A stretch of DNA of 54,432 nucleotides, taken from IMG/VR virus record IMGVR_UViG_3300027777_000047, positions 1 through 54,432 of that record; one strand, given 5' to 3'. Of the stretch, positions 1-54,432 are shown piece after piece. The notes below the pieces were generated by a model that was not told where the DNA came from, made no database searches, and saw only the letters and a list, made by a program, of their open reading frames with translations. A program made the position numbers and the translations under genes. Positions within the stretch are counted from its first letter, which is position 1, and each line of letters begins with the position of its first letter. This DNA comes from a virus (Duplodnaviria > Caudoviricetes).

Positions 1-619
1 ATCAGTAATGGTGATGTAGCCTGCAACTGCAAGCAAAGCACTTGCCGTGTATGTGCCAAATCTAATTGTTCCTGCCCCCTTAGGCGATAACGACAAAGTA
101 ACGTCTGTGTCTGAACCTTGAGCAGAAATAGCAACTATTTTGCTTGCTGTTGAAGCGCCCGTAATTTGAACGTAATTCACAGCGGAGGCTGTAGCTGAAA
201 TACGCATTTGTTCTGTACCAACAGTACCACTAGTAAAAAACTTAATATATCCAGAAGTTCCTTTTACGCCTATGCCCAACTGTGTATTCGTATCTGTGCC
301 GTTTACAAACAATGTTGGAATTGCAGATGCTCCAGCACCAGTAATAGAACCTTTTGCTTCAAGCCAATTAACCGAACTTGCAAGTGTTAACGCCCTAAAA
401 CTTTCACTACCAGCAGCACCACCCAAAGATGTCTGCCCTGTAGCCGTCAGCGTAGTAAACGTACCCGCAGCAGCCGCAGTGCCACCAATAGCCGGTGGGC
501 TTGCAAGATAAGTGCTAAATCCTGTACCACTAACCGTGGATGATGCGCTAAGAGTTGTAAATGCACCTGTGCTTGCCGCCGTAGAGCCAATTGCTGGTGG
601 GCTAGAAAGGTCAAGCGTA
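1..619. repeat. Diverged terminal duplication of 53859-54432 (circular genome with two tail-fibre alleles)
   Basis: 1-75 is identical to 53859-53933 and 521-619 is identical to 54334-54432; the intervening segments (445 vs 400 bp) differ. Confidence 0.95.
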
Positions 620-1281
620 CCGCCAAGGGTAACAGTGCCAGAGGCTGTAATTGGGCCACCAGTCAACGTAAGTCCGTTTACCGTGCCTGCGGTAGCGACT
701 GATGTAACCGTACCCGAACCTTTATTATTAAAAGTAGTCCAATCCGCAGCACTCAACGCGCCACGATTGGTGGCAGATGCTGTAGGCACATTCAACGTAA
801 TGACTGGCGTTGTAGTGCTATTTGCAACTGTAGAACTTAGGTCGGTGCCGGTAGTTCCAAGTGTCAAAGCAGCTACGCTGGTAACCGTACCTGACCCTTT
901 GTTGTTAAAGGTAGTCCAGTCAGTTGATGTCAAGTAACCGTTTACGCTGCTGCTGGCCGCAGGAATGCTGAGATTGGGAGTTGTTCCGCCAGACGATACA
1001 AGAGGTGCTGCCCCACTTACCGACGTAACTTTGTTGTTAAATGTAGTCCAGTCCGTATAGGACAAGTAGCCGTTTACACCAGCGTTGGCTTTGGGTATGC
1101 CTATTGCCGGAGTAGTGCCGCCCGTAGACGTTATGGGCGCTGTGCCAGTAACATCACTAACCGTAGTTAGCGAGGTGGCAACTATGTTGAATTGTGAAAG
1201 CCACAGCCGCCACGGCATACTAAAAAGGCCATTGTTGGTCTTATCTAGTACAGGTTGGTCAACTGGGGGGTTAGTTATCAT
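1..1281 (-). CDS. Tail fibre protein, allele A (runs off the left end; the last 11 codons are represented at 53823-53858)
   Basis: Not in the ORF track. ATG at 1281 overlaps the upstream TGA (ATGA). Frame is open to position 1: MITNPPVDQPVLDKTNNGLFSMPWRLWLSQF..., Thr/Gly/Ser-rich, three DWTTFNNK repeats, ending ...AVAGYITITD. Lies directly after the gp10-like gene. Confidence 0.85.
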   Translation of the reverse strand, partial: MITNPPVDQPVLDKTNNGLFSMPWRLWLSQFNIVATSLTTVSDVTGTAPITSTGGTTPAIGIPKANAGVNGYLSYTDWTTFNNKVTSVSGAAPLVSSGGTTPNLSIPAASSSVNGYLTSTDWTTFNNKGSGTVTSVAALTLGTTGTDLSSTVANSTTTPVITLNVPTASATNRGALSAADWTTFNNKGSGTVTSVATAGTVNGLTLTGGPITASGTVTLGGTLDLSSPPAIGSTAASTGAFTTLSASSTVSGTGFSTYLASPPAIGGTAAAAGTFTTLTATGQTSLGGAAGSESFRALTLASSVNWLEAKGSITGAGASAIPTLFVNGTDTNTQLGIGVKGTSGYIKFFTSGTVGTEQMRISATASAVNYVQITGASTASKIVAISAQGSDTDVTLSLSPKGAGTIRFGTYTASALLAVAGYITITD

Positions 1282-2696
1282 TTTGCGGTCGCCATTTCAA
1301 TTTCAGACCCAACAATCGTAAACGGTATGGGGTCTGTCATTGTAAAGCGCAGCACAAAGTCACGGGCACTGCCTAGGCGGTCCCATTTAACGCGGGGCGT
1401 GGGGTGCTGGCCTACAAGTCCAACGGTGCGTACACGGGGGCTACCGTAGGTAAAGCCACCGTCCCTAGACACCTCCATAGTGATGTTGTAGCTAACGCTT
1501 TGGGGCACTATGCCCGTGTCCATGAGCAAAGATAGCTCGGTAATGGCAAACTCGTCACCCCCGTTGCGCAAATGCTTAGTTGTGACTTGGTTAACGCTAG
1601 GGCCGTAGGTGTCGGCATAGGTAAACTCGTCCATCACATATAGGTCTCCGTCTTGGAACCCATAAAAGACTACGTTGTTGTTAAACGGAGCACCCTGCTT
1701 TGCTTGATGCCACTGCCACACGGTGCCACTTGTGCGCCGACCCCATAGGCCAGCAGTAGCATCATATACCAGCGTAGATACCTCATTTAACGTAAGTTGA
1801 TAAAAGTCATGTCCATGGGCCGAATACGCAATAGCGGCCATGGTGCTAATGTCGTAAGTTTCGGCTAAGGTGTTGATTACATCCTCTACCTCGGGGGTGC
1901 TTATGCGCTTAGGCGTGTATCCATTAAGGCTATACACCGCCCTGCTGCCTTGCGCCGTAGACCCTAGGAACAACAAGTTGGCCCCCACCGTAGCCAAGCT
2001 AACTATGGACACTAAACCTATTACTTGCGTCGTACCCGAAATTAACTGGAACGGCTGCGGACTCAGCCCCGCGTCTTGCCAAAATTCCATGGTGCGGGTG
2101 CCAAACAGCACAAGCACACCATTCAAGTTTTCTACTGCTAGTAGGGCATCACTATACTGTTCTTTAGTGCCGTATATGGGCAACGATAAATAAGTCCAGT
2201 TTAGGCCGTCAAGCGCAGCGCTCTCGTAAAACTCACGGGTGCCGGGCTTTTCTACTACAAAGCGGCCACTTAAAAACGTAACGGTAGTGGCGGTTTGTGG
2301 AAAGTGTGAGTCCGTAATAGCGGTCAACACGTTAGTGGCTATTGTGTACACATAGCCTACCACGCCGGTTACAATAATCACTTGTACGTAGTTGTCCGAC
2401 ATCATCGCGCCGCCAGTGGCGTTTACCGTGCCAAGATTTGTAACCACACCGGCTGTGGTTATAGAATACAGATTGGACACAGTTACCGCATACAGTGTAT
2501 CCCCCACGGTGCGTAGTGCCTGTACGGGCGTGGTGGGCAGCGTAATCCACCGATAGTTACCCGGCATGCCTCGCACAATAATAGTGGTGCGGTCGTCATT
2601 CTGTTTTACTTCGTAAAAGCAATTAAGCCGGTCCTCGGAGGACATGGTCTCGGATATGCCATGCAGCCCCGTACCGAATAGCGAAATTGCTCTCAT
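1278..2696 (-). CDS. Packaged DNA stabilization / tail hub protein (P22 gp10-like)
   Basis: About 472 aa beta-rich protein with gp10-family motifs (FGTRTMEFW, YSAHGHDFYQL, SRDGGFTYG, WDRLGSARDFV); follows the adaptor gene. Probable start is MRAISLF at 2696. Confidence 0.85.
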   Translation of the reverse strand: MRAISLFGTGLHGISETMSSEDRLNCFYEVKQNDDRTTIIVRGMPGNYRWITLPTTPVQALRTVGDTLYAVTVSNLYSITTAGVVTNLGTVNATGGAMMSDNYVQVIIVTGVVGYVYTIATNVLTAITDSHFPQTATTVTFLSGRFVVEKPGTREFYESAALDGLNWTYLSLPIYGTKEQYSDALLAVENLNGVLVLFGTRTMEFWQDAGLSPQPFQLISGTTQVIGLVSIVSLATVGANLLFLGSTAQGSRAVYSLNGYTPKRISTPEVEDVINTLAETYDISTMAAIAYSAHGHDFYQLTLNEVSTLVYDATAGLWGRRTSGTVWQWHQAKQGAPFNNNVVFYGFQDGDLYVMDEFTYADTYGPSVNQVTTKHLRNGGDEFAITELSLLMDTGIVPQSVSYNITMEVSRDGGFTYGSPRVRTVGLVGQHPTPRVKWDRLGSARDFVLRFTMTDPIPFTIVGSEIEMATAK

Positions 2697-2697
2697 A

Positions 2698-3651
2698 TTA
2701 GTCTTGTCCGGGTGCGAAGTACCGAGTTTCCACTTCTGGGTCTTTTTCTCTAGCAATGGCTAGCGAGGACGTAAACAAGTCCTCCATCAATGGAGACCAA
2801 GGTGCGTTGAACATGGGCGCGCACTCTTTGGACAAGCCCCAGCACAGTGGGCGATACCATTCTTGCGGATAGTAAGGGGTGTCGGTGCCGTTAACAAAGT
2901 CTTGCACGGGCTGCATGTAGGTAAGCACTAGGTGCTTGCTAACGTCGTTACTACCGGCAACATCGGTGTACAGGTAGCTGGACCCAAGTTGATTTTCGTA
3001 ATAAATAGCGGTGGGGTCGCCGTAGTTGCTAGGGCTTACCTTATTGGGCAAAAAGTCATAGTCACGGGATTGCATTATATTCATCGGCGTGTCATTGTAT
3101 TGCGCATCACGCAACACAGCGGCCTCTATGTTTAAAGGCTGCTGCGGCGTGGTTGTGTAGTTGAATATGGTGCTGCCACTTGCCGCTGAGCTAGGTATGC
3201 CCGCAGTGAGCGTAACTAGACCAGTGATTACAGTTAAAGCAACGCCCCAGTATAGGTCTCCAGTATCAAGTGCAACCCCTATGTTGTCGCCTACGGAAAT
3301 TCCTGTGCTGCTTGCTACGGGTAGCGCGGCAGCAAGTGCGGCCACGCTAGCCGTGGTAGTGGTTTGCTGGTAGCTGGTGGCCCAGCCCGTAGCCGTGGGG
3401 CCCACAGTGTACTGCCCCGTAAACGCGTGCAAGAATAGGTGTCCCCGTTTGCGCGTCCATACCTTAAGACCGGGAGCAAAGTCGGTTTTACCCATCCACT
3501 GCTTACACAGCAGGTTGAGCTTACGGACACAGTCGTTCATCACAACGGAGTCTATCGGGTCAATACCATCAATTTTTTTGATGTTAAGCAGTGACTCCCG
3601 TACGATGTCGTCCCGCGTTACGTAGAATGAATAGCTGCCTGATGTGGTCAT
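2698..3651 (-). CDS. Head-tail adaptor / tail tubular protein (gp4/gp11-like)
   Basis: Starts MTTSGSYSFYVTRDDIVRESL; contains PQEWYRPLCWGL; position just upstream of the gp10-like gene. Confidence 0.7.
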   Translation of the reverse strand: MTTSGSYSFYVTRDDIVRESLLNIKKIDGIDPIDSVVMNDCVRKLNLLCKQWMGKTDFAPGLKVWTRKRGHLFLHAFTGQYTVGPTATGWATSYQQTTTTASVAALAAALPVASSTGISVGDNIGVALDTGDLYWGVALTVITGLVTLTAGIPSSAASGSTIFNYTTTPQQPLNIEAAVLRDAQYNDTPMNIMQSRDYDFLPNKVSPSNYGDPTAIYYENQLGSSYLYTDVAGSNDVSKHLVLTYMQPVQDFVNGTDTPYYPQEWYRPLCWGLSKECAPMFNAPWSPLMEDLFTSSLAIAREKDPEVETRYFAPGQD

Positions 3652-5228
3652 GCCACGTCCTTCCATTCGTTACCAAAGGCACGGTCAATGTACTGCGCAA
3701 GGTGGAAGTACACTTCCTCTTTGCTAATGTCCACTTGACATTGCGCGGTGCCGGTTTCTTCGTCCTTGGCGCATTGTGTCCAGCCGTAGTGTAACAGGTG
3801 GCAGGCGGGGGCTTCGTCGTCGCCACGGCCCGGGCATTTAGTGCCTTTGCTCTGCAAAGCAACGGTCTCTACCCAGTCGCGAGTCAAGTTTTCTGCGCTC
3901 GAGTGGCTGAGGAATATTACCTTGGGCATGGGTTCGTTAGCTACGGCGTTAAGCACACCGGTCTCGGGGCCAATAACAAGGTCGGCAACTTGGGCAAAGG
4001 CAAGGGTCTGGCGTATGGCCCATTTACCACAAGTGGCCGTAACGCGCGGTTCTTTATCCCATCCAGCCTCTAAAATCTGTGCCTCTGGCCCACCACACAG
4101 CACTACATCTACGTCTTTGTAGTTTACCATTAAGGCGGCAATAATGGCGTCTAAGCCCGCCCACGTTTTGTGTACACTACTGCCGGACAATGACCACAGC
4201 ACCACAAACTTACCCATGCGAGCGCGTTGTTTGCGAGCCCATGCTTTTTCTTCCAACGTGGGGAAAAACTTAATCTGTGGGTCGTGTGGGACGCGCGCAA
4301 TAGCGTGTTGGTGCTCAACGTAGTTGAAATTCATCAGTTTATGGCGCTGCGCAGGGGTCCAAAACTTGGCGGCTGTGCGCCCCGGCATCGCCAAAAAGGT
4401 GCCCTCTACGGCCTCCGATAGGTTGACAAACTTGTCGTACTTTTTGGCCTGCCAGTCCCAAAAACTGCCTAAGTCTGAGTTGGGTATTTGGTCTTTACCC
4501 AGTACCATGTGCACGTCAATGTTAGGGTCCTCAGTGACAATGCTGCTGCCGGGTAGGCTAGTCATCAAGGTAACGTGGTAGCCTTGTTTCTTTAACCCAG
4601 CCCACACGCTGGAGGACTGCATAAGGTCGCCAAAAGCACCAAAGCGGCAGACCAGTACGGTTTTGGCAGGGCGTGAATTACCCCAAGACTGGAGATGCTT
4701 GCGGCCTTGAATTTTTTTGAATACCAGCAACATACTACACTCGGTGCCACCGTTGCGCACTTGGTTCTCAAGTAAGTCCCAACCCCAGTGCTTCTCCATC
4801 TCTTTGATGATATCCTCGGGTAGAAAGTCATGCTTGTGGTCGGGGTTTGCGCCCTCGGTGCCTACGTGGGGGTACAAGTCTGCGTGCGGCAAGTACAGCG
4901 CTAAATGTCCGTCCATGCGCAAAATACGCCACCATTCGGCTAGGGCGGCTTGCCAATTTTCAATGTGTTCGAGCAAATGGCTGCTATACACAAAGTCCAT
5001 GCTGTTGCTAGCCAGCATGTCCATCTTTTCGCAAGTCTCTACGCGCAAGTCTGGGTGTGCGTATTGGTTAAACTGCTCGTGGTTGCCGTTGTCAACACTT
5101 ATGGCTTGCGGCAGCACTTTAAACAAGCCTGCACCAAGATCAACCCCACGACCTTTAAGGTAGGGGGCTACCTCCCAAACAATTTTCTTTGTTTCTGGAA
5201 CGTATGAGTCCGTAATGCTCCAGACCAT
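3648..5228 (-). CDS. Class I SAM methyltransferase fused to a GT9 (heptosyltransferase-like) glycosyltransferase
   Basis: N-terminal DLGAG and VYSSHLLEH...EWWRIL (Methyltransf_11-like); C-terminal RFGAFGDL, SVHKTW and LVIGPETGVLNAVA (GT9-like). Confidence 0.85.
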   Translation of the reverse strand: MVWSITDSYVPETKKIVWEVAPYLKGRGVDLGAGLFKVLPQAISVDNGNHEQFNQYAHPDLRVETCEKMDMLASNSMDFVYSSHLLEHIENWQAALAEWWRILRMDGHLALYLPHADLYPHVGTEGANPDHKHDFLPEDIIKEMEKHWGWDLLENQVRNGGTECSMLLVFKKIQGRKHLQSWGNSRPAKTVLVCRFGAFGDLMQSSSVWAGLKKQGYHVTLMTSLPGSSIVTEDPNIDVHMVLGKDQIPNSDLGSFWDWQAKKYDKFVNLSEAVEGTFLAMPGRTAAKFWTPAQRHKLMNFNYVEHQHAIARVPHDPQIKFFPTLEEKAWARKQRARMGKFVVLWSLSGSSVHKTWAGLDAIIAALMVNYKDVDVVLCGGPEAQILEAGWDKEPRVTATCGKWAIRQTLAFAQVADLVIGPETGVLNAVANEPMPKVIFLSHSSAENLTRDWVETVALQSKGTKCPGRGDDEAPACHLLHYGWTQCAKDEETGTAQCQVDISKEEVYFHLAQYIDRAFGNEWKDVA

Positions 5229-5229
5229 G

Positions 5230-5598
5230 TTAAGCTCCCACGGAGATAGACTCCGGCAGCTTCCACATCTCTAAGTTCTTTTGCGTGAACTTAACAATTC
5301 CCAATATAAGGGCGGCGTCACGCACGTTGTTCCATACTTGGTTGTTGTTCTCAACCTCTTTGTAAATTACGCTTTTGCTCAATGGATTTTGGCTTAGTAT
5401 ATTCACCAAAAAAGTCTTAGCACTGTCTAGCGCGTCAAGCTCCCCGGTGAGTCCAACTAGGCTGACCTCTTTTTCCTTGGGTGGGGCAATTAGTCGATAC
5501 TGAGCATCGAACATTTTGCCATCTTGGTCGTACTTGGCACGGTCGTGCCCGTAAATAACCCCGTAAGGTTGTTTGAGGTTCAGCGTAATTGATGGCAT
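5230..5598 (-). CDS. Hypothetical protein (122 aa)
   Basis: ORF with AGGAG RBS, in the structural operon. Confidence 0.75.
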   Translation of the reverse strand: MPSITLNLKQPYGVIYGHDRAKYDQDGKMFDAQYRLIAPPKEKEVSLVGLTGELDALDSAKTFLVNILSQNPLSKSVIYKEVENNNQVWNNVRDAALILGIVKFTQKNLEMWKLPESISVGA

Positions 5599-5611
5599 GC
5601 GTTCTCCTAGT

Positions 5612-5746
5612 TTACTGTATCAAAGCATATCCGTCTTCTTGAAGCAGAATTCCTCCGTCTTCAACAAGAATGTAGTAGTCAATTACTGGGTGTGGCGCTG
5701 GCACTGCCGACAACGTACCCAGCATACCTACCATAAAGCCCAACAT
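5612..5746 (-). CDS. Small virion-associated protein (44 aa)
   Basis: Manually translated: MLGFMVGMLGTLSAVPAPHPVIDYYILVEDGGILLQEDGYALIQ; fills the gap between neighbouring genes and has an LxEDG repeat typical of phage structural modules. Confidence 0.65.
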   Translation of the reverse strand: MLGFMVGMLGTLSAVPAPHPVIDYYILVEDGGILLQEDGYALIQ

Positions 5747-5748
5747 GG

Positions 5749-6057
5749 CTACACCCCAGCAATAGCAGCCACCTTAAAGCCGAGGCCGGGGGTGACTGTA
5801 AAGTATTCAGTTTGGTCAGCGGCTAACCGCATGTTAGCCGTGGTAGCCGTGGGGTTAGCGCCCATTAAAATGTTGCACACCGCATTAGCCTGTAGTCTGA
5901 CCAGTGTGGTAGCCGCATTAAGTGCGTTAGAACTAGTAGAACTACCCGAGAGCGTAACCGTCTGCTCCGCAGTGGCGGGTTGGTTCGCTGCGGGCACGAT
6001 TAAACTAGCCGTGTCGCGCCCAAGCCCGGTAAATTCAGTAATAAATAAAGTAGTCAT
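5749..6057 (-). CDS. Putative virion structural protein (102 aa)
   Basis: Beta-rich, Thr/Ala-rich ORF in the head/tail operon. Confidence 0.7.
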   Translation of the reverse strand: MTTLFITEFTGLGRDTASLIVPAANQPATAEQTVTLSGSSTSSNALNAATTLVRLQANAVCNILMGANPTATTANMRLAADQTEYFTVTPGLGFKVAAIAGV

Positions 6058-6059
6058 GG

Positions 6060-6398
6060 CTATTCGCGATCAAGGTAATTATTACGCTCAACAAACCCGC
6101 CAGCATCGCCGTAAAAATGATCAATATGCTCACCAGTGTACTGGTCGTCGCAGCCTTTCATCTCTACCTTTTCAAAGCCCTTCATAAGGCTCTCGGGTTT
6201 AACTTGCCCACCGCTAATGTCCGTACTGCCGGACAATACTAACGGCATGCCACAAGTCCCCTCAGAATTTAAATCCGGAATAACATTGAACTTGCCCATA
6301 GGTATAGGCTTGCTAATGTGGGTAGGTAGCACCCATGGTTCTTCTGCCTCATCACGGGCAGGTACAGTAATTTGAAATTTTTCTTGCAATGGATGCAT
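6060..6398 (-). CDS. Hypothetical protein (112 aa)
   Basis: ORF with GGAG RBS, co-oriented with structural genes. Confidence 0.7.
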   Translation of the reverse strand: MHPLQEKFQITVPARDEAEEPWVLPTHISKPIPMGKFNVIPDLNSEGTCGMPLVLSGSTDISGGQVKPESLMKGFEKVEMKGCDDQYTGEHIDHFYGDAGGFVERNNYLDRE

Positions 6399-6431
6399 GA
6401 CTATTACTCCGTTTATTCAAGCTGCTCGTAA

Positions 6432-6460
6432 GTAGGGGCCCCTTTGTAGGAGGCCCCTAC
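6432..6460 (-). terminator. Stem-loop after the capsid-region genes, probable terminator or processing site
   Basis: GTAGGGGCC...GGCCCCTAC 9-bp perfect stem just downstream of the 6464-6889 stop; weak U-tract. Confidence 0.55.
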
Positions 6461-6463
6461 GCC

Positions 6464-6889
6464 TTACTCCTTAACGTCGCGAGGTTTAGGCATCCAACCA
6501 TCACCGGGATAGCTCTCGCCGCCCATGTAGCTGTGCATAGACATTTGGTTAATCTCGGCGTTTTGTTGGTTGTTAATATCCATGCCCGGGGGCAGGAAAT
6601 TGAACTTGGCAGCTTCACCGTAAGGTGTGCGGCTCTTATCCAAGTAACCGTCGGTGATAAAACCAGACATTTCTCCAATGTCGTTGTACAGGCCGTCAAG
6701 GCCAGCGATCTTAGCAGGTGCACCCATGTTCATGGGGTCTGCAAAGGCTTGCTTGTCCAGGCCACTCAGTTGCCCATCGTACACAGCAGGACGGTTAGGT
6801 GTCGTAGCCATGCGCGTGGGTGCAACTTTATTAACCGGCATCTCACGATTTCCGGAATATTGTTTTTTGGTTGAGGTGTTTCCAGCCAT
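6464..6889 (-). CDS. Hypothetical protein (141 aa)
   Basis: ORF with AGGAG RBS downstream of the capsid genes. Confidence 0.75.
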   Translation of the reverse strand: MAGNTSTKKQYSGNREMPVNKVAPTRMATTPNRPAVYDGQLSGLDKQAFADPMNMGAPAKIAGLDGLYNDIGEMSGFITDGYLDKSRTPYGEAAKFNFLPPGMDINNQQNAEINQMSMHSYMGGESYPGDGWMPKPRDVKE

Positions 6890-6900
6890 AATATTGCTCC

Positions 6901-7431
6901 TTAAAGAGTTACGTTGGACAACGGACTAACACCATACTCAATCGCGTAGGCAGCGACCGCCGTAGCGTCCGTACCACGCACAATGTGCACTGTGTCGCCT
7001 TGGTTGACCGTAAAGCCGCCGTTAACAGCGGGTGCAGCAGCGCCCGTAGCCGTACCCAGCGCCACGTACACGCCAGCGCCCGCTACGGTGGTTTGCGTGC
7101 CCGTGGCAGTACCGTTAAACAAGCCCAAGGTGTAGGGCCCGTAGGTGCTGGTTGTAAGCGCCGGAGTTGCCCCCATTGCTGCCGAGTTACGCACCACAAT
7201 AGCGGAGAACGAGTCGCCGTTAATGTTGGTGATAGTGCTGGTGCCGTTCCAAGCGGTGTAGGTGCTAGTACCAGCCGTGATTTGCGCGGCTGTGATAGAG
7301 AACACAGTCAACCCCGTAAATGCCACGAACTTACTAAACGCCGTACTTGCGCCTGCTGCATTTTGGCCGAATGCGTGTGCCAACCGAGCCACGTAGGCTG
7401 GGTGGTCGTATGCCATGTTTTTGGTCGTCAT
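6901..7431 (-). CDS. Putative capsid decoration protein (176 aa)
   Basis: Directly after the major capsid gene, AGGAG RBS, Ala/Thr/Gly-rich. Confidence 0.6.
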   Translation of the reverse strand: MTTKNMAYDHPAYVARLAHAFGQNAAGASTAFSKFVAFTGLTVFSITAAQITAGTSTYTAWNGTSTITNINGDSFSAIVVRNSAAMGATPALTTSTYGPYTLGLFNGTATGTQTTVAGAGVYVALGTATGAAAPAVNGGFTVNQGDTVHIVRGTDATAVAAYAIEYGVSPLSNVTL

Positions 7432-7444
7432 AACTCAGTACTCC

Positions 7445-8434
7445 TTAAGCAGCAGAATCCCACTTGACAATGCGAGCATTGGCAGCGAGAGTGTGAACAA
7501 TACCAAAGCCGCCCAGATAGTACCAAGCGACACCTTTACTGCGACCGTAGTCGGATGGGATTTTACCACGCATTTCTTCAGGTACGGCAACAGCCTCGGC
7601 AACGGTGTCGTTACCAAAAGTGAACATCCAGTCTGATTTGCCCGTAACCCAAGGCACCATGTCGCCGCCAGCAGTGCTGCTGATACCCGTAGTACCGTAG
7701 CCCTTAGCAATGTTGGTTTGCTCAACGTAGCGGTTGTTTTCGTAGCGGCCAATTTCACCATTCATGATGAGTTTAAAGCCGGTGTCACTGTACTGGTGGA
7801 TTGTTTCCAAGTTGTTCTTGAAAGTCCGCAGCGTAGTAGGCCATGCCAGCGTGTAGTAGTCGTCGCCCAAATAGGCGGGAATATTACGCTCCTTCATCAA
7901 GTCGGTAAGCGACTTGGCATGTGCGTTGTTGTACGCAATGCTGTTGGTGCCCGTAACGGTGCCGTTGGTGTACAACGTCAAAGCAGCGGTGTCTGTACCA
8001 CTAACCGGAATTACCCGCAACAGCGTTTGGTTGAACTGTGCCCAAGCCAAGCGGTCAAATGTTTTGACTGCGTCGTTTTTCAACACTTTTTGGATCAGCT
8101 CTTGCACTGGGAACTTGGAAAGGTTGTCCAGTTTGCCAGAGTAAGGTACGCTATTGCCAGCTTCGGTCACGGTCAGGGTGCCCTGCGTGATTGTGAAGTT
8201 GGTTTCAGGCATGGTGTTGGTTTCAGTCAACACACCGCCCACAGTGGCTACGTCAGAGAAGACGTCCCAAGTGAACACGTCACCCTTTTTCTTGCCTTGC
8301 TGACTTGCGTCACGCACGTCGGCAAATTGACGAAACTTCACCAACGGTTGTACCGCCATGCGAAGCACATTACTCAACTGGCGGCTATACATGAAGCCTC
8401 CGAGCGAGTTAACTGCCCATACTTGTCCTGCCAT
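7445..8434 (-). CDS. Major capsid protein (N4-gp56-like, HK97 fold)
   Basis: 329 aa after the scaffold gene; motifs GKKKGDVFTWD, MNGEIGRYE, DYGRSKGVAWY; strong AGGAG RBS. Confidence 0.88.
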   Translation of the reverse strand: MAGQVWAVNSLGGFMYSRQLSNVLRMAVQPLVKFRQFADVRDASQQGKKKGDVFTWDVFSDVATVGGVLTETNTMPETNFTITQGTLTVTEAGNSVPYSGKLDNLSKFPVQELIQKVLKNDAVKTFDRLAWAQFNQTLLRVIPVSGTDTAALTLYTNGTVTGTNSIAYNNAHAKSLTDLMKERNIPAYLGDDYYTLAWPTTLRTFKNNLETIHQYSDTGFKLIMNGEIGRYENNRYVEQTNIAKGYGTTGISSTAGGDMVPWVTGKSDWMFTFGNDTVAEAVAVPEEMRGKIPSDYGRSKGVAWYYLGGFGIVHTLAANARIVKWDSAA

Positions 8435-8460
8435 AATAGGCTCCTTTTATGAAAAATTGA

Positions 8461-9474
8461 TTAGCCGCGAGCCCACTGTGGGCCTCCGCGTGCTTTAGCC
8501 ATTGCCGCTATAACAGAGCTAGCAGAATCATCTTCCTCTTCCTGTTGAACAGGTGCCGCCTTTGTACTCGCAACCGAGGGTGCTTTTGGTGCGGCGGCTT
8601 TCGCTGCGCGCTTGGCATCCAAGGACGAGGGGGGTGGTGCAGAGACCGATGGTTTTGCAGACTCGATAAGTTCATCACGCCAAGTACGTACCTCGTCACC
8701 AACCTCTTTGTACCGTTCAACATAGGGGCGCGCGTCACCGCCGCGTACTAGCGCAGCCTCTCGTTCGATCACCATGTTGTACAGTTGGGGGTTGCCTGTA
8801 AGATCTTTATACTCGTCTGCGAACCATGCTAACGCGGTATTGAACCTCAGACGCTCATCGGCTACACGGCCTACGTCCTCCACCGTTAAGGTAGGAGTTT
8901 TGCCCATGTTCTGCAATTTTTCAAGTGCAGCGACTGCCTCTTCTTCCGTGCCCATTTGTATAGCTCGGGCAAGCTGCCGCCTTTCGGCTAACTGTTGGGC
9001 CGCAAGTTCCTCGGTAGAAGGACCTTTTGGCACAACGGGTGCGGGTTGTGGCTCTTGGCGCAGGGCTTCCTTGCGCTGACGAGCCGCGTCTTGTAGGTAT
9101 TCGTCCGCAGCTTCTACTTTCTGGGCACGAATAAGCCAGTCTTCTAGCGGAAGTGTAACGTCTTTGCCGTTAACCTTCCGGGTAATCATTTGGGTGGTGG
9201 GGGCTTCTTCCTCAGCAACCGGCTCTACCGGGGCTTCTGCAGCCTCTTCTTCATCTGTAGTAGGCGCTGCAAACGGTGTGGTAGACCCGTCGTCGTTGAT
9301 GTCTGCTAAATCTTCAGCACGAATGGCATCGTATTGGTCACCAATACTGTTCAGCAAAGCAATGCGGGCGTCGTTGCCGGTGCCTATTGCGTCGCCGCCG
9401 CTAGGGCCACTGCCGCTACCGCCGCCGTCGTCGCCCTCCTCGGCCATTAGTCTAAAGTGTTTCAGTTTCATCAT
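8461..9474 (-). CDS. Capsid scaffolding protein
   Basis: Acidic, helical 337 aa protein between portal and capsid; contains KVNGKDVTLPL; basic C-terminal tip. Confidence 0.75.
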   Translation of the reverse strand: MMKLKHFRLMAEEGDDGGGSGSGPSGGDAIGTGNDARIALLNSIGDQYDAIRAEDLADINDDGSTTPFAAPTTDEEEAAEAPVEPVAEEEAPTTQMITRKVNGKDVTLPLEDWLIRAQKVEAADEYLQDAARQRKEALRQEPQPAPVVPKGPSTEELAAQQLAERRQLARAIQMGTEEEAVAALEKLQNMGKTPTLTVEDVGRVADERLRFNTALAWFADEYKDLTGNPQLYNMVIEREAALVRGGDARPYVERYKEVGDEVRTWRDELIESAKPSVSAPPPSSLDAKRAAKAAAPKAPSVASTKAAPVQQEEEDDSASSVIAAMAKARGGPQWARG

Positions 9475-9745
9475 CTATTCCTTCTAAAATGCCAAGAGAA
9501 GTAAGTCCCTCTTGAATGCCCTGCTCTAGCCAGCCCATAAAGGCTTCGGCTTTCCACATGTCGGTCTGGCACTTGCGCACTGCTTCCGTATTGGAGGCGT
9601 CTAGGCGCTTGAAGTCTTCTACGGCAGAATTATATACCCTTTTTGCCCGACCCTGTAAATACCTACCAATGTCGGACTTGTTAAAGCTGTCAATCTGTTG
9701 GCCCAACACCGCCGTGGCGATTAGTTGGTCACTTTGGTCCGACAT
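9452..9745 (-). CDS. Hypothetical protein between portal and scaffold (97 aa)
   Basis: Overlaps both neighbours; helical; typical position in podophages. Confidence 0.75.
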   Translation of the reverse strand: MSDQSDQLIATAVLGQQIDSFNKSDIGRYLQGRAKRVYNSAVEDFKRLDASNTEAVRKCQTDMWKAEAFMGWLEQGIQEGLTSLGILEGIDDETETL

Positions 9746-11867
9746 TCTTTGCTCCGGCTAGTTGCATATTAGATTCATGAGCGTGATTGGCCTGCATTAT
9801 AGCGCCAATGTGCGTTGCAAAGCTGCGGCGGTTCTGGTTTTCTTCCTGCATGGTGGCAATTTTCTCTTTGGTCTGGCTAGAAATTTGCACTTTCTGCAAG
9901 CCCACTTGGTGTCCAACCATTTTGTCATTCAGTTTTTGCTGCATCTGCTGCATGGCTTGCTGCATCTGCTGCATTTGCTGCTGCATTGCAAGCACTTGCG
10001 GATTGTCTTGGGTAAAGAACCTAGTGCCGTCGCTGTAACCAAGATGACCAAAAATTTCCTTGCCCACCTCTTGCAAATTAACCCCGGGCGGGGGCGACTT
10101 AGCCATGGCGGCGTAGCTGTTCATGGCGGTTAAAAACTTTTGCAGTTTGGTGGTGGGGTCGGTAGCGCCCATGCCCACGTTTACAGTCAAGGTAAGCTCC
10201 TGTTTCAACAGGTCATCAGTAATAGCGGACAACCCAAACCGTTGAAATAGTTGGGCGTTGTTGCCAACCAAGCTAAGCAACACCTCGTCAGTCTCGTAAA
10301 ACTGCTCCAACAACACAAGCTGACGCAGTACGGGCTGCACAAAAGTCTCCACGTAGGTGCGTATCATGTATTCAACCATAGTGCCCGTGCTTTGGTTGAG
10401 CATGGACATGTTGCGCGCCGGGCTGTTTTGGTGCGCGCCGCTTGCCATAAGGCCAGCAGGGTTAAAGTTGCCAAGCAACTCGTCCATGTCTAAGTTAATC
10501 CGGTTCTGCTCCTCATAAGCAGACTGCGTGACATCAGGCCAGCTGATCTCACGCACGTCTTTTTCGGGGTCATCCATCATAACTACGCCGCCGGGCACGT
10601 TACGCACTAGGCCACCAATGTCTACGTCGCGGCCACGCTTGGCAAACCACTTCTTGTTCAGTGCGAACTTGACGTTATCTAGGCGCTGGTTAACAACCTC
10701 GTTGGCCTCGTCCTGCAAGCCCTTGCCTAATGGGTACACGCCGCTAGGCATAATGCGGTGGGTTTCTAAAATGCAGCAACCCATTTCGTAAGGGCGGCGT
10801 CCATGCAGTACGGACTCGCTTAACGGCCTAGGCGTGCTGAGCATAGCCATGTCGCCCAGCGTGTAAAACTCAATGTCTTTACCCTTGTGGCGGTGTATGT
10901 GGCGGTGCACCCATACAACTTCGTAATCATGCACCGACTTACCATCCGAGTTGGTAGGGTCATCCCGGTCTTTTTGGCGGGCTTGGCGGGTACTGTCCTG
11001 TACGCTGGTGGCCCTGTTGAGCATGCCGTCGCTAACGGTGATCCATTCACCCGAGCGCATCTTGGCTTTGGCGTCCATCACGTACACGGGCATTAAGTGT
11101 ATTACGTAGGGCGAGGAGTGTATGGGGTCGGTCCAGTTAGCGGCGGGGTCAATGCGTAGGTTCTCAACTGGGAGAACGTCCACCACTGGTTTGTCAACTA
11201 GCGCGGGTTTGCGCGCTGCTGTTGCGGGCTCTTTGGGTACGCGCGTTACTTGGTCTGTTTGTTCTCCGTCACCAAGAACAAAAGCGCCCACGGGCATGCC
11301 CTGCTGGGCGGGGTTTTCTTCGTCATTGGCGGGCAACACGGGCTCGGCCTCAGTGTCCTCTTCCTCTTCGTATTTCCAGTATATGTGTGCGCACACCACG
11401 CCCATGGTCTGTGCGTCCTGTATGCCGCCCTGCACAATTTGGAACCACGGAATCGATTTGGTTAGTCGGTATTGCAGCAGACCTTTCATGATCTCCGCAT
11501 TCATCAACTGGCCCTTGTTCGACTGGTCCTGCGCGCCGACGCTAACGGTGTCCATATTGCTGAAGAATGCGGCGGCACTAGCGGCCTCATTCTTACGAAT
11601 AATGGTGCGCGTCTTGGGTCTGTACAAACGACTCCGCTTTTCGTACGCGGGGGCGTTGTACTTACTATCGCTAGGAAACTGGCTGTGGAAGGCGCGTATG
11701 CTGTCCTCCCAAGTTTTGCGGTAGTTGGTGTCCATGTAGCTGGTGCTAGCTTGGTACGCACTACTAGCGCGAGTGAGCCAGTCTACGCCATCGAAAAAAG
11801 AGCCGTCATCAACGGGTTGGTCGCCCTGCGCGGTGGGTGCTACGGCTTTATTTTCCGGTTTGAACAT
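9729..11867 (-). CDS. Portal protein
   Basis: About 712 aa; RSRLYRPKTR and GLQDEANEVVNQRLDNV motifs, Gln-rich C-terminal coiled coil (P22-like barrel); lies between terL and scaffold. Confidence 0.85.
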   Translation of the reverse strand: MFKPENKAVAPTAQGDQPVDDGSFFDGVDWLTRASSAYQASTSYMDTNYRKTWEDSIRAFHSQFPSDSKYNAPAYEKRSRLYRPKTRTIIRKNEAASAAAFFSNMDTVSVGAQDQSNKGQLMNAEIMKGLLQYRLTKSIPWFQIVQGGIQDAQTMGVVCAHIYWKYEEEEDTEAEPVLPANDEENPAQQGMPVGAFVLGDGEQTDQVTRVPKEPATAARKPALVDKPVVDVLPVENLRIDPAANWTDPIHSSPYVIHLMPVYVMDAKAKMRSGEWITVSDGMLNRATSVQDSTRQARQKDRDDPTNSDGKSVHDYEVVWVHRHIHRHKGKDIEFYTLGDMAMLSTPRPLSESVLHGRRPYEMGCCILETHRIMPSGVYPLGKGLQDEANEVVNQRLDNVKFALNKKWFAKRGRDVDIGGLVRNVPGGVVMMDDPEKDVREISWPDVTQSAYEEQNRINLDMDELLGNFNPAGLMASGAHQNSPARNMSMLNQSTGTMVEYMIRTYVETFVQPVLRQLVLLEQFYETDEVLLSLVGNNAQLFQRFGLSAITDDLLKQELTLTVNVGMGATDPTTKLQKFLTAMNSYAAMAKSPPPGVNLQEVGKEIFGHLGYSDGTRFFTQDNPQVLAMQQQMQQMQQAMQQMQQKLNDKMVGHQVGLQKVQISSQTKEKIATMQEENQNRRSFATHIGAIMQANHAHESNMQLAGAKNVGPK

Positions 11868-12189
11868 TCTCTGCCCCACTTAGTTTGCCGGTGTTGCGTT
11901 GTACGTTAATGGCGCGGTCGTCGTACATGGCGATCATTCCGGGGTCTTTCACATTTGTTATGGGTAGTATAACACCTAGGTGTTCTTTCATCCACTTGCG
12001 CAGGGCGGGGTGTGGCTTGCGCGCGGTAAACAGGCGCACATCTACACCCTCGTGCAGCAACTTACGCACCAACTTGACCATGGGCTCAACGGGGTCGCCC
12101 GTGTGTTCGTCGCCCCGGTAGTGGTCGTACGTGGCTAGGGTGCCGTCAAAGTCCACCCCCACCCAATGCCGGAAAGTGTTCTCTTTCAC
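11848..12189 (-). CDS. HAD-superfamily phosphatase (PNKP-phosphatase-like)
   Basis: DFDGTLA motif I, FTAR motif II, YDDRA motif IV. Confidence 0.8.
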   Translation of the reverse strand: MKENTFRHWVGVDFDGTLATYDHYRGDEHTGDPVEPMVKLVRKLLHEGVDVRLFTARKPHPALRKWMKEHLGVILPITNVKDPGMIAMYDDRAINVQRNTGKLSGAENVQTGK

Positions 12190-12557
12190 TCAAATGTGTC
12201 TTTCCACTTTTTACCAAGCTCACCGGCGTCCATGCCTCTTTTACCTTGCCCACCGCCCATGCGCATTGCAAAGTCTTGCTTGTCTACGGCCTCGTGCCCA
12301 CTATCGCGGTACTGCATGCGCGGCACGTAGCCCGCAGTGCGTTGCAGGGGTTGGCCTTTTTCGTCCATGCCACGGTCTGCGTTGTCTTGCGCGTTCATAG
12401 CGGCGCGGGCCTCTTTTGTGGGGCGCGCCACATTTACACCATACTTTGTGCCCTCGGGGGGTTTCATTGTTAGGTTTTTCTCTTTGTTCAAAAACTCACG
12501 CAATGTCATGCCAGAGTCCTCTAGCTCTTTTTTAGAGACTATACGGTTAGTAGCCAT
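12186..12557 (-). CDS. Hypothetical protein (123 aa)
   Basis: ORF with AGGAG RBS in a tightly packed operon. Confidence 0.7.
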   Translation of the reverse strand: MATNRIVSKKELEDSGMTLREFLNKEKNLTMKPPEGTKYGVNVARPTKEARAAMNAQDNADRGMDEKGQPLQRTAGYVPRMQYRDSGHEAVDKQDFAMRMGGGQGKRGMDAGELGKKWKDTFE

Positions 12558-12560
12558 GGG

Positions 12561-12779
12561 TTATCTCCTTTGTCCAAATCTAAAGTTCCAAGGCACGCCC
12601 AGTTCACCAGCGTTCACGCCAGTAGTAGAGCGCTGCGGCATTGCCTGCTGCGGCATCATTTGCTGGGGGGCTACTGCCACGGGCACGGGCACGGGTACTA
12701 CCTGCTGCGGCATGGGCTGCGCGGGTCTACCCAGCGTGTTAGCCATGGCTGCGGCTAGGCGGGGATTTACTTGGGGCAT
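12561..12779 (-). CDS. Hypothetical Pro/Gln-rich protein (72 aa)
   Basis: ORF with AGGAG RBS in the operon. Confidence 0.6.
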   Translation of the reverse strand: MPQVNPRLAAAMANTLGRPAQPMPQQVVPVPVPVAVAPQQMMPQQAMPQRSTTGVNAGELGVPWNFRFGQRR

Positions 12780-12784
12780 AGTGT

Positions 12785-13153
12785 CTAAGCTCCTATAGTT
12801 TGGAAGTGCTGGGGGTCAGACCCCTCAAGTTTAGTAGCAAACTCGCCGTCCCAAGTGCCACGGTTCATACCACAGCGCTCAAGTAGTTCGCCGCCAGCGG
12901 TGCGCACAAGTTTTTTAAACTCGCTAGCAGTGGCAATCTTGGTGCAGTCTAACGTGTAGCCGTAGTTGCCGGGTATAGCCATGTTCTTAACACACAAGGC
13001 GGCACCGGGTAGCCAACCCACAGCCCACAAGTGGCGGGGGTAGGCGTCGGTTAAAATTTGGGCTGCGGTTTTAGCCGCAGCCTCCATCATTACGGTCTCC
13101 TCGTCGTGAGAGGTAATCTCTACGGTCTGGATGTCGTTGCCGTTGGTGTCCAT
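12785..13153 (-). CDS. Hypothetical protein (122 aa)
   Basis: ORF in the operon; contains AGGELLER. Confidence 0.7.
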   Translation of the reverse strand: MDTNGNDIQTVEITSHDEETVMMEAAAKTAAQILTDAYPRHLWAVGWLPGAALCVKNMAIPGNYGYTLDCTKIATASEFKKLVRTAGGELLERCGMNRGTWDGEFATKLEGSDPQHFQTIGA

Positions 13154-13309
13154 TTACTGGGGCTCTGCTGGGGTGGCGGGGGTGGCGGGCTCTACAGCCT
13201 CTACAACATCCACCACGGGTACGCTAGCAACGCCAAAGTCAAACACCGCTTGCAGTCCGGCAGCGTGGCTAGTGCCTACGCCCGTTTTATAAATAGTGTC
13301 AAGGTCCAT
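13154..13309 (-). CDS. Small hypothetical protein (51 aa)
   Basis: Manually translated MDLDTIYKTGVGTSHAAGLQAVFDFG...PAEPQ; its stop abuts the next start. Confidence 0.6.
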   Translation of the reverse strand: MDLDTIYKTGVGTSHAAGLQAVFDFGVASVPVVDVVEAVEPATPATPAEPQ

Positions 13310-13508
13310 ATATACCTTCATAAGATTGGTCAGTGGAATCGAACTTACGCCCGTTGCTGAACTCGTAAATTCCGGGGTCAGGAGCTCTAAACTCAGCGCC
13401 CCATGCGCGGGTGGCTAGGTCTAGCCAGCTAGTAGTACGTGTTGTGACCTTACTGTTGATCATGTTCAGCGTAGCTAGGTTTTGTAAAGGCTGGGTAGTC
13501 TGGCCCAT
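13299..13508 (-). CDS. Hypothetical protein (about 69 aa)
   Basis: ORF with AAGGA RBS; contains YEFSNGRKF. Confidence 0.6.
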   Translation of the reverse strand: MGQTTQPLQNLATLNMINSKVTTRTTSWLDLATRAWGAEFRAPDPGIYEFSNGRKFDSTDQSYEGIYGP

Positions 13509-13577
13509 GTGCACGTCCTTTGTAGTGGCGGGGGTGCGGAGCCCCCATGCGCGGCATTATGCCACAACCGCCAGACC

Positions 13578-13730
13578 CTACTTTTTCTTTGCTGTCTTTG
13601 CAGACTGCACAAAGTCGGCTTTAGTAGGGGCGTCTTTGCTGCCCACCTTACGCATCCGCTCGCCAGAGCCGTTTTTAATGCGCTCTTGCTTTGCGTGGAT
13701 GTTAGCGTAGAGCCCCGGTTTAGTAGCCAC
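13578..13730 (-). CDS. Small Lys-rich basic protein (50 aa)
   Basis: GTG start; MATKPGLYANIHAKQERIKNGSGERMRKVGSKDAPTKADFVQSAKTAKKK, a recurrent small-protein family in aquatic phages. Confidence 0.75.
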   Translation of the reverse strand: MATKPGLYANIHAKQERIKNGSGERMRKVGSKDAPTKADFVQSAKTAKKK

Positions 13731-13881
13731 TTTTACCCCGCGTGCCCTTGTGCATTGTGGGCTCCATCTTCTTTTCCATGGCAGAGTAGGCTTTTTTGCC
13801 CGGTGCCATTTTCTTTTCTTTAGCTTCGTTAGCCTTAGTTTCAGGTTTACCGAAGGGATTCATTTTCTTTGTCGTAGCCAT
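13720..13881 (-). CDS. Small Lys-rich basic protein (53 aa)
   Basis: MATTKKMNPFGKPETKANEAKEKKMAPGKK...; AAGGA RBS. Confidence 0.65.
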   Translation of the reverse strand: MATTKKMNPFGKPETKANEAKEKKMAPGKKAYSAMEKKMEPTMHKGTRGKSGY

Positions 13882-13893
13882 AGTAATTCCTTT

Positions 13894-14154
13894 TTACCAT
13901 TTAACTTTATTCGCCCAGTATGCCGCAGACATAGGGCCCTTTGCAATGTTCTCGGCATGACGTGCCTTGAACGCCTCGTTTCGGGCAGACCCGGCAGGGC
14001 TACCCTTAACTCCTTGTTGACCAAAGTGAATTGTCTTAACTTGGTCGCCAGATTTTGCCACTACAACATGGCTTTTTGTAGGGTGACTAGGCGTAGCCTT
14101 GGGTTTGTTGTACCCGGTTACGCCAGCGCGCTCTAGTCTTGGGTCTTTGCTCAT
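13894..14154 (-). CDS. Small basic protein (86 aa, DUF5754-like)
   Basis: KTIHFGQQG...FKARH...SAAYWANKVKW motifs. Confidence 0.75.
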   Translation of the reverse strand: MSKDPRLERAGVTGYNKPKATPSHPTKSHVVVAKSGDQVKTIHFGQQGVKGSPAGSARNEAFKARHAENIAKGPMSAAYWANKVKW

Positions 14155-14157
14155 AGT

Positions 14158-14301
14158 TTAACGCTTCCGTTGGTCTTGGGCGGCTTGCCGCTTTACACTG
14201 TAGGCGATTGCCACCGCTTGCTTGACGGGCTTACCGGCTTTGACCTCGGTTTTAACATTAGCACGGAACGCTTGCGGCGTAGTGGACTTTTTTAGTGGCA
14301 T
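14158..14301 (-). CDS. Small basic protein (47 aa)
   Basis: MPLKKSTTPQAFRANVKTEVKAGKPVKQAVAIAYSVKR..., a recurrent phage family; AAGGAG RBS. Confidence 0.75.
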   Translation of the reverse strand: MPLKKSTTPQAFRANVKTEVKAGKPVKQAVAIAYSVKRQAAQDQRKR

Positions 14302-14315
14302 GGTAGGGGTGCTCC

Positions 14316-15914
14316 TTAAATAAACTCGGGTTCTGCGTAGTCGGGTTCTCGGTAGCTGGGGGCTTTGGGCTGCATGTCGTAAATACGGGCTAGGGCGTCA
14401 ATAAGGTCGACCCGGCCCCCGTGCGGGAAAAAATGAATCTGCATTTTAAGGTCTGCCACTACGTCGTAAATCTCACCGGTCTTGGTTTTGCGGCGTATGG
14501 GTTTAGAAATTCTAAAGTCCTGCCCGCTAGCGCCAAACCGCCGCTGCGTGGTGGTTAGCTTGTTAACGTCGGTGGGGTAGGGTATGTACAACTTACCGGC
14601 TCTAAGGTCGGGGCTCAGGCGTTGTACGCGGTCGGTTTTGCCACCCTCGCCATCACGCGGCCATGCAAGCTCCACTATGGGGAAGGTGCCGCCCTCGTCG
14701 GGTTTGCGCATCTGTTCTTCAAAGTAGTCAAGGTCGGCTTGCGCGCCAAAGGCCTCGTAGCCTACGTAGCAGTTGCGCACGCCGGGGCTGGCTTTCCATT
14801 TATGGTAGAGCATGGCGGTACGCTCCCAGCGCTCCCTTAAATCCATTTGGTGGTTAAATCCGTCCAAAATGTACTTGTTCATGCCGTAGTCTAGGCCCAG
14901 CACCACAATGCCGGTCTTGGCGCTGTTTTTCTTTTTACTGCGGGCGGGGTCCACTAAAATGTACACGTTAAGCGTCTCGGGGCGTACCTCGTAATATCTA
15001 AGGTCCTCAACGTTGAACATGCGCTGCTGGCCGCTAAGGGGGTCTTGCAGCATTTGGCAGGCAATGGTGGCCTCGCCTTGGGCTTTAACCTTTTCGTCCC
15101 ACACGTCTTTGCTAAACAGCACGGGCGCACCGTCTATCTTGCCGGTGTCGGTAGCGGGGTACTTGCGCAGCTTGGCAACTTGGCGCTCCATAATGGTTTC
15201 GTAGGTGTCGGCGTAGCTGTAGCGGGTGCCTATGTGCCATTTGCGGCCTCCGGCGCTGCCCAAGTTGTCGGACATTTCCCATGCGGCGGTGGTCTTTTGT
15301 ATTTGCTCGGGGGTGCTAACGCTCTCAATCGTAACTACGTCGTCATACACAAGCAAGGCAAAGTGTTTACTGGTGGGTTGGCCGTCTACTAGGCCGTGGG
15401 CCTCAAGTGTGGCCTCCTTGGGGTTGCTGCCCCGGCGCACTACAATGCCGTTGTCAAGGCTCCAGCTAGGGCTTTCCCGGCTGGGGTTGCTGTACAACAC
15501 GGTAGGGAACAACGCTTTAAGCTCCTCGTTGCCTTCAAGCTCTTTTTGTATCTGGCGCAAAAACGCTTTGGCAATGGGCTTTGTGTGGCTGAATAACCCT
15601 ACAGTAATGTCGGGGTTCTTCAATATCTCTTGTATTATGCCCGCAAAAGTTATTATGGTGCTCTTGTAGTGTTCGCGGGCCCACAGGTCTAAGTAGCCGT
15701 CGGGCTCGCGCTCAACCTCGCGGCACCGAGCGTAAAGCCATTCGTGTATAGCGTCTACCCGCTTAAGGGTACGCACAAGTAAATAGAATCTATCATTTTG
15801 GCTGAGCCAGACCTTAGCTGGGTCTCCAGCCTGTTCCTCAAGAATTTTCCAAAGCTGCGCTATCTTGTCGAATGGTGCATCTAAGAGCTGCTGCTTTAAG
15901 CGATCAGGGAACAT
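14316..15914 (-). CDS. terL: Terminase large subunit
   Basis: Deviant Walker A (AREHYKST), Walker B (LVYDDVV), GTRY coupling motif, nuclease motifs ILVDPA and DLIDALA. Confidence 0.92.
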   Translation of the reverse strand: MFPDRLKQQLLDAPFDKIAQLWKILEEQAGDPAKVWLSQNDRFYLLVRTLKRVDAIHEWLYARCREVEREPDGYLDLWAREHYKSTIITFAGIIQEILKNPDITVGLFSHTKPIAKAFLRQIQKELEGNEELKALFPTVLYSNPSRESPSWSLDNGIVVRRGSNPKEATLEAHGLVDGQPTSKHFALLVYDDVVTIESVSTPEQIQKTTAAWEMSDNLGSAGGRKWHIGTRYSYADTYETIMERQVAKLRKYPATDTGKIDGAPVLFSKDVWDEKVKAQGEATIACQMLQDPLSGQQRMFNVEDLRYYEVRPETLNVYILVDPARSKKKNSAKTGIVVLGLDYGMNKYILDGFNHQMDLRERWERTAMLYHKWKASPGVRNCYVGYEAFGAQADLDYFEEQMRKPDEGGTFPIVELAWPRDGEGGKTDRVQRLSPDLRAGKLYIPYPTDVNKLTTTQRRFGASGQDFRISKPIRRKTKTGEIYDVVADLKMQIHFFPHGGRVDLIDALARIYDMQPKAPSYREPDYAEPEFI

Positions 15915-16468
15915 TCTCGCCTCTCTAGAATACACTCTCCGTAAGCAATTCGTGTGGAGATTGCTCCGTAATGAAATATAGCTTGTGTGGCCTTGCCACG
16001 TCGTATGGAGGCAGTGACTTTGGTCCTATACTCGGGTGTTTTCCACTGAGCTACACGCAGCTCCCCTAAAGATTTACGTTTTTGGGGGTCTGCCCACGTG
16101 GCTACATTTGCTGCTGCATTAGCTTGCCGTGCTGCTGAACTTTTCCACTGCTCGGTAGATTTTGCTGAGATCTTAGTCCTTACTTCTCCGTGTGGGTCTA
16201 GCACACCCTCACCACCAGCGGTCATATTGTAGGCCGGAGCATACACCTTTATGGCCCGCTGCTCCATAGAACAAAGTGACTCCCAGTCATCGCAAATGAT
16301 TAAAGTCTCCACTTTTGGCACCCCATACTTAGCAATGGCTTTAGTAACTAAGTGTCTAGGGTTTTTTGAACCTTTAACGTGTCCCTTTAGCCTGCGCTCC
16401 GCTGTAGAGCGCGTTATACCTATGTAGGTCTTTCCATTAGGGAAGCTAAGTTGGTACAGACACCCCAT
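15896..16468 (-). CDS. Free-standing GIY-YIG homing endonuclease
   Basis: CLY-x9-YIG, conserved Arg (ERRLKGH), Glu (MEQRAI) and YNMTAGGEG; inserted between terS and terL and overlapping both. Confidence 0.85.
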   Translation of the reverse strand: MGCLYQLSFPNGKTYIGITRSTAERRLKGHVKGSKNPRHLVTKAIAKYGVPKVETLIICDDWESLCSMEQRAIKVYAPAYNMTAGGEGVLDPHGEVRTKISAKSTEQWKSSAARQANAAANVATWADPQKRKSLGELRVAQWKTPEYRTKVTASIRRGKATQAIFHYGAISTRIAYGECILERRECSLIA

Positions 16469-17180
16469 CTCGGATCTCCCCTACGTCAATCACCTCCAGG
16501 GACTTAGCGTCCTCAGGCGTGGGGGCCTGCAAGGCCAGCACGGCGTCAAACTTAGCCATAATTTTGTCAAGACCCTTGGTAACCGCCTCAGGGGGGCGTA
16601 CGGCGTCGGGGTCTTCAATCAAGCCGCTAATACCAAACGCTTGGCGCTCAAGCAACACCAGTGTTTTGAGCGCGGTGGCTAGGGCGTTTATGCTGGTTAC
16701 GCGCTCGGGCATGCTAATTACGCGCCGGTAGGCGGCGTTAAGCCTATCTATGCCACGGTCGTCCGGGGCGTTGAGTAGCTCGCCTAAACCCTCAAACTCC
16801 TCAATACCAACAGTTACAGCGCTAAGCTCTTCAAGCAGTTGGCTAACAATTTTACGCGCGGCTTTAATGTCGGTGCGGTGGTCCACCAACACCGTGCTCT
16901 GCATAGTGGCGGTAACGGCAATAACCTCGGTGCGTAAAGCGTCGCGCTCGGCGCGGTAGCGCTCGGCGGCTTTGGCGTCAATCTCCTCCTGCAAGCGGCG
17001 GCGGGCAAGGGGGTCGCGTAGCCAGCCGTTACGCGTGGCGCGGTTGCTTATGGCGCTGTCGGTGCTGCCAATATCAAGGGCTATGCTGCGTATGGATTTA
17101 ACGCCAAGTTCGTACTGGGCTTGGGCGTAGGCCCAGTCGCCGGCTTTGTCGGGCAGGCGGGCGGGGGTGGCTGTTGCCAT
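16446..17180 (-). CDS. terS: Terminase small subunit
   Basis: N-terminal HTH (SIRSIALDIGSTDSAISNRATRNGW), helical core and LERQAFGI motif; upstream of terL. Confidence 0.75.
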   Translation of the reverse strand: MATATPARLPDKAGDWAYAQAQYELGVKSIRSIALDIGSTDSAISNRATRNGWLRDPLARRRLQEEIDAKAAERYRAERDALRTEVIAVTATMQSTVLVDHRTDIKAARKIVSQLLEELSAVTVGIEEFEGLGELLNAPDDRGIDRLNAAYRRVISMPERVTSINALATALKTLVLLERQAFGISGLIEDPDAVRPPEAVTKGLDKIMAKFDAVLALQAPTPEDAKSLEVIDVGEIRDGVSVPT

Positions 17181-17186
17181 AGTAAA

Positions 17187-17405
17187 TTAAATGTCGCTCT
17201 CGTCGGGGTTGTAGCCTGTGTACCCGGTGCGCTCCATGTAAGCGCCACCGCCCCGGCCCATATAAAACCCCATGCGGCGTGCAATATCGGGGTTTTGATT
17301 TTTCTGTATCACGGCGTCAAGCTCGTGGTGGCCGGTAAAGTTGGGCACCTGTCTAAATTCTTTGGGGGCGCATACGTGCAGCGGGGCACCTTTGGGGCTG
17401 TCCAT
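17187..17405 (-). CDS. Hypothetical protein (72 aa), first gene of the late operon
   Basis: AGGAG RBS before MDSPKGAP; a TACACT -10-like hexamer lies upstream. Confidence 0.6.
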   Translation of the reverse strand: MDSPKGAPLHVCAPKEFRQVPNFTGHHELDAVIQKNQNPDIARRMGFYMGRGGGAYMERTGYTGYNPDESDI

Positions 17406-17677
17406 AATAGGGTAACTCCTGTAAAAGTAAGGCCCGCGCAGTGTAGCACAAAAAATTTGGGAGTCCAAAATTTATAGCTTGCTACAAAGTAGTCAGTGCT
17501 AAAAATCGAGCGTCGAAAAAATTTAGAGCTGTGGACTCAGTGCTATGACTGAGGCAGGCCCTAGAGCCCTGCACCACTCGATGGTTCTGGTCAATTCGGC
17601 TCAGGTCAACCCGGTACCTTGAACGATCCTTGTCGATTCTGTAATCGTGGTCGCTCAGCTCAGGGTCGCTGAGCTCA

Positions 17678-17760
17678 GGGCACGTGGGCTCGGGGCTGAG
17701 TGGGTTCGGTGGGCACGTGGGCTCGGGGCTGAGTGGGTTCGGTGGGCACGTGGGTTCGGT
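17678..17760. repeat. 33-bp tandem repeat (two full copies plus one deleted copy)
   Basis: GGGCACGTGGGCTCGGGGCTGAGTGGGTTCGGT at 17678 and 17711; GGGCACGTGGGTTCGGT at 17744. Confidence 0.95.
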
Positions 17761-17861
17761 GTAAGGTTCATGTAAGGTGCCAACCTTACACCAACCTTAC
17801 AAGGGTCCAGGTGCTGGGTTGTAAGGTTCATGTAAGGTGCCAACCTTACACCAACCTTACA
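17760..17861. repeat. 42-bp direct repeat x2, each copy containing inverted TGTAAGGT/ACCTTACA boxes
   Basis: TGTAAGGTTCATGTAAGGTGCCAACCTTACACCAACCTTACA at 17760 and 17820; the half-unit recurs at 18463-18487. Confidence 0.95.
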
Positions 17862-17907
17862 CCGACGCCCGGTTTAACTTTACAAAACTTTACACGGCAT
17901 GACCGTT

Positions 17908-17923
17908 TATAGCGCGCTATAAT
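17908..17923 (+). promoter_or_regulatory. Promoter with palindromic TATAGC-N2-GCTATA element overlapping TATAAT
   Basis: TATAGCGCGCTATAAT, then a hairpin and CTAACTAGGAG RBS before the ATG at 17970. Confidence 0.8.
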
Positions 17924-17969
17924 GTAAGCGTGTACCAATCCCGGTGCACTGTACTAACTAGGAGGCCTT

Positions 17970-18410
17970 ATGGCACGCAAAGCAAAATCCCCCGCCCCAG
18001 TGGCAAACCCCGTGGTCGAAGTAGAGGCCGTTGAAGTGGCCGCAAACCCTTTCGCCGGTCTGTTGGCCGCACCAGTGGCACCAGTGGCACCAGCTAAGGT
18101 GCATGCCGTGGCCGTGGGCGGTGAGACCTATGTGGCCGCAAACCACGTAGCTACCTACAAAGGCACGCGTCCCGTGGCCGTGGGCGGTGCCACCTACCAA
18201 CTGACCGGGCTGCCCTATAACCCTACCGCCGGGCACGTTAACGCATTACAGTGGCAGGCTGTGCTGGACGCTATTGAGGCCAATGACGGCGAGCCCGTTA
18301 CCGTGGCGCAAGTGGCAGCGCAGTACCCGGCCGGTATCGCAGCCGGTAACGCAGCCGGGTTCTTGGCCTACCGGGCTAAGGGTGCAAAGCCGAATGTTGA
18401 ACTAGCATAG
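17970..18410 (+). CDS. Early hypothetical protein (146 aa)
   Basis: Has its own promoter, AGGAGG RBS and terminator. Confidence 0.8.
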   Translation: MARKAKSPAPVANPVVEVEAVEVAANPFAGLLAAPVAPVAPAKVHAVAVGGETYVAANHVATYKGTRPVAVGGATYQLTGLPYNPTAGHVNALQWQAVLDAIEANDGEPVTVAQVAAQYPAGIAAGNAAGFLAYRAKGAKPNVELA

Positions 18411-18429
18411 GGTTTACCCTTAGCCCCTG

Positions 18430-18454
18430 AAACCCGGCCCCGGCCGGGTTTTTT
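18430..18454 (+). terminator. Rho-independent terminator
   Basis: AAACCCGGCC-C-CGGCCGGGTTTTTT GC stem followed by a U-tract. Confidence 0.85.
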
Positions 18455-18701
18455 GCGCCCGGAACCTTACACCAACCTTACACCGACAACGATTGCCGAT
18501 CTGACCACGACCGCCGACCCGACCCGACGACCAGAGACGAGACGAGATGACCTGAGATGATTCTGGTCAGCTCTAGTATTAAATACATTTTGGATCAAAT
18601 AAGAAACTCGCGCGCGTAGGTATCAGTATAGAGTCTGGTCAGCTCAGCGGTCAGCCCCAAGTGCTGACCATTTAGTTTGCCCGCTGACAACTCTGGCCCC
18701 C

Positions 18702-18748
18702 TATAATTGGCATGCCAGCAAATGGCTGGTGGTCTAATTACTAAGGGG
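18702..18748 (+). promoter_or_regulatory. Promoter -10 plus leader hairpin and RBS
   Basis: TATAAT at 18702, CCAGC-AAATG-GCTGG hairpin, CTAATTACTAAGGGG before the ATG at 18759. Confidence 0.6.
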
Positions 18749-18758
18749 TATTCGCACT

Positions 18759-18965
18759 ATGACCGCACTCACAACACCCACACAAATCAACGCTTACAGG
18801 CTAGCCACTCTGCGTAGTGCGCTTAGGCTAGAGTCTAAGGGCATGCGTATGAGTCGGGGTCCAACGGCCCTGTCTATTCTGCGGGGTATGGGCTACAGCG
18901 GCACCCGTACCGCTGTGCTGGCTCAAGTGACCGCCGACGTAGCCGCCAGCATGCAGGAGCACTGA
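18759..18965 (+). CDS. Early hypothetical protein (68 aa)
   Basis: LRSALRLESKGMRMSRG; promoter and RBS upstream. Confidence 0.75.
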   Translation: MTALTTPTQINAYRLATLRSALRLESKGMRMSRGPTALSILRGMGYSGTRTAVLAQVTADVAASMQEH

Positions 18966-18967
18966 GC

Positions 18968-19135
18968 ATGGCCAAACGCACTTACGAAGTTGAGCTAAAG
19001 TACGAGGCCTACGTGGTAGTGACTGTAGACGCCGACAGCGAGGACGACGCCGAGGCTCTTGCAATGGCAGAAGCCGCGCACCTTATTGATAATGGCGGGG
19101 GTTGGACGCTCGAGTCTATTGAGGAACTGGCCTGA
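18968..19135 (+). CDS. Small acidic protein (55 aa, DpnD/PcfM-like pattern)
   Basis: Manually translated MAKRTYEVELKYEAYVVVTVDADSEDDAEALA...ESIEELA. Confidence 0.7.
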   Translation: MAKRTYEVELKYEAYVVVTVDADSEDDAEALAMAEAAHLIDNGGGWTLESIEELA

Positions 19136-19147
19136 GCGCTCAGCACC

Positions 19148-19187
19148 AAGGGCTCCACACTCTGGTTGTGTGGGGTCCTTTTATTTT
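19148..19187 (+). terminator. Rho-independent terminator
   Basis: AAGGGCTCCACAC...GTGTGGGGTCCTTTTATTTT. Confidence 0.7.
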
Positions 19188-19399
19188 AGCCCGGCAAAGT
19201 CAGCTCCAGTCTGGGGTCTAAAAGACTAAGTTCTTTCCAATCAAATCCTAAACTCGCGCGTATAGGTATCCAAGTATTCGGCTTTTGGGGCCAAAATTTA
19301 CTACCAAGGGGCCGTTGACTCGCCACCATTTTGAGCCCCTAGCCCTTAGACAAAAACCCTACCAACTCAGCCCCCGCGCCCCATTTTGGTGGGTTTACA

Positions 19400-19670
19400 G
19401 TCCAAAGCCCAAAATTGGTAGCAAGGACCCAAAAATAGGACCGTTGTTTTATATAGCTTTTTTGCCACAATAACAAGTAGCATGGGTACCCAATACCACG
19501 TATTAAATTAAATATATTATGTTAAGTAGGCAGTTTCACATAGTGTAGGGTTATATATTTGCTAGTTACCATGCTACTAAGAATTAAAAACACTATACAA
19601 TACAACAACTTACGCGGTAGCAAGCACCTCGCTACCTCCACGCTACCATGCTACCACCACTTTTAGGAGC
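19400..19670. other. Candidate replication origin
   Basis: Very AT-rich core (about 19500-19610) flanked by GTAGCA/GCTAC repeats in both orientations, upstream of the primase-helicase. Confidence 0.45.
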
Positions 19671-19678
19671 CTAGACCC

Positions 19679-19975
19679 ATGCCTAATGACTCAAGAAACC
19701 TCCCCTTTTTAAAGCCCGGTGGGTCATTTGTAACGGACCCCATAAGTAGACTTACGCTGTTCCTTAAACGCACGCCTGCTATTCAGCAGCTACAGTGTCC
19801 CCCCTATACCGAGCGCGTTAACCCCACGTGGCGTTTTATAGTGAATGGCGTACCTTGCGAAGTAGAGCGTAGCGACAAGCGATTTTACTTGCGCACTGGA
19901 CGTAAACTTTTGCTTGATAGCACTTACACACGGGGCCAGAGCGGGCGGTTAGAGTCTAATATTCTAGCCTTGTAG
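19679..19975 (+). CDS. Hypothetical protein (98 aa)
   Basis: AGGAG RBS. Confidence 0.6.
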   Translation: MPNDSRNLPFLKPGGSFVTDPISRLTLFLKRTPAIQQLQCPPYTERVNPTWRFIVNGVPCEVERSDKRFYLRTGRKLLLDSTYTRGQSGRLESNILAL

Positions 19976-20108
19976 CGCCCTGCCCAATGCTATACTGGCC
20001 CAAGGCAACAAAAAAGCCACGCGGGGCTGAATCCGGTGGCTTTTAGACTTCTACTTCTACACTTCTACTAGGACAACGCTCAGCAATGAGCGCTGGGTAC
20101 ATTATACC

Positions 20109-22271
20109 ATGTTAGCCTATTCGCAGGTTAAGGGCACTACGCCCCATGCACACGTCACCCCCCCTGAGGTTATTAAATACTTAGCCGACCGCGGAATAAG
20201 TATCACCCTTGCCGCGCAGCTAGAGCTCAAAGTGCTTAGCGCGCAAGCCCTAATGGAGGCCGCACGGGGCATAGTTAGCGCATACGAGGACGACCGGTAC
20301 GCTATAGTGTTCCCCCACCATAGTCCACTGGGGTTTGAAATTGAGTGGTGGAGCGCTAGGCTCGTACCCCGCCGCCCCGCTGCTGACCCCACCCCCCTGC
20401 GGGTGATACACAGTTTTGCCGCTGCCGTTGACCCCACCCTGGCCCCAGCCTACAAACTAGGCAAGATGTTCTGCCCGCCAAGCACTCCGCCAGCAGCGTA
20501 TCTACCCCATGCAGCTACCTTACCCGACTGGACCAAGCTGCCCCGGGGCGCGCGGGTGTTCTTTCATGAGTCAGTCATAAAAGCGATCAATGGTGCGCGG
20601 TTGGGGCACTACAGCATCGGGCTAAACGGCGTGTGGGGTTGGTCTAGCCGCAAGCACCAAATAGCTCTGCTGCCCGAGATTAGAGACATACCTTGGCGCG
20701 CTTTAGAGCTTGAGCCTGTTATTTTGTTTGACACCAACATTAACACCAGCTTCCAAGTTGAGGAGGCCGCCAAGCGCTTAGCCGCTAAGCTGCTAGAACT
20801 TACCGGACGCACGGCGCGTATTCTGCGCATGCACACCAGTGCCGATTTACTTGGTGGTGCCGACTACGGGTTTGACGACTTTGCCGTTACTGTTGGCAAC
20901 ACCCACGCCAAGGCTTTGCTAGACACCCCTTGGCCCGACCTTGAGGAGATTGACATAAGCGAGGTCGAGCTTATGAAGTTCGCCTTGAACAGCAAAGTAG
21001 CCGTGGTGCGTAGTATGAGTAGGGTTGCCGATATTGAGAGCGGTGCTTTAATGACCACTAGCTCTTTTACCGAGCTTGTGTACGCGCACTATCAAGCCCA
21101 AGTGCCTTTGCCCGACGGCACTACTAAGGACGTCAACGTAGCCAAGCTCTGGCTAAAAGACGAGCGTAAGTTGCAGGTAGAGGGTTTGATGTACAGCCCC
21201 GGCCAACCCACCATCCACATGGACGCTGCCGGTAAGGCGTACCTCAACACATGGCGGGGTATGGGCTTAACCCCAGACCCCGGCCTTGTAGACCAGTGGC
21301 TTGGGCTGCTGAGCGCCAACCTTGGAGATTTAGACTTGCAGGAGTGGGTGCTTAACTGGCTGGCGTATCCGTTACAGCACCCGGGCGCTAAGTTGAACAC
21401 CCTGCTGTTGATATTTGGCCCTAGCGGCACGGGTAAAGACCTATTCCTCACACCCATGCACGCTATCTACGGCAACAACGCGGTTAAAGTGAGCAATGAC
21501 GAACTTAAGTCCACCTTTACAAGTCTGTACGCTGCGCGGCAGTTCATACACGCGGACGAACTTAAACGCACCCCCAGCGCCAGCGACAGCGTAAACCAAA
21601 AGATTAAAGGCATGGTCACCAACGCCACCATGACCGTTAACCGCAAAGGCGACCCCGAGTATAAGATCCGCAACGTAGCCAACTTAGCGATTACCAGCAA
21701 CTACTACGACTGTATCAAACTAGACGAGGACGACCGCAGAGCCGCTATTATACGTTGGAGCCCTGTTACCGAGGCCTTAGACATGCGCGGCATGCAGGGT
21801 TACTGGCGTCCGTTGGCCGCGTGGTTGACCAGCACCGCTGGGGCGGCAGCTATCTACGCTTACTTACTAGACCGTGACCTAACCGGGTTTGACCCCGCCG
21901 CGTGGGCTCCCACTACTGTGTGGAAAGAACAGGTGATAGACGCCGCGCGCTCCCCTATTGAGCGGTTTGCTGCTCAGCTTAAAGTAGAGCCCGAACTACA
22001 CTTGCCCCCGTTAACCGATGGCCGCGTGCTATTCACGGCTAAAGAACTTGCCATGTACCACTACGGCCTAGAACCCGCCAAGGGCCAGATAGACGCCTTG
22101 GCTAACGAACTCCGTAACCAGAATTTTGTACGCGCCAACCGCGACAAATCCATTAAAAGCAAGGGCGGTGGAGTTAACCGTTACTGGGTAGTTCAACGGG
22201 CCGACTTGCCCATACAAGACTGGCAAGACCCCACCGTGTGTGGGAAGCATTTAAGGGCACACGGACTTTAA
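20109..22271 (+). CDS. Primase-helicase (DUF3854-like N-terminus plus DUF5906/SF3 NTPase)
   Basis: FFHESVIKA...GLNGVWGW...ILFD...GFDDF primase-like region; Walker A GPSGTGKD, Walker B IHADE, ITSNY...DDRR. Confidence 0.85.
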   Translation: MLAYSQVKGTTPHAHVTPPEVIKYLADRGISITLAAQLELKVLSAQALMEAARGIVSAYEDDRYAIVFPHHSPLGFEIEWWSARLVPRRPAADPTPLRVIHSFAAAVDPTLAPAYKLGKMFCPPSTPPAAYLPHAATLPDWTKLPRGARVFFHESVIKAINGARLGHYSIGLNGVWGWSSRKHQIALLPEIRDIPWRALELEPVILFDTNINTSFQVEEAAKRLAAKLLELTGRTARILRMHTSADLLGGADYGFDDFAVTVGNTHAKALLDTPWPDLEEIDISEVELMKFALNSKVAVVRSMSRVADIESGALMTTSSFTELVYAHYQAQVPLPDGTTKDVNVAKLWLKDERKLQVEGLMYSPGQPTIHMDAAGKAYLNTWRGMGLTPDPGLVDQWLGLLSANLGDLDLQEWVLNWLAYPLQHPGAKLNTLLLIFGPSGTGKDLFLTPMHAIYGNNAVKVSNDELKSTFTSLYAARQFIHADELKRTPSASDSVNQKIKGMVTNATMTVNRKGDPEYKIRNVANLAITSNYYDCIKLDEDDRRAAIIRWSPVTEALDMRGMQGYWRPLAAWLTSTAGAAAIYAYLLDRDLTGFDPAAWAPTTVWKEQVIDAARSPIERFAAQLKVEPELHLPPLTDGRVLFTAKELAMYHYGLEPAKGQIDALANELRNQNFVRANRDKSIKSKGGGVNRYWVVQRADLPIQDWQDPTVCGKHLRAHGL

Positions 22272-22284
22272 AGCACGCTATAAT
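22269..22284 (+). promoter_or_regulatory. Promoter element TAAAGCACGCTATAAT
   Basis: Copy of the conserved motif, followed by a CCAGC/GCTGG hairpin and TAGGAG. Confidence 0.75.
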
Positions 22285-22336
22285 TGCCTTGCCAGCAACC
22301 CGCTGGTGTTCTAATTAACTTAGGAGCATCCATACT

Positions 22337-22573
22337 ATGGGGCAAGTCAAACAATACTATTACAGCTGTCGTTCTTGCGGTGATTGCATAGACCCCGAGC
22401 GTTACGCGCTGGGTTACAGAGTGTGTTTACCGTGTGGCGAGCAAGCCGCGCGCGTAGAGCGCACTAGCTGGTGCGTGGTGCAGGAGTACAGCAAAGGCGC
22501 GTATCAGTTGGTGACGGCCAGTGCAGCTTCCGTAACCTTACGACAAACCAACCCCAAGGAGCAGCGCACATGA
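22337..22573 (+). CDS. Small zinc-finger protein (DksA/TraR C4-like pattern)
   Basis: CRSCGDCIDPERYALGYRVCLPC. Confidence 0.7.
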   Translation: MGQVKQYYYSCRSCGDCIDPERYALGYRVCLPCGEQAARVERTSWCVVQEYSKGAYQLVTASAASVTLRQTNPKEQRT

Positions 22574-22812
22574 CTAAAGTAGTTGCCGGACACAACGACC
22601 CGGGCTACCTGCCCGACGAAGACCCCATTGAGTGCGAAAACCTACAAGAGGCAATACGTTACCTCATGCAAGCAGTGGCCACATACTTCCGTATTGAAAT
22701 AGACGAGATAGAGCTTACCGTGCATGATGTAATGCGTTTCCAGCGGGCGGTAATGAACGCCGAGCCGGGCAGCACGTACATTTTCCGGGGCCATGCGTTC
22801 TGGGTGCACTAA
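22570..22812 (+). CDS. Hypothetical protein (80 aa)
   Basis: ATGA-coupled start MTKVVAGHNDPGYLPD. Confidence 0.7.
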   Translation: MTKVVAGHNDPGYLPDEDPIECENLQEAIRYLMQAVATYFRIEIDEIELTVHDVMRFQRAVMNAEPGSTYIFRGHAFWVH

Positions 22813-22814
22813 AC

Positions 22815-23036
22815 ATGTACTACAAAGACTTTGGACCCTGCGTCCGCATTGAGTATTTAAACAGTCCGCGTGATCTAGCATACGACATCATGGTTTGCAC
22901 TAAACAGCCTAACGACACTTGGCTAGCCTATCGTGGCTTTAACAGTTTGAGCAACGACTACGCCTTTACCAGCGCCAAAGAGCTAGCAGTCGAGCTGGAA
23001 CAAAAATATAAAAATAGTTGTGCGCCGACTATATAG
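22815..23036 (+). CDS. Hypothetical protein (73 aa)
   Basis: ORF in the early operon. Confidence 0.7.
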   Translation: MYYKDFGPCVRIEYLNSPRDLAYDIMVCTKQPNDTWLAYRGFNSLSNDYAFTSAKELAVELEQKYKNSCAPTI

Positions 23037-23047
23037 CACGCTATAAT
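23032..23047 (+). promoter_or_regulatory. Promoter element TATAGCACGCTATAAT
   Basis: Conserved motif, CCCAG/CTGGG hairpin and CTAACTAGGAG. Confidence 0.8.
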
Positions 23048-23097
23048 TAATTACCGGCCCAGCGGTTTTCTGGGTGTACTAACTAGGAGCATCTAGC

Positions 23098-23565
23098 ATG
23101 AAATCTTTAACTGCCGCGCTTGCTGACCGCAAAGCCGACATTGCCCGCCAAGCCTCTAATGTCAAAACACTGAGCCGGGTGGTAAAAGCGACTAACTTGG
23201 CCCGGGCGTTTGACCGCCTAGTGGCCCACTGCCCCCAAGCCGAGCTTATGGTGTACAGCTACAGCGTCTACATTGATGTGCCTGTAAAAAGCATGCAGCA
23301 CATGACTGACGCTTTAGAGTTTTTTGAGAATGAGCTGGGTGTCGAGTTCACCTCCACTAGAGACGAACCTACCGGCGGCGTGCGCCAGTTTGACATTGGC
23401 TGGCAGAGCGCCGAAAAGCTGGGCTTTTGGCTTTACGTCCGCGCGCTGATTAGGGGCAACGAAGACGACCCCACCGCCACCTGCAAACGCGTGCAGACCG
23501 GCGTTAAGATGGTTGAGCAACCAGTTTATGAAATACAGTGTGCTGAACAACTTGCTGTTGCATGA
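23098..23565 (+). CDS. Hypothetical early protein (155 aa)
   Basis: Own promoter and RBS; C-terminal TCKRVQTG...VYEIQC. Confidence 0.8.
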   Translation: MKSLTAALADRKADIARQASNVKTLSRVVKATNLARAFDRLVAHCPQAELMVYSYSVYIDVPVKSMQHMTDALEFFENELGVEFTSTRDEPTGGVRQFDIGWQSAEKLGFWLYVRALIRGNEDDPTATCKRVQTGVKMVEQPVYEIQCAEQLAVA

Positions 23566-23568
23566 GTT

Positions 23569-23584
23569 TATAGCACGCTATAAT
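23569..23584 (+). promoter_or_regulatory. Promoter element TATAGCACGCTATAAT
   Basis: Conserved motif, CCCGG/CCGGG hairpin and CTAACTAGGAG. Confidence 0.8.
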
Positions 23585-23636
23585 GTAGGTACTGGCCCGG
23601 CAGCTTCCGGGATTGCACTAACTAGGAGAGTTTTAA

Positions 23637-24470
23637 ATGGCTAATTTACGTATTCTACGCACCGGCAATGCCCTGACTTTGGCGGGTATTCGCCAAGCGT
23701 GTCCGGCGGTGTTTGCCACTGCCGAGGCCGTGGCCCCTACCCGGGGTCCCCGCTACGAGTATATCCCCACCATTGAGCCCCTTGAACGCCTGCTTGACCA
23801 AGGCTGGGGCGTATTTGAAGCCACCCAGAACCGTGTGCGCGTTGCTGGCAAAGAAGGCTTTTGCCGCCACAGCTTGCGTCTGCGCAAGCTAGACCAAGCC
23901 CTTGACCGCAACAAGTACGGCGGTGCCCTTGACGGCACTGGCGAACTTGTACTTACCAACGCACACGACGGCACCGCCGCCTACACGTTGACGGCAGGGT
24001 ATTTCCGGCTGGTGTGCAGCAATGGCATGACCACTGGCAAAGAGATTGCCGCGCACCGCATAATCCATACCAAGGGGCGCAGCACCGGCATGGTGATTGA
24101 CGTGGCTAGCCGCATCATCGAGGAAGACTTTCCTCGCATGATTGAGCAGATTGAAGGCTTTAAGCAGACCATACTTACTACCGAGCAAACTTACGAGCTT
24201 GCCGCCCACGCTATGGACTTGCGTTACGGCCTTGGCTTGAAACCCTTTAAAGCCGAAGACCTGCTTAAGGTGCGCCGCATGGTTGACGACGGACTTAGCG
24301 CGTGGTCGGTACTTAACCGCATACAGGAGAATGTGATGCAGGGCGGTTGGCATACCAAGAGCATGTTTACTGGCCGCAAGAGCAGCGTGCGTGCTGTTGA
24401 GGCTATTGGCCCCGTAGCCAAGATTAACGCTGGCTTGTGGACCAAAACCGAGGAGCTGTGCCATGGGTGA
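23637..24470 (+). CDS. DUF932/DUF945-family protein
   Basis: RYEYIPT, LTNAHDGTAAY...GYFRLVCSNG, RRMVD...WSVLNRIQEN and NAGLW motifs. Confidence 0.88.
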   Translation: MANLRILRTGNALTLAGIRQACPAVFATAEAVAPTRGPRYEYIPTIEPLERLLDQGWGVFEATQNRVRVAGKEGFCRHSLRLRKLDQALDRNKYGGALDGTGELVLTNAHDGTAAYTLTAGYFRLVCSNGMTTGKEIAAHRIIHTKGRSTGMVIDVASRIIEEDFPRMIEQIEGFKQTILTTEQTYELAAHAMDLRYGLGLKPFKAEDLLKVRRMVDDGLSAWSVLNRIQENVMQGGWHTKSMFTGRKSSVRAVEAIGPVAKINAGLWTKTEELCHG

Positions 24471-24804
24471 TAGAGTACTTATGCAGTGCTGGAGCAGTAG
24501 CACCGGGGCCTTCGGGCCCGTGGTGTACGGCCATTGGGCCGGAGGCGACGCCCCTGTTATTGTGGCCCGACTTGCCCTGCGCATGGCAACCCGCCCGGGC
24601 GACGTGTACTACGCTAGTGCCCGCCTTGTGCAGGAGCTGTGCGCAGCAACCAGCGACCCCAATGGGTCGCTAGGCGTGAGTATTTGGAACACGGACCATA
24701 TACTTACTCCCGACGACAGCCACGGCGACGCTGGCTGTTGGCTAATTGATGTTAGCGACAACTTTAGCACCAAAATACTAGGAGCTAGTGGTGAACAATA
24801 TTAA
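24463..24804 (+). CDS. Hypothetical protein (113 aa)
   Basis: MGDR...VYGHWAG motif; GGAG RBS. Confidence 0.75.
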   Translation: MGDRVLMQCWSSSTGAFGPVVYGHWAGGDAPVIVARLALRMATRPGDVYYASARLVQELCAATSDPNGSLGVSIWNTDHILTPDDSHGDAGCWLIDVSDNFSTKILGASGEQY

Positions 24805-25027
24805 AAAAACCTACATTGTGTTTGTAAACAACATAGAGCGTGAAGTGGAGGCCACCAGCGCCGAAGACGCTATAGATCAAGTCTATGAAGACATTGGCTA
24901 CGACCCGGGCGAGGTATCCTGCGAAGAAGACGATGTACTTAGCATCTGCCAAGCGTGTAACGGCAGCGGCGAAGGAATGAACGAAGGCACCACTTGCCGA
25001 GCGTGCCACGGAAGGGGCGAGTCATGA
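24788..25027 (+). CDS. Acidic protein with DnaJ-type CxxCxGxG zinc finger
   Basis: CQACNGSG...CRACHGRG; highly acidic N-terminal part. Confidence 0.7.
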   Translation: MVNNIKKTYIVFVNNIEREVEATSAEDAIDQVYEDIGYDPGEVSCEEDDVLSICQACNGSGEGMNEGTTCRACHGRGES

Positions 25028-25461
25028 AACATATGCTGCCCCGCTACCGCGAATTTGTGCGCGCTACCCTAGCCCGCCCCGACGCTAGCGTTGAAGAGGT
25101 TACCAGTGCCACCGCACTTGACCAGTGTATTGAATGGATAGACGACGTGCTACCTATGGTCACGTTGTTAGACGACGCCGGAGTGGGGCCCAAGCAACTT
25201 AGGCGCATACTTGAAGAAGCTGAGCACTTAGAGGAGATTTTAGAAGGCAACCGCATTCATACTTTAAATCAACTACAGCGCGTACTTGGCGACGTACAAA
25301 CCGCCAAGGCTGCACTTGGCACGGTACCCGCACCTACACCCTTACCCGCCACCGTGCGAGCTGCTGCGCAGGGGTCTGACGCGTTCAACGCCATGTTTGC
25401 CAGTACACCACCGTGGCCCACAGCGCCACGGCATCCTTACGACCGGAATTTTGAAACTTAA
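25024..25461 (+). CDS. Hypothetical protein (145 aa)
   Basis: ATGA-coupled start MKHMLPRY. Confidence 0.65.
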   Translation: MKHMLPRYREFVRATLARPDASVEEVTSATALDQCIEWIDDVLPMVTLLDDAGVGPKQLRRILEEAEHLEEILEGNRIHTLNQLQRVLGDVQTAKAALGTVPAPTPLPATVRAAAQGSDAFNAMFASTPPWPTAPRHPYDRNFET

Positions 25462-25517
25462 TACCCTGCTACAATATAACCAGCGCCCACACCGGGCGCG
25501 CCAAGGACCTAACTAAT

Positions 25518-25757
25518 ATGCAACACTTATATGAACACCCCGGTAGCGGTGTATTTTTGAACGTAACCTACGTGCCCGCTACGCCTGCGCACAAGACCCA
25601 AATACAGGACGTGCGCGTTACCGACAGCACCTACCAGTCCGTAGGGCCAGACATTGCGCCCCTGCTGCACGCCACCCACCTGCTTGACACTACCGGCCCC
25701 GTGACTATGGCTACGCCGCTGCTGGAGCTTATCTCGGAGGACATTACCCATGGATGA
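25518..25757 (+). CDS. Hypothetical protein (79 aa)
   Basis: TACAAT, hairpin and AAGGA upstream. Confidence 0.65.
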   Translation: MQHLYEHPGSGVFLNVTYVPATPAHKTQIQDVRVTDSTYQSVGPDIAPLLHATHLLDTTGPVTMATPLLELISEDITHG

Positions 25758-26163
25758 CCCCACCCTTGGCGACTTTGTAGTGCTTACCGCCACCCAGCTT
25801 GCCGATAAAGCAGACGAGCACTGGCGTATTAAGACTAAGCGTTTGGCTGCCGACAAAATTGCCGCTGCGCTTAAAACCGATGAGAGCGCACTTGAGGCTG
25901 CTATTATCAGCCAGATGCTGCACCAAAAGATTACCAGTATTGGTGGCAAGACCGTAATTTACGGCTTGCCCAAGCCCACTATGGAGCCCGTTGTTAGCGA
26001 CTGGGCGCTGTACTGGGCATTCATCAAGCAGACTGATGACATCAGTTTGTTTGAAAAGCGACCCGGACGGGCCGCTATTAAAGAGCGCTGGGGTTTGGGC
26101 GAAACCATACCCGGCGTTGTTCCGTTTGCTGTTTACAAACTATCTAAAACTGGAGTTAAATGA
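25750..26163 (+). CDS. Conserved phage replication-module protein (137 aa)
   Basis: VVSDWALYWAFIKQTD...FEKR...GETIPGV motif typical of genes preceding SSB/polA. Confidence 0.75.
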   Translation: MDDPTLGDFVVLTATQLADKADEHWRIKTKRLAADKIAAALKTDESALEAAIISQMLHQKITSIGGKTVIYGLPKPTMEPVVSDWALYWAFIKQTDDISLFEKRPGRAAIKERWGLGETIPGVVPFAVYKLSKTGVK

Positions 26164-26164
26164 C

Positions 26165-26386
26165 ATGAATACTTACAATGAGAGTAACAAAATTGGCCTT
26201 GCAAGGGTCGAAAAACAAATGGCAGTTGCTCGCGAGGTTGACTACAACCCCACTGTACGTGAAAATTTGGATAAGCGGATTGCTCATCTTGAGCACGAGC
26301 TTTCCGAAGCAAGAGCTAGCAGAGAGGCACTTGCCCCCTTGCTAGATATCAAAATCCGCGACATCCGTCGTGCGATGGACTATTGA
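26165..26386 (+). CDS. Hypothetical coiled-coil protein (73 aa)
   Basis: GGAG RBS; start MNTYNES. Confidence 0.65.
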   Translation: MNTYNESNKIGLARVEKQMAVAREVDYNPTVRENLDKRIAHLEHELSEARASREALAPLLDIKIRDIRRAMDY

Positions 26387-26407
26387 ACTAATTAGGAGTT
26401 ACTTATT

Positions 26408-27199
26408 ATGGCTACTACTGTCGTTGTACCAACCAAAAGCACTGCTGTTGCAGTGCCGTCGGCTAGCAGGTTTGCGGCGCTCGCTGCGCAAGCCAAACAA
26501 GCCGCCGCCAAAGAGCGCCCCAACCTGAGCAAAATTAGCTTAAAGTCGGGGGTTATAAGCTACGGGGGTCAGCCTGTAAAGGGCAACGTACTGCCGTGCA
26601 TCATACTTGCCGCTAGCTACAAAAACGCCCTGTACAAGGGCCGTTACGACCCCAACAACATTGTTAACCCGAACTGCTTTAGCCTTGCCGAGACCGATGA
26701 CGACATGGTGCCTGACAGCGTTGTTACTAACCCCGAGCACAGCCAGTGCACCGGCTGCCCCAACCGCGAATGGGGCAGCGACCCCAACGGTGGCCGGGGC
26801 AAAGCCTGCAAAGAAACCCGCCGTTTGGTGCTGCTGCCCGCTAGCGTGCTTGACGCCGACGACCCTTTAAAGGCCATTAAAGAGGGCGAGCTTGCTGTGC
26901 TGGACATCCCCGTTATGAGCGTTAAGTTCTACAGCCAGTATGTCAACATACTAGCGGGTAGCATCGGGTTGCCAGCATGGGCCGTAGTTACCGACATTAG
27001 CACCAAGCCCGACCCCAAGAGCCAGTTTGTTGTGCAGTTCCAAGGCATTAAGGCCGCTGGCGGTGACGACATACTAGACGCCCTTGAGGCCCGCCGTAAC
27101 GAGGCCATACGTATTAGCCTAGTTGGCTACGACGCCTCCTCGGACGAGGAGTCTGAGCCCGAGTTGCCTGCTGGCAAAAAAGCTGCCAAGAAGTTTTAA
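26408..27199 (+). CDS. Putative single-stranded DNA binding / annealing protein
   Basis: CTGCPNREWGS...GKACKETRRL motif, acidic tail with terminal Phe; directly upstream of the DNA polymerase. Confidence 0.65.
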   Translation: MATTVVVPTKSTAVAVPSASRFAALAAQAKQAAAKERPNLSKISLKSGVISYGGQPVKGNVLPCIILAASYKNALYKGRYDPNNIVNPNCFSLAETDDDMVPDSVVTNPEHSQCTGCPNREWGSDPNGGRGKACKETRRLVLLPASVLDADDPLKAIKEGELAVLDIPVMSVKFYSQYVNILAGSIGLPAWAVVTDISTKPDPKSQFVVQFQGIKAAGGDDILDALEARRNEAIRISLVGYDASSDEESEPELPAGKKAAKKF

Positions 27200-27206
27200 A
27201 GTTTGT

Positions 27207-27284
27207 ACCCCGTGCCATCGTTAGTCAGTTGCCAAACTCACCGTGGACACTCCCTGCACGGTGCACTTAGGCACGGGGTTTTTT
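27207..27284 (+). terminator. Branched stem-loop with U-tract upstream of the polymerase
   Basis: ACCCCGTGCC (27207-27216) pairs with GGCACGGGGT (27270-27279), followed by a T run; inner CACCGTG/CACGGTG stem. Confidence 0.6.
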
Positions 27285-27347
27285 ACCACATACGGGGGAA
27301 AGCGAATTGCCTTGTGCTGCCGGTACCCCACCCTATTTGGATGTTTA

Positions 27348-29210
27348 ATGCACACCATTGACTTTGAAACAGAAGCTATACGTGGCGCACCCAGCTATAG
27401 CCCGCCCAAGCCCGTGGGCGTGGCACTTAAACGGGGCGTAGACGCGTCAATTTACCTTGCGTGGGGCCACCTTACGGGCAACAATACAACGTGGCCCCTA
27501 GCGCGTGCCGAGGTACTGCGTTTTTTAAAGCAAGCCGACAAAGCCGACGGCTGGCTAGCCCACAACGCCGCCTTTGAAGCCGCCATACTTGAGCACTACT
27601 TTGACTACAAAGCCAAAGACCCACTTATGGTGCACGACACCATGTTTTTACTTTTCCTCACCAACCCTTACGCTATGAGCTTTGGCTTAAAGCAAAGCGC
27701 CGAACGTGAGCTTGGTATGCCCCCCGACGAACAAACCGACCTTATGCACTGGGTGCTGAGCAACGTACCACAAGCCAAACGTAGCGACTGGGGCGCCTAC
27801 ATTAGCAAAGCCCCCGCCGAGCTTTGCGGTGTGTACGCCATTGGCGACACAGACCGTACATTCCTTCTTTACGAGAAGTTATGGCCCCGTATGATGTCCA
27901 TGGGTATGTTAGAGGCCTACCGCCGCGAGCAAAAGCTAAGCCCCATACTTGCAGAATCTACACGGCGTGGTGTGCGGCTTGATATGGATAGGCTCGCCGA
28001 CGACATAGTTATCTACACCGACGCCATGCGGGTTGCGGAACAATATGTACACTCGCGCCTAGGAGAGTTCAATATCGATAGCGATGAGGAGCTAGCTAAT
28101 GCGCTTGACAAAACAGGTATGGTTACGGACTGGGTGCTCACCCCCACAGGTAAACGGTCTACCGCACGCAAAAACCTTGTGGGTAGAGTTAAAGATGCCG
28201 ACCTTTTACATTTTATGGCATATAGAGGTGTTCTGGCTACGTGCCTAGGCACCTTTGCTGGCCCGTGGCTTGAGCAAGCCTTTGCCGAAGGCGGGCGCCT
28301 ACACCCTAGCTGGAACCAAACGCGGGGCGAAAAGGGTAGCGGCGGCGACATGTCCGGCACCAAGACCGGGCGCATGAGCTGCAAAGCACCCAACTTGCAA
28401 AACCCACCTAACGACTTTGAAACCTTGGTGGTGCCCCAGCAAATAGCAGACCTACTACGCCTAGAGGCACAGCGCACCAACCGCATTATACATCCCGTGA
28501 TGCACATGCGACAATACTTGCTGCCTGAGGAGGGCCATGTGTGGATAAAGCGTGACTTTAGCGCACAGGAGATGCGTGTAATGTCCCACTACGCCGAGGG
28601 CAGCTTGTACCAAGCATTTAAAGAAAACCCCAGCACCGACCCCCACGCCGCCGTGATGGCTATTATTAAAGCCCAAACCGGCATGACCATGCTGCGCAAG
28701 CATGTTAAGATTATTGGATTTGGCATTATGTACGGCATGGGCGTTGACAAGCTAGCCGATAGTATGGGAGTCGATAAAGATGAAGGCACAGCCCTCCGCA
28801 ACGCCTATTTCGCTGCTCTTCCCGAAATCAGGGAACTATCGCTTGACACTAGAAATCGCGGTAAACGAGGCGAGTTTATCCGCACTTGGGGCGGACGTGT
28901 CTATTATAGAGAGCCTAACCTCGATAGAGATCTTAGTTACAAGCTGCTCAACTATCTCATACAAGGCAGCAGTGCAGACCAAACCAAGCAGTCTATTATC
29001 GATTACGATAAAGAACGTGCACCAGACGAGGTAATGCTTGCCGCTGTGCATGACGAAATTAACGCTAGCGTCCCCATTGACAACAAGGCCGCTGGTATGG
29101 CTAGACTACAACTAGCAATGGACAAAGACCGTTTTGATGTACCTTTTAGAAGCGAAGGCTATGCTGGCCCCAACTGGGCAGATATTGAAAATTATGAACC
29201 AACAAACTAA
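27348..29210 (+). CDS. polA: Family A DNA polymerase (3'-5' exonuclease plus polymerase)
   Basis: ExoI IDFET, ExoII AHNAAFE, TGRMS...PNLQN, motif A DFSAQEMR, motif B RKHVKIIGFGIMYG, motif C VHDEI. Confidence 0.95.
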   Translation: MHTIDFETEAIRGAPSYSPPKPVGVALKRGVDASIYLAWGHLTGNNTTWPLARAEVLRFLKQADKADGWLAHNAAFEAAILEHYFDYKAKDPLMVHDTMFLLFLTNPYAMSFGLKQSAERELGMPPDEQTDLMHWVLSNVPQAKRSDWGAYISKAPAELCGVYAIGDTDRTFLLYEKLWPRMMSMGMLEAYRREQKLSPILAESTRRGVRLDMDRLADDIVIYTDAMRVAEQYVHSRLGEFNIDSDEELANALDKTGMVTDWVLTPTGKRSTARKNLVGRVKDADLLHFMAYRGVLATCLGTFAGPWLEQAFAEGGRLHPSWNQTRGEKGSGGDMSGTKTGRMSCKAPNLQNPPNDFETLVVPQQIADLLRLEAQRTNRIIHPVMHMRQYLLPEEGHVWIKRDFSAQEMRVMSHYAEGSLYQAFKENPSTDPHAAVMAIIKAQTGMTMLRKHVKIIGFGIMYGMGVDKLADSMGVDKDEGTALRNAYFAALPEIRELSLDTRNRGKRGEFIRTWGGRVYYREPNLDRDLSYKLLNYLIQGSSADQTKQSIIDYDKERAPDEVMLAAVHDEINASVPIDNKAAGMARLQLAMDKDRFDVPFRSEGYAGPNWADIENYEPTN

Positions 29211-29901
29211 CCCGCCCATGCTTGAGCCCGTAAAACTACGGTGGTCTTTTAGCCAATGGGAGACCTACAACGCCTGCCCCGCCAAGTGGAAGTTTGGCAG
29301 CGTTATGAAGCTACCGCGCCAACCCCCCGGCCCCGCCGCTGCCCGTGGACTGGAGGTACACGCCAGTGTTGAAAAATACGTTGTTACCGGCAACCCCGGC
29401 GACCTACACGGCGCTATTAAGAGTAAGTACATACCCGTGTTTGATGAGCTACGAAAACACGAGAACGGCGACATGCACCTTGAAAAGAAGCTGGGCTTCG
29501 ATGTAGACTGGGCGCGGTCCCCACCAGCGGCCAAAACCACTGCCTGCATTGCCATACTTGACGCCGTGCGCTACCGTAACGACGGCGTGGTGCAAGTCTA
29601 TGAGTGGAAAAGCGGTAAGCCCAAAGACACCCACACCGACCAACGCAAGCTATACGCCCTGAGCAGCTTTATTGCTTGGAGGGCCACTAAAGCCGAGGTT
29701 ACTACCTACTACCTAGAAGATACCGAGGTGCCACAAAAGTTGAGCATATCAGCGTCCGGGGCTGAGAAGTTAAAAACCTTGTGGGATGGCCGCATTGCTA
29801 TGATGTTACGCGACGAGTTTTGTGCCCCCAAGCCCAGCTTTGGCTGCGTCTGGTGCGACTTTAGTAAGAAGCGCGGCGGCCCCTGTCGGTTTGGGGCTTA
29901 A
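29194..29901 (+). CDS. PD-(D/E)XK exonuclease (Cas4/RecB-like, four Cys)
   Basis: WSFSQWETYNACP, G-x-x-x-H, D...EWKSGK, Q-x-x-x-Y, C-terminal CxxC...C. Confidence 0.85.
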   Translation: MNQQTNPPMLEPVKLRWSFSQWETYNACPAKWKFGSVMKLPRQPPGPAAARGLEVHASVEKYVVTGNPGDLHGAIKSKYIPVFDELRKHENGDMHLEKKLGFDVDWARSPPAAKTTACIAILDAVRYRNDGVVQVYEWKSGKPKDTHTDQRKLYALSSFIAWRATKAEVTTYYLEDTEVPQKLSISASGAEKLKTLWDGRIAMMLRDEFCAPKPSFGCVWCDFSKKRGGPCRFGA

Positions 29902-30203
29902 TGCTTGAAAAAACAATTGAGCGCGCAGTGTGCACGTGGGCAAACACCCACGGCATACTAGCCATAAAATTTACGCCAGATGGGTCTACCGGCTGGCCTG
30001 ACCGTATTTTCCTTTACAAAGGGAAAGTTCTATTTATTGAATTCAAAGCTCCGGGTAAGGCCGAGCGCCCCGCGCAAGCACACCGCCGACAGCAGTTGCA
30101 AGCGCAGGGGTTTACTTCTGAGGTACATAACGATGTGGACACCGCAATCCAAGCCCTACACGCCGCGTTCTTTCCAAGAGACGGGGATACGCCTAGGCAT
30201 TAG
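29901..30203 (+). CDS. VRR-NUC domain nuclease
   Basis: MLEKTIE...GWPDRIFL...FIEFKAPG...Q. Confidence 0.9.
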   Translation: MLEKTIERAVCTWANTHGILAIKFTPDGSTGWPDRIFLYKGKVLFIEFKAPGKAERPAQAHRRQQLQAQGFTSEVHNDVDTAIQALHAAFFPRDGDTPRH

Positions 30204-31536
30204 TCAAGCAGCAGCGGGCTTTTTGCTAGACCCCGGCCTTGGCAAAACCACCATAGCCTACGCCATAATCAGTATTCTCTTAGAGAAGAGAATGATTAAG
30301 AAAACGCTTGTAGTATGTCCACTAAAACCCGCGTACAACGTGTGGCCCAAACAGCACAAGACGTGGAACGAATTTAAACACCTACGCGTCTGCGTGCTGC
30401 ACGGCAAGAACAAGCAAGCGTTGCTTGAGAGTGACGACTACGACGTTTACGTGATAAACCCCGAGGGTCTACCGTGGTTATTTGGCGTGGTGGGCAACAA
30501 GCCCGCCCCCGCCCGCATGACCCTTGTGCGCAATAAATTTGACGTGCTATTTGTTGACGAGAGTACTAAGTTTAAAGACACCAGCACCAACCGTTTTAAA
30601 CTGATACGCAATGTGGTAGGTATGTTCAACCGTAGGTACATACTTACAGGCACACTCAACCCCACCGGGCTTGAAGACATATTTGGGCAGACTTACTTGC
30701 TTGACGAGGGGGCTGCGCTAGGGCGGTTCATAACCGCGTACAGGGCAAGGTACTTTCACCAAAAGCCGTGGGACAAATACACCCACTACCCCAACGACGG
30801 CGCATTTGAGGCCGTCTGCGAGCGCATTTCCCCGTACATGCTAAGGGTGTCCCGTGCGGAGATAACAGACTTGCCCGCCTTGCTGCTTGACGACAGATAC
30901 ATTGACCTACCCGCCCCCGCGCAAGCGATGTATACCGCTGCCGAGGACGACTTGATTATGCGCTTAGAGGCCAATGTTATTGTAGCCGCCAACGCAGCAG
31001 TAGCGTCAAGCAAGTGCAGGCAGATAGCCAACGGTTTTGTGTACGACAATATGGGGGTAGCCCACCACATACACGACCAAAAGCTAGAGGCCCTTAAAGA
31101 CCTTATTGAAGAGCTTGCTGGCGAGCCCTTGATTGTAACTTATGAGTTCCAAGAAGACCGTGACTTGTTGATGCGGGAGTTAAACGTACCATCAATATCT
31201 ACAGGCAACACCAAGAAAGACGACGAGACTATTGAGCGGTTTAGGCGTGGAGCATTCCCGGTAGTGTTGGGCAGTACAGCGTCCATATCACTAGGGATTG
31301 ACGGCCTACAAGACGTGTGCGGACACATGGCTATGTTCGGTGTTACTTGGAAACTGATTGACTACTTGCAGGTTATTGACCGCATACGGCGACAAGGCAG
31401 CACGCATGCGTCGGTAATCATACACCGCATACTGGCTCGCGACACCGTTGACGAGCGCGTTGTGCGCAAACTAGACGAGCGTGAGGGTGAGATGATTGAC
31501 TTTATGGAGCTTCTGCAAGAGATGCGCCAACGTTAG
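30133..31536 (+). CDS. SNF2-like DNA helicase
   Basis: DPGLGKT, VDESTKFK, LTGT, GIDGLQ and RIRRQG motifs. Confidence 0.9.
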   Translation: MWTPQSKPYTPRSFQETGIRLGISQAAAGFLLDPGLGKTTIAYAIISILLEKRMIKKTLVVCPLKPAYNVWPKQHKTWNEFKHLRVCVLHGKNKQALLESDDYDVYVINPEGLPWLFGVVGNKPAPARMTLVRNKFDVLFVDESTKFKDTSTNRFKLIRNVVGMFNRRYILTGTLNPTGLEDIFGQTYLLDEGAALGRFITAYRARYFHQKPWDKYTHYPNDGAFEAVCERISPYMLRVSRAEITDLPALLLDDRYIDLPAPAQAMYTAAEDDLIMRLEANVIVAANAAVASSKCRQIANGFVYDNMGVAHHIHDQKLEALKDLIEELAGEPLIVTYEFQEDRDLLMRELNVPSISTGNTKKDDETIERFRRGAFPVVLGSTASISLGIDGLQDVCGHMAMFGVTWKLIDYLQVIDRIRRQGSTHASVIIHRILARDTVDERVVRKLDEREGEMIDFMELLQEMRQR

Positions 31537-31540
31537 AGTT

Positions 31541-31556
31541 TATAGCACGCTATACT
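31541..31556 (+). promoter_or_regulatory. Promoter element TATAGCACGCTATACT
   Basis: Copy of the conserved motif upstream of the glycosylase gene. Confidence 0.7.
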
Positions 31557-31586
31557 GTACGCACCCCCACCAAAACAGGCATACAA

Positions 31587-32090
31587 ATGAATATCTTCTT
31601 CTTAGATCGGTGTCCATTCACCGCTGCGCGGCATCAACATGACAAGCATGTTGTAAAGATGTGCTTAGAGACCGCGCAAATCCTGTGCACCGTGGGACAT
31701 AGCGTAGGCGCGCAAGTGCCCTACAAACCCACGCACGCAAAGCACCCATCTGTACTATGGGCAGGCGCAAACTGCCATAACTTTGAATGGCTTGTTGACC
31801 ATGGCCTTGGCTTGTGTGATGAATACACTCACCGCTACGGCAAAGTGCATGCTTGCCAGCGCGTTATTGATGACTTGCAGCACGTAGGTAGACTGCTGCC
31901 CTTTACTTTGTGGACCGACCCCCCACAGTGCATGCCCCCCGAATACCAATGCCCCAACGACCCCGTTTTGGCTTACCGCACCTACTACATTCAGTGCAAA
32001 ATTAGCCAGTCTAAATGGACTAACCGCGAGCCCCCATACTTCGTATTAGATTCCCTACTGCCCAGCACGGGAATTAAAAGCATGGTATAA
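31587..32090 (+). CDS. Pyrimidine-dimer DNA glycosylase family protein
   Basis: MNIFFLD...DKHVVKMCLETAQILCT...YKPTHAKHPSVLWA...EYTHRYGKVH...AYRTYY. Confidence 0.8.
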   Translation: MNIFFLDRCPFTAARHQHDKHVVKMCLETAQILCTVGHSVGAQVPYKPTHAKHPSVLWAGANCHNFEWLVDHGLGLCDEYTHRYGKVHACQRVIDDLQHVGRLLPFTLWTDPPQCMPPEYQCPNDPVLAYRTYYIQCKISQSKWTNREPPYFVLDSLLPSTGIKSMV

Positions 32091-32091
32091 T
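32083..32091 (+). promoter_or_regulatory. Extended -10 promoter for the modification operon
   Basis: TGGTATAAT followed by an ~80-nt hairpin-containing leader and AGGA RBS. Confidence 0.55.
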
Positions 32092-32171
32092 TTACTCAAC
32101 CCCTAGAGCATTGGGGGCAAGCAAATTAGTGGTAAAGATGCTCCTTTACTGCGTTGTTTTTAGGAATTCAA

Positions 32172-32639
32172 ATGGCAAAAACCAAGTCTGCCCCCAAAGC
32201 CACCACCAAGCTCAATCCTAGCATCATCGCTACTAAGGCTATCATCAAAGCCTCCGTTGCCGAAAAAGCCAAGACCCGTGCCGGTGTGCGTGGACCCAAG
32301 GGCGTTGCACTGACCTCTGTAATCACGTTGCTCGCGGGTGCAAACCCCAAACGTCCTACCAGCAAAGCCTACGAGCGCTTTGCCGCCTATAAGGACGGCC
32401 TTACCGTGCAACAAGCACTGGACAGCGGCCTTACCACTCCCGATCTAGCCTACGACGCAGCCCACGGCTACATTGCTATTGAGGGCTATGCTGCGGAACT
32501 GGTTGTTAAAAAAGAGCGCCCAGTTAAAGAACCCAAAGCACCAAAGGCTAAGCGGGTGAAAGCTGAAAAAGTAACAGCCGTGGCTACCGAAGCGCAAAGC
32601 GAGTTGGAAGCCGCCACTGTAGAAGAGACCATCGACTAA
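32172..32639 (+). CDS. Basic putative DNA-binding protein (155 aa)
   Basis: Lys/Ala-rich arms around a compact NPKRPTSKAYERFAAYKDGLTV...DLAYDAAHGYI domain; first gene of the modification cluster. Confidence 0.7.
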   Translation: MAKTKSAPKATTKLNPSIIATKAIIKASVAEKAKTRAGVRGPKGVALTSVITLLAGANPKRPTSKAYERFAAYKDGLTVQQALDSGLTTPDLAYDAAHGYIAIEGYAAELVVKKERPVKEPKAPKAKRVKAEKVTAVATEAQSELEAATVEETID

Positions 32640-32643
32640 GAAG

Positions 32644-33411
32644 ATGCAAATCTTCATCCCCACCTATGGGCGGGCAGGTAGCCAGACTACCTACCGAGCA
32701 CTGGTGGGGGCGGGCCTTATAGTCACGCTCGTGGTCCAAGACCGCGAGCGTGATTTGTATTGTGCCTACCCCCACGTAGAAGTGCTACCGCCGCATATAC
32801 AAACCATTGCGCCCACGCGCCAATACATATTGGACCACTTAGTGCACTCGCGCACGTTTTGCATGGTAGACGACGACTTAGTGTTTTACGCCCGCCGCAC
32901 TGACGACCCCACCAAGCTACGTGACATCACCCCCACCGAGCTAGCGGCTGCATTTGCAGACATGGGGATGCACCTCAACTTGCCCGGCGTGGCGCATGTG
33001 GGTTTTGCCGCCCGCGAAGGCGCTAACCGCAATGTTGCCGAGTACTTGGATAACACGCGCATTATGCGAGTACTAGGCTACCACGCGCCCACGCTGACCC
33101 ATTTAGGGCTTAAGTTTGACGCCATGGAGGTGATGGAGGACTTTCACGTAGCACTTAGCCTGCTAGAGGCTGGCTACAGCAACCGGCTTATGAACCACTA
33201 CGCCCACAACCAAAAAGGGTCCGGCACTGCGGGGGGTTGCTCACACTTCCGTACACCGGAACTACACGCCAAAAACGCACACTTGTTGGCTGCGCTGCAC
33301 CCCGATGTGGTGAAAGTAGTGCAAAAAGAAACCAAGGGCGCATGGGGCGGGGGCACCCGCACAGACGTCAACATTCAATGGAAGAAGGCATATGGTAAAC
33401 GCACTAGCTAG
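32644..33411 (+). CDS. GT-A glycosyltransferase, GREB1/TET-associated (TAGT)-like DNA base glycosyltransferase
   Basis: IFIPTYGRA, IAPTRQYI, MVDDDL (DxD), MEDFHVAL, GGCSHFRT, IQWKKAY. Confidence 0.8.
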   Translation: MQIFIPTYGRAGSQTTYRALVGAGLIVTLVVQDRERDLYCAYPHVEVLPPHIQTIAPTRQYILDHLVHSRTFCMVDDDLVFYARRTDDPTKLRDITPTELAAAFADMGMHLNLPGVAHVGFAAREGANRNVAEYLDNTRIMRVLGYHAPTLTHLGLKFDAMEVMEDFHVALSLLEAGYSNRLMNHYAHNQKGSGTAGGCSHFRTPELHAKNAHLLAALHPDVVKVVQKETKGAWGGGTRTDVNIQWKKAYGKRTS

Positions 33412-34216
33412 CTACCCCCGCACCAGTGACCTTGCGTACTGGATAAACGAACGCGAGTCTATACGCCTGCGCAGACAAGCCGGTGCACCCGCCCCTTGGA
33501 CCATTGACCCCGACATGGCTAATGTGAGGTATTGCAATGTACATCGTGAAGACGATAAGGTTACTAAGTGGCTTCGTACTAACCCTGTGTATAGCGGCCC
33601 TGACGTTGCTGTTTGGCGCGTTGTGCTTAGCCGCATGGTCAACCGTATTAGCAGCTTGGAGGCTATTCAACTCTACGCTGAAGAGGATAGTTTGGTGGAC
33701 ATAAAAGCTATGCTAAAAGAGCTGCGCAAGCGTTGGACTATCTGGGGCAATGCGTACACCATAAGCACCTGCGGTAAGAGCATGGACAAAGTGGACTACG
33801 TACTTGACCACGTAGTTGCTGCTGTTAAACAGCGAGCGTTTATTTTTGACACCCTTGACAGTACACATCAACAACTAATGCGGGTTGACGGCCTTGGCAG
33901 TTTTTTGGCCGGCCAAGTGGTGGCAGACCTTAAAAACATGCCGGGGCATCCGCTAAGCGCAGCACCCGACTTTGACACCTTTGCAGTGCCCGGTCCGGGT
34001 AGCCTAAAGGGGCTTGCGGCATACTTTGGGGGGGTAGCTACACCGGGGCAGTTTAAAGCCCTGCTGGGCACCGCCACGGCCCAAGTGGCACCCCTGTTGG
34101 CAAATTACGTAACCCCCATACACGCACAGGACATGCAAAACTGTTTTTGTGAATTTAGTAAGTACATCCGCGTGCGCGAAGGCGGTAGAGCAAGGAACAA
34201 CTATGCACCTAATTAA
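33392..34216 (+). CDS. 5-hmdU DNA kinase-like protein (aGPT-Pplase1 / HMUDK helical family)
   Basis: WINERESIRLRR..G...PWT.DP...YCNVHREDDKVT, GLGSFLAGQVVADL, PGPGSLKGL, MQNCFCEFSKY. Confidence 0.85.
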   Translation: MVNALASYPRTSDLAYWINERESIRLRRQAGAPAPWTIDPDMANVRYCNVHREDDKVTKWLRTNPVYSGPDVAVWRVVLSRMVNRISSLEAIQLYAEEDSLVDIKAMLKELRKRWTIWGNAYTISTCGKSMDKVDYVLDHVVAAVKQRAFIFDTLDSTHQQLMRVDGLGSFLAGQVVADLKNMPGHPLSAAPDFDTFAVPGPGSLKGLAAYFGGVATPGQFKALLGTATAQVAPLLANYVTPIHAQDMQNCFCEFSKYIRVREGGRARNNYAPN

Positions 34217-35186
34217 AGTACGGAACATTAACCAAGCCGTTGACGAGGGCTTTAACTGGCTTAAAGTAGCCGGTGTGGACGAACCCAGCCGCAACGGCAC
34301 CGTGCGGGTGGCTCCCGGCCCGGTAGTTACCGAGTACACACACCCCACCGAGCGTGTGCTTTTTAACACAGACCGAGATGCTAACCCCGTGTTCCACTTA
34401 CTAGAGTCTTTGTGGATGTTGGCGGGGCGGCAGGACAGCGGCTTTTTACTACCCTACAACGCCCGCATGGCCGAATACGCCGAGCCTAATGGCGATATCC
34501 ACGGGGCCTACGGCTACCGCTGGCGCAACATGTTTGGCATAGACCAAGTGTTAGAAATTGTGCACGAGCTACGCAAATCGCCCAGCAGTAGACAGTGCGT
34601 TATGCAGATGTGGTCTGCTACGGCCGACCTTGGCTGTACCGCTAAAGACCGCCCCTGCAACACGCACATCTATTTTGACACTAGACCCTGCGCTACCGGC
34701 GCACGTAGCTTAAACATGACCGTGTGCTGCCGCAGTAACGACGCTCTTTGGGGTGCCTACGGCGCTAACGCGGTGCACTTTAGCGTGTTGCAAGAACTTA
34801 TGGCGCTGGGCATTGGAGTGCCCGTGGGCGTGTACAGACAGTTTAGCAATAACTTCCACGCATATACATCGGTGCCTTTAGCGGCGCAGTGGTTAAAGCA
34901 CCCCCCGGCATACGAACCCACCGCCTACCCACCCGTAATACCGTTGTTGACACCATTAGAAACGATTGAAGACTTTTACATGGACTGCCGTGCCTTGTGC
35001 AACCCACGCGCCGTGCAGACGTATGTAACTAACTTCTTTAACCAAGTGGTAGTGCCCTTAAAAACCGCCTACGACGCCCGCAAACTAGGTGCCCGCACTT
35101 GGCGCTTGCAGCTAGACCACATGCCCCACTGCGACTGGAAGGTGGCCTTTATTGAATGGACCGAGAGGAGACAACATGTCAGCTAA
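34203..35186 (+). CDS. Thymidylate synthase homologue, probable dUMP hydroxymethylase
   Basis: SRNG, RDANPVFHLLESLWMLAG, GAYGYRWR, catalytic DRPCN, RSNDALWGAYGANAVHFS (Asn at the dUMP-specificity position), NFHAY; flanked by the hmdU kinase-like gene. Confidence 0.85.
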   Translation: MHLIKVRNINQAVDEGFNWLKVAGVDEPSRNGTVRVAPGPVVTEYTHPTERVLFNTDRDANPVFHLLESLWMLAGRQDSGFLLPYNARMAEYAEPNGDIHGAYGYRWRNMFGIDQVLEIVHELRKSPSSRQCVMQMWSATADLGCTAKDRPCNTHIYFDTRPCATGARSLNMTVCCRSNDALWGAYGANAVHFSVLQELMALGIGVPVGVYRQFSNNFHAYTSVPLAAQWLKHPPAYEPTAYPPVIPLLTPLETIEDFYMDCRALCNPRAVQTYVTNFFNQVVVPLKTAYDARKLGARTWRLQLDHMPHCDWKVAFIEWTERRQHVS

Positions 35187-35427
35187 CGATACCCAAGTGG
35201 CCGGTACCCACTATCACACCAAGGGCGCTGCTCTACAGCACTGGGACCTTGTAGCCATGTTTGAGTGGGACTATTTTCAAGGCCAAATTACCAAATACTT
35301 AATGCGTTGGAAGTACAAGCACAAAACCCCGGACGCTAGACTGGAAGACTTACGCAAGGCCCGCCACTTTTTAGACAAGTACATTGAGCTTGAGCAGGCG
35401 AAAGCCGAGCAATGCAGCACGCTATAA
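35176..35427 (+). CDS. DUF3310 (T7 gp1.7 nucleotide kinase-like) protein
   Basis: QVAGTHY...QHWD...YFQGQITKYLMRW...EDLRKARHFL; AGGAG RBS. Confidence 0.85.
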   Translation: MSANDTQVAGTHYHTKGAALQHWDLVAMFEWDYFQGQITKYLMRWKYKHKTPDARLEDLRKARHFLDKYIELEQAKAEQCSTL

Positions 35428-35428
35428 T
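35416..35428 (+). promoter_or_regulatory. Promoter element AGCACGCTATAAT (partial copy)
   Basis: Right part of the conserved motif; it includes the DUF3310 stop codon. Confidence 0.6.
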
Positions 35429-35447
35429 TAACCATACCCCCGTACCT

Positions 35448-35666
35448 ATGATGCAACCCCTACCTATTAAGACCAAATCTAGCCTAGACATACCTAAGTT
35501 GCTTAGTATGCTAGAGGCCGACCCCCGCCCGCAACTATTCGCGGCAAATGCGGGGGTGCCTGCCACCGTGCGCAACTGGATGCTACGCCACCACTACCCC
35601 AAACGCCTGAGCGCTATTACTTTGGCGGGCGGCTTTGCCCTGTCACTTAAAGGAGACACCACATGA
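35448..35666 (+). CDS. Hypothetical protein (about 72 aa)
   Basis: ATG downstream of the promoter motif; ATGA-coupled to the next gene. Confidence 0.55.
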   Translation: MMQPLPIKTKSSLDIPKLLSMLEADPRPQLFAANAGVPATVRNWMLRHHYPKRLSAITLAGGFALSLKGDTT

Positions 35667-35827
35667 CTAAAGACCGTTACCCCCGCACACTTAACGAGGC
35701 TTTTGGCCCTTACAACGACCGTTGGTACAGTGTTAACCCCCACGATTGGCAAGACCTGTTAGTTGGCGTGTGTAGTTTGGTTGCAGGTGTTGTGCTTGTG
35801 GGCCTAGTACTCTGGGGCGTTGTATGA
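35663..35827 (+). CDS. Small membrane protein (54 aa)
   Basis: Manually translated MTKDRYPRTLNEAFGPY...LLVGVCSLVAGVVLVGLVLWGVV; AAGGAG RBS. Confidence 0.7.
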   Translation: MTKDRYPRTLNEAFGPYNDRWYSVNPHDWQDLLVGVCSLVAGVVLVGLVLWGVV

Positions 35828-35988
35828 CTTGCAACAACGACTGTGACCAAGGCAGGCGATGCAATTGCGGTCTAAAACAATGTAATCTTTTTTTAGACGT
35901 CATGGAAGGGTTTGTCACCCTGTCCGCACTTGTCGGCATCGTTGCCAGCATTTGCTTTGCATTTGGCTTTTACTGGTATCGCACATGA
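35824..35988 (+). CDS. Small Cys-rich membrane protein (54 aa)
   Basis: Manually translated MTCNNDCDQGRRCNC... followed by one TM segment; ATGA coupling on both sides. Confidence 0.65.
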   Translation: MTCNNDCDQGRRCNCGLKQCNLFLDVMEGFVTLSALVGIVASICFAFGFYWYRT

Positions 35989-36230
35989 AAGCACAATGGC
36001 CCGAACGCATTCGCGCAATCCTGCGTGACGAAGAAGACGGCTGCACCATAGCAGAGCTTGCTGATCGCTTGAGTGCGCCAAAAGCGTCTATTGCATCCGC
36101 CGTAACTCGGATGCCTGACACCTACATAGACAGTTGGACTGAAGCAGGCCAAGGCCGACCCTATGAGGCTATCTGGTGCGTAGTTGTTACGCCTGAGAAC
36201 TGCCCCCAACCTACAAGGAGAATTAAATGA
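35985..36230 (+). CDS. Winged HTH-like protein (81 aa)
   Basis: IRAILRDEEDGCTIAELADRL...MPDTYIDSW. Confidence 0.7.
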   Translation: MKAQWPERIRAILRDEEDGCTIAELADRLSAPKASIASAVTRMPDTYIDSWTEAGQGRPYEAIWCVVVTPENCPQPTRRIK

Positions 36231-36766
36231 AAGAAGCACTGAAGCTGGCGCTTGAATGGGCAGAAGCGCATGGAGAAATTGTTTTTGCTGGTGGCGGTAC
36301 GTCTGCTGTAGCAGGCATGAATGCGTGGGCCGCTGCCCTCAAAGAAGCCCTAGCACAGCCAGCGCAGGAGCCTGTGGCGTTGGATGTGACCATTGAAGGA
36401 GATGCGGCAAAAATTCTGGCTGCTATGTTGGAGCCAATGCTTGACGAACCGACCGCAATTCGCTTGTTGGTCGGAAGTGGTTATTTGGGATACGGACTAT
36501 ATGTTGCAGCCTCCGAGTATCAAGATGAAGGCGCGGTATTTTTGGTCAACACCACCCCACCCGCAGAACAGCCAGCACAGCCAGCGCAAGAGCCGGACGA
36601 GTTAACAATTGCTTACATGAGCGGGTTATATGACGGCAAGAAAAAGCGCCCGTGGATAGGGCTGACGTATGCGCAATTCTTGGAAGCTGCAAGGCTTGCC
36701 GAAACCGGAAATTATCTGGTCGCGTTTCAACGCATCCAACAATGGTTGCAGGAGCTGAACACATGA
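36227..36766 (+). CDS. Nin/Ea-region-type mosaic protein (179 aa)
   Basis: EALKLALE...ALAQPAQEPVA...PWIGLT motifs; AAGGAG RBS. Confidence 0.75.
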   Translation: MKEALKLALEWAEAHGEIVFAGGGTSAVAGMNAWAAALKEALAQPAQEPVALDVTIEGDAAKILAAMLEPMLDEPTAIRLLVGSGYLGYGLYVAASEYQDEGAVFLVNTTPPAEQPAQPAQEPDELTIAYMSGLYDGKKKRPWIGLTYAQFLEAARLAETGNYLVAFQRIQQWLQELNT

Positions 36767-36966
36767 CCGAGCAATACTTAGCAGGCGGCTCAGAGTTTTT
36801 GTACCCAAAAGCAGGCGATCCACGGCCACCAATGACAACTAAAATTCTGCTTTTGACTCAAGGTGGTGTTTGCATACCGGGATTTTGGAATGACCACTGG
36901 TGCTTGGGCTGGTTACCCTTACCTAAGCGGAATACAGCTAAAGAAGACACTAAGCAAGCTGACTAG
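36763..36966 (+). CDS. Small protein (DUF551-like, 67 aa)
   Basis: KILLLTQGGVCIPGFW...GWLPLP; ATGA-coupled. Confidence 0.65.
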   Translation: MTEQYLAGGSEFLYPKAGDPRPPMTTKILLLTQGGVCIPGFWNDHWCLGWLPLPKRNTAKEDTKQAD

Positions 36967-37459
36967 CCGCAGCCTGTACCTGAGCAACCCGGTTGCCCCA
37001 ACCCTTGCCGAATGTACCCCACGTAGGCAGAGTAGCCAGAAACTGCAACCGTTGGTCATTGTACTGGGCAATAAGGTCCTGCACGGGCACTGCGGCCACT
37101 GCTGCAAGGGTAGCGGGGCCAATAGCGCCGTCAGCAGCCACGCCTACGGCCTGCTGTAGCCACTTGGCAGCACGCCCGGGGCCGCTGTTAATGGAGGCGT
37201 CAAACACGGCGTAATCCAACCCAGCGGGTAACTGATCACCAGCAACCCGGTCCCAATACTTGCTCTTGTACAAGGGGGCAACGGCGGCAGGGGTAAGGGC
37301 GCGCATGTCGGCCTCGGATACAGGGTGCCCCACAAAAGCCTCCCACACGGCCTTAGTACAGCCCAAGTTGGTCATGCCTCCGGGGTCTTTTGGATTATTT
37401 ACATAACCCCCCTCTGACTGGAGTACGTGGGCCAAAGCGGCGGCAAAATTGTTTTTCAT
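36950..37459 (-). CDS. Endolysin, glycoside hydrolase family 108 plus PG_binding_3
   Basis: EGGYVNNPKDPGGMTNLG, VFDASINSG, FGKGWGNR. Confidence 0.93.
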   Translation of the reverse strand: MKNNFAAALAHVLQSEGGYVNNPKDPGGMTNLGCTKAVWEAFVGHPVSEADMRALTPAAVAPLYKSKYWDRVAGDQLPAGLDYAVFDASINSGPGRAAKWLQQAVGVAADGAIGPATLAAVAAVPVQDLIAQYNDQRLQFLATLPTWGTFGKGWGNRVAQVQAAASQLA

Positions 37460-37953
37460 TTCAGCAGCTCCTTGCTCATGGTTTCAGTCTTGTCCTTGCT
37501 GGATTTACTGGAGCCGTAGAAAAAGCTGATGATCGTCGCCACGGCAGTGCCCAATAAGAAGCCAAGGATAATGTTGCCGAAGTCTTTGCCACTGGCGGGC
37601 ACCGTGCCGAAGGTAATGGCGAAGAAGTAAGACATTGAGCCTACGCTCCAGAACCAAGCGAACCAATAAATAAAATGCTTGGCAAACAAATCCTCTTGCT
37701 GTAGGGCCACTTCCTGCATGTGCCGTGCGGAGTCGCGGTCGGCGTTCTCCAGCTCGAACTGGCGTAGGTCTAATTCAGCTAGTTTGGATGCCGCTTCCGG
37801 GTCGCCTGCGATGGCCTTAGCCACGGCCTCCACAGTATCTTCAACGCCAAATTTGCTAGCAATAGCAGACACAGCAAGCCCCCCGAGAGGGCCGCCAACG
37901 GCGGTAGCAACAGCGGGTGCGATGCCCTTGAGTAAATTAAGTAGAGTTTCCAT
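37456..37953 (-). CDS. Holin-like membrane protein
   Basis: APAVATAVGGPLGGLA...DRDSARHMQ...TM segments...FFYGSS; adjacent to the endolysin. Confidence 0.75.
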   Translation of the reverse strand: METLLNLLKGIAPAVATAVGGPLGGLAVSAIASKFGVEDTVEAVAKAIAGDPEAASKLAELDLRQFELENADRDSARHMQEVALQQEDLFAKHFIYWFAWFWSVGSMSYFFAITFGTVPASGKDFGNIILGFLLGTAVATIISFFYGSSKSSKDKTETMSKELLK

Positions 37954-37954
37954 A

Positions 37955-38425
37955 TCATTTCCCCATAAATGCCACATATTGCGCGGTGCCCCACGCGACT
38001 AAGGTAAGCAAGGCTGCGATGGCAGCAATGAGAAGCACCAGCTCAATGACTTCCTCAATCTCCTTCTTGCGCTTTGCTTTGGCCTTGTCGGCCTCAACCT
38101 CGTCTTTTTTATTTTGCGCCACAATGCGATTGCGCTCCCGCAGGAAGTCCATCCAGAGATTGGTTTTGCCCCTGCGCATGAAGGAGTTTTTGATCTCTTC
38201 CTCAACCTGCTGCATCTCTTCGGCAAGCTGGATAAACTGCATGGCCTGCGAATTTACCGACTGAAATGGGTTCTTAGTCGGGCTGGCCTTCTCTTTCATC
38301 ACCGCATCTTTGGCATCAAAGAATTGGTGAAACAATTCCGAGGCATCTTTGCCAAGGGCAATGGCCTGTTTCACGCCCGCTATGGTTGCTCGGGCCGTGG
38401 CGATGAGCGTGATGGGGTCGATCAT
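37955..38425 (-). CDS. Membrane-anchored coiled-coil protein (156 aa), lysis module
   Basis: MIDPIT... with a C-terminal TM helix. Confidence 0.7.
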   Translation of the reverse strand: MIDPITLIATARATIAGVKQAIALGKDASELFHQFFDAKDAVMKEKASPTKNPFQSVNSQAMQFIQLAEEMQQVEEEIKNSFMRRGKTNLWMDFLRERNRIVAQNKKDEVEADKAKAKRKKEIEEVIELVLLIAAIAALLTLVAWGTAQYVAFMGK

Positions 38426-38661
38426 TTGTCTTGTTTGTTATCTAACTTGTCAAAGATTTTATCAAGCATAGCTTTGACATCACGCATGTCTTCACGATAG
38501 TCATCACGACCTACGTAAGTTTTTGGTAAGTCTTCTCGCATCTTAGACAAGTCAGCTTTGAGTTCTTTAACTGCTGCCCATAGTTCTCTAGCAAACCACC
38601 CAACAACAGACATAGCAACACCAAGGATTACATTAAGAAGTTGTTGGTATTCCATATCCAT
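38422..38661 (-). CDS. Small membrane protein, holin/antiholin-like (79 aa)
   Basis: N-terminal TM helix plus coiled coil (LPKTYV..DDY...KIFDKLDNKQDK). Confidence 0.7.
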   Translation of the reverse strand: MDMEYQQLLNVILGVAMSVVGWFARELWAAVKELKADLSKMREDLPKTYVGRDDYREDMRDVKAMLDKIFDKLDNKQDK

Positions 38662-38664
38662 ATT

Positions 38665-38865
38665 CTACTTGTCAGCCAGTGCAGTAGTGGTCAGTTCACG
38701 CAGCACCAGCATCAGCACAGGCCACAGCATAATGATGTATGCCCGATAAGGTGCAGGCACAAATTGCCCAAGGAAGCCGCTATTAGCCTCAATGACAGTC
38801 AGCAGCGCACCAACCAAGGCTACCCAGTAGGTTTTGGACTTGAAGCGCTGAATGATGGCATTCAT
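38665..38865 (-). CDS. Small two-TM holin-like protein (66 aa)
   Basis: KSKTYW...LMLVLRELTT. Confidence 0.65.
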   Translation of the reverse strand: MNAIIQRFKSKTYWVALVGALLTVIEANSGFLGQFVPAPYRAYIIMLWPVLMLVLRELTTTALADK

Positions 38866-39209
38866 GCTGTCACCCAAGGCAAAGCAGGTTCAGCAGCAGC
38901 TTGTGCCAACTGACGAGCAATCTGTCCAGCCACCTGGGCTTCACCTTCGTCCTTGATTAGACTGGTAGATGACTGCTCAACGCCATCCATGTCTGTCCAA
39001 GTAGTGACAACAGGCTCAAAGCACCAAGCAAGCACTTGCTCCTCAGTAAGCTGGTCGTAAGGGATAAACAAATCCCCACGGGCAAGAGTGCAAGTGTATG
39101 CAGCCGATGCTGTGCTGTCTCCATCGGTAGCGGTGACTGTCAGGTCAACCTTGACAACCAAATTGTCTTCAGCGACTGTGACTTTGTTAATTGACCATTT
39201 AAATTCCAT
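38862..39209 (-). CDS. Tail-fibre-associated / chaperone-like protein (115 aa)
   Basis: FIPYDQLTEEQVLAW...LPW motif; directly after a tailspike gene. Confidence 0.7.
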   Translation of the reverse strand: MEFKWSINKVTVAEDNLVVKVDLTVTATDGDSTASAAYTCTLARGDLFIPYDQLTEEQVLAWCFEPVVTTWTDMDGVEQSSTSLIKDEGEAQVAGQIARQLAQAAAEPALPWVTA

Positions 39210-39223
39210 GATTTTTCCTTAAA

Positions 39224-40903
39224 TTAATTAGTGCTTTGTTTCCAATCAGCAGCAGTCAATCCTGTGCTCATCCAAAACAATTTACCAGTTGTATCAAAAT
39301 ATTCTCTACCAATAAATCTAGGGATAACTGCACCTACTGGCGAACCAGTCCCAGTAATCAATGGAAAATCTTGCGCTACAACTTCCCAGCCAGTACTGAC
39401 AGATTTGAGCGATATTGAATCTCCGGGAATTAGTACCAAACTGGCGCTTGCTGCAAGTCCTTGAAAAAAAATGGTGTCCCCAGCAAAAGGAACAAGCGTC
39501 ATAGTGGACGATGTGGCAACAAAACTAAGCACAAAATCTGGAATCCAAGCTGCGGCAACGTCAGACAGCGTAAAGTTTCCAGCGGTTGTTGTGGTTAACA
39601 AATCGCCTGTCCAACGAATATCATTTGGCGTAGTTCCATTAAACACAACAAGTTCTGGATTGTTTTGAACAAAGCGTGTTTGGGTAATTCCGTTCGTTGC
39701 TGCTGAAATAATTACATAAGGCACATTTGTATACCCAGTAACTTGTGCGTCTTGAACAGTCACATTTTTAATAGGATAGCTAACAGCAGTTTGCATATAG
39801 ATGCCGTTATTCATCTTTGCTATCGCTCTTGTATCTTCAATCAATAACCCATCAATCTTGATGTTTTGTGTCGTGCTTGCAGGCCAGCCGCCCCCTGCAT
39901 TGTAAACTGTCGTTAAAAATACGCCGCATGTTTCATTTGGGTCTACTGCGGCTATGTTGCTGCCAGGATTTAAAATTGTACACTTAGTGATATTTATATC
40001 TGGGTAATTTGCAGTCAAACGCAAAAAACCTATACCGCTGTAACCCGAATCAATTGCCGTAAAGTTGGTTACGTTAATCGAACCATAGACCTTATAACTA
40101 ATTGGCCCATTAACAAATCTTATGCCAAAATTTCCAAAAATTTTAGCATCTTGGCGACTTGTGCAATTAATAATATTAATGCTTGTATTTACTTTTGCAG
40201 TGGCGCCATACAATCCCATTACAATTGAAATACCATCGGATTGATTGTTAAATGTAGAAACTCCATTAAGATTTACATTCCACAAAAAATCTGCTGAACT
40301 ATTTGGTTCAATGTCTATTCCAGCCTGTGGGGCAGTGCCAATAGTATTTCTATATTCACCGCCGTTAATCCAGCAATTTTTTACCGACACAATACTAAGG
40401 CCATTACGCCTTGCATTGTCAGAAATACAATTGTTTAGAGTTACGTTGTAAGAAGGGGTAGTGTTGTTGTAAGAACCAATATAAAAACCATCACCGCCTG
40501 TATCTTTTACAATTAAATTTTCAATTGTTACGTTGACACCTGTTGCAATAAAAACACCGTGACGCTGCTCTCCAGTTGTGTAATCAGCTTTAATCATTTG
40601 CACTTGGGCAAAATTTCCATGAATTACTACGTTTGATACGTTAGAAATGTTTAACAATCTATCGTTTGCACCATAACCTGTTTTAGCTTTTAAAATTGTG
40701 TTTGGGTTAAGTATTAAAGTTGTGTTTGATAAAACCGTTAATGGAGTAACCGTAAAAGTACCTGCTGGAAAAACAATTGTTCCTGCGTTATTGAGCGCGG
40801 CTTGTACTGTTACAGTGTCATCCGAAGTTCCAAACGCGCCGCAATCACCAACATTGGTTGGCGCGTTGGAAATCATTGAATAAGTAACTTTTGTTAGAGA
40901 CAT
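39224..40903 (-). CDS. Tailspike / depolymerase, right-handed beta-helix (pectin lyase-like)
   Basis: MSLTKVTYSMI, DDTVTVQAAL, GGDGFYI, NARRNGLSI, PQAGIDIEPN. Confidence 0.85.
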   Translation of the reverse strand: MSLTKVTYSMISNAPTNVGDCGAFGTSDDTVTVQAALNNAGTIVFPAGTFTVTPLTVLSNTTLILNPNTILKAKTGYGANDRLLNISNVSNVVIHGNFAQVQMIKADYTTGEQRHGVFIATGVNVTIENLIVKDTGGDGFYIGSYNNTTPSYNVTLNNCISDNARRNGLSIVSVKNCWINGGEYRNTIGTAPQAGIDIEPNSSADFLWNVNLNGVSTFNNQSDGISIVMGLYGATAKVNTSINIINCTSRQDAKIFGNFGIRFVNGPISYKVYGSINVTNFTAIDSGYSGIGFLRLTANYPDINITKCTILNPGSNIAAVDPNETCGVFLTTVYNAGGGWPASTTQNIKIDGLLIEDTRAIAKMNNGIYMQTAVSYPIKNVTVQDAQVTGYTNVPYVIISAATNGITQTRFVQNNPELVVFNGTTPNDIRWTGDLLTTTTAGNFTLSDVAAAWIPDFVLSFVATSSTMTLVPFAGDTIFFQGLAASASLVLIPGDSISLKSVSTGWEVVAQDFPLITGTGSPVGAVIPRFIGREYFDTTGKLFWMSTGLTAADWKQSTN

Positions 40904-40921
40904 ATCAAATTCTTTAAATGT

Positions 40922-41746
40922 TTAACTTGCGGTGTATGTCATTGTCATGATTAGATCGCCAGATGCTTCCACTGATATTGTCGATGCAGTTCCCGCTGCG
41001 TATTTATAAAGCTGCACCTTAGTAACAGAACCAGCAACATATCCCATGACGTAAGTAATATCACCTACCGCCAAAGATATAGGCATTATTTGAGCTACTT
41101 GATTTGTTATGCCAGTCGTTGTGAATGGAAGACCTGATATTTGCATAACACCAGTTCCATTCGCAGCACTCCATGTCAATCTACATGTAACAGTTACTTG
41201 TCTTCCGACCTTAGTGTATGCGCCAGTTTGTGTTGCATATGATGCTGTTCCTGCGGTTGTTCCACCTGTAATGGTGGGAGTCCAAGTACCTTCCTCATAC
41301 CAGTTCAGCAACTGACTCGTCATTCCTGCTGCTGGAGTGTTGGCGGTAAAGTTGATGCCCTTGGCTGCTATTTTTGGGGATAAATTTCCAGCTACAGAAA
41401 ACACAAACGTATCTGTTGTTGTTGATCGGATATGTAAATCTGTGTTTAGGTTGCCAATGTAGTTTTCATCTGCGAGGGTTCCACTAGTACCATCACCAAC
41501 AAATAGCCGCATCCTGCCATTTGTTGTTCCAGCTTTATCTATGAGAAGTGGCGCATTTGCATCTATCCCGCCCGTTAAACGAGAGACACCATTAGTAGTT
41601 ATAGATATTGCGCTAACTGCTCGACCAGCAGTCAAATCGGCAACGGTAACTTGTTTTGTTGCGCTGCTTTGAACAATCGGCAGTACTTCAGTACCGCCAA
41701 GGGGGACTGTTGATGCCGGTAGTGCGGAGATTTTAGAATCAGCCAT
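40922..41746 (-). CDS. Tail fibre / accessory receptor-binding protein (274 aa)
   Basis: MADSKISALP...; YEEGTWTP...YTKVGRQV...ISGLPF C-terminal domain. Confidence 0.8.
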   Translation of the reverse strand: MADSKISALPASTVPLGGTEVLPIVQSSATKQVTVADLTAGRAVSAISITTNGVSRLTGGIDANAPLLIDKAGTTNGRMRLFVGDGTSGTLADENYIGNLNTDLHIRSTTTDTFVFSVAGNLSPKIAAKGINFTANTPAAGMTSQLLNWYEEGTWTPTITGGTTAGTASYATQTGAYTKVGRQVTVTCRLTWSAANGTGVMQISGLPFTTTGITNQVAQIMPISLAVGDITYVMGYVAGSVTKVQLYKYAAGTASTISVEASGDLIMTMTYTAS

Positions 41747-41754
41747 GATTATTC

Positions 41755-43197
41755 CTAAAGGGTAATAAAGTTAATTGAAACATTTATTTCTTTGCCGGAC
41801 ATATTTGCGTTGGTTAATGCAACTTCACCGGCAGTAAAAAGAAAAAGGCTAAACGAATTTGCATACCCGTAAATGTCACCAACATATGTAGATACAACGG
41901 GAAATGCCATTGTCGTGCATTCGTATGGAAGACTTACCTGAACAGCAGCACCGTTTGCTGTTACGGGCCATGTAATTCGACCTGTGCAAGTAAGAACTTT
42001 TCCAATTCTTACGTATTTGCAATTTAGCAAAGTTAAACTTAATGCTGCGCCAGATGTATCTGCTGGAACCCAAGCTGCTTCTTTGTATTTGTCTAGTTGA
42101 GAATCAGATGTATTAAATTGAAGACTTCTGGCATAAATTCTACCGCCTGTTATATACGATGAAAAATTAACTTCTGGATTTAATACCGGCCCATTGACAA
42201 AAGGGCCAATGTAATTAATATGTTTAAGATTTGCGCCAATGTTCCAATTTCCAGCAGTATTTCCTTCTACATCGGAAACAATAAAATTACTGTATATACC
42301 AGAAGCAGCCATGCCAATTAATGAAACGCCATAGCCGGTATTATTTTCAGACCATAATCCACTAAATGTGTTGTACATTGCGTTTTCAATGTGCAAACCA
42401 TTAGACGCATTGCCTTGTACAGTTAACCCGTTGGCTAATCCACCATTTGCATTCGGTGCAGTGGGATTAATTTGGTCATAAAGATAGACACCATGAACAC
42501 CGTTGTACATGGATGTAACAGAATTCATTTGCCATCCGTTGGCATTTGAATAGCTTTCAGTTGATTTAGGGCCAATTCTAATTCCACTACCGCCCATTTT
42601 TGCAACACTTACGTTCTGCAAAATTGCACGTTGACCAGATGGAATATAAATACCATCACCAGTATTTCCTGTTTGCCCAGAAACTGCAATATTGGCAATT
42701 AACAAATTAAGTACATTTGCGCATTTAATAGCCTCTGTGGTCATTGTTGATTTTTTTAGAATTACAGAGCCACCTTCATAAACAAAAGAAACGCCATTCC
42801 AAAAAGCAAGTCCATTAGTTCCTTGCAAAGTGATTCCATTTATTGCAACATTAATTGTTGATGAAATTAAATAAGTACCACTTGGAAACTGAACAGCGCC
42901 ACCATAAGTTAGTGAATTAATTGCAGCTTGAATTGCCGCCGTATCATCAGCAACCCCATTACCTACAGCCCCAAAATCTAACACACTCACAGACTCGCGC
43001 AGCTTAGTCTGCACCGTAGTTGCTACGGCTCCTGTGCCTGCTGGCAGATAGCCAACTAGACTGGTTCCAGTAGGAGCAGCAATGCTGGCAGCAAGATTGG
43101 ATGCTGACTCTGGAATGGCTCCTTGGACAGTGGTAGACGTAATTCCGCTTACCGGTGCAAAGCTAACCATCGTCGAAAGAACTTTAGTTAAGGACAT
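41755..43197 (-). CDS. Tailspike, Pectate_lyase_3-type beta-helix
   Basis: GTGAVATTVQTKLRESVSVLDFGAVGNGVADDTAAIQAAI...FPSGTYLI. Confidence 0.88.
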   Translation of the reverse strand: MSLTKVLSTMVSFAPVSGITSTTVQGAIPESASNLAASIAAPTGTSLVGYLPAGTGAVATTVQTKLRESVSVLDFGAVGNGVADDTAAIQAAINSLTYGGAVQFPSGTYLISSTINVAINGITLQGTNGLAFWNGVSFVYEGGSVILKKSTMTTEAIKCANVLNLLIANIAVSGQTGNTGDGIYIPSGQRAILQNVSVAKMGGSGIRIGPKSTESYSNANGWQMNSVTSMYNGVHGVYLYDQINPTAPNANGGLANGLTVQGNASNGLHIENAMYNTFSGLWSENNTGYGVSLIGMAASGIYSNFIVSDVEGNTAGNWNIGANLKHINYIGPFVNGPVLNPEVNFSSYITGGRIYARSLQFNTSDSQLDKYKEAAWVPADTSGAALSLTLLNCKYVRIGKVLTCTGRITWPVTANGAAVQVSLPYECTTMAFPVVSTYVGDIYGYANSFSLFLFTAGEVALTNANMSGKEINVSINFITL

Positions 43198-43207
43198 GTA
43201 TTAGCCT

Positions 43208-44665
43208 TTAAGCAATATAGCTTGGATACCATTTTAAAGTAGCGCCATCATAAGTCATTGTTAAGGCTTTATTGACAACGGCTGTACCGGCAAGAGCAAT
43301 GTTTCCAGCAGTAGTCCAGGTAAACGCTCCAGTTGGAATTAGAACAATAGAGCCGCCAGCGCCAGCAAAGAAAGTGGGGACTATGGTGGCTACAGCAGTA
43401 GTTCCACTTACAAAAGTAATGGCTTTGGAAGGGGTAATTACTGTTCCACTTGCAATTGTAGGAGCAGCTGCATTGGTTCCAATTGGATCAGTAACCCTTA
43501 AAGCTCCATTAAATGTAGCGTCAAAACCATTCCAGTAGGCCCGTACATTCGCATCACCATCACTCAAAACAATAAAGTTATTTCCTGTTTGAGAAATAGG
43601 AGCAAATGTTCCGGTATAACTTCCAATAATTACATTCTTGGAGCCAGTTGTAAGACCATTACCAGAGTTATTGCCAATACCAACATTTTTATCGCCTGTT
43701 CCATTTTGAAGTGCGGACGTTCCTATTGCTGTGTTGTAACTACCTGCGGTATTGGTTCGATTGGCTGCATATCCAAATCCAACATTACCTGTACCGGTCA
43801 AATTGTTTTGTATTGCGTTATATCCAAAACCTGTATTGCCATTTCCTGTCGTAGCTGCATTTAATGCCAAATATCCCGCAGCCGTATTAAGGGATAATGC
43901 GCCATTACCCTTGCCAAACGTCAATCCTTGAATTGAAAGCTGGTTGGTAAATGTCGTATCTCCAGCAAATGTTTGAGTGCCAGAAAGTAGCGCTAAAGTG
44001 CCGCTAGCATCTGGAAACGTATAAGTGCGAGTTGTGGCAGTGGTAAGTCCAGCAGCTTCAAAAGTAGCTATTTTGCTTGCATCTACTAAATCGTAGATTG
44101 AGAAAACAGCGTCTGCAAAATTTGGTGGTCCTATTGCTTGCGCATATTTAACCAACATAACCGCACTTAGTAGAACTGCGCTTGTTGTGGTTAAGGTTGT
44201 TCCAGAAACTGTGTAATCAACACCAGGAACCTGGACAACGCCATTGATTGATACGTTGATGTTGTTTATAGAAACTGGAGAAGCGGTAAGCGTCCAGTTT
44301 GTTTGCGTTCCATTACCAGTAAAGACATCCGCATACATAGTTGCGTATACAGACGTAGCATACCCTGTGCCATTTATACCTGTGACGTAGTCCGCCGTGT
44401 AACCTACAGGATTGCCCACGGAATCAGTAAATACGAACTTATACGCTACGCTTTCAAGCAACCAAATTTCTTGCGGGGGGCGTCCGCCACTGTCCAGTAC
44501 TATGGGGTTGGCATTAGCCACGGTGCCGCTAACTGTGGTGTAGGTAGTGGCGGGGGTAGTGGTGCCTGCCAAGTACGTGTAGATGTACCCCCCTGCCAGC
44601 GGCTCCCCACTGTTATTGAAGGCTTGGTATCCACCACCGAAAAATGGAGAAAGGAGTACGGTCAT
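43208..44665 (-). CDS. Tail fibre / spike anchor protein (virion-binding N-terminus, Gly-Asn repeats)
   Basis: GEPLAGGYIYTYLAGTTTP...ANPIVLDSGGR; NTxxGYxA 14-aa repeats. Confidence 0.8.
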   Translation of the reverse strand: MTVLLSPFFGGGYQAFNNSGEPLAGGYIYTYLAGTTTPATTYTTVSGTVANANPIVLDSGGRPPQEIWLLESVAYKFVFTDSVGNPVGYTADYVTGINGTGYATSVYATMYADVFTGNGTQTNWTLTASPVSINNINVSINGVVQVPGVDYTVSGTTLTTTSAVLLSAVMLVKYAQAIGPPNFADAVFSIYDLVDASKIATFEAAGLTTATTRTYTFPDASGTLALLSGTQTFAGDTTFTNQLSIQGLTFGKGNGALSLNTAAGYLALNAATTGNGNTGFGYNAIQNNLTGTGNVGFGYAANRTNTAGSYNTAIGTSALQNGTGDKNVGIGNNSGNGLTTGSKNVIIGSYTGTFAPISQTGNNFIVLSDGDANVRAYWNGFDATFNGALRVTDPIGTNAAAPTIASGTVITPSKAITFVSGTTAVATIVPTFFAGAGGSIVLIPTGAFTWTTAGNIALAGTAVVNKALTMTYDGATLKWYPSYIA

Positions 44666-44688
44666 TTTCAAGGTTCCTGTTTGGGGGC

Positions 44689-44694
44689 ATTATA
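44689..44694 (-). promoter_or_regulatory. -10 hexamer for the tailspike operon
   Basis: GGCTATAAT on the minus strand, with AGGA RBS before the 44665 start. Confidence 0.5.
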
Positions 44695-44702
44695 GCCGGT
44701 GT

Positions 44703-46610
44703 TTAGGGCTTGGGTCTATTTTTCTTGAGCCAGCGTATAGCCTCTAGTGCGTCGTGCAGTGTGCTAGTGTCGTAGCCATCGGGGTTGCGCAATACATCTT
44801 TAACTTCGGGCACGCTCCACACCCCGCGCCGCACAGGTATGGCGGGGGCCAAGGTGGAATCGGTGTACTCGGGGGCGGCGGTAAACCATTTGGTCAAGTC
44901 TTTTAACTCTTTAGGGTCTGGCGGTACGCTGCGGATGTTAAATTTGTCTTTCCTAATTGGCCGGGGCGGTATGGTCTTGGTAGTAAGGCTGTAAATACCA
45001 AGCTGGTCTGCTATGGGTATGTCAAAAGTACCGGGGGCGTAGGCGTTACCCATGGGGTAGGGTGCATACTTGTTGGGTACGTCCATGGTTTGCTCAGAGT
45101 AGCGGGCGCGAGTCTCGCCTTTGTCGCCGTAGTAAATGCTAAGTGCCTCGTCACGTGAGGTGGGTATACCCCCAGCAACGCGGCTGCGCTTAATCCAATC
45201 GGCACTAGTGCCTATAGTAATGTTCTCGCCCTTAGCAACTCGGCCTTGGTCTATGGCGTGTTGAATCTCGTGCAGCATAAGGCCACGGCTGTAGTCGTCT
45301 TTATTTACATCTTCCCACGCTGCTTTGTTCATAACAATTTCATAGTTATTAACGTCGTGGTGTCCTGCAACACCCTGACCAAGCTCGGTTTGAGTGCCAA
45401 TTCTCACTTTGTAGTTTTTAAGTTCGGGGTGGCGGTAATACAGATTTGGATGGTGCAGCACCTCATTTAATGGTACCGCCTCGGAAGAAAGCATAGGGGC
45501 GTGCAAATCTTGTTCAGCGTCGTGAATAATTAAGTTAAAGTCGGCTTCATTGCCGCCCTTGTTTTCCACTTTCTGCATCAAGTCCCACGCTTTTTTGGTC
45601 TTAGGGAGTCGACCCTCCGTATAGGCTTGTAAGGCCTCTTTAGCGTCGTCTATTTTCTGTGCTACGTCTGGCCGCGCAGTGCGTATGGCTTTGTCCCCCG
45701 CCCAGACAGACTTAGTGTCGTCAATACGGATAAAGTGCCCCTCATCGGTCTTGTAGGTCTGGGTGGCTTTCCAAACCTCCTCGGGTGTCTTGCCCTGCCT
45801 AATAAGCCGGTCGTAGTCGCGCATCTCGTACTTGTCGGCGGGGCCCAGAATACCCCGCTGTGCTGCCGCACTACCCGCGCGCACGCTGGGGGCCTCAGCA
45901 ATAAACTTACCAAATTTAAGTGCCCTGCTTGCGATTGGTGCGGCAAACATGGCGGCATCTACAACGTCGGGTTTTATTTGTAAAGTCTCGCCACTGCCGG
46001 TAGTAAGCCGGTCGCCATACGCGGCACCCTTAACAACACGATCGGCGGCGGCGGCGGGCTCGGTAAGAGCGTCAACCGCAGGGGCCAACACGTCAGGTAA
46101 CAACGCCTTAACCGCTTTGCGACCCCCAGCCGTGCCTGCGGCCATTTTGTCGCCCAACCAATCTAGTACAGGGTATTTAGCTTGCCAAGCAGTAACCTCG
46201 GTAGTGCCCGCAGTGTGGTCAGGATTTACAGGGTGGTCTTTTTTCCATTGCTCAATGCGGGCAACGTAGTCTACAGTCTCTTTGGGCGGGGTGTCCTCCC
46301 GTTTGCGCTCAGCGGTAGGACCACGGTTGTAAGCCTTTAAAGCCCGTGTAGTGTCGCCGCCAAATTGTTTGTGTAGCTTGTCTAAGTACCGGGCCCCAAC
46401 GTCTAAGTTAACAGCGGGGTCGGCAACGTCGCTAGGCTCTAAGCCGTGAGCGCTGGCTACTATCTGCATAGGGCCAACGGCCCCTTTTTTAGACACCGCA
46501 CGGTCGTCCCCCGCGCTCTCCACTGCACGCACAGCGGGCAGCAACTCCTCCGGGAAGTCGTACGTCCGGGGGTGCTTAGCCATCCACGCGTCTAGGGCTT
46601 CTTTACTCAT
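44703..46610 (-). CDS. Virion protein: SLT lytic transglycosylase plus HExxH (LPD23-like) domain
   Basis: VESAG...SKKGAVGPMQI...AYNRGP...ETVDYV; VLHHPNLY..HPEL, LHEIQHAID, GETRAR. Confidence 0.8.
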   Translation of the reverse strand: MSKEALDAWMAKHPRTYDFPEELLPAVRAVESAGDDRAVSKKGAVGPMQIVASAHGLEPSDVADPAVNLDVGARYLDKLHKQFGGDTTRALKAYNRGPTAERKREDTPPKETVDYVARIEQWKKDHPVNPDHTAGTTEVTAWQAKYPVLDWLGDKMAAGTAGGRKAVKALLPDVLAPAVDALTEPAAAADRVVKGAAYGDRLTTGSGETLQIKPDVVDAAMFAAPIASRALKFGKFIAEAPSVRAGSAAAQRGILGPADKYEMRDYDRLIRQGKTPEEVWKATQTYKTDEGHFIRIDDTKSVWAGDKAIRTARPDVAQKIDDAKEALQAYTEGRLPKTKKAWDLMQKVENKGGNEADFNLIIHDAEQDLHAPMLSSEAVPLNEVLHHPNLYYRHPELKNYKVRIGTQTELGQGVAGHHDVNNYEIVMNKAAWEDVNKDDYSRGLMLHEIQHAIDQGRVAKGENITIGTSADWIKRSRVAGGIPTSRDEALSIYYGDKGETRARYSEQTMDVPNKYAPYPMGNAYAPGTFDIPIADQLGIYSLTTKTIPPRPIRKDKFNIRSVPPDPKELKDLTKWFTAAPEYTDSTLAPAIPVRRGVWSVPEVKDVLRNPDGYDTSTLHDALEAIRWLKKNRPKP

Positions 46611-47910
46611 ATTTACAGTGCTTAGCGTAGCCCATGGCATGTAGCTTGGGCAGGGTTTCTTCCAACTTCTCGCCTACGTCGTCGCGCAGTATGGGGTTGG
46701 CTACGTGTAGTTGTTTGGCGGTCTTGTAGGCGCGGTGCGCGGCTTGTTTTACGCTGTTGCCAAAGCCGGTAATCACGGCTACGTAGTCGCCAGCAGTGGT
46801 CCACATTTTGCGCTCAAGTACCTTGTCGCCCTCCATGTCAAATTGCTTGGTCATCTGCACGTTTTGGGGGTGTACGTGGGGGCGGTTGCCGCGCGTAATG
46901 CCGTATACGGGCACGCCAGCGGCGGCTTTAACGTCCTCAGTGTGAGGGAACTTACTATGTGCCAGCACCAAGCAGCAGCCAATGTCCTCTTTAAAGCTGG
47001 TAGTGTCCTTGCCGTCTATCGCGTCGCGCATCCAAGCAACGGGGTCTCCGGCGGTAGCGCCAAGCATCATATTGGCAATGGGCCAGCCAAAACGACAAGT
47101 CCATTCGGTAGGCCATGGCTTGCCTTTGTCGTCAATCATAAATCCAAGGGCCGTATCGCCAAGGTGGCCCAGTTTAAGCAGTTCGTCTTCTAGCTTGCCC
47201 AAGGTGTCTTTGCCCAGCTTGCTCTCGGGGGTAAAGTAGGCAATGGTGCCCATCTCGCCAGTGTTGGGTCCGTAGTTGCCGGACATTAGCTTTTTGTGCT
47301 CAAAACTTTCGTTGTACTGACCTACCCAGCCCTTGGACCCCAGAAACCGGGACACCCCCATCTCAATCCCCTCCACAAACGTCTGTAACATCACCTCCCC
47401 CTTGGGGGGCGGGGTGCGGCGCATCCAGGCTACTAGGTCCGCTGGACTCTTGCTTACGTAGGTAAGCGACTTGTCCTCGTTGTCGCCGAGAGTTTTGAAC
47501 ACGAACCTTTCTTCTGTCTTTAGGACGTGTTTTTCTGCCTCGGCCATCGTCTTGAAAGTCTTGTAGGGGACGCATTCTATACCTACTTTCTCCAACAGCC
47601 GCATACCCGTGGTACGGCTAACCTCTAACTTGGTACTTTGGATTGAAGGCCCAAAGTACGGGAACCCTTTTTTCTTAAAGAACTCCAGGCGTTCAATGTA
47701 GTCGTCGTTGCTGGTGCAAAATATAAGCTCTGCCCAGCTAGCGTGGGCCACCCAGTTGTCAACTTTCTGTACGCCTTTAAAGTCTTTGCCAAGGTCGGGG
47801 TGGTTAGCGGGGCGGGGCTTTACAAACCATTTAACGTCGTGTCCAGCGGCGGCGCTGTGCAGCACGTAGCTAAGGCCCACGCCGTCTTGGTCGACTATTA
47901 AAACTTTCAT
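46603..47910 (-). CDS. ATP-grasp ligase, PurD (GAR synthetase)-like fold
   Basis: FGPS....LEVSR, FVFK, LQTFVEGIE, EHKKL..GNYGPNTGEMG, EWTCRFGWP, TAGDYVAV, RDDVG. Confidence 0.85.
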   Translation of the reverse strand: MKVLIVDQDGVGLSYVLHSAAAGHDVKWFVKPRPANHPDLGKDFKGVQKVDNWVAHASWAELIFCTSNDDYIERLEFFKKKGFPYFGPSIQSTKLEVSRTTGMRLLEKVGIECVPYKTFKTMAEAEKHVLKTEERFVFKTLGDNEDKSLTYVSKSPADLVAWMRRTPPPKGEVMLQTFVEGIEMGVSRFLGSKGWVGQYNESFEHKKLMSGNYGPNTGEMGTIAYFTPESKLGKDTLGKLEDELLKLGHLGDTALGFMIDDKGKPWPTEWTCRFGWPIANMMLGATAGDPVAWMRDAIDGKDTTSFKEDIGCCLVLAHSKFPHTEDVKAAAGVPVYGITRGNRPHVHPQNVQMTKQFDMEGDKVLERKMWTTAGDYVAVITGFGNSVKQAAHRAYKTAKQLHVANPILRDDVGEKLEETLPKLHAMGYAKHCKYE

Positions 47911-47915
47911 TGTCG

Positions 47916-49832
47916 TTACTCCGCAGCCGGGGGTAGGTTGGTGTTGTTGCGTCCAAGTGTAGCGGCTGCCGTAGCCGCAGCGGCTTTAGCGGCCAGTGCG
48001 GGGTCAATTTGCTTAAGCTGTTGCAGTACGGTAGGGCTCGGCGCGCCCATGTACTGTTGGTACAGTTTGCTAGCCATTACTTTACGGGCCGCTAAGGGTA
48101 TAACAAGGCCCGCCCCGCCGCCTGCTAAGGCACCCATGGGCCCACCTACAGCGCCACCAGCCCCGGCCCCTAATGCCGCTGCCGACATGCTATGCCCCGC
48201 TTTTAGCACGGCCTGTCCAATTGAGCTATCGCTAGCGCGTAAGGCCGACTTGTTGCCTTTTTCCACGCTCTTAACGACGTCACCCATGGCTTCGTGAGCG
48301 TCTACAATTTTGCTCAAGTTGCCGGACAGTGGTGCGCCAGCATCGCGTAGTTTTTTCAGCTTAGCGGGGTCTACGTGGCCGGTCTGTAGGTTGGTACTTT
48401 CTTCAATGTTGTGTACCTTAGCCAAAGTTTGGCGCGCGGCTTTCCAGTCGTCAATCAAGGTTTTACGCGCGGCATTACTCTTCTCTTTAAGCAAACCGCC
48501 CTCTTTAGTAGGCATCTGGCCCATAGGGGGTGTGCCCGGTTGCACGCTGGGTGGACCCCCCAGCGTAGGCCGTGCCGGTGACGGTAAGCCAAGCGGAGTT
48601 TTGACAACAGGGGCAGTAGCCTCGCCGCCAATGTACATACTCTCGGTCAATTTGCGCTCTAAAAAGTCCTCTAGCGATGTGGCAACATTGCGCATCGCCA
48701 TGGCTTCCCTAAAGTCTTGGGGCTTAGCGCCCGCCCGTTTGGCTAGAGTAGACGCGTCTGCGCGCAAGTCGGCTATCTGCACCATTAGTGACGCTGGCGT
48801 GTGCGGCGCTTGGGGGTTGAGCATTTCTACCTTAATGCGCTCAAACTCAGGCGTGTAGTAGTAGCCCGGTGCTGCCTGCTTAGCGCGGGCTACGCTCTCG
48901 CTGGGTTTGTCGGCAACGTGCAGGGCGGTACGCAGTTCGGTATCGGGGGCAAGGTTAACGTCTGTAACCTTTTGCATGGCGGCGTACTTTTGCTCAGCCG
49001 CAGCTTTGACCTTGCCCAACTCCGCAGCATTAAGGTATTGATTTGGACCAAGGTTAACATCTTCTTTGGCGAGGCGGGTAGTATTACGCGCATTCTTTAC
49101 AGCAATTTCATCCGCTAATTTGTCTGCATTAGCCACGGTAGACATCACCGCATTGGATATACTGGGGTTGGCCTGCGTGGGTGGGGGCATGTAGCCGTCT
49201 TTAGTGGCACGCAAGGCAGCGTCTTGTTCTTGGGTAAGTACGGGCTTTGTTGCGCGTGCGCCCTTAAACCCTTTAGCAAGTCCTTTGGCCCCGTATAAAG
49301 AACCAACAAGCTCAATTGCGCGTTCTCCCAGTACGCTGCCAGCAGCGGCGGTTTTGGGGCCCACTAGCCCACCAATACTTTCGCCAGCTCGGCCCAGCGC
49401 GCCGCTTGCCATTTCAAATGGCTTGGCTATTGCAGCCTGCGTGGCCTGTCCAGCTTTGGTCTTAGGGGCGTAGGTCATCGCTTCTTGAACACTGCTCACA
49501 GTGTCTGCGCCTTCGCTTGCGGCTTGGTCTAGTGCGGCACCTACGTCGCCCCCCGTAGCTAGAGCCTTGCCACCACGCCACAAGCCTTTGCCAAGGGCCT
49601 CGGCACCGCCTAGTAAGCCCGCAACAGGCTGAGCAATAGCGCCCGTAGCCATGCTAAGGGCAGTCTCACCCACGGCCTGACCCACTTGCGTGGGTAGTCC
49701 TACCTTGGCTTTAGCACCGGCAGGGGCCGTAGCCTCACGCAGCATAGCGGTAAGGTCGGCAACGTCCTGTTGGTTGCCAGCTTTGTCGGCAGCGTCTAGG
49801 GCTTGGTACAGGGCATTTACATCTGCGGCCAT
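47916..49832 (-). CDS. Internal virion / DNA ejection protein
   Basis: Ala/Gly-rich helical protein of about 638 aa with GxxxG segments; third gene of a P22 gp7/gp20/gp16-like triplet by position. Confidence 0.65.
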   Translation of the reverse strand: MAADVNALYQALDAADKAGNQQDVADLTAMLREATAPAGAKAKVGLPTQVGQAVGETALSMATGAIAQPVAGLLGGAEALGKGLWRGGKALATGGDVGAALDQAASEGADTVSSVQEAMTYAPKTKAGQATQAAIAKPFEMASGALGRAGESIGGLVGPKTAAAGSVLGERAIELVGSLYGAKGLAKGFKGARATKPVLTQEQDAALRATKDGYMPPPTQANPSISNAVMSTVANADKLADEIAVKNARNTTRLAKEDVNLGPNQYLNAAELGKVKAAAEQKYAAMQKVTDVNLAPDTELRTALHVADKPSESVARAKQAAPGYYYTPEFERIKVEMLNPQAPHTPASLMVQIADLRADASTLAKRAGAKPQDFREAMAMRNVATSLEDFLERKLTESMYIGGEATAPVVKTPLGLPSPARPTLGGPPSVQPGTPPMGQMPTKEGGLLKEKSNAARKTLIDDWKAARQTLAKVHNIEESTNLQTGHVDPAKLKKLRDAGAPLSGNLSKIVDAHEAMGDVVKSVEKGNKSALRASDSSIGQAVLKAGHSMSAAALGAGAGGAVGGPMGALAGGGAGLVIPLAARKVMASKLYQQYMGAPSPTVLQQLKQIDPALAAKAAAATAAATLGRNNTNLPPAAE

Positions 49833-49833
49833 G

Positions 49834-51645
<1,812 letters not shown>

Positions 51646-51656
51646 ACTCGTATTCC

Positions 51657-52874
51657 TTATGCGTTAAACGCGTTGTACAGCGAACTTGCACCCTGCACAA
51701 GACCCCCTAAATTGCTGAGCGTGTTGCCTGCGTTAGTCACCGCGCCGGTAACGCCCGTGTTGCGTGCGTTGTTTTGCGCGATAGTGCCCGTAGCAAGAGC
51801 ACCTGCCATATCCTCTTGAATCTTAGCAATGTCGGTAGCGGCGGTGCCGCTGGCCCCAGACCCCACGTTAACCATGCCAGCTAGCGCACTCTGATTAGCG
51901 TTGCGGTTAGCTAGCCATTGGTTAAAGGCTTGGTTTTCGTACTGCGCGGCGTTGCCTTGACCAAACTTGGTCAAATCTGCTAGCGTGTTGGTGCCTAGTA
52001 ACCCGCCCTTGGCGGCGGCGGCATTCTGTATAACGTCGGCACCCTGCGCCTGCGCATTCAACATGGCGGGGCTATTCTGTGCGTCAGCCATCGTAAAGGT
52101 GCTGGCAAACTCGCCACCGGGGGCCACGCCAGCAGCCATGCGTTTTAGGGCGGGTTGTCCGGCGGTAATGTAAGGGTCAAGATACTGTTTTATGGTGCCT
52201 GTAGCCTCTTTTCCACCTGATAAAAGCTGATCTGTAGCCCTTTGAATAGCATCTGCCGAGCTGGCACCGCTGTACAAACTACCTAGTGTACTGAGCAAGG
52301 GCTGTGCGCTAGTGCCTATCTGGCTTAGCGCTTTGCCTACGTTGCCTAGGTTTACACCTGAGCTCATCGTATTCACTCCAGATGCAGCAGCTAAGGCGTC
52401 ACCCGTTAACGCACCCGACGCCGCCCCAGCAGCCCCAGCAGACCCCGGGGCCATGCCGGAGGCTACCATCTCGTTGACAGAGGTAGCGCCTGGAACCGCA
52501 GCGGCAGTAGTACCAGCACCAAATCCACCAGATATTGCAGCAGTTGTTCCAGCATCAGCAGCGGCAGTTTCAGCAGCCAATGCAGCCCCCGGAGCAGATC
52601 CAGCAGTTAACACGCTCGGTGCTAGGGCCTCCCCGCCACCATAGCCAGCAATAGCCTCGCCCACTGCGGCCTCCCCGCCACCACTAGCAGCGGCAGCGGC
52701 GGTTAGTTCTTCAGCAGTCATCGCAGCAGCGCCCTCAGTGCCATACGCAGCCAACAACTCAGGGGCATAAATTGCCGCCGCCACAACTGCTGCGGGAACC
52801 AGTACGGGCTTGATAACGTCATTATAAACGTCACCCAAAGCGTTTTGAATGGGCTCTAAAAAACTACATCCCAT
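51657..52874 (-). CDS. DNA ejection / pilot protein (P22 gp7-like)
   Basis: Gly/Ala-rich; LDPYITAGQ, QNAAAAKGGLLG..L..L.KFGQGNA.QY motif. Confidence 0.75.
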   Translation of the reverse strand: MGCSFLEPIQNALGDVYNDVIKPVLVPAAVVAAAIYAPELLAAYGTEGAAAMTAEELTAAAAASGGGEAAVGEAIAGYGGGEALAPSVLTAGSAPGAALAAETAAADAGTTAAISGGFGAGTTAAAVPGATSVNEMVASGMAPGSAGAAGAASGALTGDALAAASGVNTMSSGVNLGNVGKALSQIGTSAQPLLSTLGSLYSGASSADAIQRATDQLLSGGKEATGTIKQYLDPYITAGQPALKRMAAGVAPGGEFASTFTMADAQNSPAMLNAQAQGADVIQNAAAAKGGLLGTNTLADLTKFGQGNAAQYENQAFNQWLANRNANQSALAGMVNVGSGASGTAATDIAKIQEDMAGALATGTIAQNNARNTGVTGAVTNAGNTLSNLGGLVQGASSLYNAFNA

Positions 52875-53241
52875 GATGCGACCCTCTCTTTACTAGGAAA
52901 TAATCATGCTGGTCAGCTGCGTATTGCTCGTACCCAAACCGGAGTAGCAGATTTTTAATGCGGGCGTCATGTGTGGAGGCGTAAAGCCCCGTGCCCTTAA
53001 AGTTGCGCGTCACGGTCTGCATAGCTGCTGCCGTACCGCGCGTGAATTTATCAAACAGTAGCCACGCGCGCACGTTACCCGGTAGCCCATGGGGCTCCAA
53101 TACGATAATGGCAGCGGGGAATTCATGAACCTCTACTCCTTTGTCAACCATAGACAGGAACGCGTCTACTGACTGGCGTAGGGTTTCTCCTTCGTAGAAG
53201 CGACCTCTGCGTTTGAGTAACCAAGCGTTAAGGTTGCTCAC
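52864..53241 (-). CDS. GNAT-like protein preceding the ejection genes
   Basis: 125 aa with LLLRFGYE; position typical of the podophage acetyltransferase-like gene. Confidence 0.5.
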   Translation of the reverse strand: MSNLNAWLLKRRGRFYEGETLRQSVDAFLSMVDKGVEVHEFPAAIIVLEPHGLPGNVRAWLLFDKFTRGTAAAMQTVTRNFKGTGLYASTHDARIKNLLLRFGYEQYAADQHDYFLVKRGSHHGM

Positions 53242-53434
53242 TAGCCAGTACTCCTAGCTGCCGTACCTGATCTATAATCTCTTGCGTAACGGGGGTGAAC
53301 ACACCATCTACAATAACCCCGACTAAATTAAGTTGTCGGTCGGCCACTATACGCCCATCTACGCTTACGATACAGCCCGCAGGTACAGCACTCGGGTTAG
53401 TATAGCTTAAACCTGTAGTGGCTGCAACTTGCAT
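53228..53434 (-). CDS. Hypothetical protein (68 aa)
   Basis: TAATG-coupled ORF. Confidence 0.6.
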   Translation of the reverse strand: MQVAATTGLSYTNPSAVPAGCIVSVDGRIVADRQLNLVGVIVDGVFTPVTQEIIDQVRQLGVLASEQP

Positions 53435-53514
53435 TACACCAGACCAGTTTCGCCTTCGGCCTCAAAGGTCAAAGACGTAGCAGCACTTGCAATTGATGTT
53501 GTGGGCATTCCCAT
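53434..53514 (-). CDS. 26-aa mini-ORF (possible internally deleted gene)
   Basis: AAGGA RBS; MGMPTTSIASAATSLTFEAEGETGLV; its stop overlaps the next start. Confidence 0.45.
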   Translation of the reverse strand: MGMPTTSIASAATSLTFEAEGETGLV

Positions 53515-53550
53515 ATATTTCCTTTTATTCCAAACAGTTGTTAACTGCCA

Positions 53551-53820
53551 TTAAGCGTCTACAGCACCGTCAAATTCGGGCCGTTGTTTAATAATTACGT
53601 ACAAAGCAGCACGGTCTGCACCGGCAACGTATTCATTTCCAGCTACTTGCATCTTGCCTGCGCTCAAAGGCTGTTTGCCAGCATCACGGGCTTCTTTAGA
53701 TGCGTAGCCGTAAAAGGTCACTTCCGTACCTTTGCCTTTAAAGTCCTCTTGGACGGCTCCAATATTCCAGTAGCTGGCAGGAATGCCGTAGTCTGTGTCA
53801 ATTTCTTTTATGAGTGCCAT
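53551..53820 (-). CDS. Tail-fibre assembly / chaperone-like protein (89 aa)
   Basis: MALIKEIDTDYGIPASYW...YASKEARDAG...PEFDGAVDA; directly after the fibre stop. Confidence 0.7.
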   Translation of the reverse strand: MALIKEIDTDYGIPASYWNIGAVQEDFKGKGTEVTFYGYASKEARDAGKQPLSAGKMQVAGNEYVAGADRAALYVIIKQRPEFDGAVDA

Positions 53821-53822
53821 GA

Positions 53823-54432
53823 TTATCCTACGAGTAAACGGCGACTTGTGCCGCCAGAATCAGTAATGGTGATGTAGCCTGCAACTGCAAGCAAAGCACT
53901 TGCCGTGTATGTGCCAAATCTAATTGTTCCTGCACCTTTAGGTAATAAAGACAAAGTAACGTCTGTATCTGAACCTTGAGCAGAAATAGCAACTACTTTG
54001 CTTGCTGTTGTAGCACCCGTCACCTGTACATAGTTAACAGCGGAGGCTGTGTGGGATACAAGAAATTGGTTAGCTCCAGAACTAGAGCCAATAGTTGCAG
54101 AAGTATTAAATAAAATACTGTTTGCGTTGTTGTAAATTGCCGTAACACCGCCAGAGGCATCCAAAAAAATGCGCGAACTTCTAGTGGCGGTTCCAGTATC
54201 TCGCAACAACGTCAAACCAGCATTAGCTGCTGATGCAGCAATATTTACCGTTGTTGCGGTAACAGTCGTAAACGTACCAGCAGCAGCAGCAGTGCCACCA
54301 ATAGCAGGTGGGCTTGCAAGATAAGTGCTAAACCCTGTACCACTAACCGTGGATGATGCGCTAAGAGTTGTAAATGCACCTGTGCTTGCCGCCGTAGAGC
54401 CAATTGCTGGTGGGCTAGAAAGGTCAAGCGTA
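53823..54432 (-). CDS. Tail fibre protein C-terminal part, allele B (enters from the right end)
   Basis: Open frame ...TLDLSSPPAIG...TFTTVTATTVNIAASAANAGLTLLRDTG...AVAGYITITDSGGTSRRLLVG*; same flanks as allele A. Confidence 0.85.
   Translation of the reverse strand, partial: TLDLSSPPAIGSTAASTGAFTTLSASSTVSGTGFSTYLASPPAIGGTAAAAGTFTTVTATTVNIAASAANAGLTLLRDTGTATRSSRIFLDASGGVTAIYNNANSILFNTSATIGSSSGANQFLVSHTASAVNYVQVTGATTASKVVAISAQGSDTDVTLSLLPKGAGTIRFGTYTASALLAVAGYITITDSGGTSRRLLVG

Follow-up and report, generated by a model that had tools for sequence, protein, structure and literature searches.

Organisation of the genome

The window, i.e., the whole stretch of DNA analysed, is an entire phage genome of 54,432 bp. 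The features needed to describe its base composition are as follows.

1..54432, no strand assigned: complete phage genome, depleted in TC/GA (symmetrised odds ratio 0.63)
7445..8434, minus strand: major capsid gene, weaker avoidance (coding-strand TC O/E 0.69; weak match to PF05065)
14316..15935, minus strand: large terminase gene (TerL), among the most strongly recoded (coding-strand TC O/E 0.23)
15896..16468, minus strand: GIY-YIG homing-endonuclease-like gene, little avoidance (PF01541, E 9e-9; TC O/E 0.80; GC 0.49)
18000..36800, plus strand: rightward early/replication block, TC depleted on the plus strand (symmetrised 0.60)
27243..29210, plus strand: Family A DNA polymerase gene (PF00476, E 8e-49)
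38401..44700, minus strand: low-GC island of tailspike-like genes, weaker avoidance (GC 0.37-0.45; pectate-lyase-like and beta-helix matches)

The TerL protein shared about 25% identity with annotated phage large terminases and 83-89% with its relatives, and the major capsid protein was 86-93% identical across the clade. The GIY-YIG gene was absent from relatives G001 and G003. DNA nearly identical to the window occurred in 8 metagenome runs of freshwater or lake water, drawn from 5 further studies; these runs contained 29-39% of sampled words.

Scale and distribution of TC/GA avoidance

Across the genome, TC and GA together occurred 4250 times against 6794 expected from 200 mononucleotide shuffles (z = -35); TC was observed 2287 times (3575 expected) and GA 1963 times (3219 expected). 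The avoidance is real, and stronger than an earlier note on this DNA had described. That note, whose sample counts were reproduced exactly (3 TC in 27361-27840, no GA in 46621-46920 and 2 GA in 15001-15300), had placed the effect in 14316-52874; the symmetrised odds ratio was 0.62 there, 0.64 in 1-14315 and 0.63 in 52875-54432, so the avoidance is not confined to that interval. Non-coding DNA (5,538 bp) was also depleted (0.59). As had been claimed, TT and CT were not depleted, TT/AA being enriched (1.20) and CT/AG standing at 0.92/0.99. CTAG, which had been thought unusually common, was found at 200 sites against 212 expected, and merely escaped the depletion that most relatives show.

In the early/replication block, plus-strand O/E per kb was 0.18-0.51 for TC and 0.65-0.99 for GA. 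This apparent strand specificity tracked gene direction, because Asp and Glu codons hold coding-strand GA in place. Coding-strand GA was at expectation at codon positions 1-2 (1492 vs 1502) and depleted at positions 2-3 (0.41) and 3|1 (0.62).

The effect differed between genes. In the TerL gene the ratio of NTC to NTT codons was 13:52, against 213:35 for other C- and T-ending codons (odds ratio 0.04), and the polymerase gene gave an NTC odds ratio of 0.12 and T|C of 0.25. A weaker effect in the capsid gene had been noticed previously and was confirmed (NTC odds ratio 0.52, T|C 1.28); this highly expressed gene resisted depletion in both depleted lineages (see below). Coding-strand TC O/E was 0.76-1.00 in 37456-38425. 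The low-GC island (38.4-44.7 kb) had an odds ratio of 0.70 and, when codon-controlled, T|C junctions numbered 87 against 91.7 expected (0.95) and G|A junctions 67 against 93.9 (0.71).

Codon control and motif context

Codon usage was controlled by shuffling synonymous codons (500 replicates). This showed that T|C codon junctions numbered 287 against 671.9 expected (0.43, z = -20.3) and G|A junctions 590 against 921.4 (0.64, z = -16.8), with codon-controlled values of 0.94 for T|T, 0.99 for C|C and 0.97 for C|T. The depletion therefore survived codon control, and is a true dinucleotide effect, as the earlier note had supposed. Mantel-Haenszel stratified odds ratios for synonymous third-base choice were 0.29 for T|C and 0.37 for G|A; therefore, both strands are about equally affected. 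The codon preferences described previously also held, with Ser encoded by AGY in 469 of 774 cases, Phe by TTT in 295 of 424, Ile by ATT or ATA in 515 of 619, and Leu by CTC in only 67 of 1227. Within codon families, GTC made up 0.08 of Val and GGA 0.11 of Gly, and CTC and CGA 0.05 each of theirs. C-ending codons were favoured everywhere (0.58-0.80) save after T (0.19-0.30), and Phe TTC was the least depleted NTC codon.

All 16 xTCy contexts were depleted (0.35-0.94). Junction depletion was uniform across flanking bases (0.29-0.60), being somewhat stronger for xT|C when x was T (0.30) or C (0.40) than when it was G (0.56) or A (0.60). The TNTC motif of DarT-type enzymes, which had been suggested as a target, was not specially depleted, since T at -2 gave 0.47 against 0.29-0.52 for other bases. 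The avoidance acts at the DNA level, is strand-symmetric and independent of flanking bases, and affects coding and non-coding DNA alike. Because it extends to codon junctions, to GA and to non-coding DNA, the avoidance cannot have a translational cause.

It is highly improbable that the pattern is the sum of many restriction sites containing GA or TC (GATC, TCGA, GANTC and six-base palindromes), or a copy of the dinucleotide or codon bias of the host. GATC (40 sites), TCGA (39) and GANTC (62) were each rare against about 211 expected, and GATC and TCGA also fell below second-order Markov expectation (0.70 and 0.53 respectively in core regions; about 0.6 genome-wide); depletion beyond dinucleotide make-up is shared with palindrome avoidance in phages and bacteria. 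However, these three sites explained at most 39% of the deficit, even with their entire shortfall counted as primary, and contained only 273 of the 4250 remaining TC/GA. Unlike restriction-site avoidance, it is the bare dinucleotide that is avoided, in every flanking context, and 4250 copies are left; therefore, this is not an all-or-none escape from a site-specific enzyme, and the earlier view that a 2-bp target is unlike ordinary site avoidance and irreducible to a few 4-6 bp sites was upheld. Against a copied host bias stand the exclusion of a translational cause and the close relatives, presumably on related hosts, that show no such bias. We know of no bacterial genome with TC/GA near 0.6. 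A survey paper that was consulted makes no mention of TpC or GpA.

Variation among relatives and direction of change

The trait was patchy and varied quickly among relatives, the sister TerL lineage having none and a second lineage being more extreme (0.45-0.54). In the TerL tree the window (NTC odds ratio 0.04) was sister to L057 (1.32) with support of 96/96. The most extreme lineage comprised L059, L060 and L072; L072 (0.54) differed from L073 and L074 (1.03-1.04) at 79% portal identity, and L041 was partly depleted. Across 26 sequences, TT/AA rose as TC/GA fell (r = -0.79).

Codon junctions were compared with those of relatives at sites where both amino acids were conserved. Where L001 has T|C, the window has C|C at 27 junctions, G|C at 13, A|C at 12 and T|C at 7; where L057 has T|C, it has C|C at 27, G|C at 7, A|C at 6 and T|C at 5. 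Conserved Ser codons had changed from TCN to AGY in the window 34 times, against 5 in reverse, relative to L001, and 16 times against 2 relative to L057. Among 52 differences from L043, the only recent comparison and a small sample, 13 removed TC/GA, 6 created it, 25 were neutral and 8 were not polarised. Avoidance was thus reached through changes of T as well as C. Because T was replaced at T|C junctions and Ser TCN became AGY, the pattern indicates a pressure that acts on the dinucleotide, as opposed to C-to-T drift. Simple C-to-T deamination drift did not fit, T being the base replaced at conserved T|C junctions, and the TC-preferring deaminase proposed earlier is a poor fit in that form.

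A mutational explanation would have TpC hypermutable in this lineage, with its depletion representing an equilibrium, like vertebrate CpG loss, reached without selection on the dinucleotide as such. One way would be for a modified T, or its activated 5-phosphomethyl intermediate, to mispair or to harm the base on its 3' side. By simple arithmetic, O/E of 0.1-0.4 at free sites needs only a 3- to 10-fold excess rate out of TC, and the rise in TT/AA, the depletion of non-coding DNA as much as coding, and the lesser depletion of newly acquired genes, as slow amelioration predicts, all agree with it. We nevertheless consider it unlikely: both T and C of TC would need to be hypermutable, GTC codons lost relative to L001 were spread over GTT (+9), GTA (+4) and GTG (+9) instead of passing mainly to T, and capsid resistance in both depleted lineages fits a balance of two selective forces at least equally well.

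The patchiness between sister lineages (the window and L057; L072 and L073/L074) would be expected of a host-specific arms race. A host activity directed at TC, on modified DNA or not, would add a small risk with each TC, so that phages meeting such hosts would shed TC with time and sisters on other hosts would not; we regard this as possible, if doubtful. Candidates are CRISPR systems with a TCN or TTC PAM, each PAM being a possible protospacer, a TC-preferring DNA deaminase, and a TC-cutting nuclease; to our knowledge no anti-phage deaminase or nuclease is TC-specific. Such an activity agrees with the involvement of both strands and non-coding DNA, and with the somewhat stronger xT|C depletion after T and C. 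However, a TTC PAM is not favoured, since Phe TTC shows the weakest depletion of all the NTC codons; deamination of C alone leaves the replacement of T at junctions unexplained, unless a lethal-hit cost is invoked; and scans of genome contigs gave no host match, and there were no tRNA genes. PAM depletion in published cases is reportedly much weaker than 0.1-0.4. Types I-A, I-B, I-C and I-G include systems with TCN or TTC PAMs (PMC8482600, Table 1), and depletion of the CC dinucleotide PAM (type I-F) is reported for Pseudomonas phages (PMC12174588). In those Pseudomonas aeruginosa phages a two-base motif is likewise under-represented, as an escape from host defence that reads very short motifs (PMC12174588), but the motif here is TC/GA.

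Probable thymidine-modification genes and a dimer-glycosylase-like gene

Four genes within the early/replication block bear on the cause of the avoidance.

31587..32090, plus strand: pyrimidine-dimer-glycosylase-like gene (PF03013, 23.5 bits vs cut-off 23; phrog_624, E 1e-51)
32644..33411, plus strand: TET-associated-type glycosyltransferase, TAGT (PF20691, E 8e-19; phrog_842, E 4e-44)
33392..34216, plus strand: 5-hmdU DNA kinase homologue (PF18723, E 2e-37)
34149..35186, plus strand: thymidylate-synthase (TS) homologue, probably a dUMP hydroxymethylase (PF00303; phrog_5131, E 2e-96)

The first gene bears on the ultraviolet alternative raised in the earlier note. TC is the main site of UV (6-4) photoproducts, lesions that a dimer glycosylase does not repair, and a phage in sunlit surface water of a lake might avoid them. 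The dimer-glycosylase-like gene was present only in the window genome among relatives fetched, having no tblastn match in G001, G002 or G003 and being absent from the synteny lists of 19 further loci; the freshwater and lake-water occurrence is also compatible, and a cost that accrued with every site, alike on the two strands, would match the data. This alternative is possible but weak, and in our judgement very unlikely, because TT was enriched (with codon-controlled T|T, C|C and C|T near expectation), CC was unchanged and sister phages lacked the avoidance. The glycosylase assignment itself was borderline in Pfam, with no PDB sequence match.

The other three genes suggest thymidine modification. 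The kinase homologue showed 27-31% identity to genes of the M6, PaMx11 and PhiW-14 type, and 44-66% to clade relatives. When aligned, the TS homologue has Asn at the position whose residue specifies the base, as ThyA does, whereas CMP hydroxymethylase carries Asp there, and this uracil-type Asn was kept in 10 of 10 aligned clade sequences; the product is probably a dUMP hydroxymethylase. L001, L004, L005 and G002, none of them depleted, carried TAGT at 52-77% identity, and L041 and G003 gave no match. The transferase-slot ORFs of L041 and G003 had a sub-threshold Pfam match or none, that of L041 (353 aa) reaching Glyco_trans_1_2 at E 0.005 (17.2 bits vs cut-off 25). Within the clade, the modification genes diverged faster (kinase 57-66% identity, TS homologue 59-67%) than structural and replication genes (PolA 79-85%, TerL 83-89%). 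Given this divergence and the varied transferase slot, it is plausible that context specificity has changed between sister phages.

It had been proposed that TC depletion tracks the modification cluster, taken here as the TS homologue and 5-hmdU kinase, with or without TAGT. It does not: five syntenic relatives bearing the cluster had TC/GA of 0.98 (G001), 1.12 (G003), 0.93 (G002), 0.93 (L004) and 1.02 (L005), and 33 of 33 other kinase-bearing IMG/VR loci fell at 0.72-1.25, in a comparison that does not extend to the modification genes of L059, L060 and L072, the most extreme lineage. Therefore, the cluster is insufficient for the trait. Nor does glycosyltransferase presence track it, since L041 was partly depleted without a TAGT match and L001 was not depleted with one. 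A link through lineage-specific change of enzyme specificity is possible, because published modification sits at T before G or C.

Context-specific modification as a possible explanation

The explanation that we favour, tentatively and with confidence well short of even, is that this phage lineage is under cumulative, site-by-site selection against the duplex step TpC/GpA, which has been recoded wherever the proteins allow, and that the cost is tied to context-specific thymidine hypermodification. Because the genome encodes a TS homologue of dUMP-hydroxymethylase type, together with a glycosyltransferase and a 5-hmdU DNA kinase, its T is probably synthesised as 5-hmdU, with further modification after polymerisation. 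The next base decides which T this enzyme family modifies, and the TpC subset may be disadvantageous in the window's lineage: the adduct at TpC could be recognised by modification-dependent nucleases or be prone to lesions, or TpC could be the context left unprotected; the genome would then retain few TpC. Three points in this account are inferred: the presence of modified bases in the DNA, the relevance of TpC as the enzyme context in this phage, and the nature of the cost.

The phages M6, ViI, PhiW-14 and SH-Ab 15599 and the Pbunaviruses resemble the window in having a TS-family hydroxymethylase homologue, a 5-hmdU DNA kinase (PF18723) and their own polymerase. In these the next base picks the modified T, at TG or TC and mostly TG: resistant sites in M6, ViI and PhiW-14 share TG or TC (PMC6449724), phage 15599 is modified at TG, less at TC and rarely at TT or TA (PMC13458397), and Pbunavirus T is modified at TG (bioRxiv 10.1101/2025.03.31.646159). 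END nucleases restrict phages with hypermodified T (bioRxiv 10.1101/2025.03.31.646159). Unlike the window, these phages are not reported to be depleted in the target dinucleotide in the available sections of the same three papers, nor were the 33 kinase-bearing contigs. The window differs from these phages in its TAGT-type glycosyltransferase, and Pfam found no aGPT-Pplase or amino-acid transferase among its ORFs. As an observation counter to a hypermodification cost, TG is the best-documented context, yet TG was not depleted in any relative examined (0.91-1.29).

Phage CAjan (DpdA) provides a comparison in which an enzyme reads the same duplex step, preQ0 being inserted at GGC and at the G of GA, the step that reads TC on the opposite strand (PMC7544227). 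A Pfam scan of 50 window ORFs revealed neither TGT/DpdA nor Que genes. Unlike the window, CAjan is not GA-depleted, with TC/GA of 0.88; therefore, phages do not generally purge their own modification motif.

A further parallel is with RNA viruses. The role of ZAP in CpG suppression is that of a host antiviral sensor. Throughout their genomes these viruses suppress CpG and UpA at codon junctions and synonymous sites, and each site adds to the cost (PMC7029135); the window likewise avoids its dinucleotide genome-wide, at both kinds of position. Those viruses have eukaryotic hosts and avoid other dinucleotides, whereas the window is double-stranded DNA and its effect is strand-symmetric.

Strength and symmetry of TC/GA avoidance

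Across the whole genome, TC occurred 2287 times against 3575 expected and GA 1963 times against 3219, which placed their sum 35 standard deviations below 200 shuffles. An earlier note had claimed extreme avoidance of these dinucleotides between positions 14316 and 52874 from counts in three samples; each count was identical when repeated, and the odds ratio was the same within and beyond that interval. TT/AA was enriched (1.20) and CT/AG was not depleted. An apparent strand bias tracked the direction of transcription and is due to amino-acid constraint. Among 13,563 core codons, the observed/expected ratio of TC was 0.59 at codon positions 1-2, 0.32 at 2-3 and 0.42 across the codon junction (3|1); the corresponding values for GA were 0.99, 0.41 and 0.62, the first of these reflecting Asp and Glu codons.

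Compared with a shuffle of synonymous codons that held proteins and codon usage constant, the genome had 287 T|C junctions where 671.9 were expected (z = -20.3) and 590 G|A junctions where 921.4 were expected (z = -16.8); A|T, at 0.72, was the next furthest from expectation. The earlier note would have surrendered its claim had the odds ratio approached 1 under codon control, which it did not. With codon families taken as strata and Met and Trp left out, the odds ratio of T|C was 0.29 and that of G|A 0.37, so both strands are treated nearly alike. The C-ending share of C-or-T choices was 0.58-0.80 everywhere (0.67-0.80 in two-fold families) but 0.19-0.30 after T, and NGA codons made up 0.05-0.11 of their families. 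Codon usage or translational bias was rejected as the cause, given that the junction effect outlasted the synonymous shuffle and that TC/GA (the symmetrised odds ratio, where 1 denotes no avoidance) was 0.59 in the 5.5 kb of non-coding sequence outside the gene list. An assembly or base-calling artefact was likewise rejected, because replacements were always synonymous in the local frame and independent metagenome contigs shared the bias. Nor was there a consistent amino-acid shift, since Glu was lower relative to three related loci (L001, L041 and L005) but not relative to three others (L057, L037 and L059).

All 16 xTCy contexts were depleted (0.35-0.94), the weakest being those in which an Asp GAC codon on the opposite strand requires TC, and junction depletion was 0.29-0.60 for every base at -2, -1 and +1. 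GATC, TCGA and GANTC were present at 40, 39 and 62 sites, each against approximately 211 expected; GATC and TCGA showed some depletion in excess of their di- and trinucleotide content. Together, the three sites explained at most 39% of the TC/GA deficit and contained just 273 of the 4250 remaining TC/GA. The view of the earlier note that a few sites of 4-6 bp would not suffice as a cause was therefore upheld. Type II restriction-site avoidance, which would be confined to sites and dependent on flanks, was rejected because every flank was depleted, and combined avoidance of many sites, or mimicry of the host, was judged the least probable of the causes weighed. Avoidance of DarT-type TNTC was also rejected: with T two bases upstream of TC the junction value was 0.47, compared to 0.52 for A, 0.29 for C and 0.42 for G. 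These results establish a pressure against the TpC/GpA step that operates on DNA, symmetrically between strands, independently of flanking bases and site by site.

Two tetranucleotides were over-represented relative to mononucleotide expectation in depleted genomes: TTAA (1.67 in the window and 2.13 in L059, from a second depleted lineage) and GCGC (1.55 and 1.94 respectively); ATAT and TATA were low.

Gene content and putative thymidine-modification genes

The window comprises the whole 54,432 bp record. The two outer gene blocks (1-17.9 kb, 36.9-54.4 kb) are read leftward, and the block between them, at 18-36.8 kb, is read rightward. The genes below were recognised through Pfam and PHROG scans.

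Principal genes and regions of the window, with coordinates where assigned
SU10-type portal
Capsid
15896-16468, GIY-YIG gene between the small-terminase (terS-like) and large-terminase (terL) positions
Primase-helicase (DUF5906)
Family A polymerase (PolA)
PD-(D/E)XK nuclease
SNF2 helicase
Pyrimidine-dimer-glycosylase-like gene (borderline assignment)
32644-33411, TAGT-type glycosyltransferase
33392-34216, 5-hmdU DNA kinase
34149-35186, thymidylate-synthase (TS) homologue
GH108 endolysin
SLT-domain and ATP-grasp virion genes
38401-44700, low-GC island with tailspike-like genes

The TS homologue matched PF00303 (E = 1e-19) and phrog_5131 (E = 2e-96). In ThyA-type enzymes a base-specifying residue sets specificity for uracil or cytosine; it is Asn in ThyA and Asp in CMP hydroxymethylase. 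The homologue has Asn at the aligned position, and this Asn was kept in all 10 of the aligned clade sequences. The gene product is predicted from these features to be a TS-family dUMP hydroxymethylase. The kinase was identified by PF18723 (E = 1.9e-37, profile positions 5-275 of 281), with tblastn matches in PaMx11, PhiW-14, M6-like and ViI-like phages. The longest ORFs of the kinase and TS homologue overlapped by 68 bases; the true TS start probably lies further downstream, because the ORF aligned to its PHROG from residue 19 onward and to its Pfam profile from residue 61. The gene adjoining the kinase encodes the TAGT-type glycosyltransferase, and a 161-aa ORF adjoining this region could not be assigned to a family. 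Pfam scans of 50 window ORFs gave no match to a phosphate-displacing transferase (aGPT-Pplase or amino-acid:DNA transferase). The 5-hmdU kinase pathway is thus represented by two of its three features at gene level, and, because it has no recognisable phosphate-displacing transferase, the phage is not classed as a member with known chemistry.

Within the clade, the kinase and TS genes diverged faster than PolA and TerL. The slot just upstream of the kinase was occupied by TAGT in the window and in four relatives (L001, L004, L005 and G002), by a 353-aa ORF in L041 (15042-16103; sub-threshold Glyco_trans_1_2 match, E = 0.005, 17.2 bits against a cut-off of 25), and by a 303-aa ORF without an assigned family in the relative genome G003 (L054 2427-3338). 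These differing genes suggest that the final modifications may differ also.

DNA near-identical to the window was contained in runs labelled freshwater or lake-water metagenome, in a search where shares below 0.2 were not used. As leads to the host, tRNA genes were sought in the window and genome contigs were scanned with PolA and the tailspike; neither gave a match. PolA had no blastn match among cultured phages, and tblastn with TerL and capsid found only distant relatives there (<60% identity), such as Vibrio phages; one of these, 234P8, had TC/GA of 0.93. In the structural block, 3648-5228 encodes a 526-aa protein that combines a SAM-methyltransferase domain with a weak, sub-threshold GT9 glycosyltransferase-like match, and which showed 56-76% identity to proteins of four relatives (G003, L062, L072 and L074).

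Distribution among related phages

Scans with PolA, kinase, TerL, primase-helicase and the portal of one relative recovered 88 loci. Of the alternatives offered in the earlier note, modification of T by the phage's own enzymes implied that depletion would track the modification cluster, and this was contradicted. Syntenic relatives carried the same TS homologue and kinase, and most of them the TAGT gene, and were not depleted: TC/GA was 0.98 in G001/L001 (PolA 79% and TerL 83% identical to the window), 1.12 in G003 (59 kb, estimated 94% complete), 0.93 in G002, 0.93 in L004 and 1.02 in L005. All 33 kinase-bearing IMG/VR loci fell within 0.72-1.25. Hence, the mere presence of the cluster does not explain the avoidance.

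Closer PolA relatives (L037-L044) were intermediate, with TC/GA of 0.74-0.90; their within-gene odds ratios were 0.20-0.45, save in L042, where the effect was weaker (0.35 and 0.78). The second depleted lineage (L059, L060 and L072) exceeded the window, with overall TC/GA of 0.45-0.54, TC at free positions of 0.08-0.20 and NGA of 0.03-0.06; in its TerL, NTC to NTT was 5:58 (5 of 63) while other C to T choices were 240:23 (240 of 263). Only three of 77 distinct loci of at least 4 kb fell below 0.7, all from this lineage, and the median was 0.98. The nearest TerL relative of the window, L057 (89%), showed no avoidance (odds ratio 1.32, overall TC/GA 0.98). A 12-row maximum-likelihood tree of TerL, from which the G001 row (L058) was left out, placed the window and L057 as sisters (96/96), with L059/L060 next (82/87). 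Similarly, L073 and L074, portal relatives of L072 at 79%, had TC/GA of 1.03-1.04. Avoidance therefore varies quickly between sister phages, and its reversal between phages with 89%-identical terminases indicates a strong pressure that can be switched off or on. Across 26 clade sequences, TC/GA correlated with GC (r = -0.87), TT/AA (-0.79) and AT (+0.82), shifts that were taken as arithmetic consequences of the replacements.

Two scans aimed at the modification module of the L059 lineage did not reach it: the portal scan returned L072 and non-depleted relatives, and an exact-word scan from the contig end found no contig beyond the two already recovered. That end (L059 1-100) is a long CAG/CAGCCC repeat just upstream of a terS-like gene, which probably broke assemblies there.

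An on/off trait of this kind allows its causal agent to be sought by comparing sister genomes, and a gene tracking the trait was sought among the relatives; none was found. The 155-aa ORF at 23098-23565 had homologues in L041, L042 and L061, all partly depleted, but none in the non-depleted G001, G003 and L062; kinship confounds this pattern, and no Pfam, PHROG or Atlas lead was obtained for the ORF. The ORF at 25991-26386 behaved in the same way. The Pyr_excise-like gene was rejected as a marker since it occurs in the window alone. Avoidance of UV (6-4) photoproducts, another cause put forward in the earlier note, was thought quite improbable.

Replacement of TC and GA at orthologous codons

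Orthologous codons were aligned with those of non-depleted relatives (L001 and L057), and positions with a conserved amino acid were scored. In 43 of 58 cases, TTC in L001 was TTT in the window. GTC became GTG (17), GTA (8) or GTT (7) and was kept twice, while CTC was distributed among all five alternatives. Conserved Ser changed from TCN to AGY 34 times, against 5 in reverse, relative to L001, and 16 times against 2 relative to L057. Where both flanking residues were conserved, T|C junctions of L001 corresponded to C|C (27), G|C (13), A|C (12) and T|C (7) in the window; those of L057 gave 27, 7, 6 and 5 in the same order. Thus, T was removed where the protein fixes C, and C was removed where it fixes T. 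Removal of either base is what a pressure on the dinucleotide itself would predict.

This argues against the footprint of a TC-context deaminase (APOBEC- or DddA-like), which changes C to T only and fails to predict the replacement of T at conserved junctions, unless the cost is taken to lie in lethal hits. GTC, moreover, gave way to GTG at least as often as to GTT. Hypermutability of TpC was considered unlikely. Four-fold sites differed between the window and L057 in 66% of cases, so time has sufficed for complete re-equilibration; the 52 recent substitutions separating the window from L043 were too few for a direction to emerge.

Candidate causes

A link between the avoidance and the phage's own thymidine chemistry was ranked first, tentatively, for three reasons. 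First, a rule of T plus a given next base is reported for this enzyme family: resistant sites of M6, ViI and PhiW-14 have TG or TC in common (PMC6449724); phage 15599 is modified at TG, then TC, and rarely TT or TA (PMC13458397); and T is modified at TG in Pbunavirus (bioRxiv 10.1101/2025.03.31.646159). Second, the same preprint describes modification-dependent END nucleases that restrict hypermodified-T phages. Third, the kinase and TS genes diverge quickly and the genes of the transferase slot differ. Against this link, relatives bearing the cluster were not depleted, TG was never depleted, and CAjan, in which GA is modified, is not GA-poor (0.88). If avoidance were tied to thymidine hypermodification, it would offer a read-out, from sequence only, of an enzyme context specificity that is otherwise laborious to measure.

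A TC-directed host activity, for example a CRISPR system with a TCN or TTC PAM, was a somewhat more doubtful candidate; such PAMs exist (PMC8482600), and depletion of a CC PAM is described for Pseudomonas phages (PMC12174588). With CpG/UpA avoidance in RNA viruses, the latter makes dinucleotide avoidance an already known phenomenon. Observed/expected values at free sites were 0.1-0.4 here, and no report of TC/GA avoidance this strong in DNA phages was found in the open-access literature searched. In animal viruses, CpG is avoided with comparable strength, and a host sensor was discovered through that avoidance. It is possible, though less likely than not, that TpC is the recognition unit of a novel activity acting on the DNA of these lake phages, and that recoding of the whole genome is the means of escape. 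Candidates for such an agent include bacterial immune sensors and nucleases, perhaps one that senses hypermodified T together with its 3' neighbour. If true, these DNA phages would offer a parallel to the CpG avoidance of vertebrate RNA viruses, turned on or off between sister lineages. The observation of the earlier note was confirmed and extended, while its interpretation was supported in part.

Genes with weaker avoidance

The capsid gene resisted depletion in both depleted lineages, perhaps through competition with translational selection. Elsewhere, the TC ratio was 0.80 in the GIY-YIG gene and 0.76-1.00 at 37456-38425, and the low-GC island had an odds ratio of 0.70 (codon-controlled T|C 0.95, G|A 0.71). 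The genes in these last three regions look like recent acquisitions, and a lack of TC/GA bias may serve as a practical marker of recent imports, such as the GIY-YIG gene, the lysis-region genes and the tailspike island.

The GIY-YIG gene, probably a homing endonuclease, was absent from G001 and G003 and had weak homologues in the same place in L063 and L067. The low-GC island (GC 0.37-0.45, against 0.52-0.57 elsewhere) contained pectate-lyase-like and beta-helix tailspike genes. Across G001, G002 and G003 its sole match was one of 96 aa, between 43208-44671 and G003, and the island has the look of a host-range module exchanged not long ago.

Follow-up and report, generated by a model that had tools for sequence, protein, structure and literature searches.

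The origin of satellite phage P4 (ori plus crr) is bound by the alpha primase-helicase, and its repeats are octamers. Small ribbon-helix-helix proteins, among them those of plasmid partition and the omega-type repressors, polymerise on contiguous 4-8-bp boxes, and in T4-type phages promoter/stem-loop "mobile regulatory cassettes" flank shuffled small early genes. Base J, a hypermodified thymine derived from hydroxymethyluracil, is found at kinetoplastid strand-switch regions. In SV40, as parts of one study describe, the T-antigen origin-binding domains bind four pentanucleotide repeats placed head to head, and these pentanucleotides are read by the helicase that assembles on them (PMC3401641). 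Primase initiation sites are also short, being 5'-GTC-3' for phage T7, extended to GGGTC, TGGTC or GTGTC (PMC2910064), and CTG for proteobacterial DnaG (PMC2978363).

The window analysed here, a 54,432-nt stretch of tailed-phage DNA, carries arrays of short TC units in the non-coding control DNA between its late and early gene blocks (Table 1). The unit, phasing, conservation and placement of these arrays are reported below as observed, and from the DNA we infer, at a probability of about 0.5, that they are binding sites for a sequence-specific protein in an origin/early-promoter region. Like P4, the window has a fused primase-helicase gene beside clusters of short direct and inverted repeats in two separated places, although its octamer-like iterons (TGTAAGG and GGTAGCAAG) suit the P4 model better than the TC arrays do. 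With ribbon-helix-helix operators the arrays share many very short direct or inverted boxes, a fixed register and free intervening sequence, but their register is 5-7 bp and no ribbon-helix-helix or partition gene was found nearby. The likeness to T4-type cassettes lies in a repeated module (terminator, TC motif and 31-nt element) that brackets genes 2 and 3, and it accounts for the duplication of the module, not for the role of the TC units. The arrays resemble base J sites in lying where transcription units meet, with array modification itself hypothetical, but base J is not known to come in phased pentamers. The SV40/polyomavirus origin, as far as the parts describing its layout go, likewise has contiguous 5-nt units in opposed orientation beside an A+T-rich stretch (PMC3401641). 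The arrays differ from it in unit sequence, in their number of up to 19 units, in their looser 5-7 bp spacing and in the bacterial host, and the likeness is one of layout in the sequence. A literature search for "pentanucleotide repeats" with bacteriophage and origin of replication returned nothing beyond a helicase-loading review. If the arrays are protein-loading platforms, they would give a concrete origin/early-control architecture for little-known freshwater phages with a fused primase-helicase, as well as a bacterial-virus case of contiguous pentamer recognition, which is otherwise known from small eukaryotic DNA viruses.

Table 1. Control-region features and linked genes, in window coordinates
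Feature	Position	Strand	Description
Array A, first part	17578..17612	+	exact TC ladder of 5: TCTGG TCAAT TCGGC TCAGG TCAAC
Two-mismatch copy of 12-mer TCTGGTCAGCTC	17586		within array A, first part
Block CCCGGTACCTTG	17610..17621		letter-identical in L004 and L007; divides array A into halves
Array A, second part	17622..17680	+	TC units, 4-9 bp spacing; 15-bp tandem repeat x2 (GGTCGCTCAGCTCAG)
33-bp tandem repeat x2.5	17678..17759		strain-variable copy number; public unitigs break there
Two 42-bp palindromic clusters	17760..17861		four TGTAAGG 7-mers each, 11-13-bp spacing; candidate iterons or operators
Early gene 1 (146 aa)	17970..18410	+	Ala/Pro/Val-rich N-terminus; three C-terminal helices
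Intrinsic terminator of gene 1	18429..18454	+	10-bp GC stem then U6, -18.4 kcal/mol
Two more TGTAAGG iterons	18461..18482	-	
Array B	18485..18560	-	19 TC (GA on plus), exact ladder of 7
12-mer TCTGGTCAGCTC, copy 1	18562..18573	+	
31-nt repeat, copy 1 (core AACTCGCGCG)	18594..18624	+	within 60-nt stretch of 65% A+T
Array B2	18634..18669	+	12-mer copy 2, TCAGC, TCAGC, then 7-bp hairpin
Genes 2 and 3 (68 and 55 aa)	18759..19135	+	variable cassette between two repeat modules
Intrinsic terminator, second early unit	19148..19190	+	-22 kcal/mol over 19148-19180
Array C	19197..19222	+	TCAGC TCCAG TCTGGGG TC; permuted form of 12-mer
31-nt repeat, copy 2	19240..19270	+	84% identical to copy 1
GGTAGCAAG-type iterons flanking 126-nt stretch of 70% A+T	19400..19670		iterons kept in L004 and L007
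Primase-helicase	20109..22271	+	PF12965 DUF3854 + PF19263 DUF5906; PHROG "DNA primase"
Thymidine-hypermodification cassette	31587..35186	+	five ORFs, one without match

Phased TC and GA ladders at the late/early switch

A sequence-only reading of this DNA, made earlier by a model, had listed TC and GA ladders in 5-bp phase, and every listed position proved correct when checked against the letters. The exact TC ladder of array A falls at 17586/91/96/17601/06 and the exact GA ladder of array B runs from 18529 to 18559, while the TCs at 17645/51/55/60/66/75 are loosely spaced (6, 4, 5, 6 and 9) and form no exact ladder. Further TC triplets in 5-bp steps occur at 18562/67/72, 18634/39/44, 19200/05/10 and 19236/41/46. 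The last of these we regard as chance. It belongs to the first half of a 31-nt repeat, and over the corresponding letters the other copy of that repeat (18594-18624) shows only one TC. The same reading was right to place the arrays at the late/early strand switch, where two intrinsic terminators precede them, and to describe the 17.6-kb and 18.5-kb arrays as facing opposite ways.

To score phasing, pairs of TC and pairs of GA on one strand at a lag of 5 were counted together and compared with 1000 shuffles of each non-coding stretch, a null that preserves dinucleotides only and has tandem duplication outside its model. An excess, as the sequence-only reading had supposed, was found in all three stretches: 6 pairs against 2.1+/-1.3 in 17469-17969 (z 2.9, p 0.015), 15 against 2.3+/-1.4 in 18411-18758 (z 8.9, 0/1000) and 4 against 0.9+/-0.9 in 19136-19678 (z 3.3, p 0.010). 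None of the 1000 shuffles gave a ladder of 5 or 7, the longest shuffled ladder being 4. TC density reaches 14.6 per 100 nt on the plus strand of 17578-17680 against a genome mean of 4.2, and GA density 20.9 per 100 nt in 18485-18575 against 3.6. Across all 16 dinucleotides and periods 3-12, no ladder in the window is longer than the period-5 GA ladder of seven, except in the coding array of CAGGAG hexamers at 49.9 kb and in one neighbouring run of three-base period. Only two sites in the 54-kb window bring at least five in-phase TC or GA together in 40 bp, and each of them is one of these arrays. That arrays A and B are homologous copies is not supported; 4 of 500 shuffles scored above their local alignment, and a control in the same orientation reached 24 against 26. 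On its minus strand the second part of array A carries GACCACGAT-type motifs, which are likewise present upstream of terS in L005/L006.

The repeated unit and the 12-mer

The repeated unit is TC-(A/T)-G-(G/C/T) at 5-7 bp spacing. Among 142 TC-TC gaps taken from 13 arrays in five phages, gaps of 5 (50), 6 (24) and 7 (15) are the commonest. The 50 five-base units have G at position 4 in 41 cases, A or T at position 3 in 22 and 15, and A at position 5 in one, a logo that is biased because the units were chosen by a TC-TC distance of 5. Array B includes TCAGG, TCTGG, TCGGG twice, TCGTGG and TCAGA. In the arrays, which add up to 327 nt, TC(A/T)G is found 18 times, the genome-wide rate being 4.7 per kb on each strand. 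As in iterons and operators, this is a clustered motif with a conserved core in non-coding control DNA.

The best copy of the unit is the 12-mer TCTGGTCAGCTC, with TC at 0, 5 and 10. It occurs exactly at 18562 and 18634 in the window, at 2447 in L007 and at 1858 in L011, always in early-sense orientation and 18-24 nt downstream of AACTCGCGC or CCTCGCGC. In L007 and L011 it stands at the equivalent place, their small terminases being 64% and 40% identical to that of the window and their spacers otherwise diverged nearly throughout. The view that conservation stops at the dinucleotide and its spacing is not supported: position 4 of the unit is mostly G, and the 12-mer is invariant across these relatives. 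The window has no further copy of the 12-mer or of the AACTCGCGC core, and L004 has no exact 12-mer. The 9-mer core TCTGGTCAG occurs once in the 47.5-kb genome of phage AXL3, both strands counted, in sense orientation about 270 nt upstream of the homologous primase, and likewise in PW916; we counted the two as one observation, and we estimate the chance expectation in about 300 nt and one orientation at 0.001. MW202621, whose primase is equally related, is without the 9-mer, and no phased array was found in AXL3 non-coding DNA. The pattern ACTCGCGC-N8-30-TCTGGTCAGCTC matched five stretches in viral contigs, one of which is the L011 phage again (L063); the other four are apparently coding regions of unrelated contigs and were taken as chance. 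A full-text literature search for the 9-mer or 12-mer in either orientation listed matches that were unrelated by title and abstract.

Conservation in relatives and strain X4

Three relatives, L004, L007 and L011 (the same phage as L063), keep the full region, which is cut in L005 and L006. The sequence-only reading had pointed to relatives with conserved phasing and diverged sequence, and this is what the search gave: phasing recurs beside the gene-1 terminator in all three syntenic relatives (lag-5 z 3.8 in L004, 6.6 in L007 and 5.3 in L011, with ladders of 6 in L007 and 5 in L011) while the intervening sequence diverges. On the terS side there is no phasing in L004 (z -0.2) and little in L011 (z 2.2). 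The window, L007 and L011 share one order, which is terminator, iterons, minus-strand TC array, A+T-rich core and plus-strand 12-mer/TC units. The region and 20 kb around it had no match in a DNA search of 50,697 phage records. The 10 stretches matched by a primase search of viral contigs included two relatives, at 29% identity too remote to be useful here. L040, with 10 lag-5 pairs the strongest phased hit among 25 terS loci, was dropped because its 15-nt repeat sits in an ORF of unrelated context. Among the 13 substitutions listed for strain X4 in 17578-17700, none hits any of the 16 TCs, one adds a TC and one turns TCGAT into TCAGA; we estimate p for this sparing at about 0.02.

Slippage beside a conserved seed, the 12-mer, could have made short tandem units and left the phasing as a functionless by-product, which we consider unlikely. 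Part of array B is simple tandem sequence, called by Tandem Repeats Finder (TRF) as CCGAC x3 (score 30) and an 18-mer x1.9; TRF also calls the 15-bp and 33-bp repeats in and beside array A, and nothing for 17586-17606 or 18529-18559; L007 carries (GGTC)x3, X4 repeats a 13-nt unit where the window has other sequence and differs in repeat copy number, and the L005/L006 contigs end in long CAG repeats at this place. The region also changes at about four times the rate of its flanking genes, which have 25 differences in about 1080 bp where the region has 13 in 123 bp. The pentamers of the ladders are, however, mostly distinct (5/5 in array A and 5/7 in array B). A decayed pentamer microsatellite, named as an alternative in the earlier reading, would have unit positions that decay alike and no positional conservation. 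Instead, among units picked by TC spacing, TC is fixed and position 4 is mostly G while positions 3 and 5 vary, a pattern seen independently in the window, L007 and L011. Further against neutral slippage, arrays stand beside the gene-1 terminator in L004, L007 and L011, a position shared even where terS identity falls to 40%, and the X4 substitutions miss every TC.

The arrays might also be small-terminase recognition sites (pac/cos) or an injection-stop region near a genome end, which seems very improbable to us. Array A is about 400 nt upstream of terS, a GA-rich tract on the terS-sense strand is retained there in L004, L005/L006, L007 and L011, and the L005 and L006 contigs stop 390 and 508 nt upstream of terS. 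Those ends, however, fall in CAG repeats, which are by themselves enough to break assemblies, short upstream lengths are not clearly enriched in 55 metagenome loci, and the window's contig runs through the region. The invariant 12-mer, moreover, tracks the primase side and recurs in AXL3 and PW916, both absent from 25 terS matches. Unitigs from 4 of 24 public sequencing runs (assembled contigs) break in the tandem repeats at 17707-17861 and show no molecule ends. The record of HK639 begins with a related terS, but coding sequence reaches both of its ends and it is silent on cos.

Proposed docking of a protein on the arrays

In the protein-binding reading that we favour, 5'-TC(A/T)G(G/C/T)-3' would be a recognition unit arranged head to tail at intervals of 5-7 bp, facing right at 17.6 kb and left at 18.5 kb, with rightward copies again beyond the 65% A+T core that holds the second conserved element, AACTCGCGC. 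Many copies of one conserved DNA-binding protein would sit side by side on these platforms, and the 5-bp phase would be a mere reflection of unit length. Replication slippage would expand, shrink and scramble the arrays, with selection retaining TC and the G three bases on. Opposed pentamers do flank an A+T stretch here, array B on the minus strand and the 12-mer/B2 units on the plus strand of the 65% A+T core, and the same is seen in L007 and L011. By analogy with SV40 T antigen, our preferred though tentative candidate for the binder would be the phage's own primase-helicase acting at a replication origin; alternatively, a regulator of the early transcription units would be the predicted binder. 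The primase-helicase (PF12965 + PF19263) is 77% identical to that of L007 and its DUF5906 helicase domain presumably belongs to the SV40/P4 superfamily; no DNA-binding domain was identified in the protein. The TC arrays themselves need not be the origin. A better-looking one, to judge from its other iterons and 70% A+T, lies at 19400-19670, outside the coordinates of the sequence-only reading, where the A+T-rich stretch is a candidate DNA-unwinding element. GC skew has no turning point at 17-19 kb.

T7-like sites (TGGTC/GGGTC) number 10 in the 327 nt of arrays, the genome-wide rate being 2.1 per kb on each strand, and in each arm they are on the would-be lagging-strand template for a fork leaving the centre. 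Points of difference are that G precedes TC in only 20 of 50 units and that elsewhere in the genome the strand which would be the lagging-strand template is depleted in TC.

The 31-nt repeat copy 1 is promoter-like by position alone, and a sigma-70 scan gave 3 sites versus 2.3 expected, none at the AACTCGCGC element. Gene 1 and the small early ORFs matched no Pfam family. Gene 1 was modelled with AlphaFold on an alignment of four sequences; the mean pLDDT is 49, and the C-terminus is, at this low model confidence, compatible with a winged helix. Genes 2 and 3 have no homologue in L007 or L011, and X4 carries 462 unlike letters in their place. A tRNA search found none, and an Rfam scan gave no match above threshold and three below it (E 0.5-0.7).

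Thymidine hypermodification

The hypermodification cassette brings together genes for a 5-hmdU DNA kinase (PF18723, E 1.9e-37), for a homologue of thymidylate synthase (PF00303, E 1.1e-19; phrog_5131, E 1.6e-96), a TET-associated-type glycosyltransferase (PF20691, E 8.1e-19) and a glycosylase-like protein (PF03013, E 7.4e-5). A kinase search of the 11-kb L005 fragment, part of a genome, had no match. The sequence-only reading raised the case of hypermodified T in TC. If the phage's own pathway made such bases, the arrays would be dense tracks of bulky groups and might physically halt RNA polymerase or the replisome in a polar way, cause an ejection pause or protect ends. We think this improbable. 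In its favour, the cassette looks complete, TC is the invariant part of the unit, and the arrays come after terminators and bracket gene 1 in opposed orientation. In the sections of the literature that bear on it, hypermodification is described as sequence-specific (Lee 2018, PMC5889632), and a TG/TC context of the hypermodified T is inferred, from restriction resistance only, for phages M6, ViI and phiW-14 (Flodman 2019, PMC6449724). A dinucleotide track, however, needs neither G at +3 nor an invariant 12-mer, L004 keeps a TC-dense array although its genome does not avoid TC, and the hypermodifying M6-like phage Ab18 has neither TCWG arrays nor TC depletion. A 50-kb scan of Ab18 found six windows that reach five in-phase TC or GA; one at 31537-31572, non-coding DNA before terS with GAGTC/GACTT units, was taken as chance in a TC-rich genome. 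The arrays would make a clean test DNA for the sequence context in which a 5-hmdU DNA kinase acts, a context that these two sources, as far as the sections cited go, give only indirectly (PMC6449724, PMC5889632).

Strand-specific avoidance of TC

That the genome otherwise avoids TC is borne out by an odds ratio of 0.64 overall. The purge is confined to the sense strand (odds 0.34-0.45 in three high-GC gene blocks), and the depletion is general rather than particular to TC(A/T)G. At conserved TCN serine sites of L004 in terS/terL, the window uses AGY in 13 of 16, and judged from such codon choice the purge is driven by selection, not merely by mutation. L004, the closest relative, has a TC-dense array at the same place (11 TC in 66 nt) and sense-strand TC odds of 1.14-1.15, so that it has the arrays without genome-wide avoidance and the two do not go together. 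The link between arrays and TC avoidance is accordingly weak.

The strand-specific purge points to a TC/UC-directed activity in phage-host conflict. It is conceivable, if rather doubtful, that a host or phage factor acts on single-stranded T-C/U-C and that the arrays are hypermodified-thymine tracks or decoys or barriers for the same factor. There would then be strong recent selection against TC on the mRNA-like strand, possibly also the lagging-strand template, and the arrays would be the sole place with a deliberate concentration of TC, set in one 5-nt register and in opposed orientations. If true, a bacterial virus would here use modified bases as a physical signal that is strand-polar and encoded in the sequence.

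UC-rich tracts could also act on the RNA or single-strand level, as decoys, cleavage sites or termination signals that lie in leader or spurious transcripts and insulate the late and early modules, and to this we likewise give a low probability. The selected sense-strand purge fits such a role. Array B2 lies just downstream of the promoter-like element and ahead of a hairpin, and the arrays are unstructured as RNA (no folding excess, z -0.07 and -0.01; no unusual single-strand structure in array B). Against it, the depletion is general for TC, L004 has arrays without it, and no candidate nuclease was found. The strand-specific purge, which is strong and absent from the closest relative, may be a more important lead than the arrays. 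Array A would be UC-rich only in antisense transcripts running out of the late block, and array B only in leftward transcripts towards the late block.

Phasing and the repeated unit

The TC and GA coordinates of the sequence-only reading were all correct when we re-checked them, and the 5-bp phasing that it had described was recovered. Same-strand TC or GA pairs at a 5-base lag were in excess in all three non-coding stretches (z of 2.9, 8.9, and 3.3) relative to 1000 dinucleotide-preserving shuffles, a null that leaves tandem duplication unmodelled. None of the 1000 shuffles reached the exact ladders of 5 and 7 (shuffle maximum of 4), and no dinucleotide besides TC/GA gave a period-5 ladder of at least 5. 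At no place in the window other than these two arrays (A and B in the table) do five TC or GA fall in phase within a 40-bp span. A hexamer repeat within a large minus-strand ORF produces dinucleotide ladders longer than any others in the window.

To describe the unit, 13 arrays from five phages were cut at each TC. The gaps between TCs peak at 5 (n=50), 6 (n=24), and 7 (n=15), and in the 50 five-base units TC is followed by A or T in 37, then by G in 41, then by a base other than A in 49, with TCTGG and TCAGC being the commonest (9 each). These preferences make the unit TC(A/T)G(G/C/T), which is more than the bare dinucleotide and spacing that had been proposed as the only conserved feature. 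The 12-mer TCTGGTCAGCTC is present twice without mismatch, and these copies account for the ladders of three steps at 18562 and at 18634; a copy with two mismatches lies inside the ladder at 17586, and the 19200 ladder has the 12-mer in permuted form. The ladder at 19236 was set aside and taken as chance, because it lies within a 31-nt repeat whose second copy lacks it.

Genome layout

The window spans the full record of an uncultured virus, which is classed as linear with a completeness of 93%, and DNA searches with the region and with 20 kb around it against 50,697 phage records returned no match. Every gene next to the control region at the late/early switch is directed outward from it. The sequences closest to the polymerase and primase were those of Stenotrophomonas phage AXL3 and Pseudoxanthomonas phage PW916 (38% and 27% identity). 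A homing-endonuclease gene separates the small terminase gene from the large one; in the related loci L004, L005, L007, and L011, the two are directly adjacent or overlapping. Both contig ends lie inside open frames that, if not for a single base, would be continuous from one end to the other, and the assembly probably broke within one long tail gene, not at a genome end.

Features of the window and their coordinates
Feature	Position	Strand	Content
Contig ends	1-1281; 53823-54431	-	open frames
Late block	leftward from ~17.4 kb	-	conserved 72-aa ORF, small terminase (terS), GIY-YIG endonuclease, large terminase (terL), portal
GIY-YIG homing-endonuclease gene	15896-16468	-	
Small terminase	16446-17180	-	leftward late gene
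Array A	17578-17680	+	
Gene-1-flanking iterons	17760-17861; 18461-18482		TGTAAGG
Early block	rightward from 17970	+	primase-helicase, family-A polymerase, PD-(D/E)XK nuclease, SNF2 helicase
Gene 1	17970-18410	+	
Gene-1 terminator	18429-18454		
Array B	18485-18560	-	
Array B2	18634-18669	+	
Genes 2-3	18759-19135	+	two small early genes
Array C	19197-19222	+	
A+T-rich stretch	19400-19670		GGTAGCAAG-type repeats
Primase-helicase	20109-22271	+	
Thymidine-hypermodification cassette	31587-35186		glycosylase-like protein, ORF without assignment, TET-associated-type glycosyltransferase, 5-hmdU DNA kinase, thymidylate-synthase homologue
Low-GC block	38500-44700	-	minus-strand genes
Hexamer repeat	49899-49958	-	CAGGAG x10

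Relatives and a diverged strain

Of 29 stretches matched by terS among viral contigs, 3 were related loci; among metagenome contigs, the figure was 55 of 309. Relatives were kept only if they were syntenic with enough upstream sequence, which left L004, L007, L011, and the cut loci L005 and L006; the rest were dropped. Identity to the terS of the window is 71-77% for L004, 64% for L007, and 40% for L011, which is one phage with L063, and the L007 primase is 77% identical to that of the window (372/486). The plan common to the relatives runs from a late promoter region with AAAATTT boxes through a GA-rich tract (terS-sense strand) and tandem repeats plus iterons to gene 1. Beyond the gene-1 terminator lie further iterons and a TC array on the late-sense strand; next comes the A+T-rich core, which contains AACTCGCGC, and last the TC units, on the early-sense strand. 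Phased arrays recur in these relatives, with lag-5 z at the gene-1 terminator of 3.8 in L004, 6.6 in L007, and 5.3 in L011; on the terS side, z is -0.2, 3.2, and 2.2, respectively, and 3.0 in L005. AXL3 has a single copy of the 9-mer TCTGGTCAG in its whole genome, ~270 nt upstream of the primase in sense orientation; PW916 carries it at the same position and MW202621, another phage with a related primase, lacks it. In L005 (1-80) and L006 (1-200), the contig terminates 390 and 508 nt upstream of terS, respectively, in a long run of CAG repeats that has partly degenerated; the window has other tandem repeats there.

Four public runs were compared as assembled contigs, and one of them, X4, represents a strain that is ~3% diverged. 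In place of gene 1 and of genes 2-3 it carries dissimilar sequence (462 unlike letters at genes 2-3), and array B runs on with a different series of GAC-type units. Among the 38 of 40 contig differences listed, 13 are substitutions at 17578-17700; these touch none of the 16 TCs there, and include one new TC and one change of TCGAT to TCAGA. Neither L007 nor L011 has a homologue of genes 2-3, and L007 has one of gene 4. Being swapped or absent among relatives, genes 2-3 look like a swappable cassette bracketed by a duplicated module of terminator, TC motif, and 31-nt element. A short tandem repeat makes up part of array B, and the repeat copy number of X4 differs from that of the window; the 12-mer TCTGGTCAGCTC is letter-perfect in the window, L007, and L011, though the iterons differ among the three. 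We regard neutral slippage as an unlikely origin of the arrays.

Depletion of TC and the modified-thymine model

The avoidance of TC on which the sequence-only reading relied is real, and limited to the sense strand. It is strongest at 1-17180 (-), 19679-36766 (+), and 44703-52874 (-), where the odds are 0.34-0.45; it spans all flanking contexts, and the odds in the three codon phases are 0.60, 0.29, and 0.46. Codons ending in C are favored except after T, with NTC:NTT at 299:1112 (summed over four families) versus, for example, GAC:GAT at 534:161. In terS and terL, the odds are 0.17-0.23 in the window, 0.09-0.11 in L005, 0.65-0.75 in L007, and 1.14-1.15 in L004. Across both genes, the 59 NTC codons of L004 at identical residues correspond to 34 NTT, 14 NTA, 4 NTG, and 7 NTC in the window, versus 110 C kept and 45 T changed to C in control codon families at identical amino acids. 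Conserved serine sites with TCN in L004 have AGY in the window at 13 of 16, a change beyond a single mutation, from which we infer selection over a deaminase-type bias. The purge has the look of selection that is recent, specific to the lineage, and directed against TC/UC in single-stranded form. That the arrays are an RNA or single-strand signal tied to this purge seems improbable. The low-GC block (GC of 0.37-0.44 versus ~0.53 elsewhere), in which TC depletion is much weaker (0.67), may be a recent acquisition.

The sequence-only reading had proposed that, if T in TC is hypermodified, the arrays would be dense tracks of modified bases acting as a physical signal. Genes for hypermodification are indeed encoded, including a 5-hmdU DNA kinase (33392-34216; PF18723, E 1.9e-37) with relatives in M6-like phages and phiW-14, and the presence of a glycosyltransferase points to a possible thymine derivative that bears a sugar. 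These genes, the avoidance of TC, and the conserved phasing bear out the premises of the model, and restriction data of other phages suggest a TG/TC context for hypermodified T (PMC6449724). In L004, however, a TC-dense array is present although TC is not avoided, and the M6-like hypermodifying phage Ab18 has neither arrays nor TC avoidance. We consider the model improbable as well.

Candidate binding sites and a possible origin role

The arrays have neither excess secondary structure (RNA or DNA) nor an RNA-family match and are confined to the control region, and they keep a sequence core as well as an invariant 12-mer that goes along with the replication genes. On these grounds we read them, with a probability of about one half, as candidate sites at which a single conserved protein binds. 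This protein would dock on arrays of TC(A/T)G(G/C/T) units. A signal for packaging or ejection is very improbable.

Within the binding-site reading, we lean toward an origin role, itself doubtful, because opposed arms surround an A+T-rich core, the genes point outward, and T7-type primase sites are enriched on the arms. These sites, TGGTC/GGGTC (PMC2910064), are ~15-fold enriched there. With its two opposed arms and A+T-rich core, the arrangement is similar to the pentanucleotide origin of SV40 (PMC3401641). Against an origin role, Pfam searches of gene 1 and the small early ORFs gave no match and no binder, the GC skew has no turning point, and 19400-19670 is more like an unwinding element than the arrays are.

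The gene-1-flanking iterons keep their position in the window, L007 (2545-2710), and L011 (2040-2170) with wholly different sequences, L007 having a 17-nt unit repeated nine times and L011 the CCAGCAGG type. Such a pattern would result if the iterons and a specificity protein, for example the product of gene 1, co-evolved. In the A+T-rich stretch, the repeats lie in both orientations around 126 nt of 70% A+T, and its 17-mer CTTACGCGGTAGCAAGC is shared without change by L004 and L007. The core of this 17-mer resembles the recruitment element of the RfaH antiterminator, and it could equally be an origin iteron.
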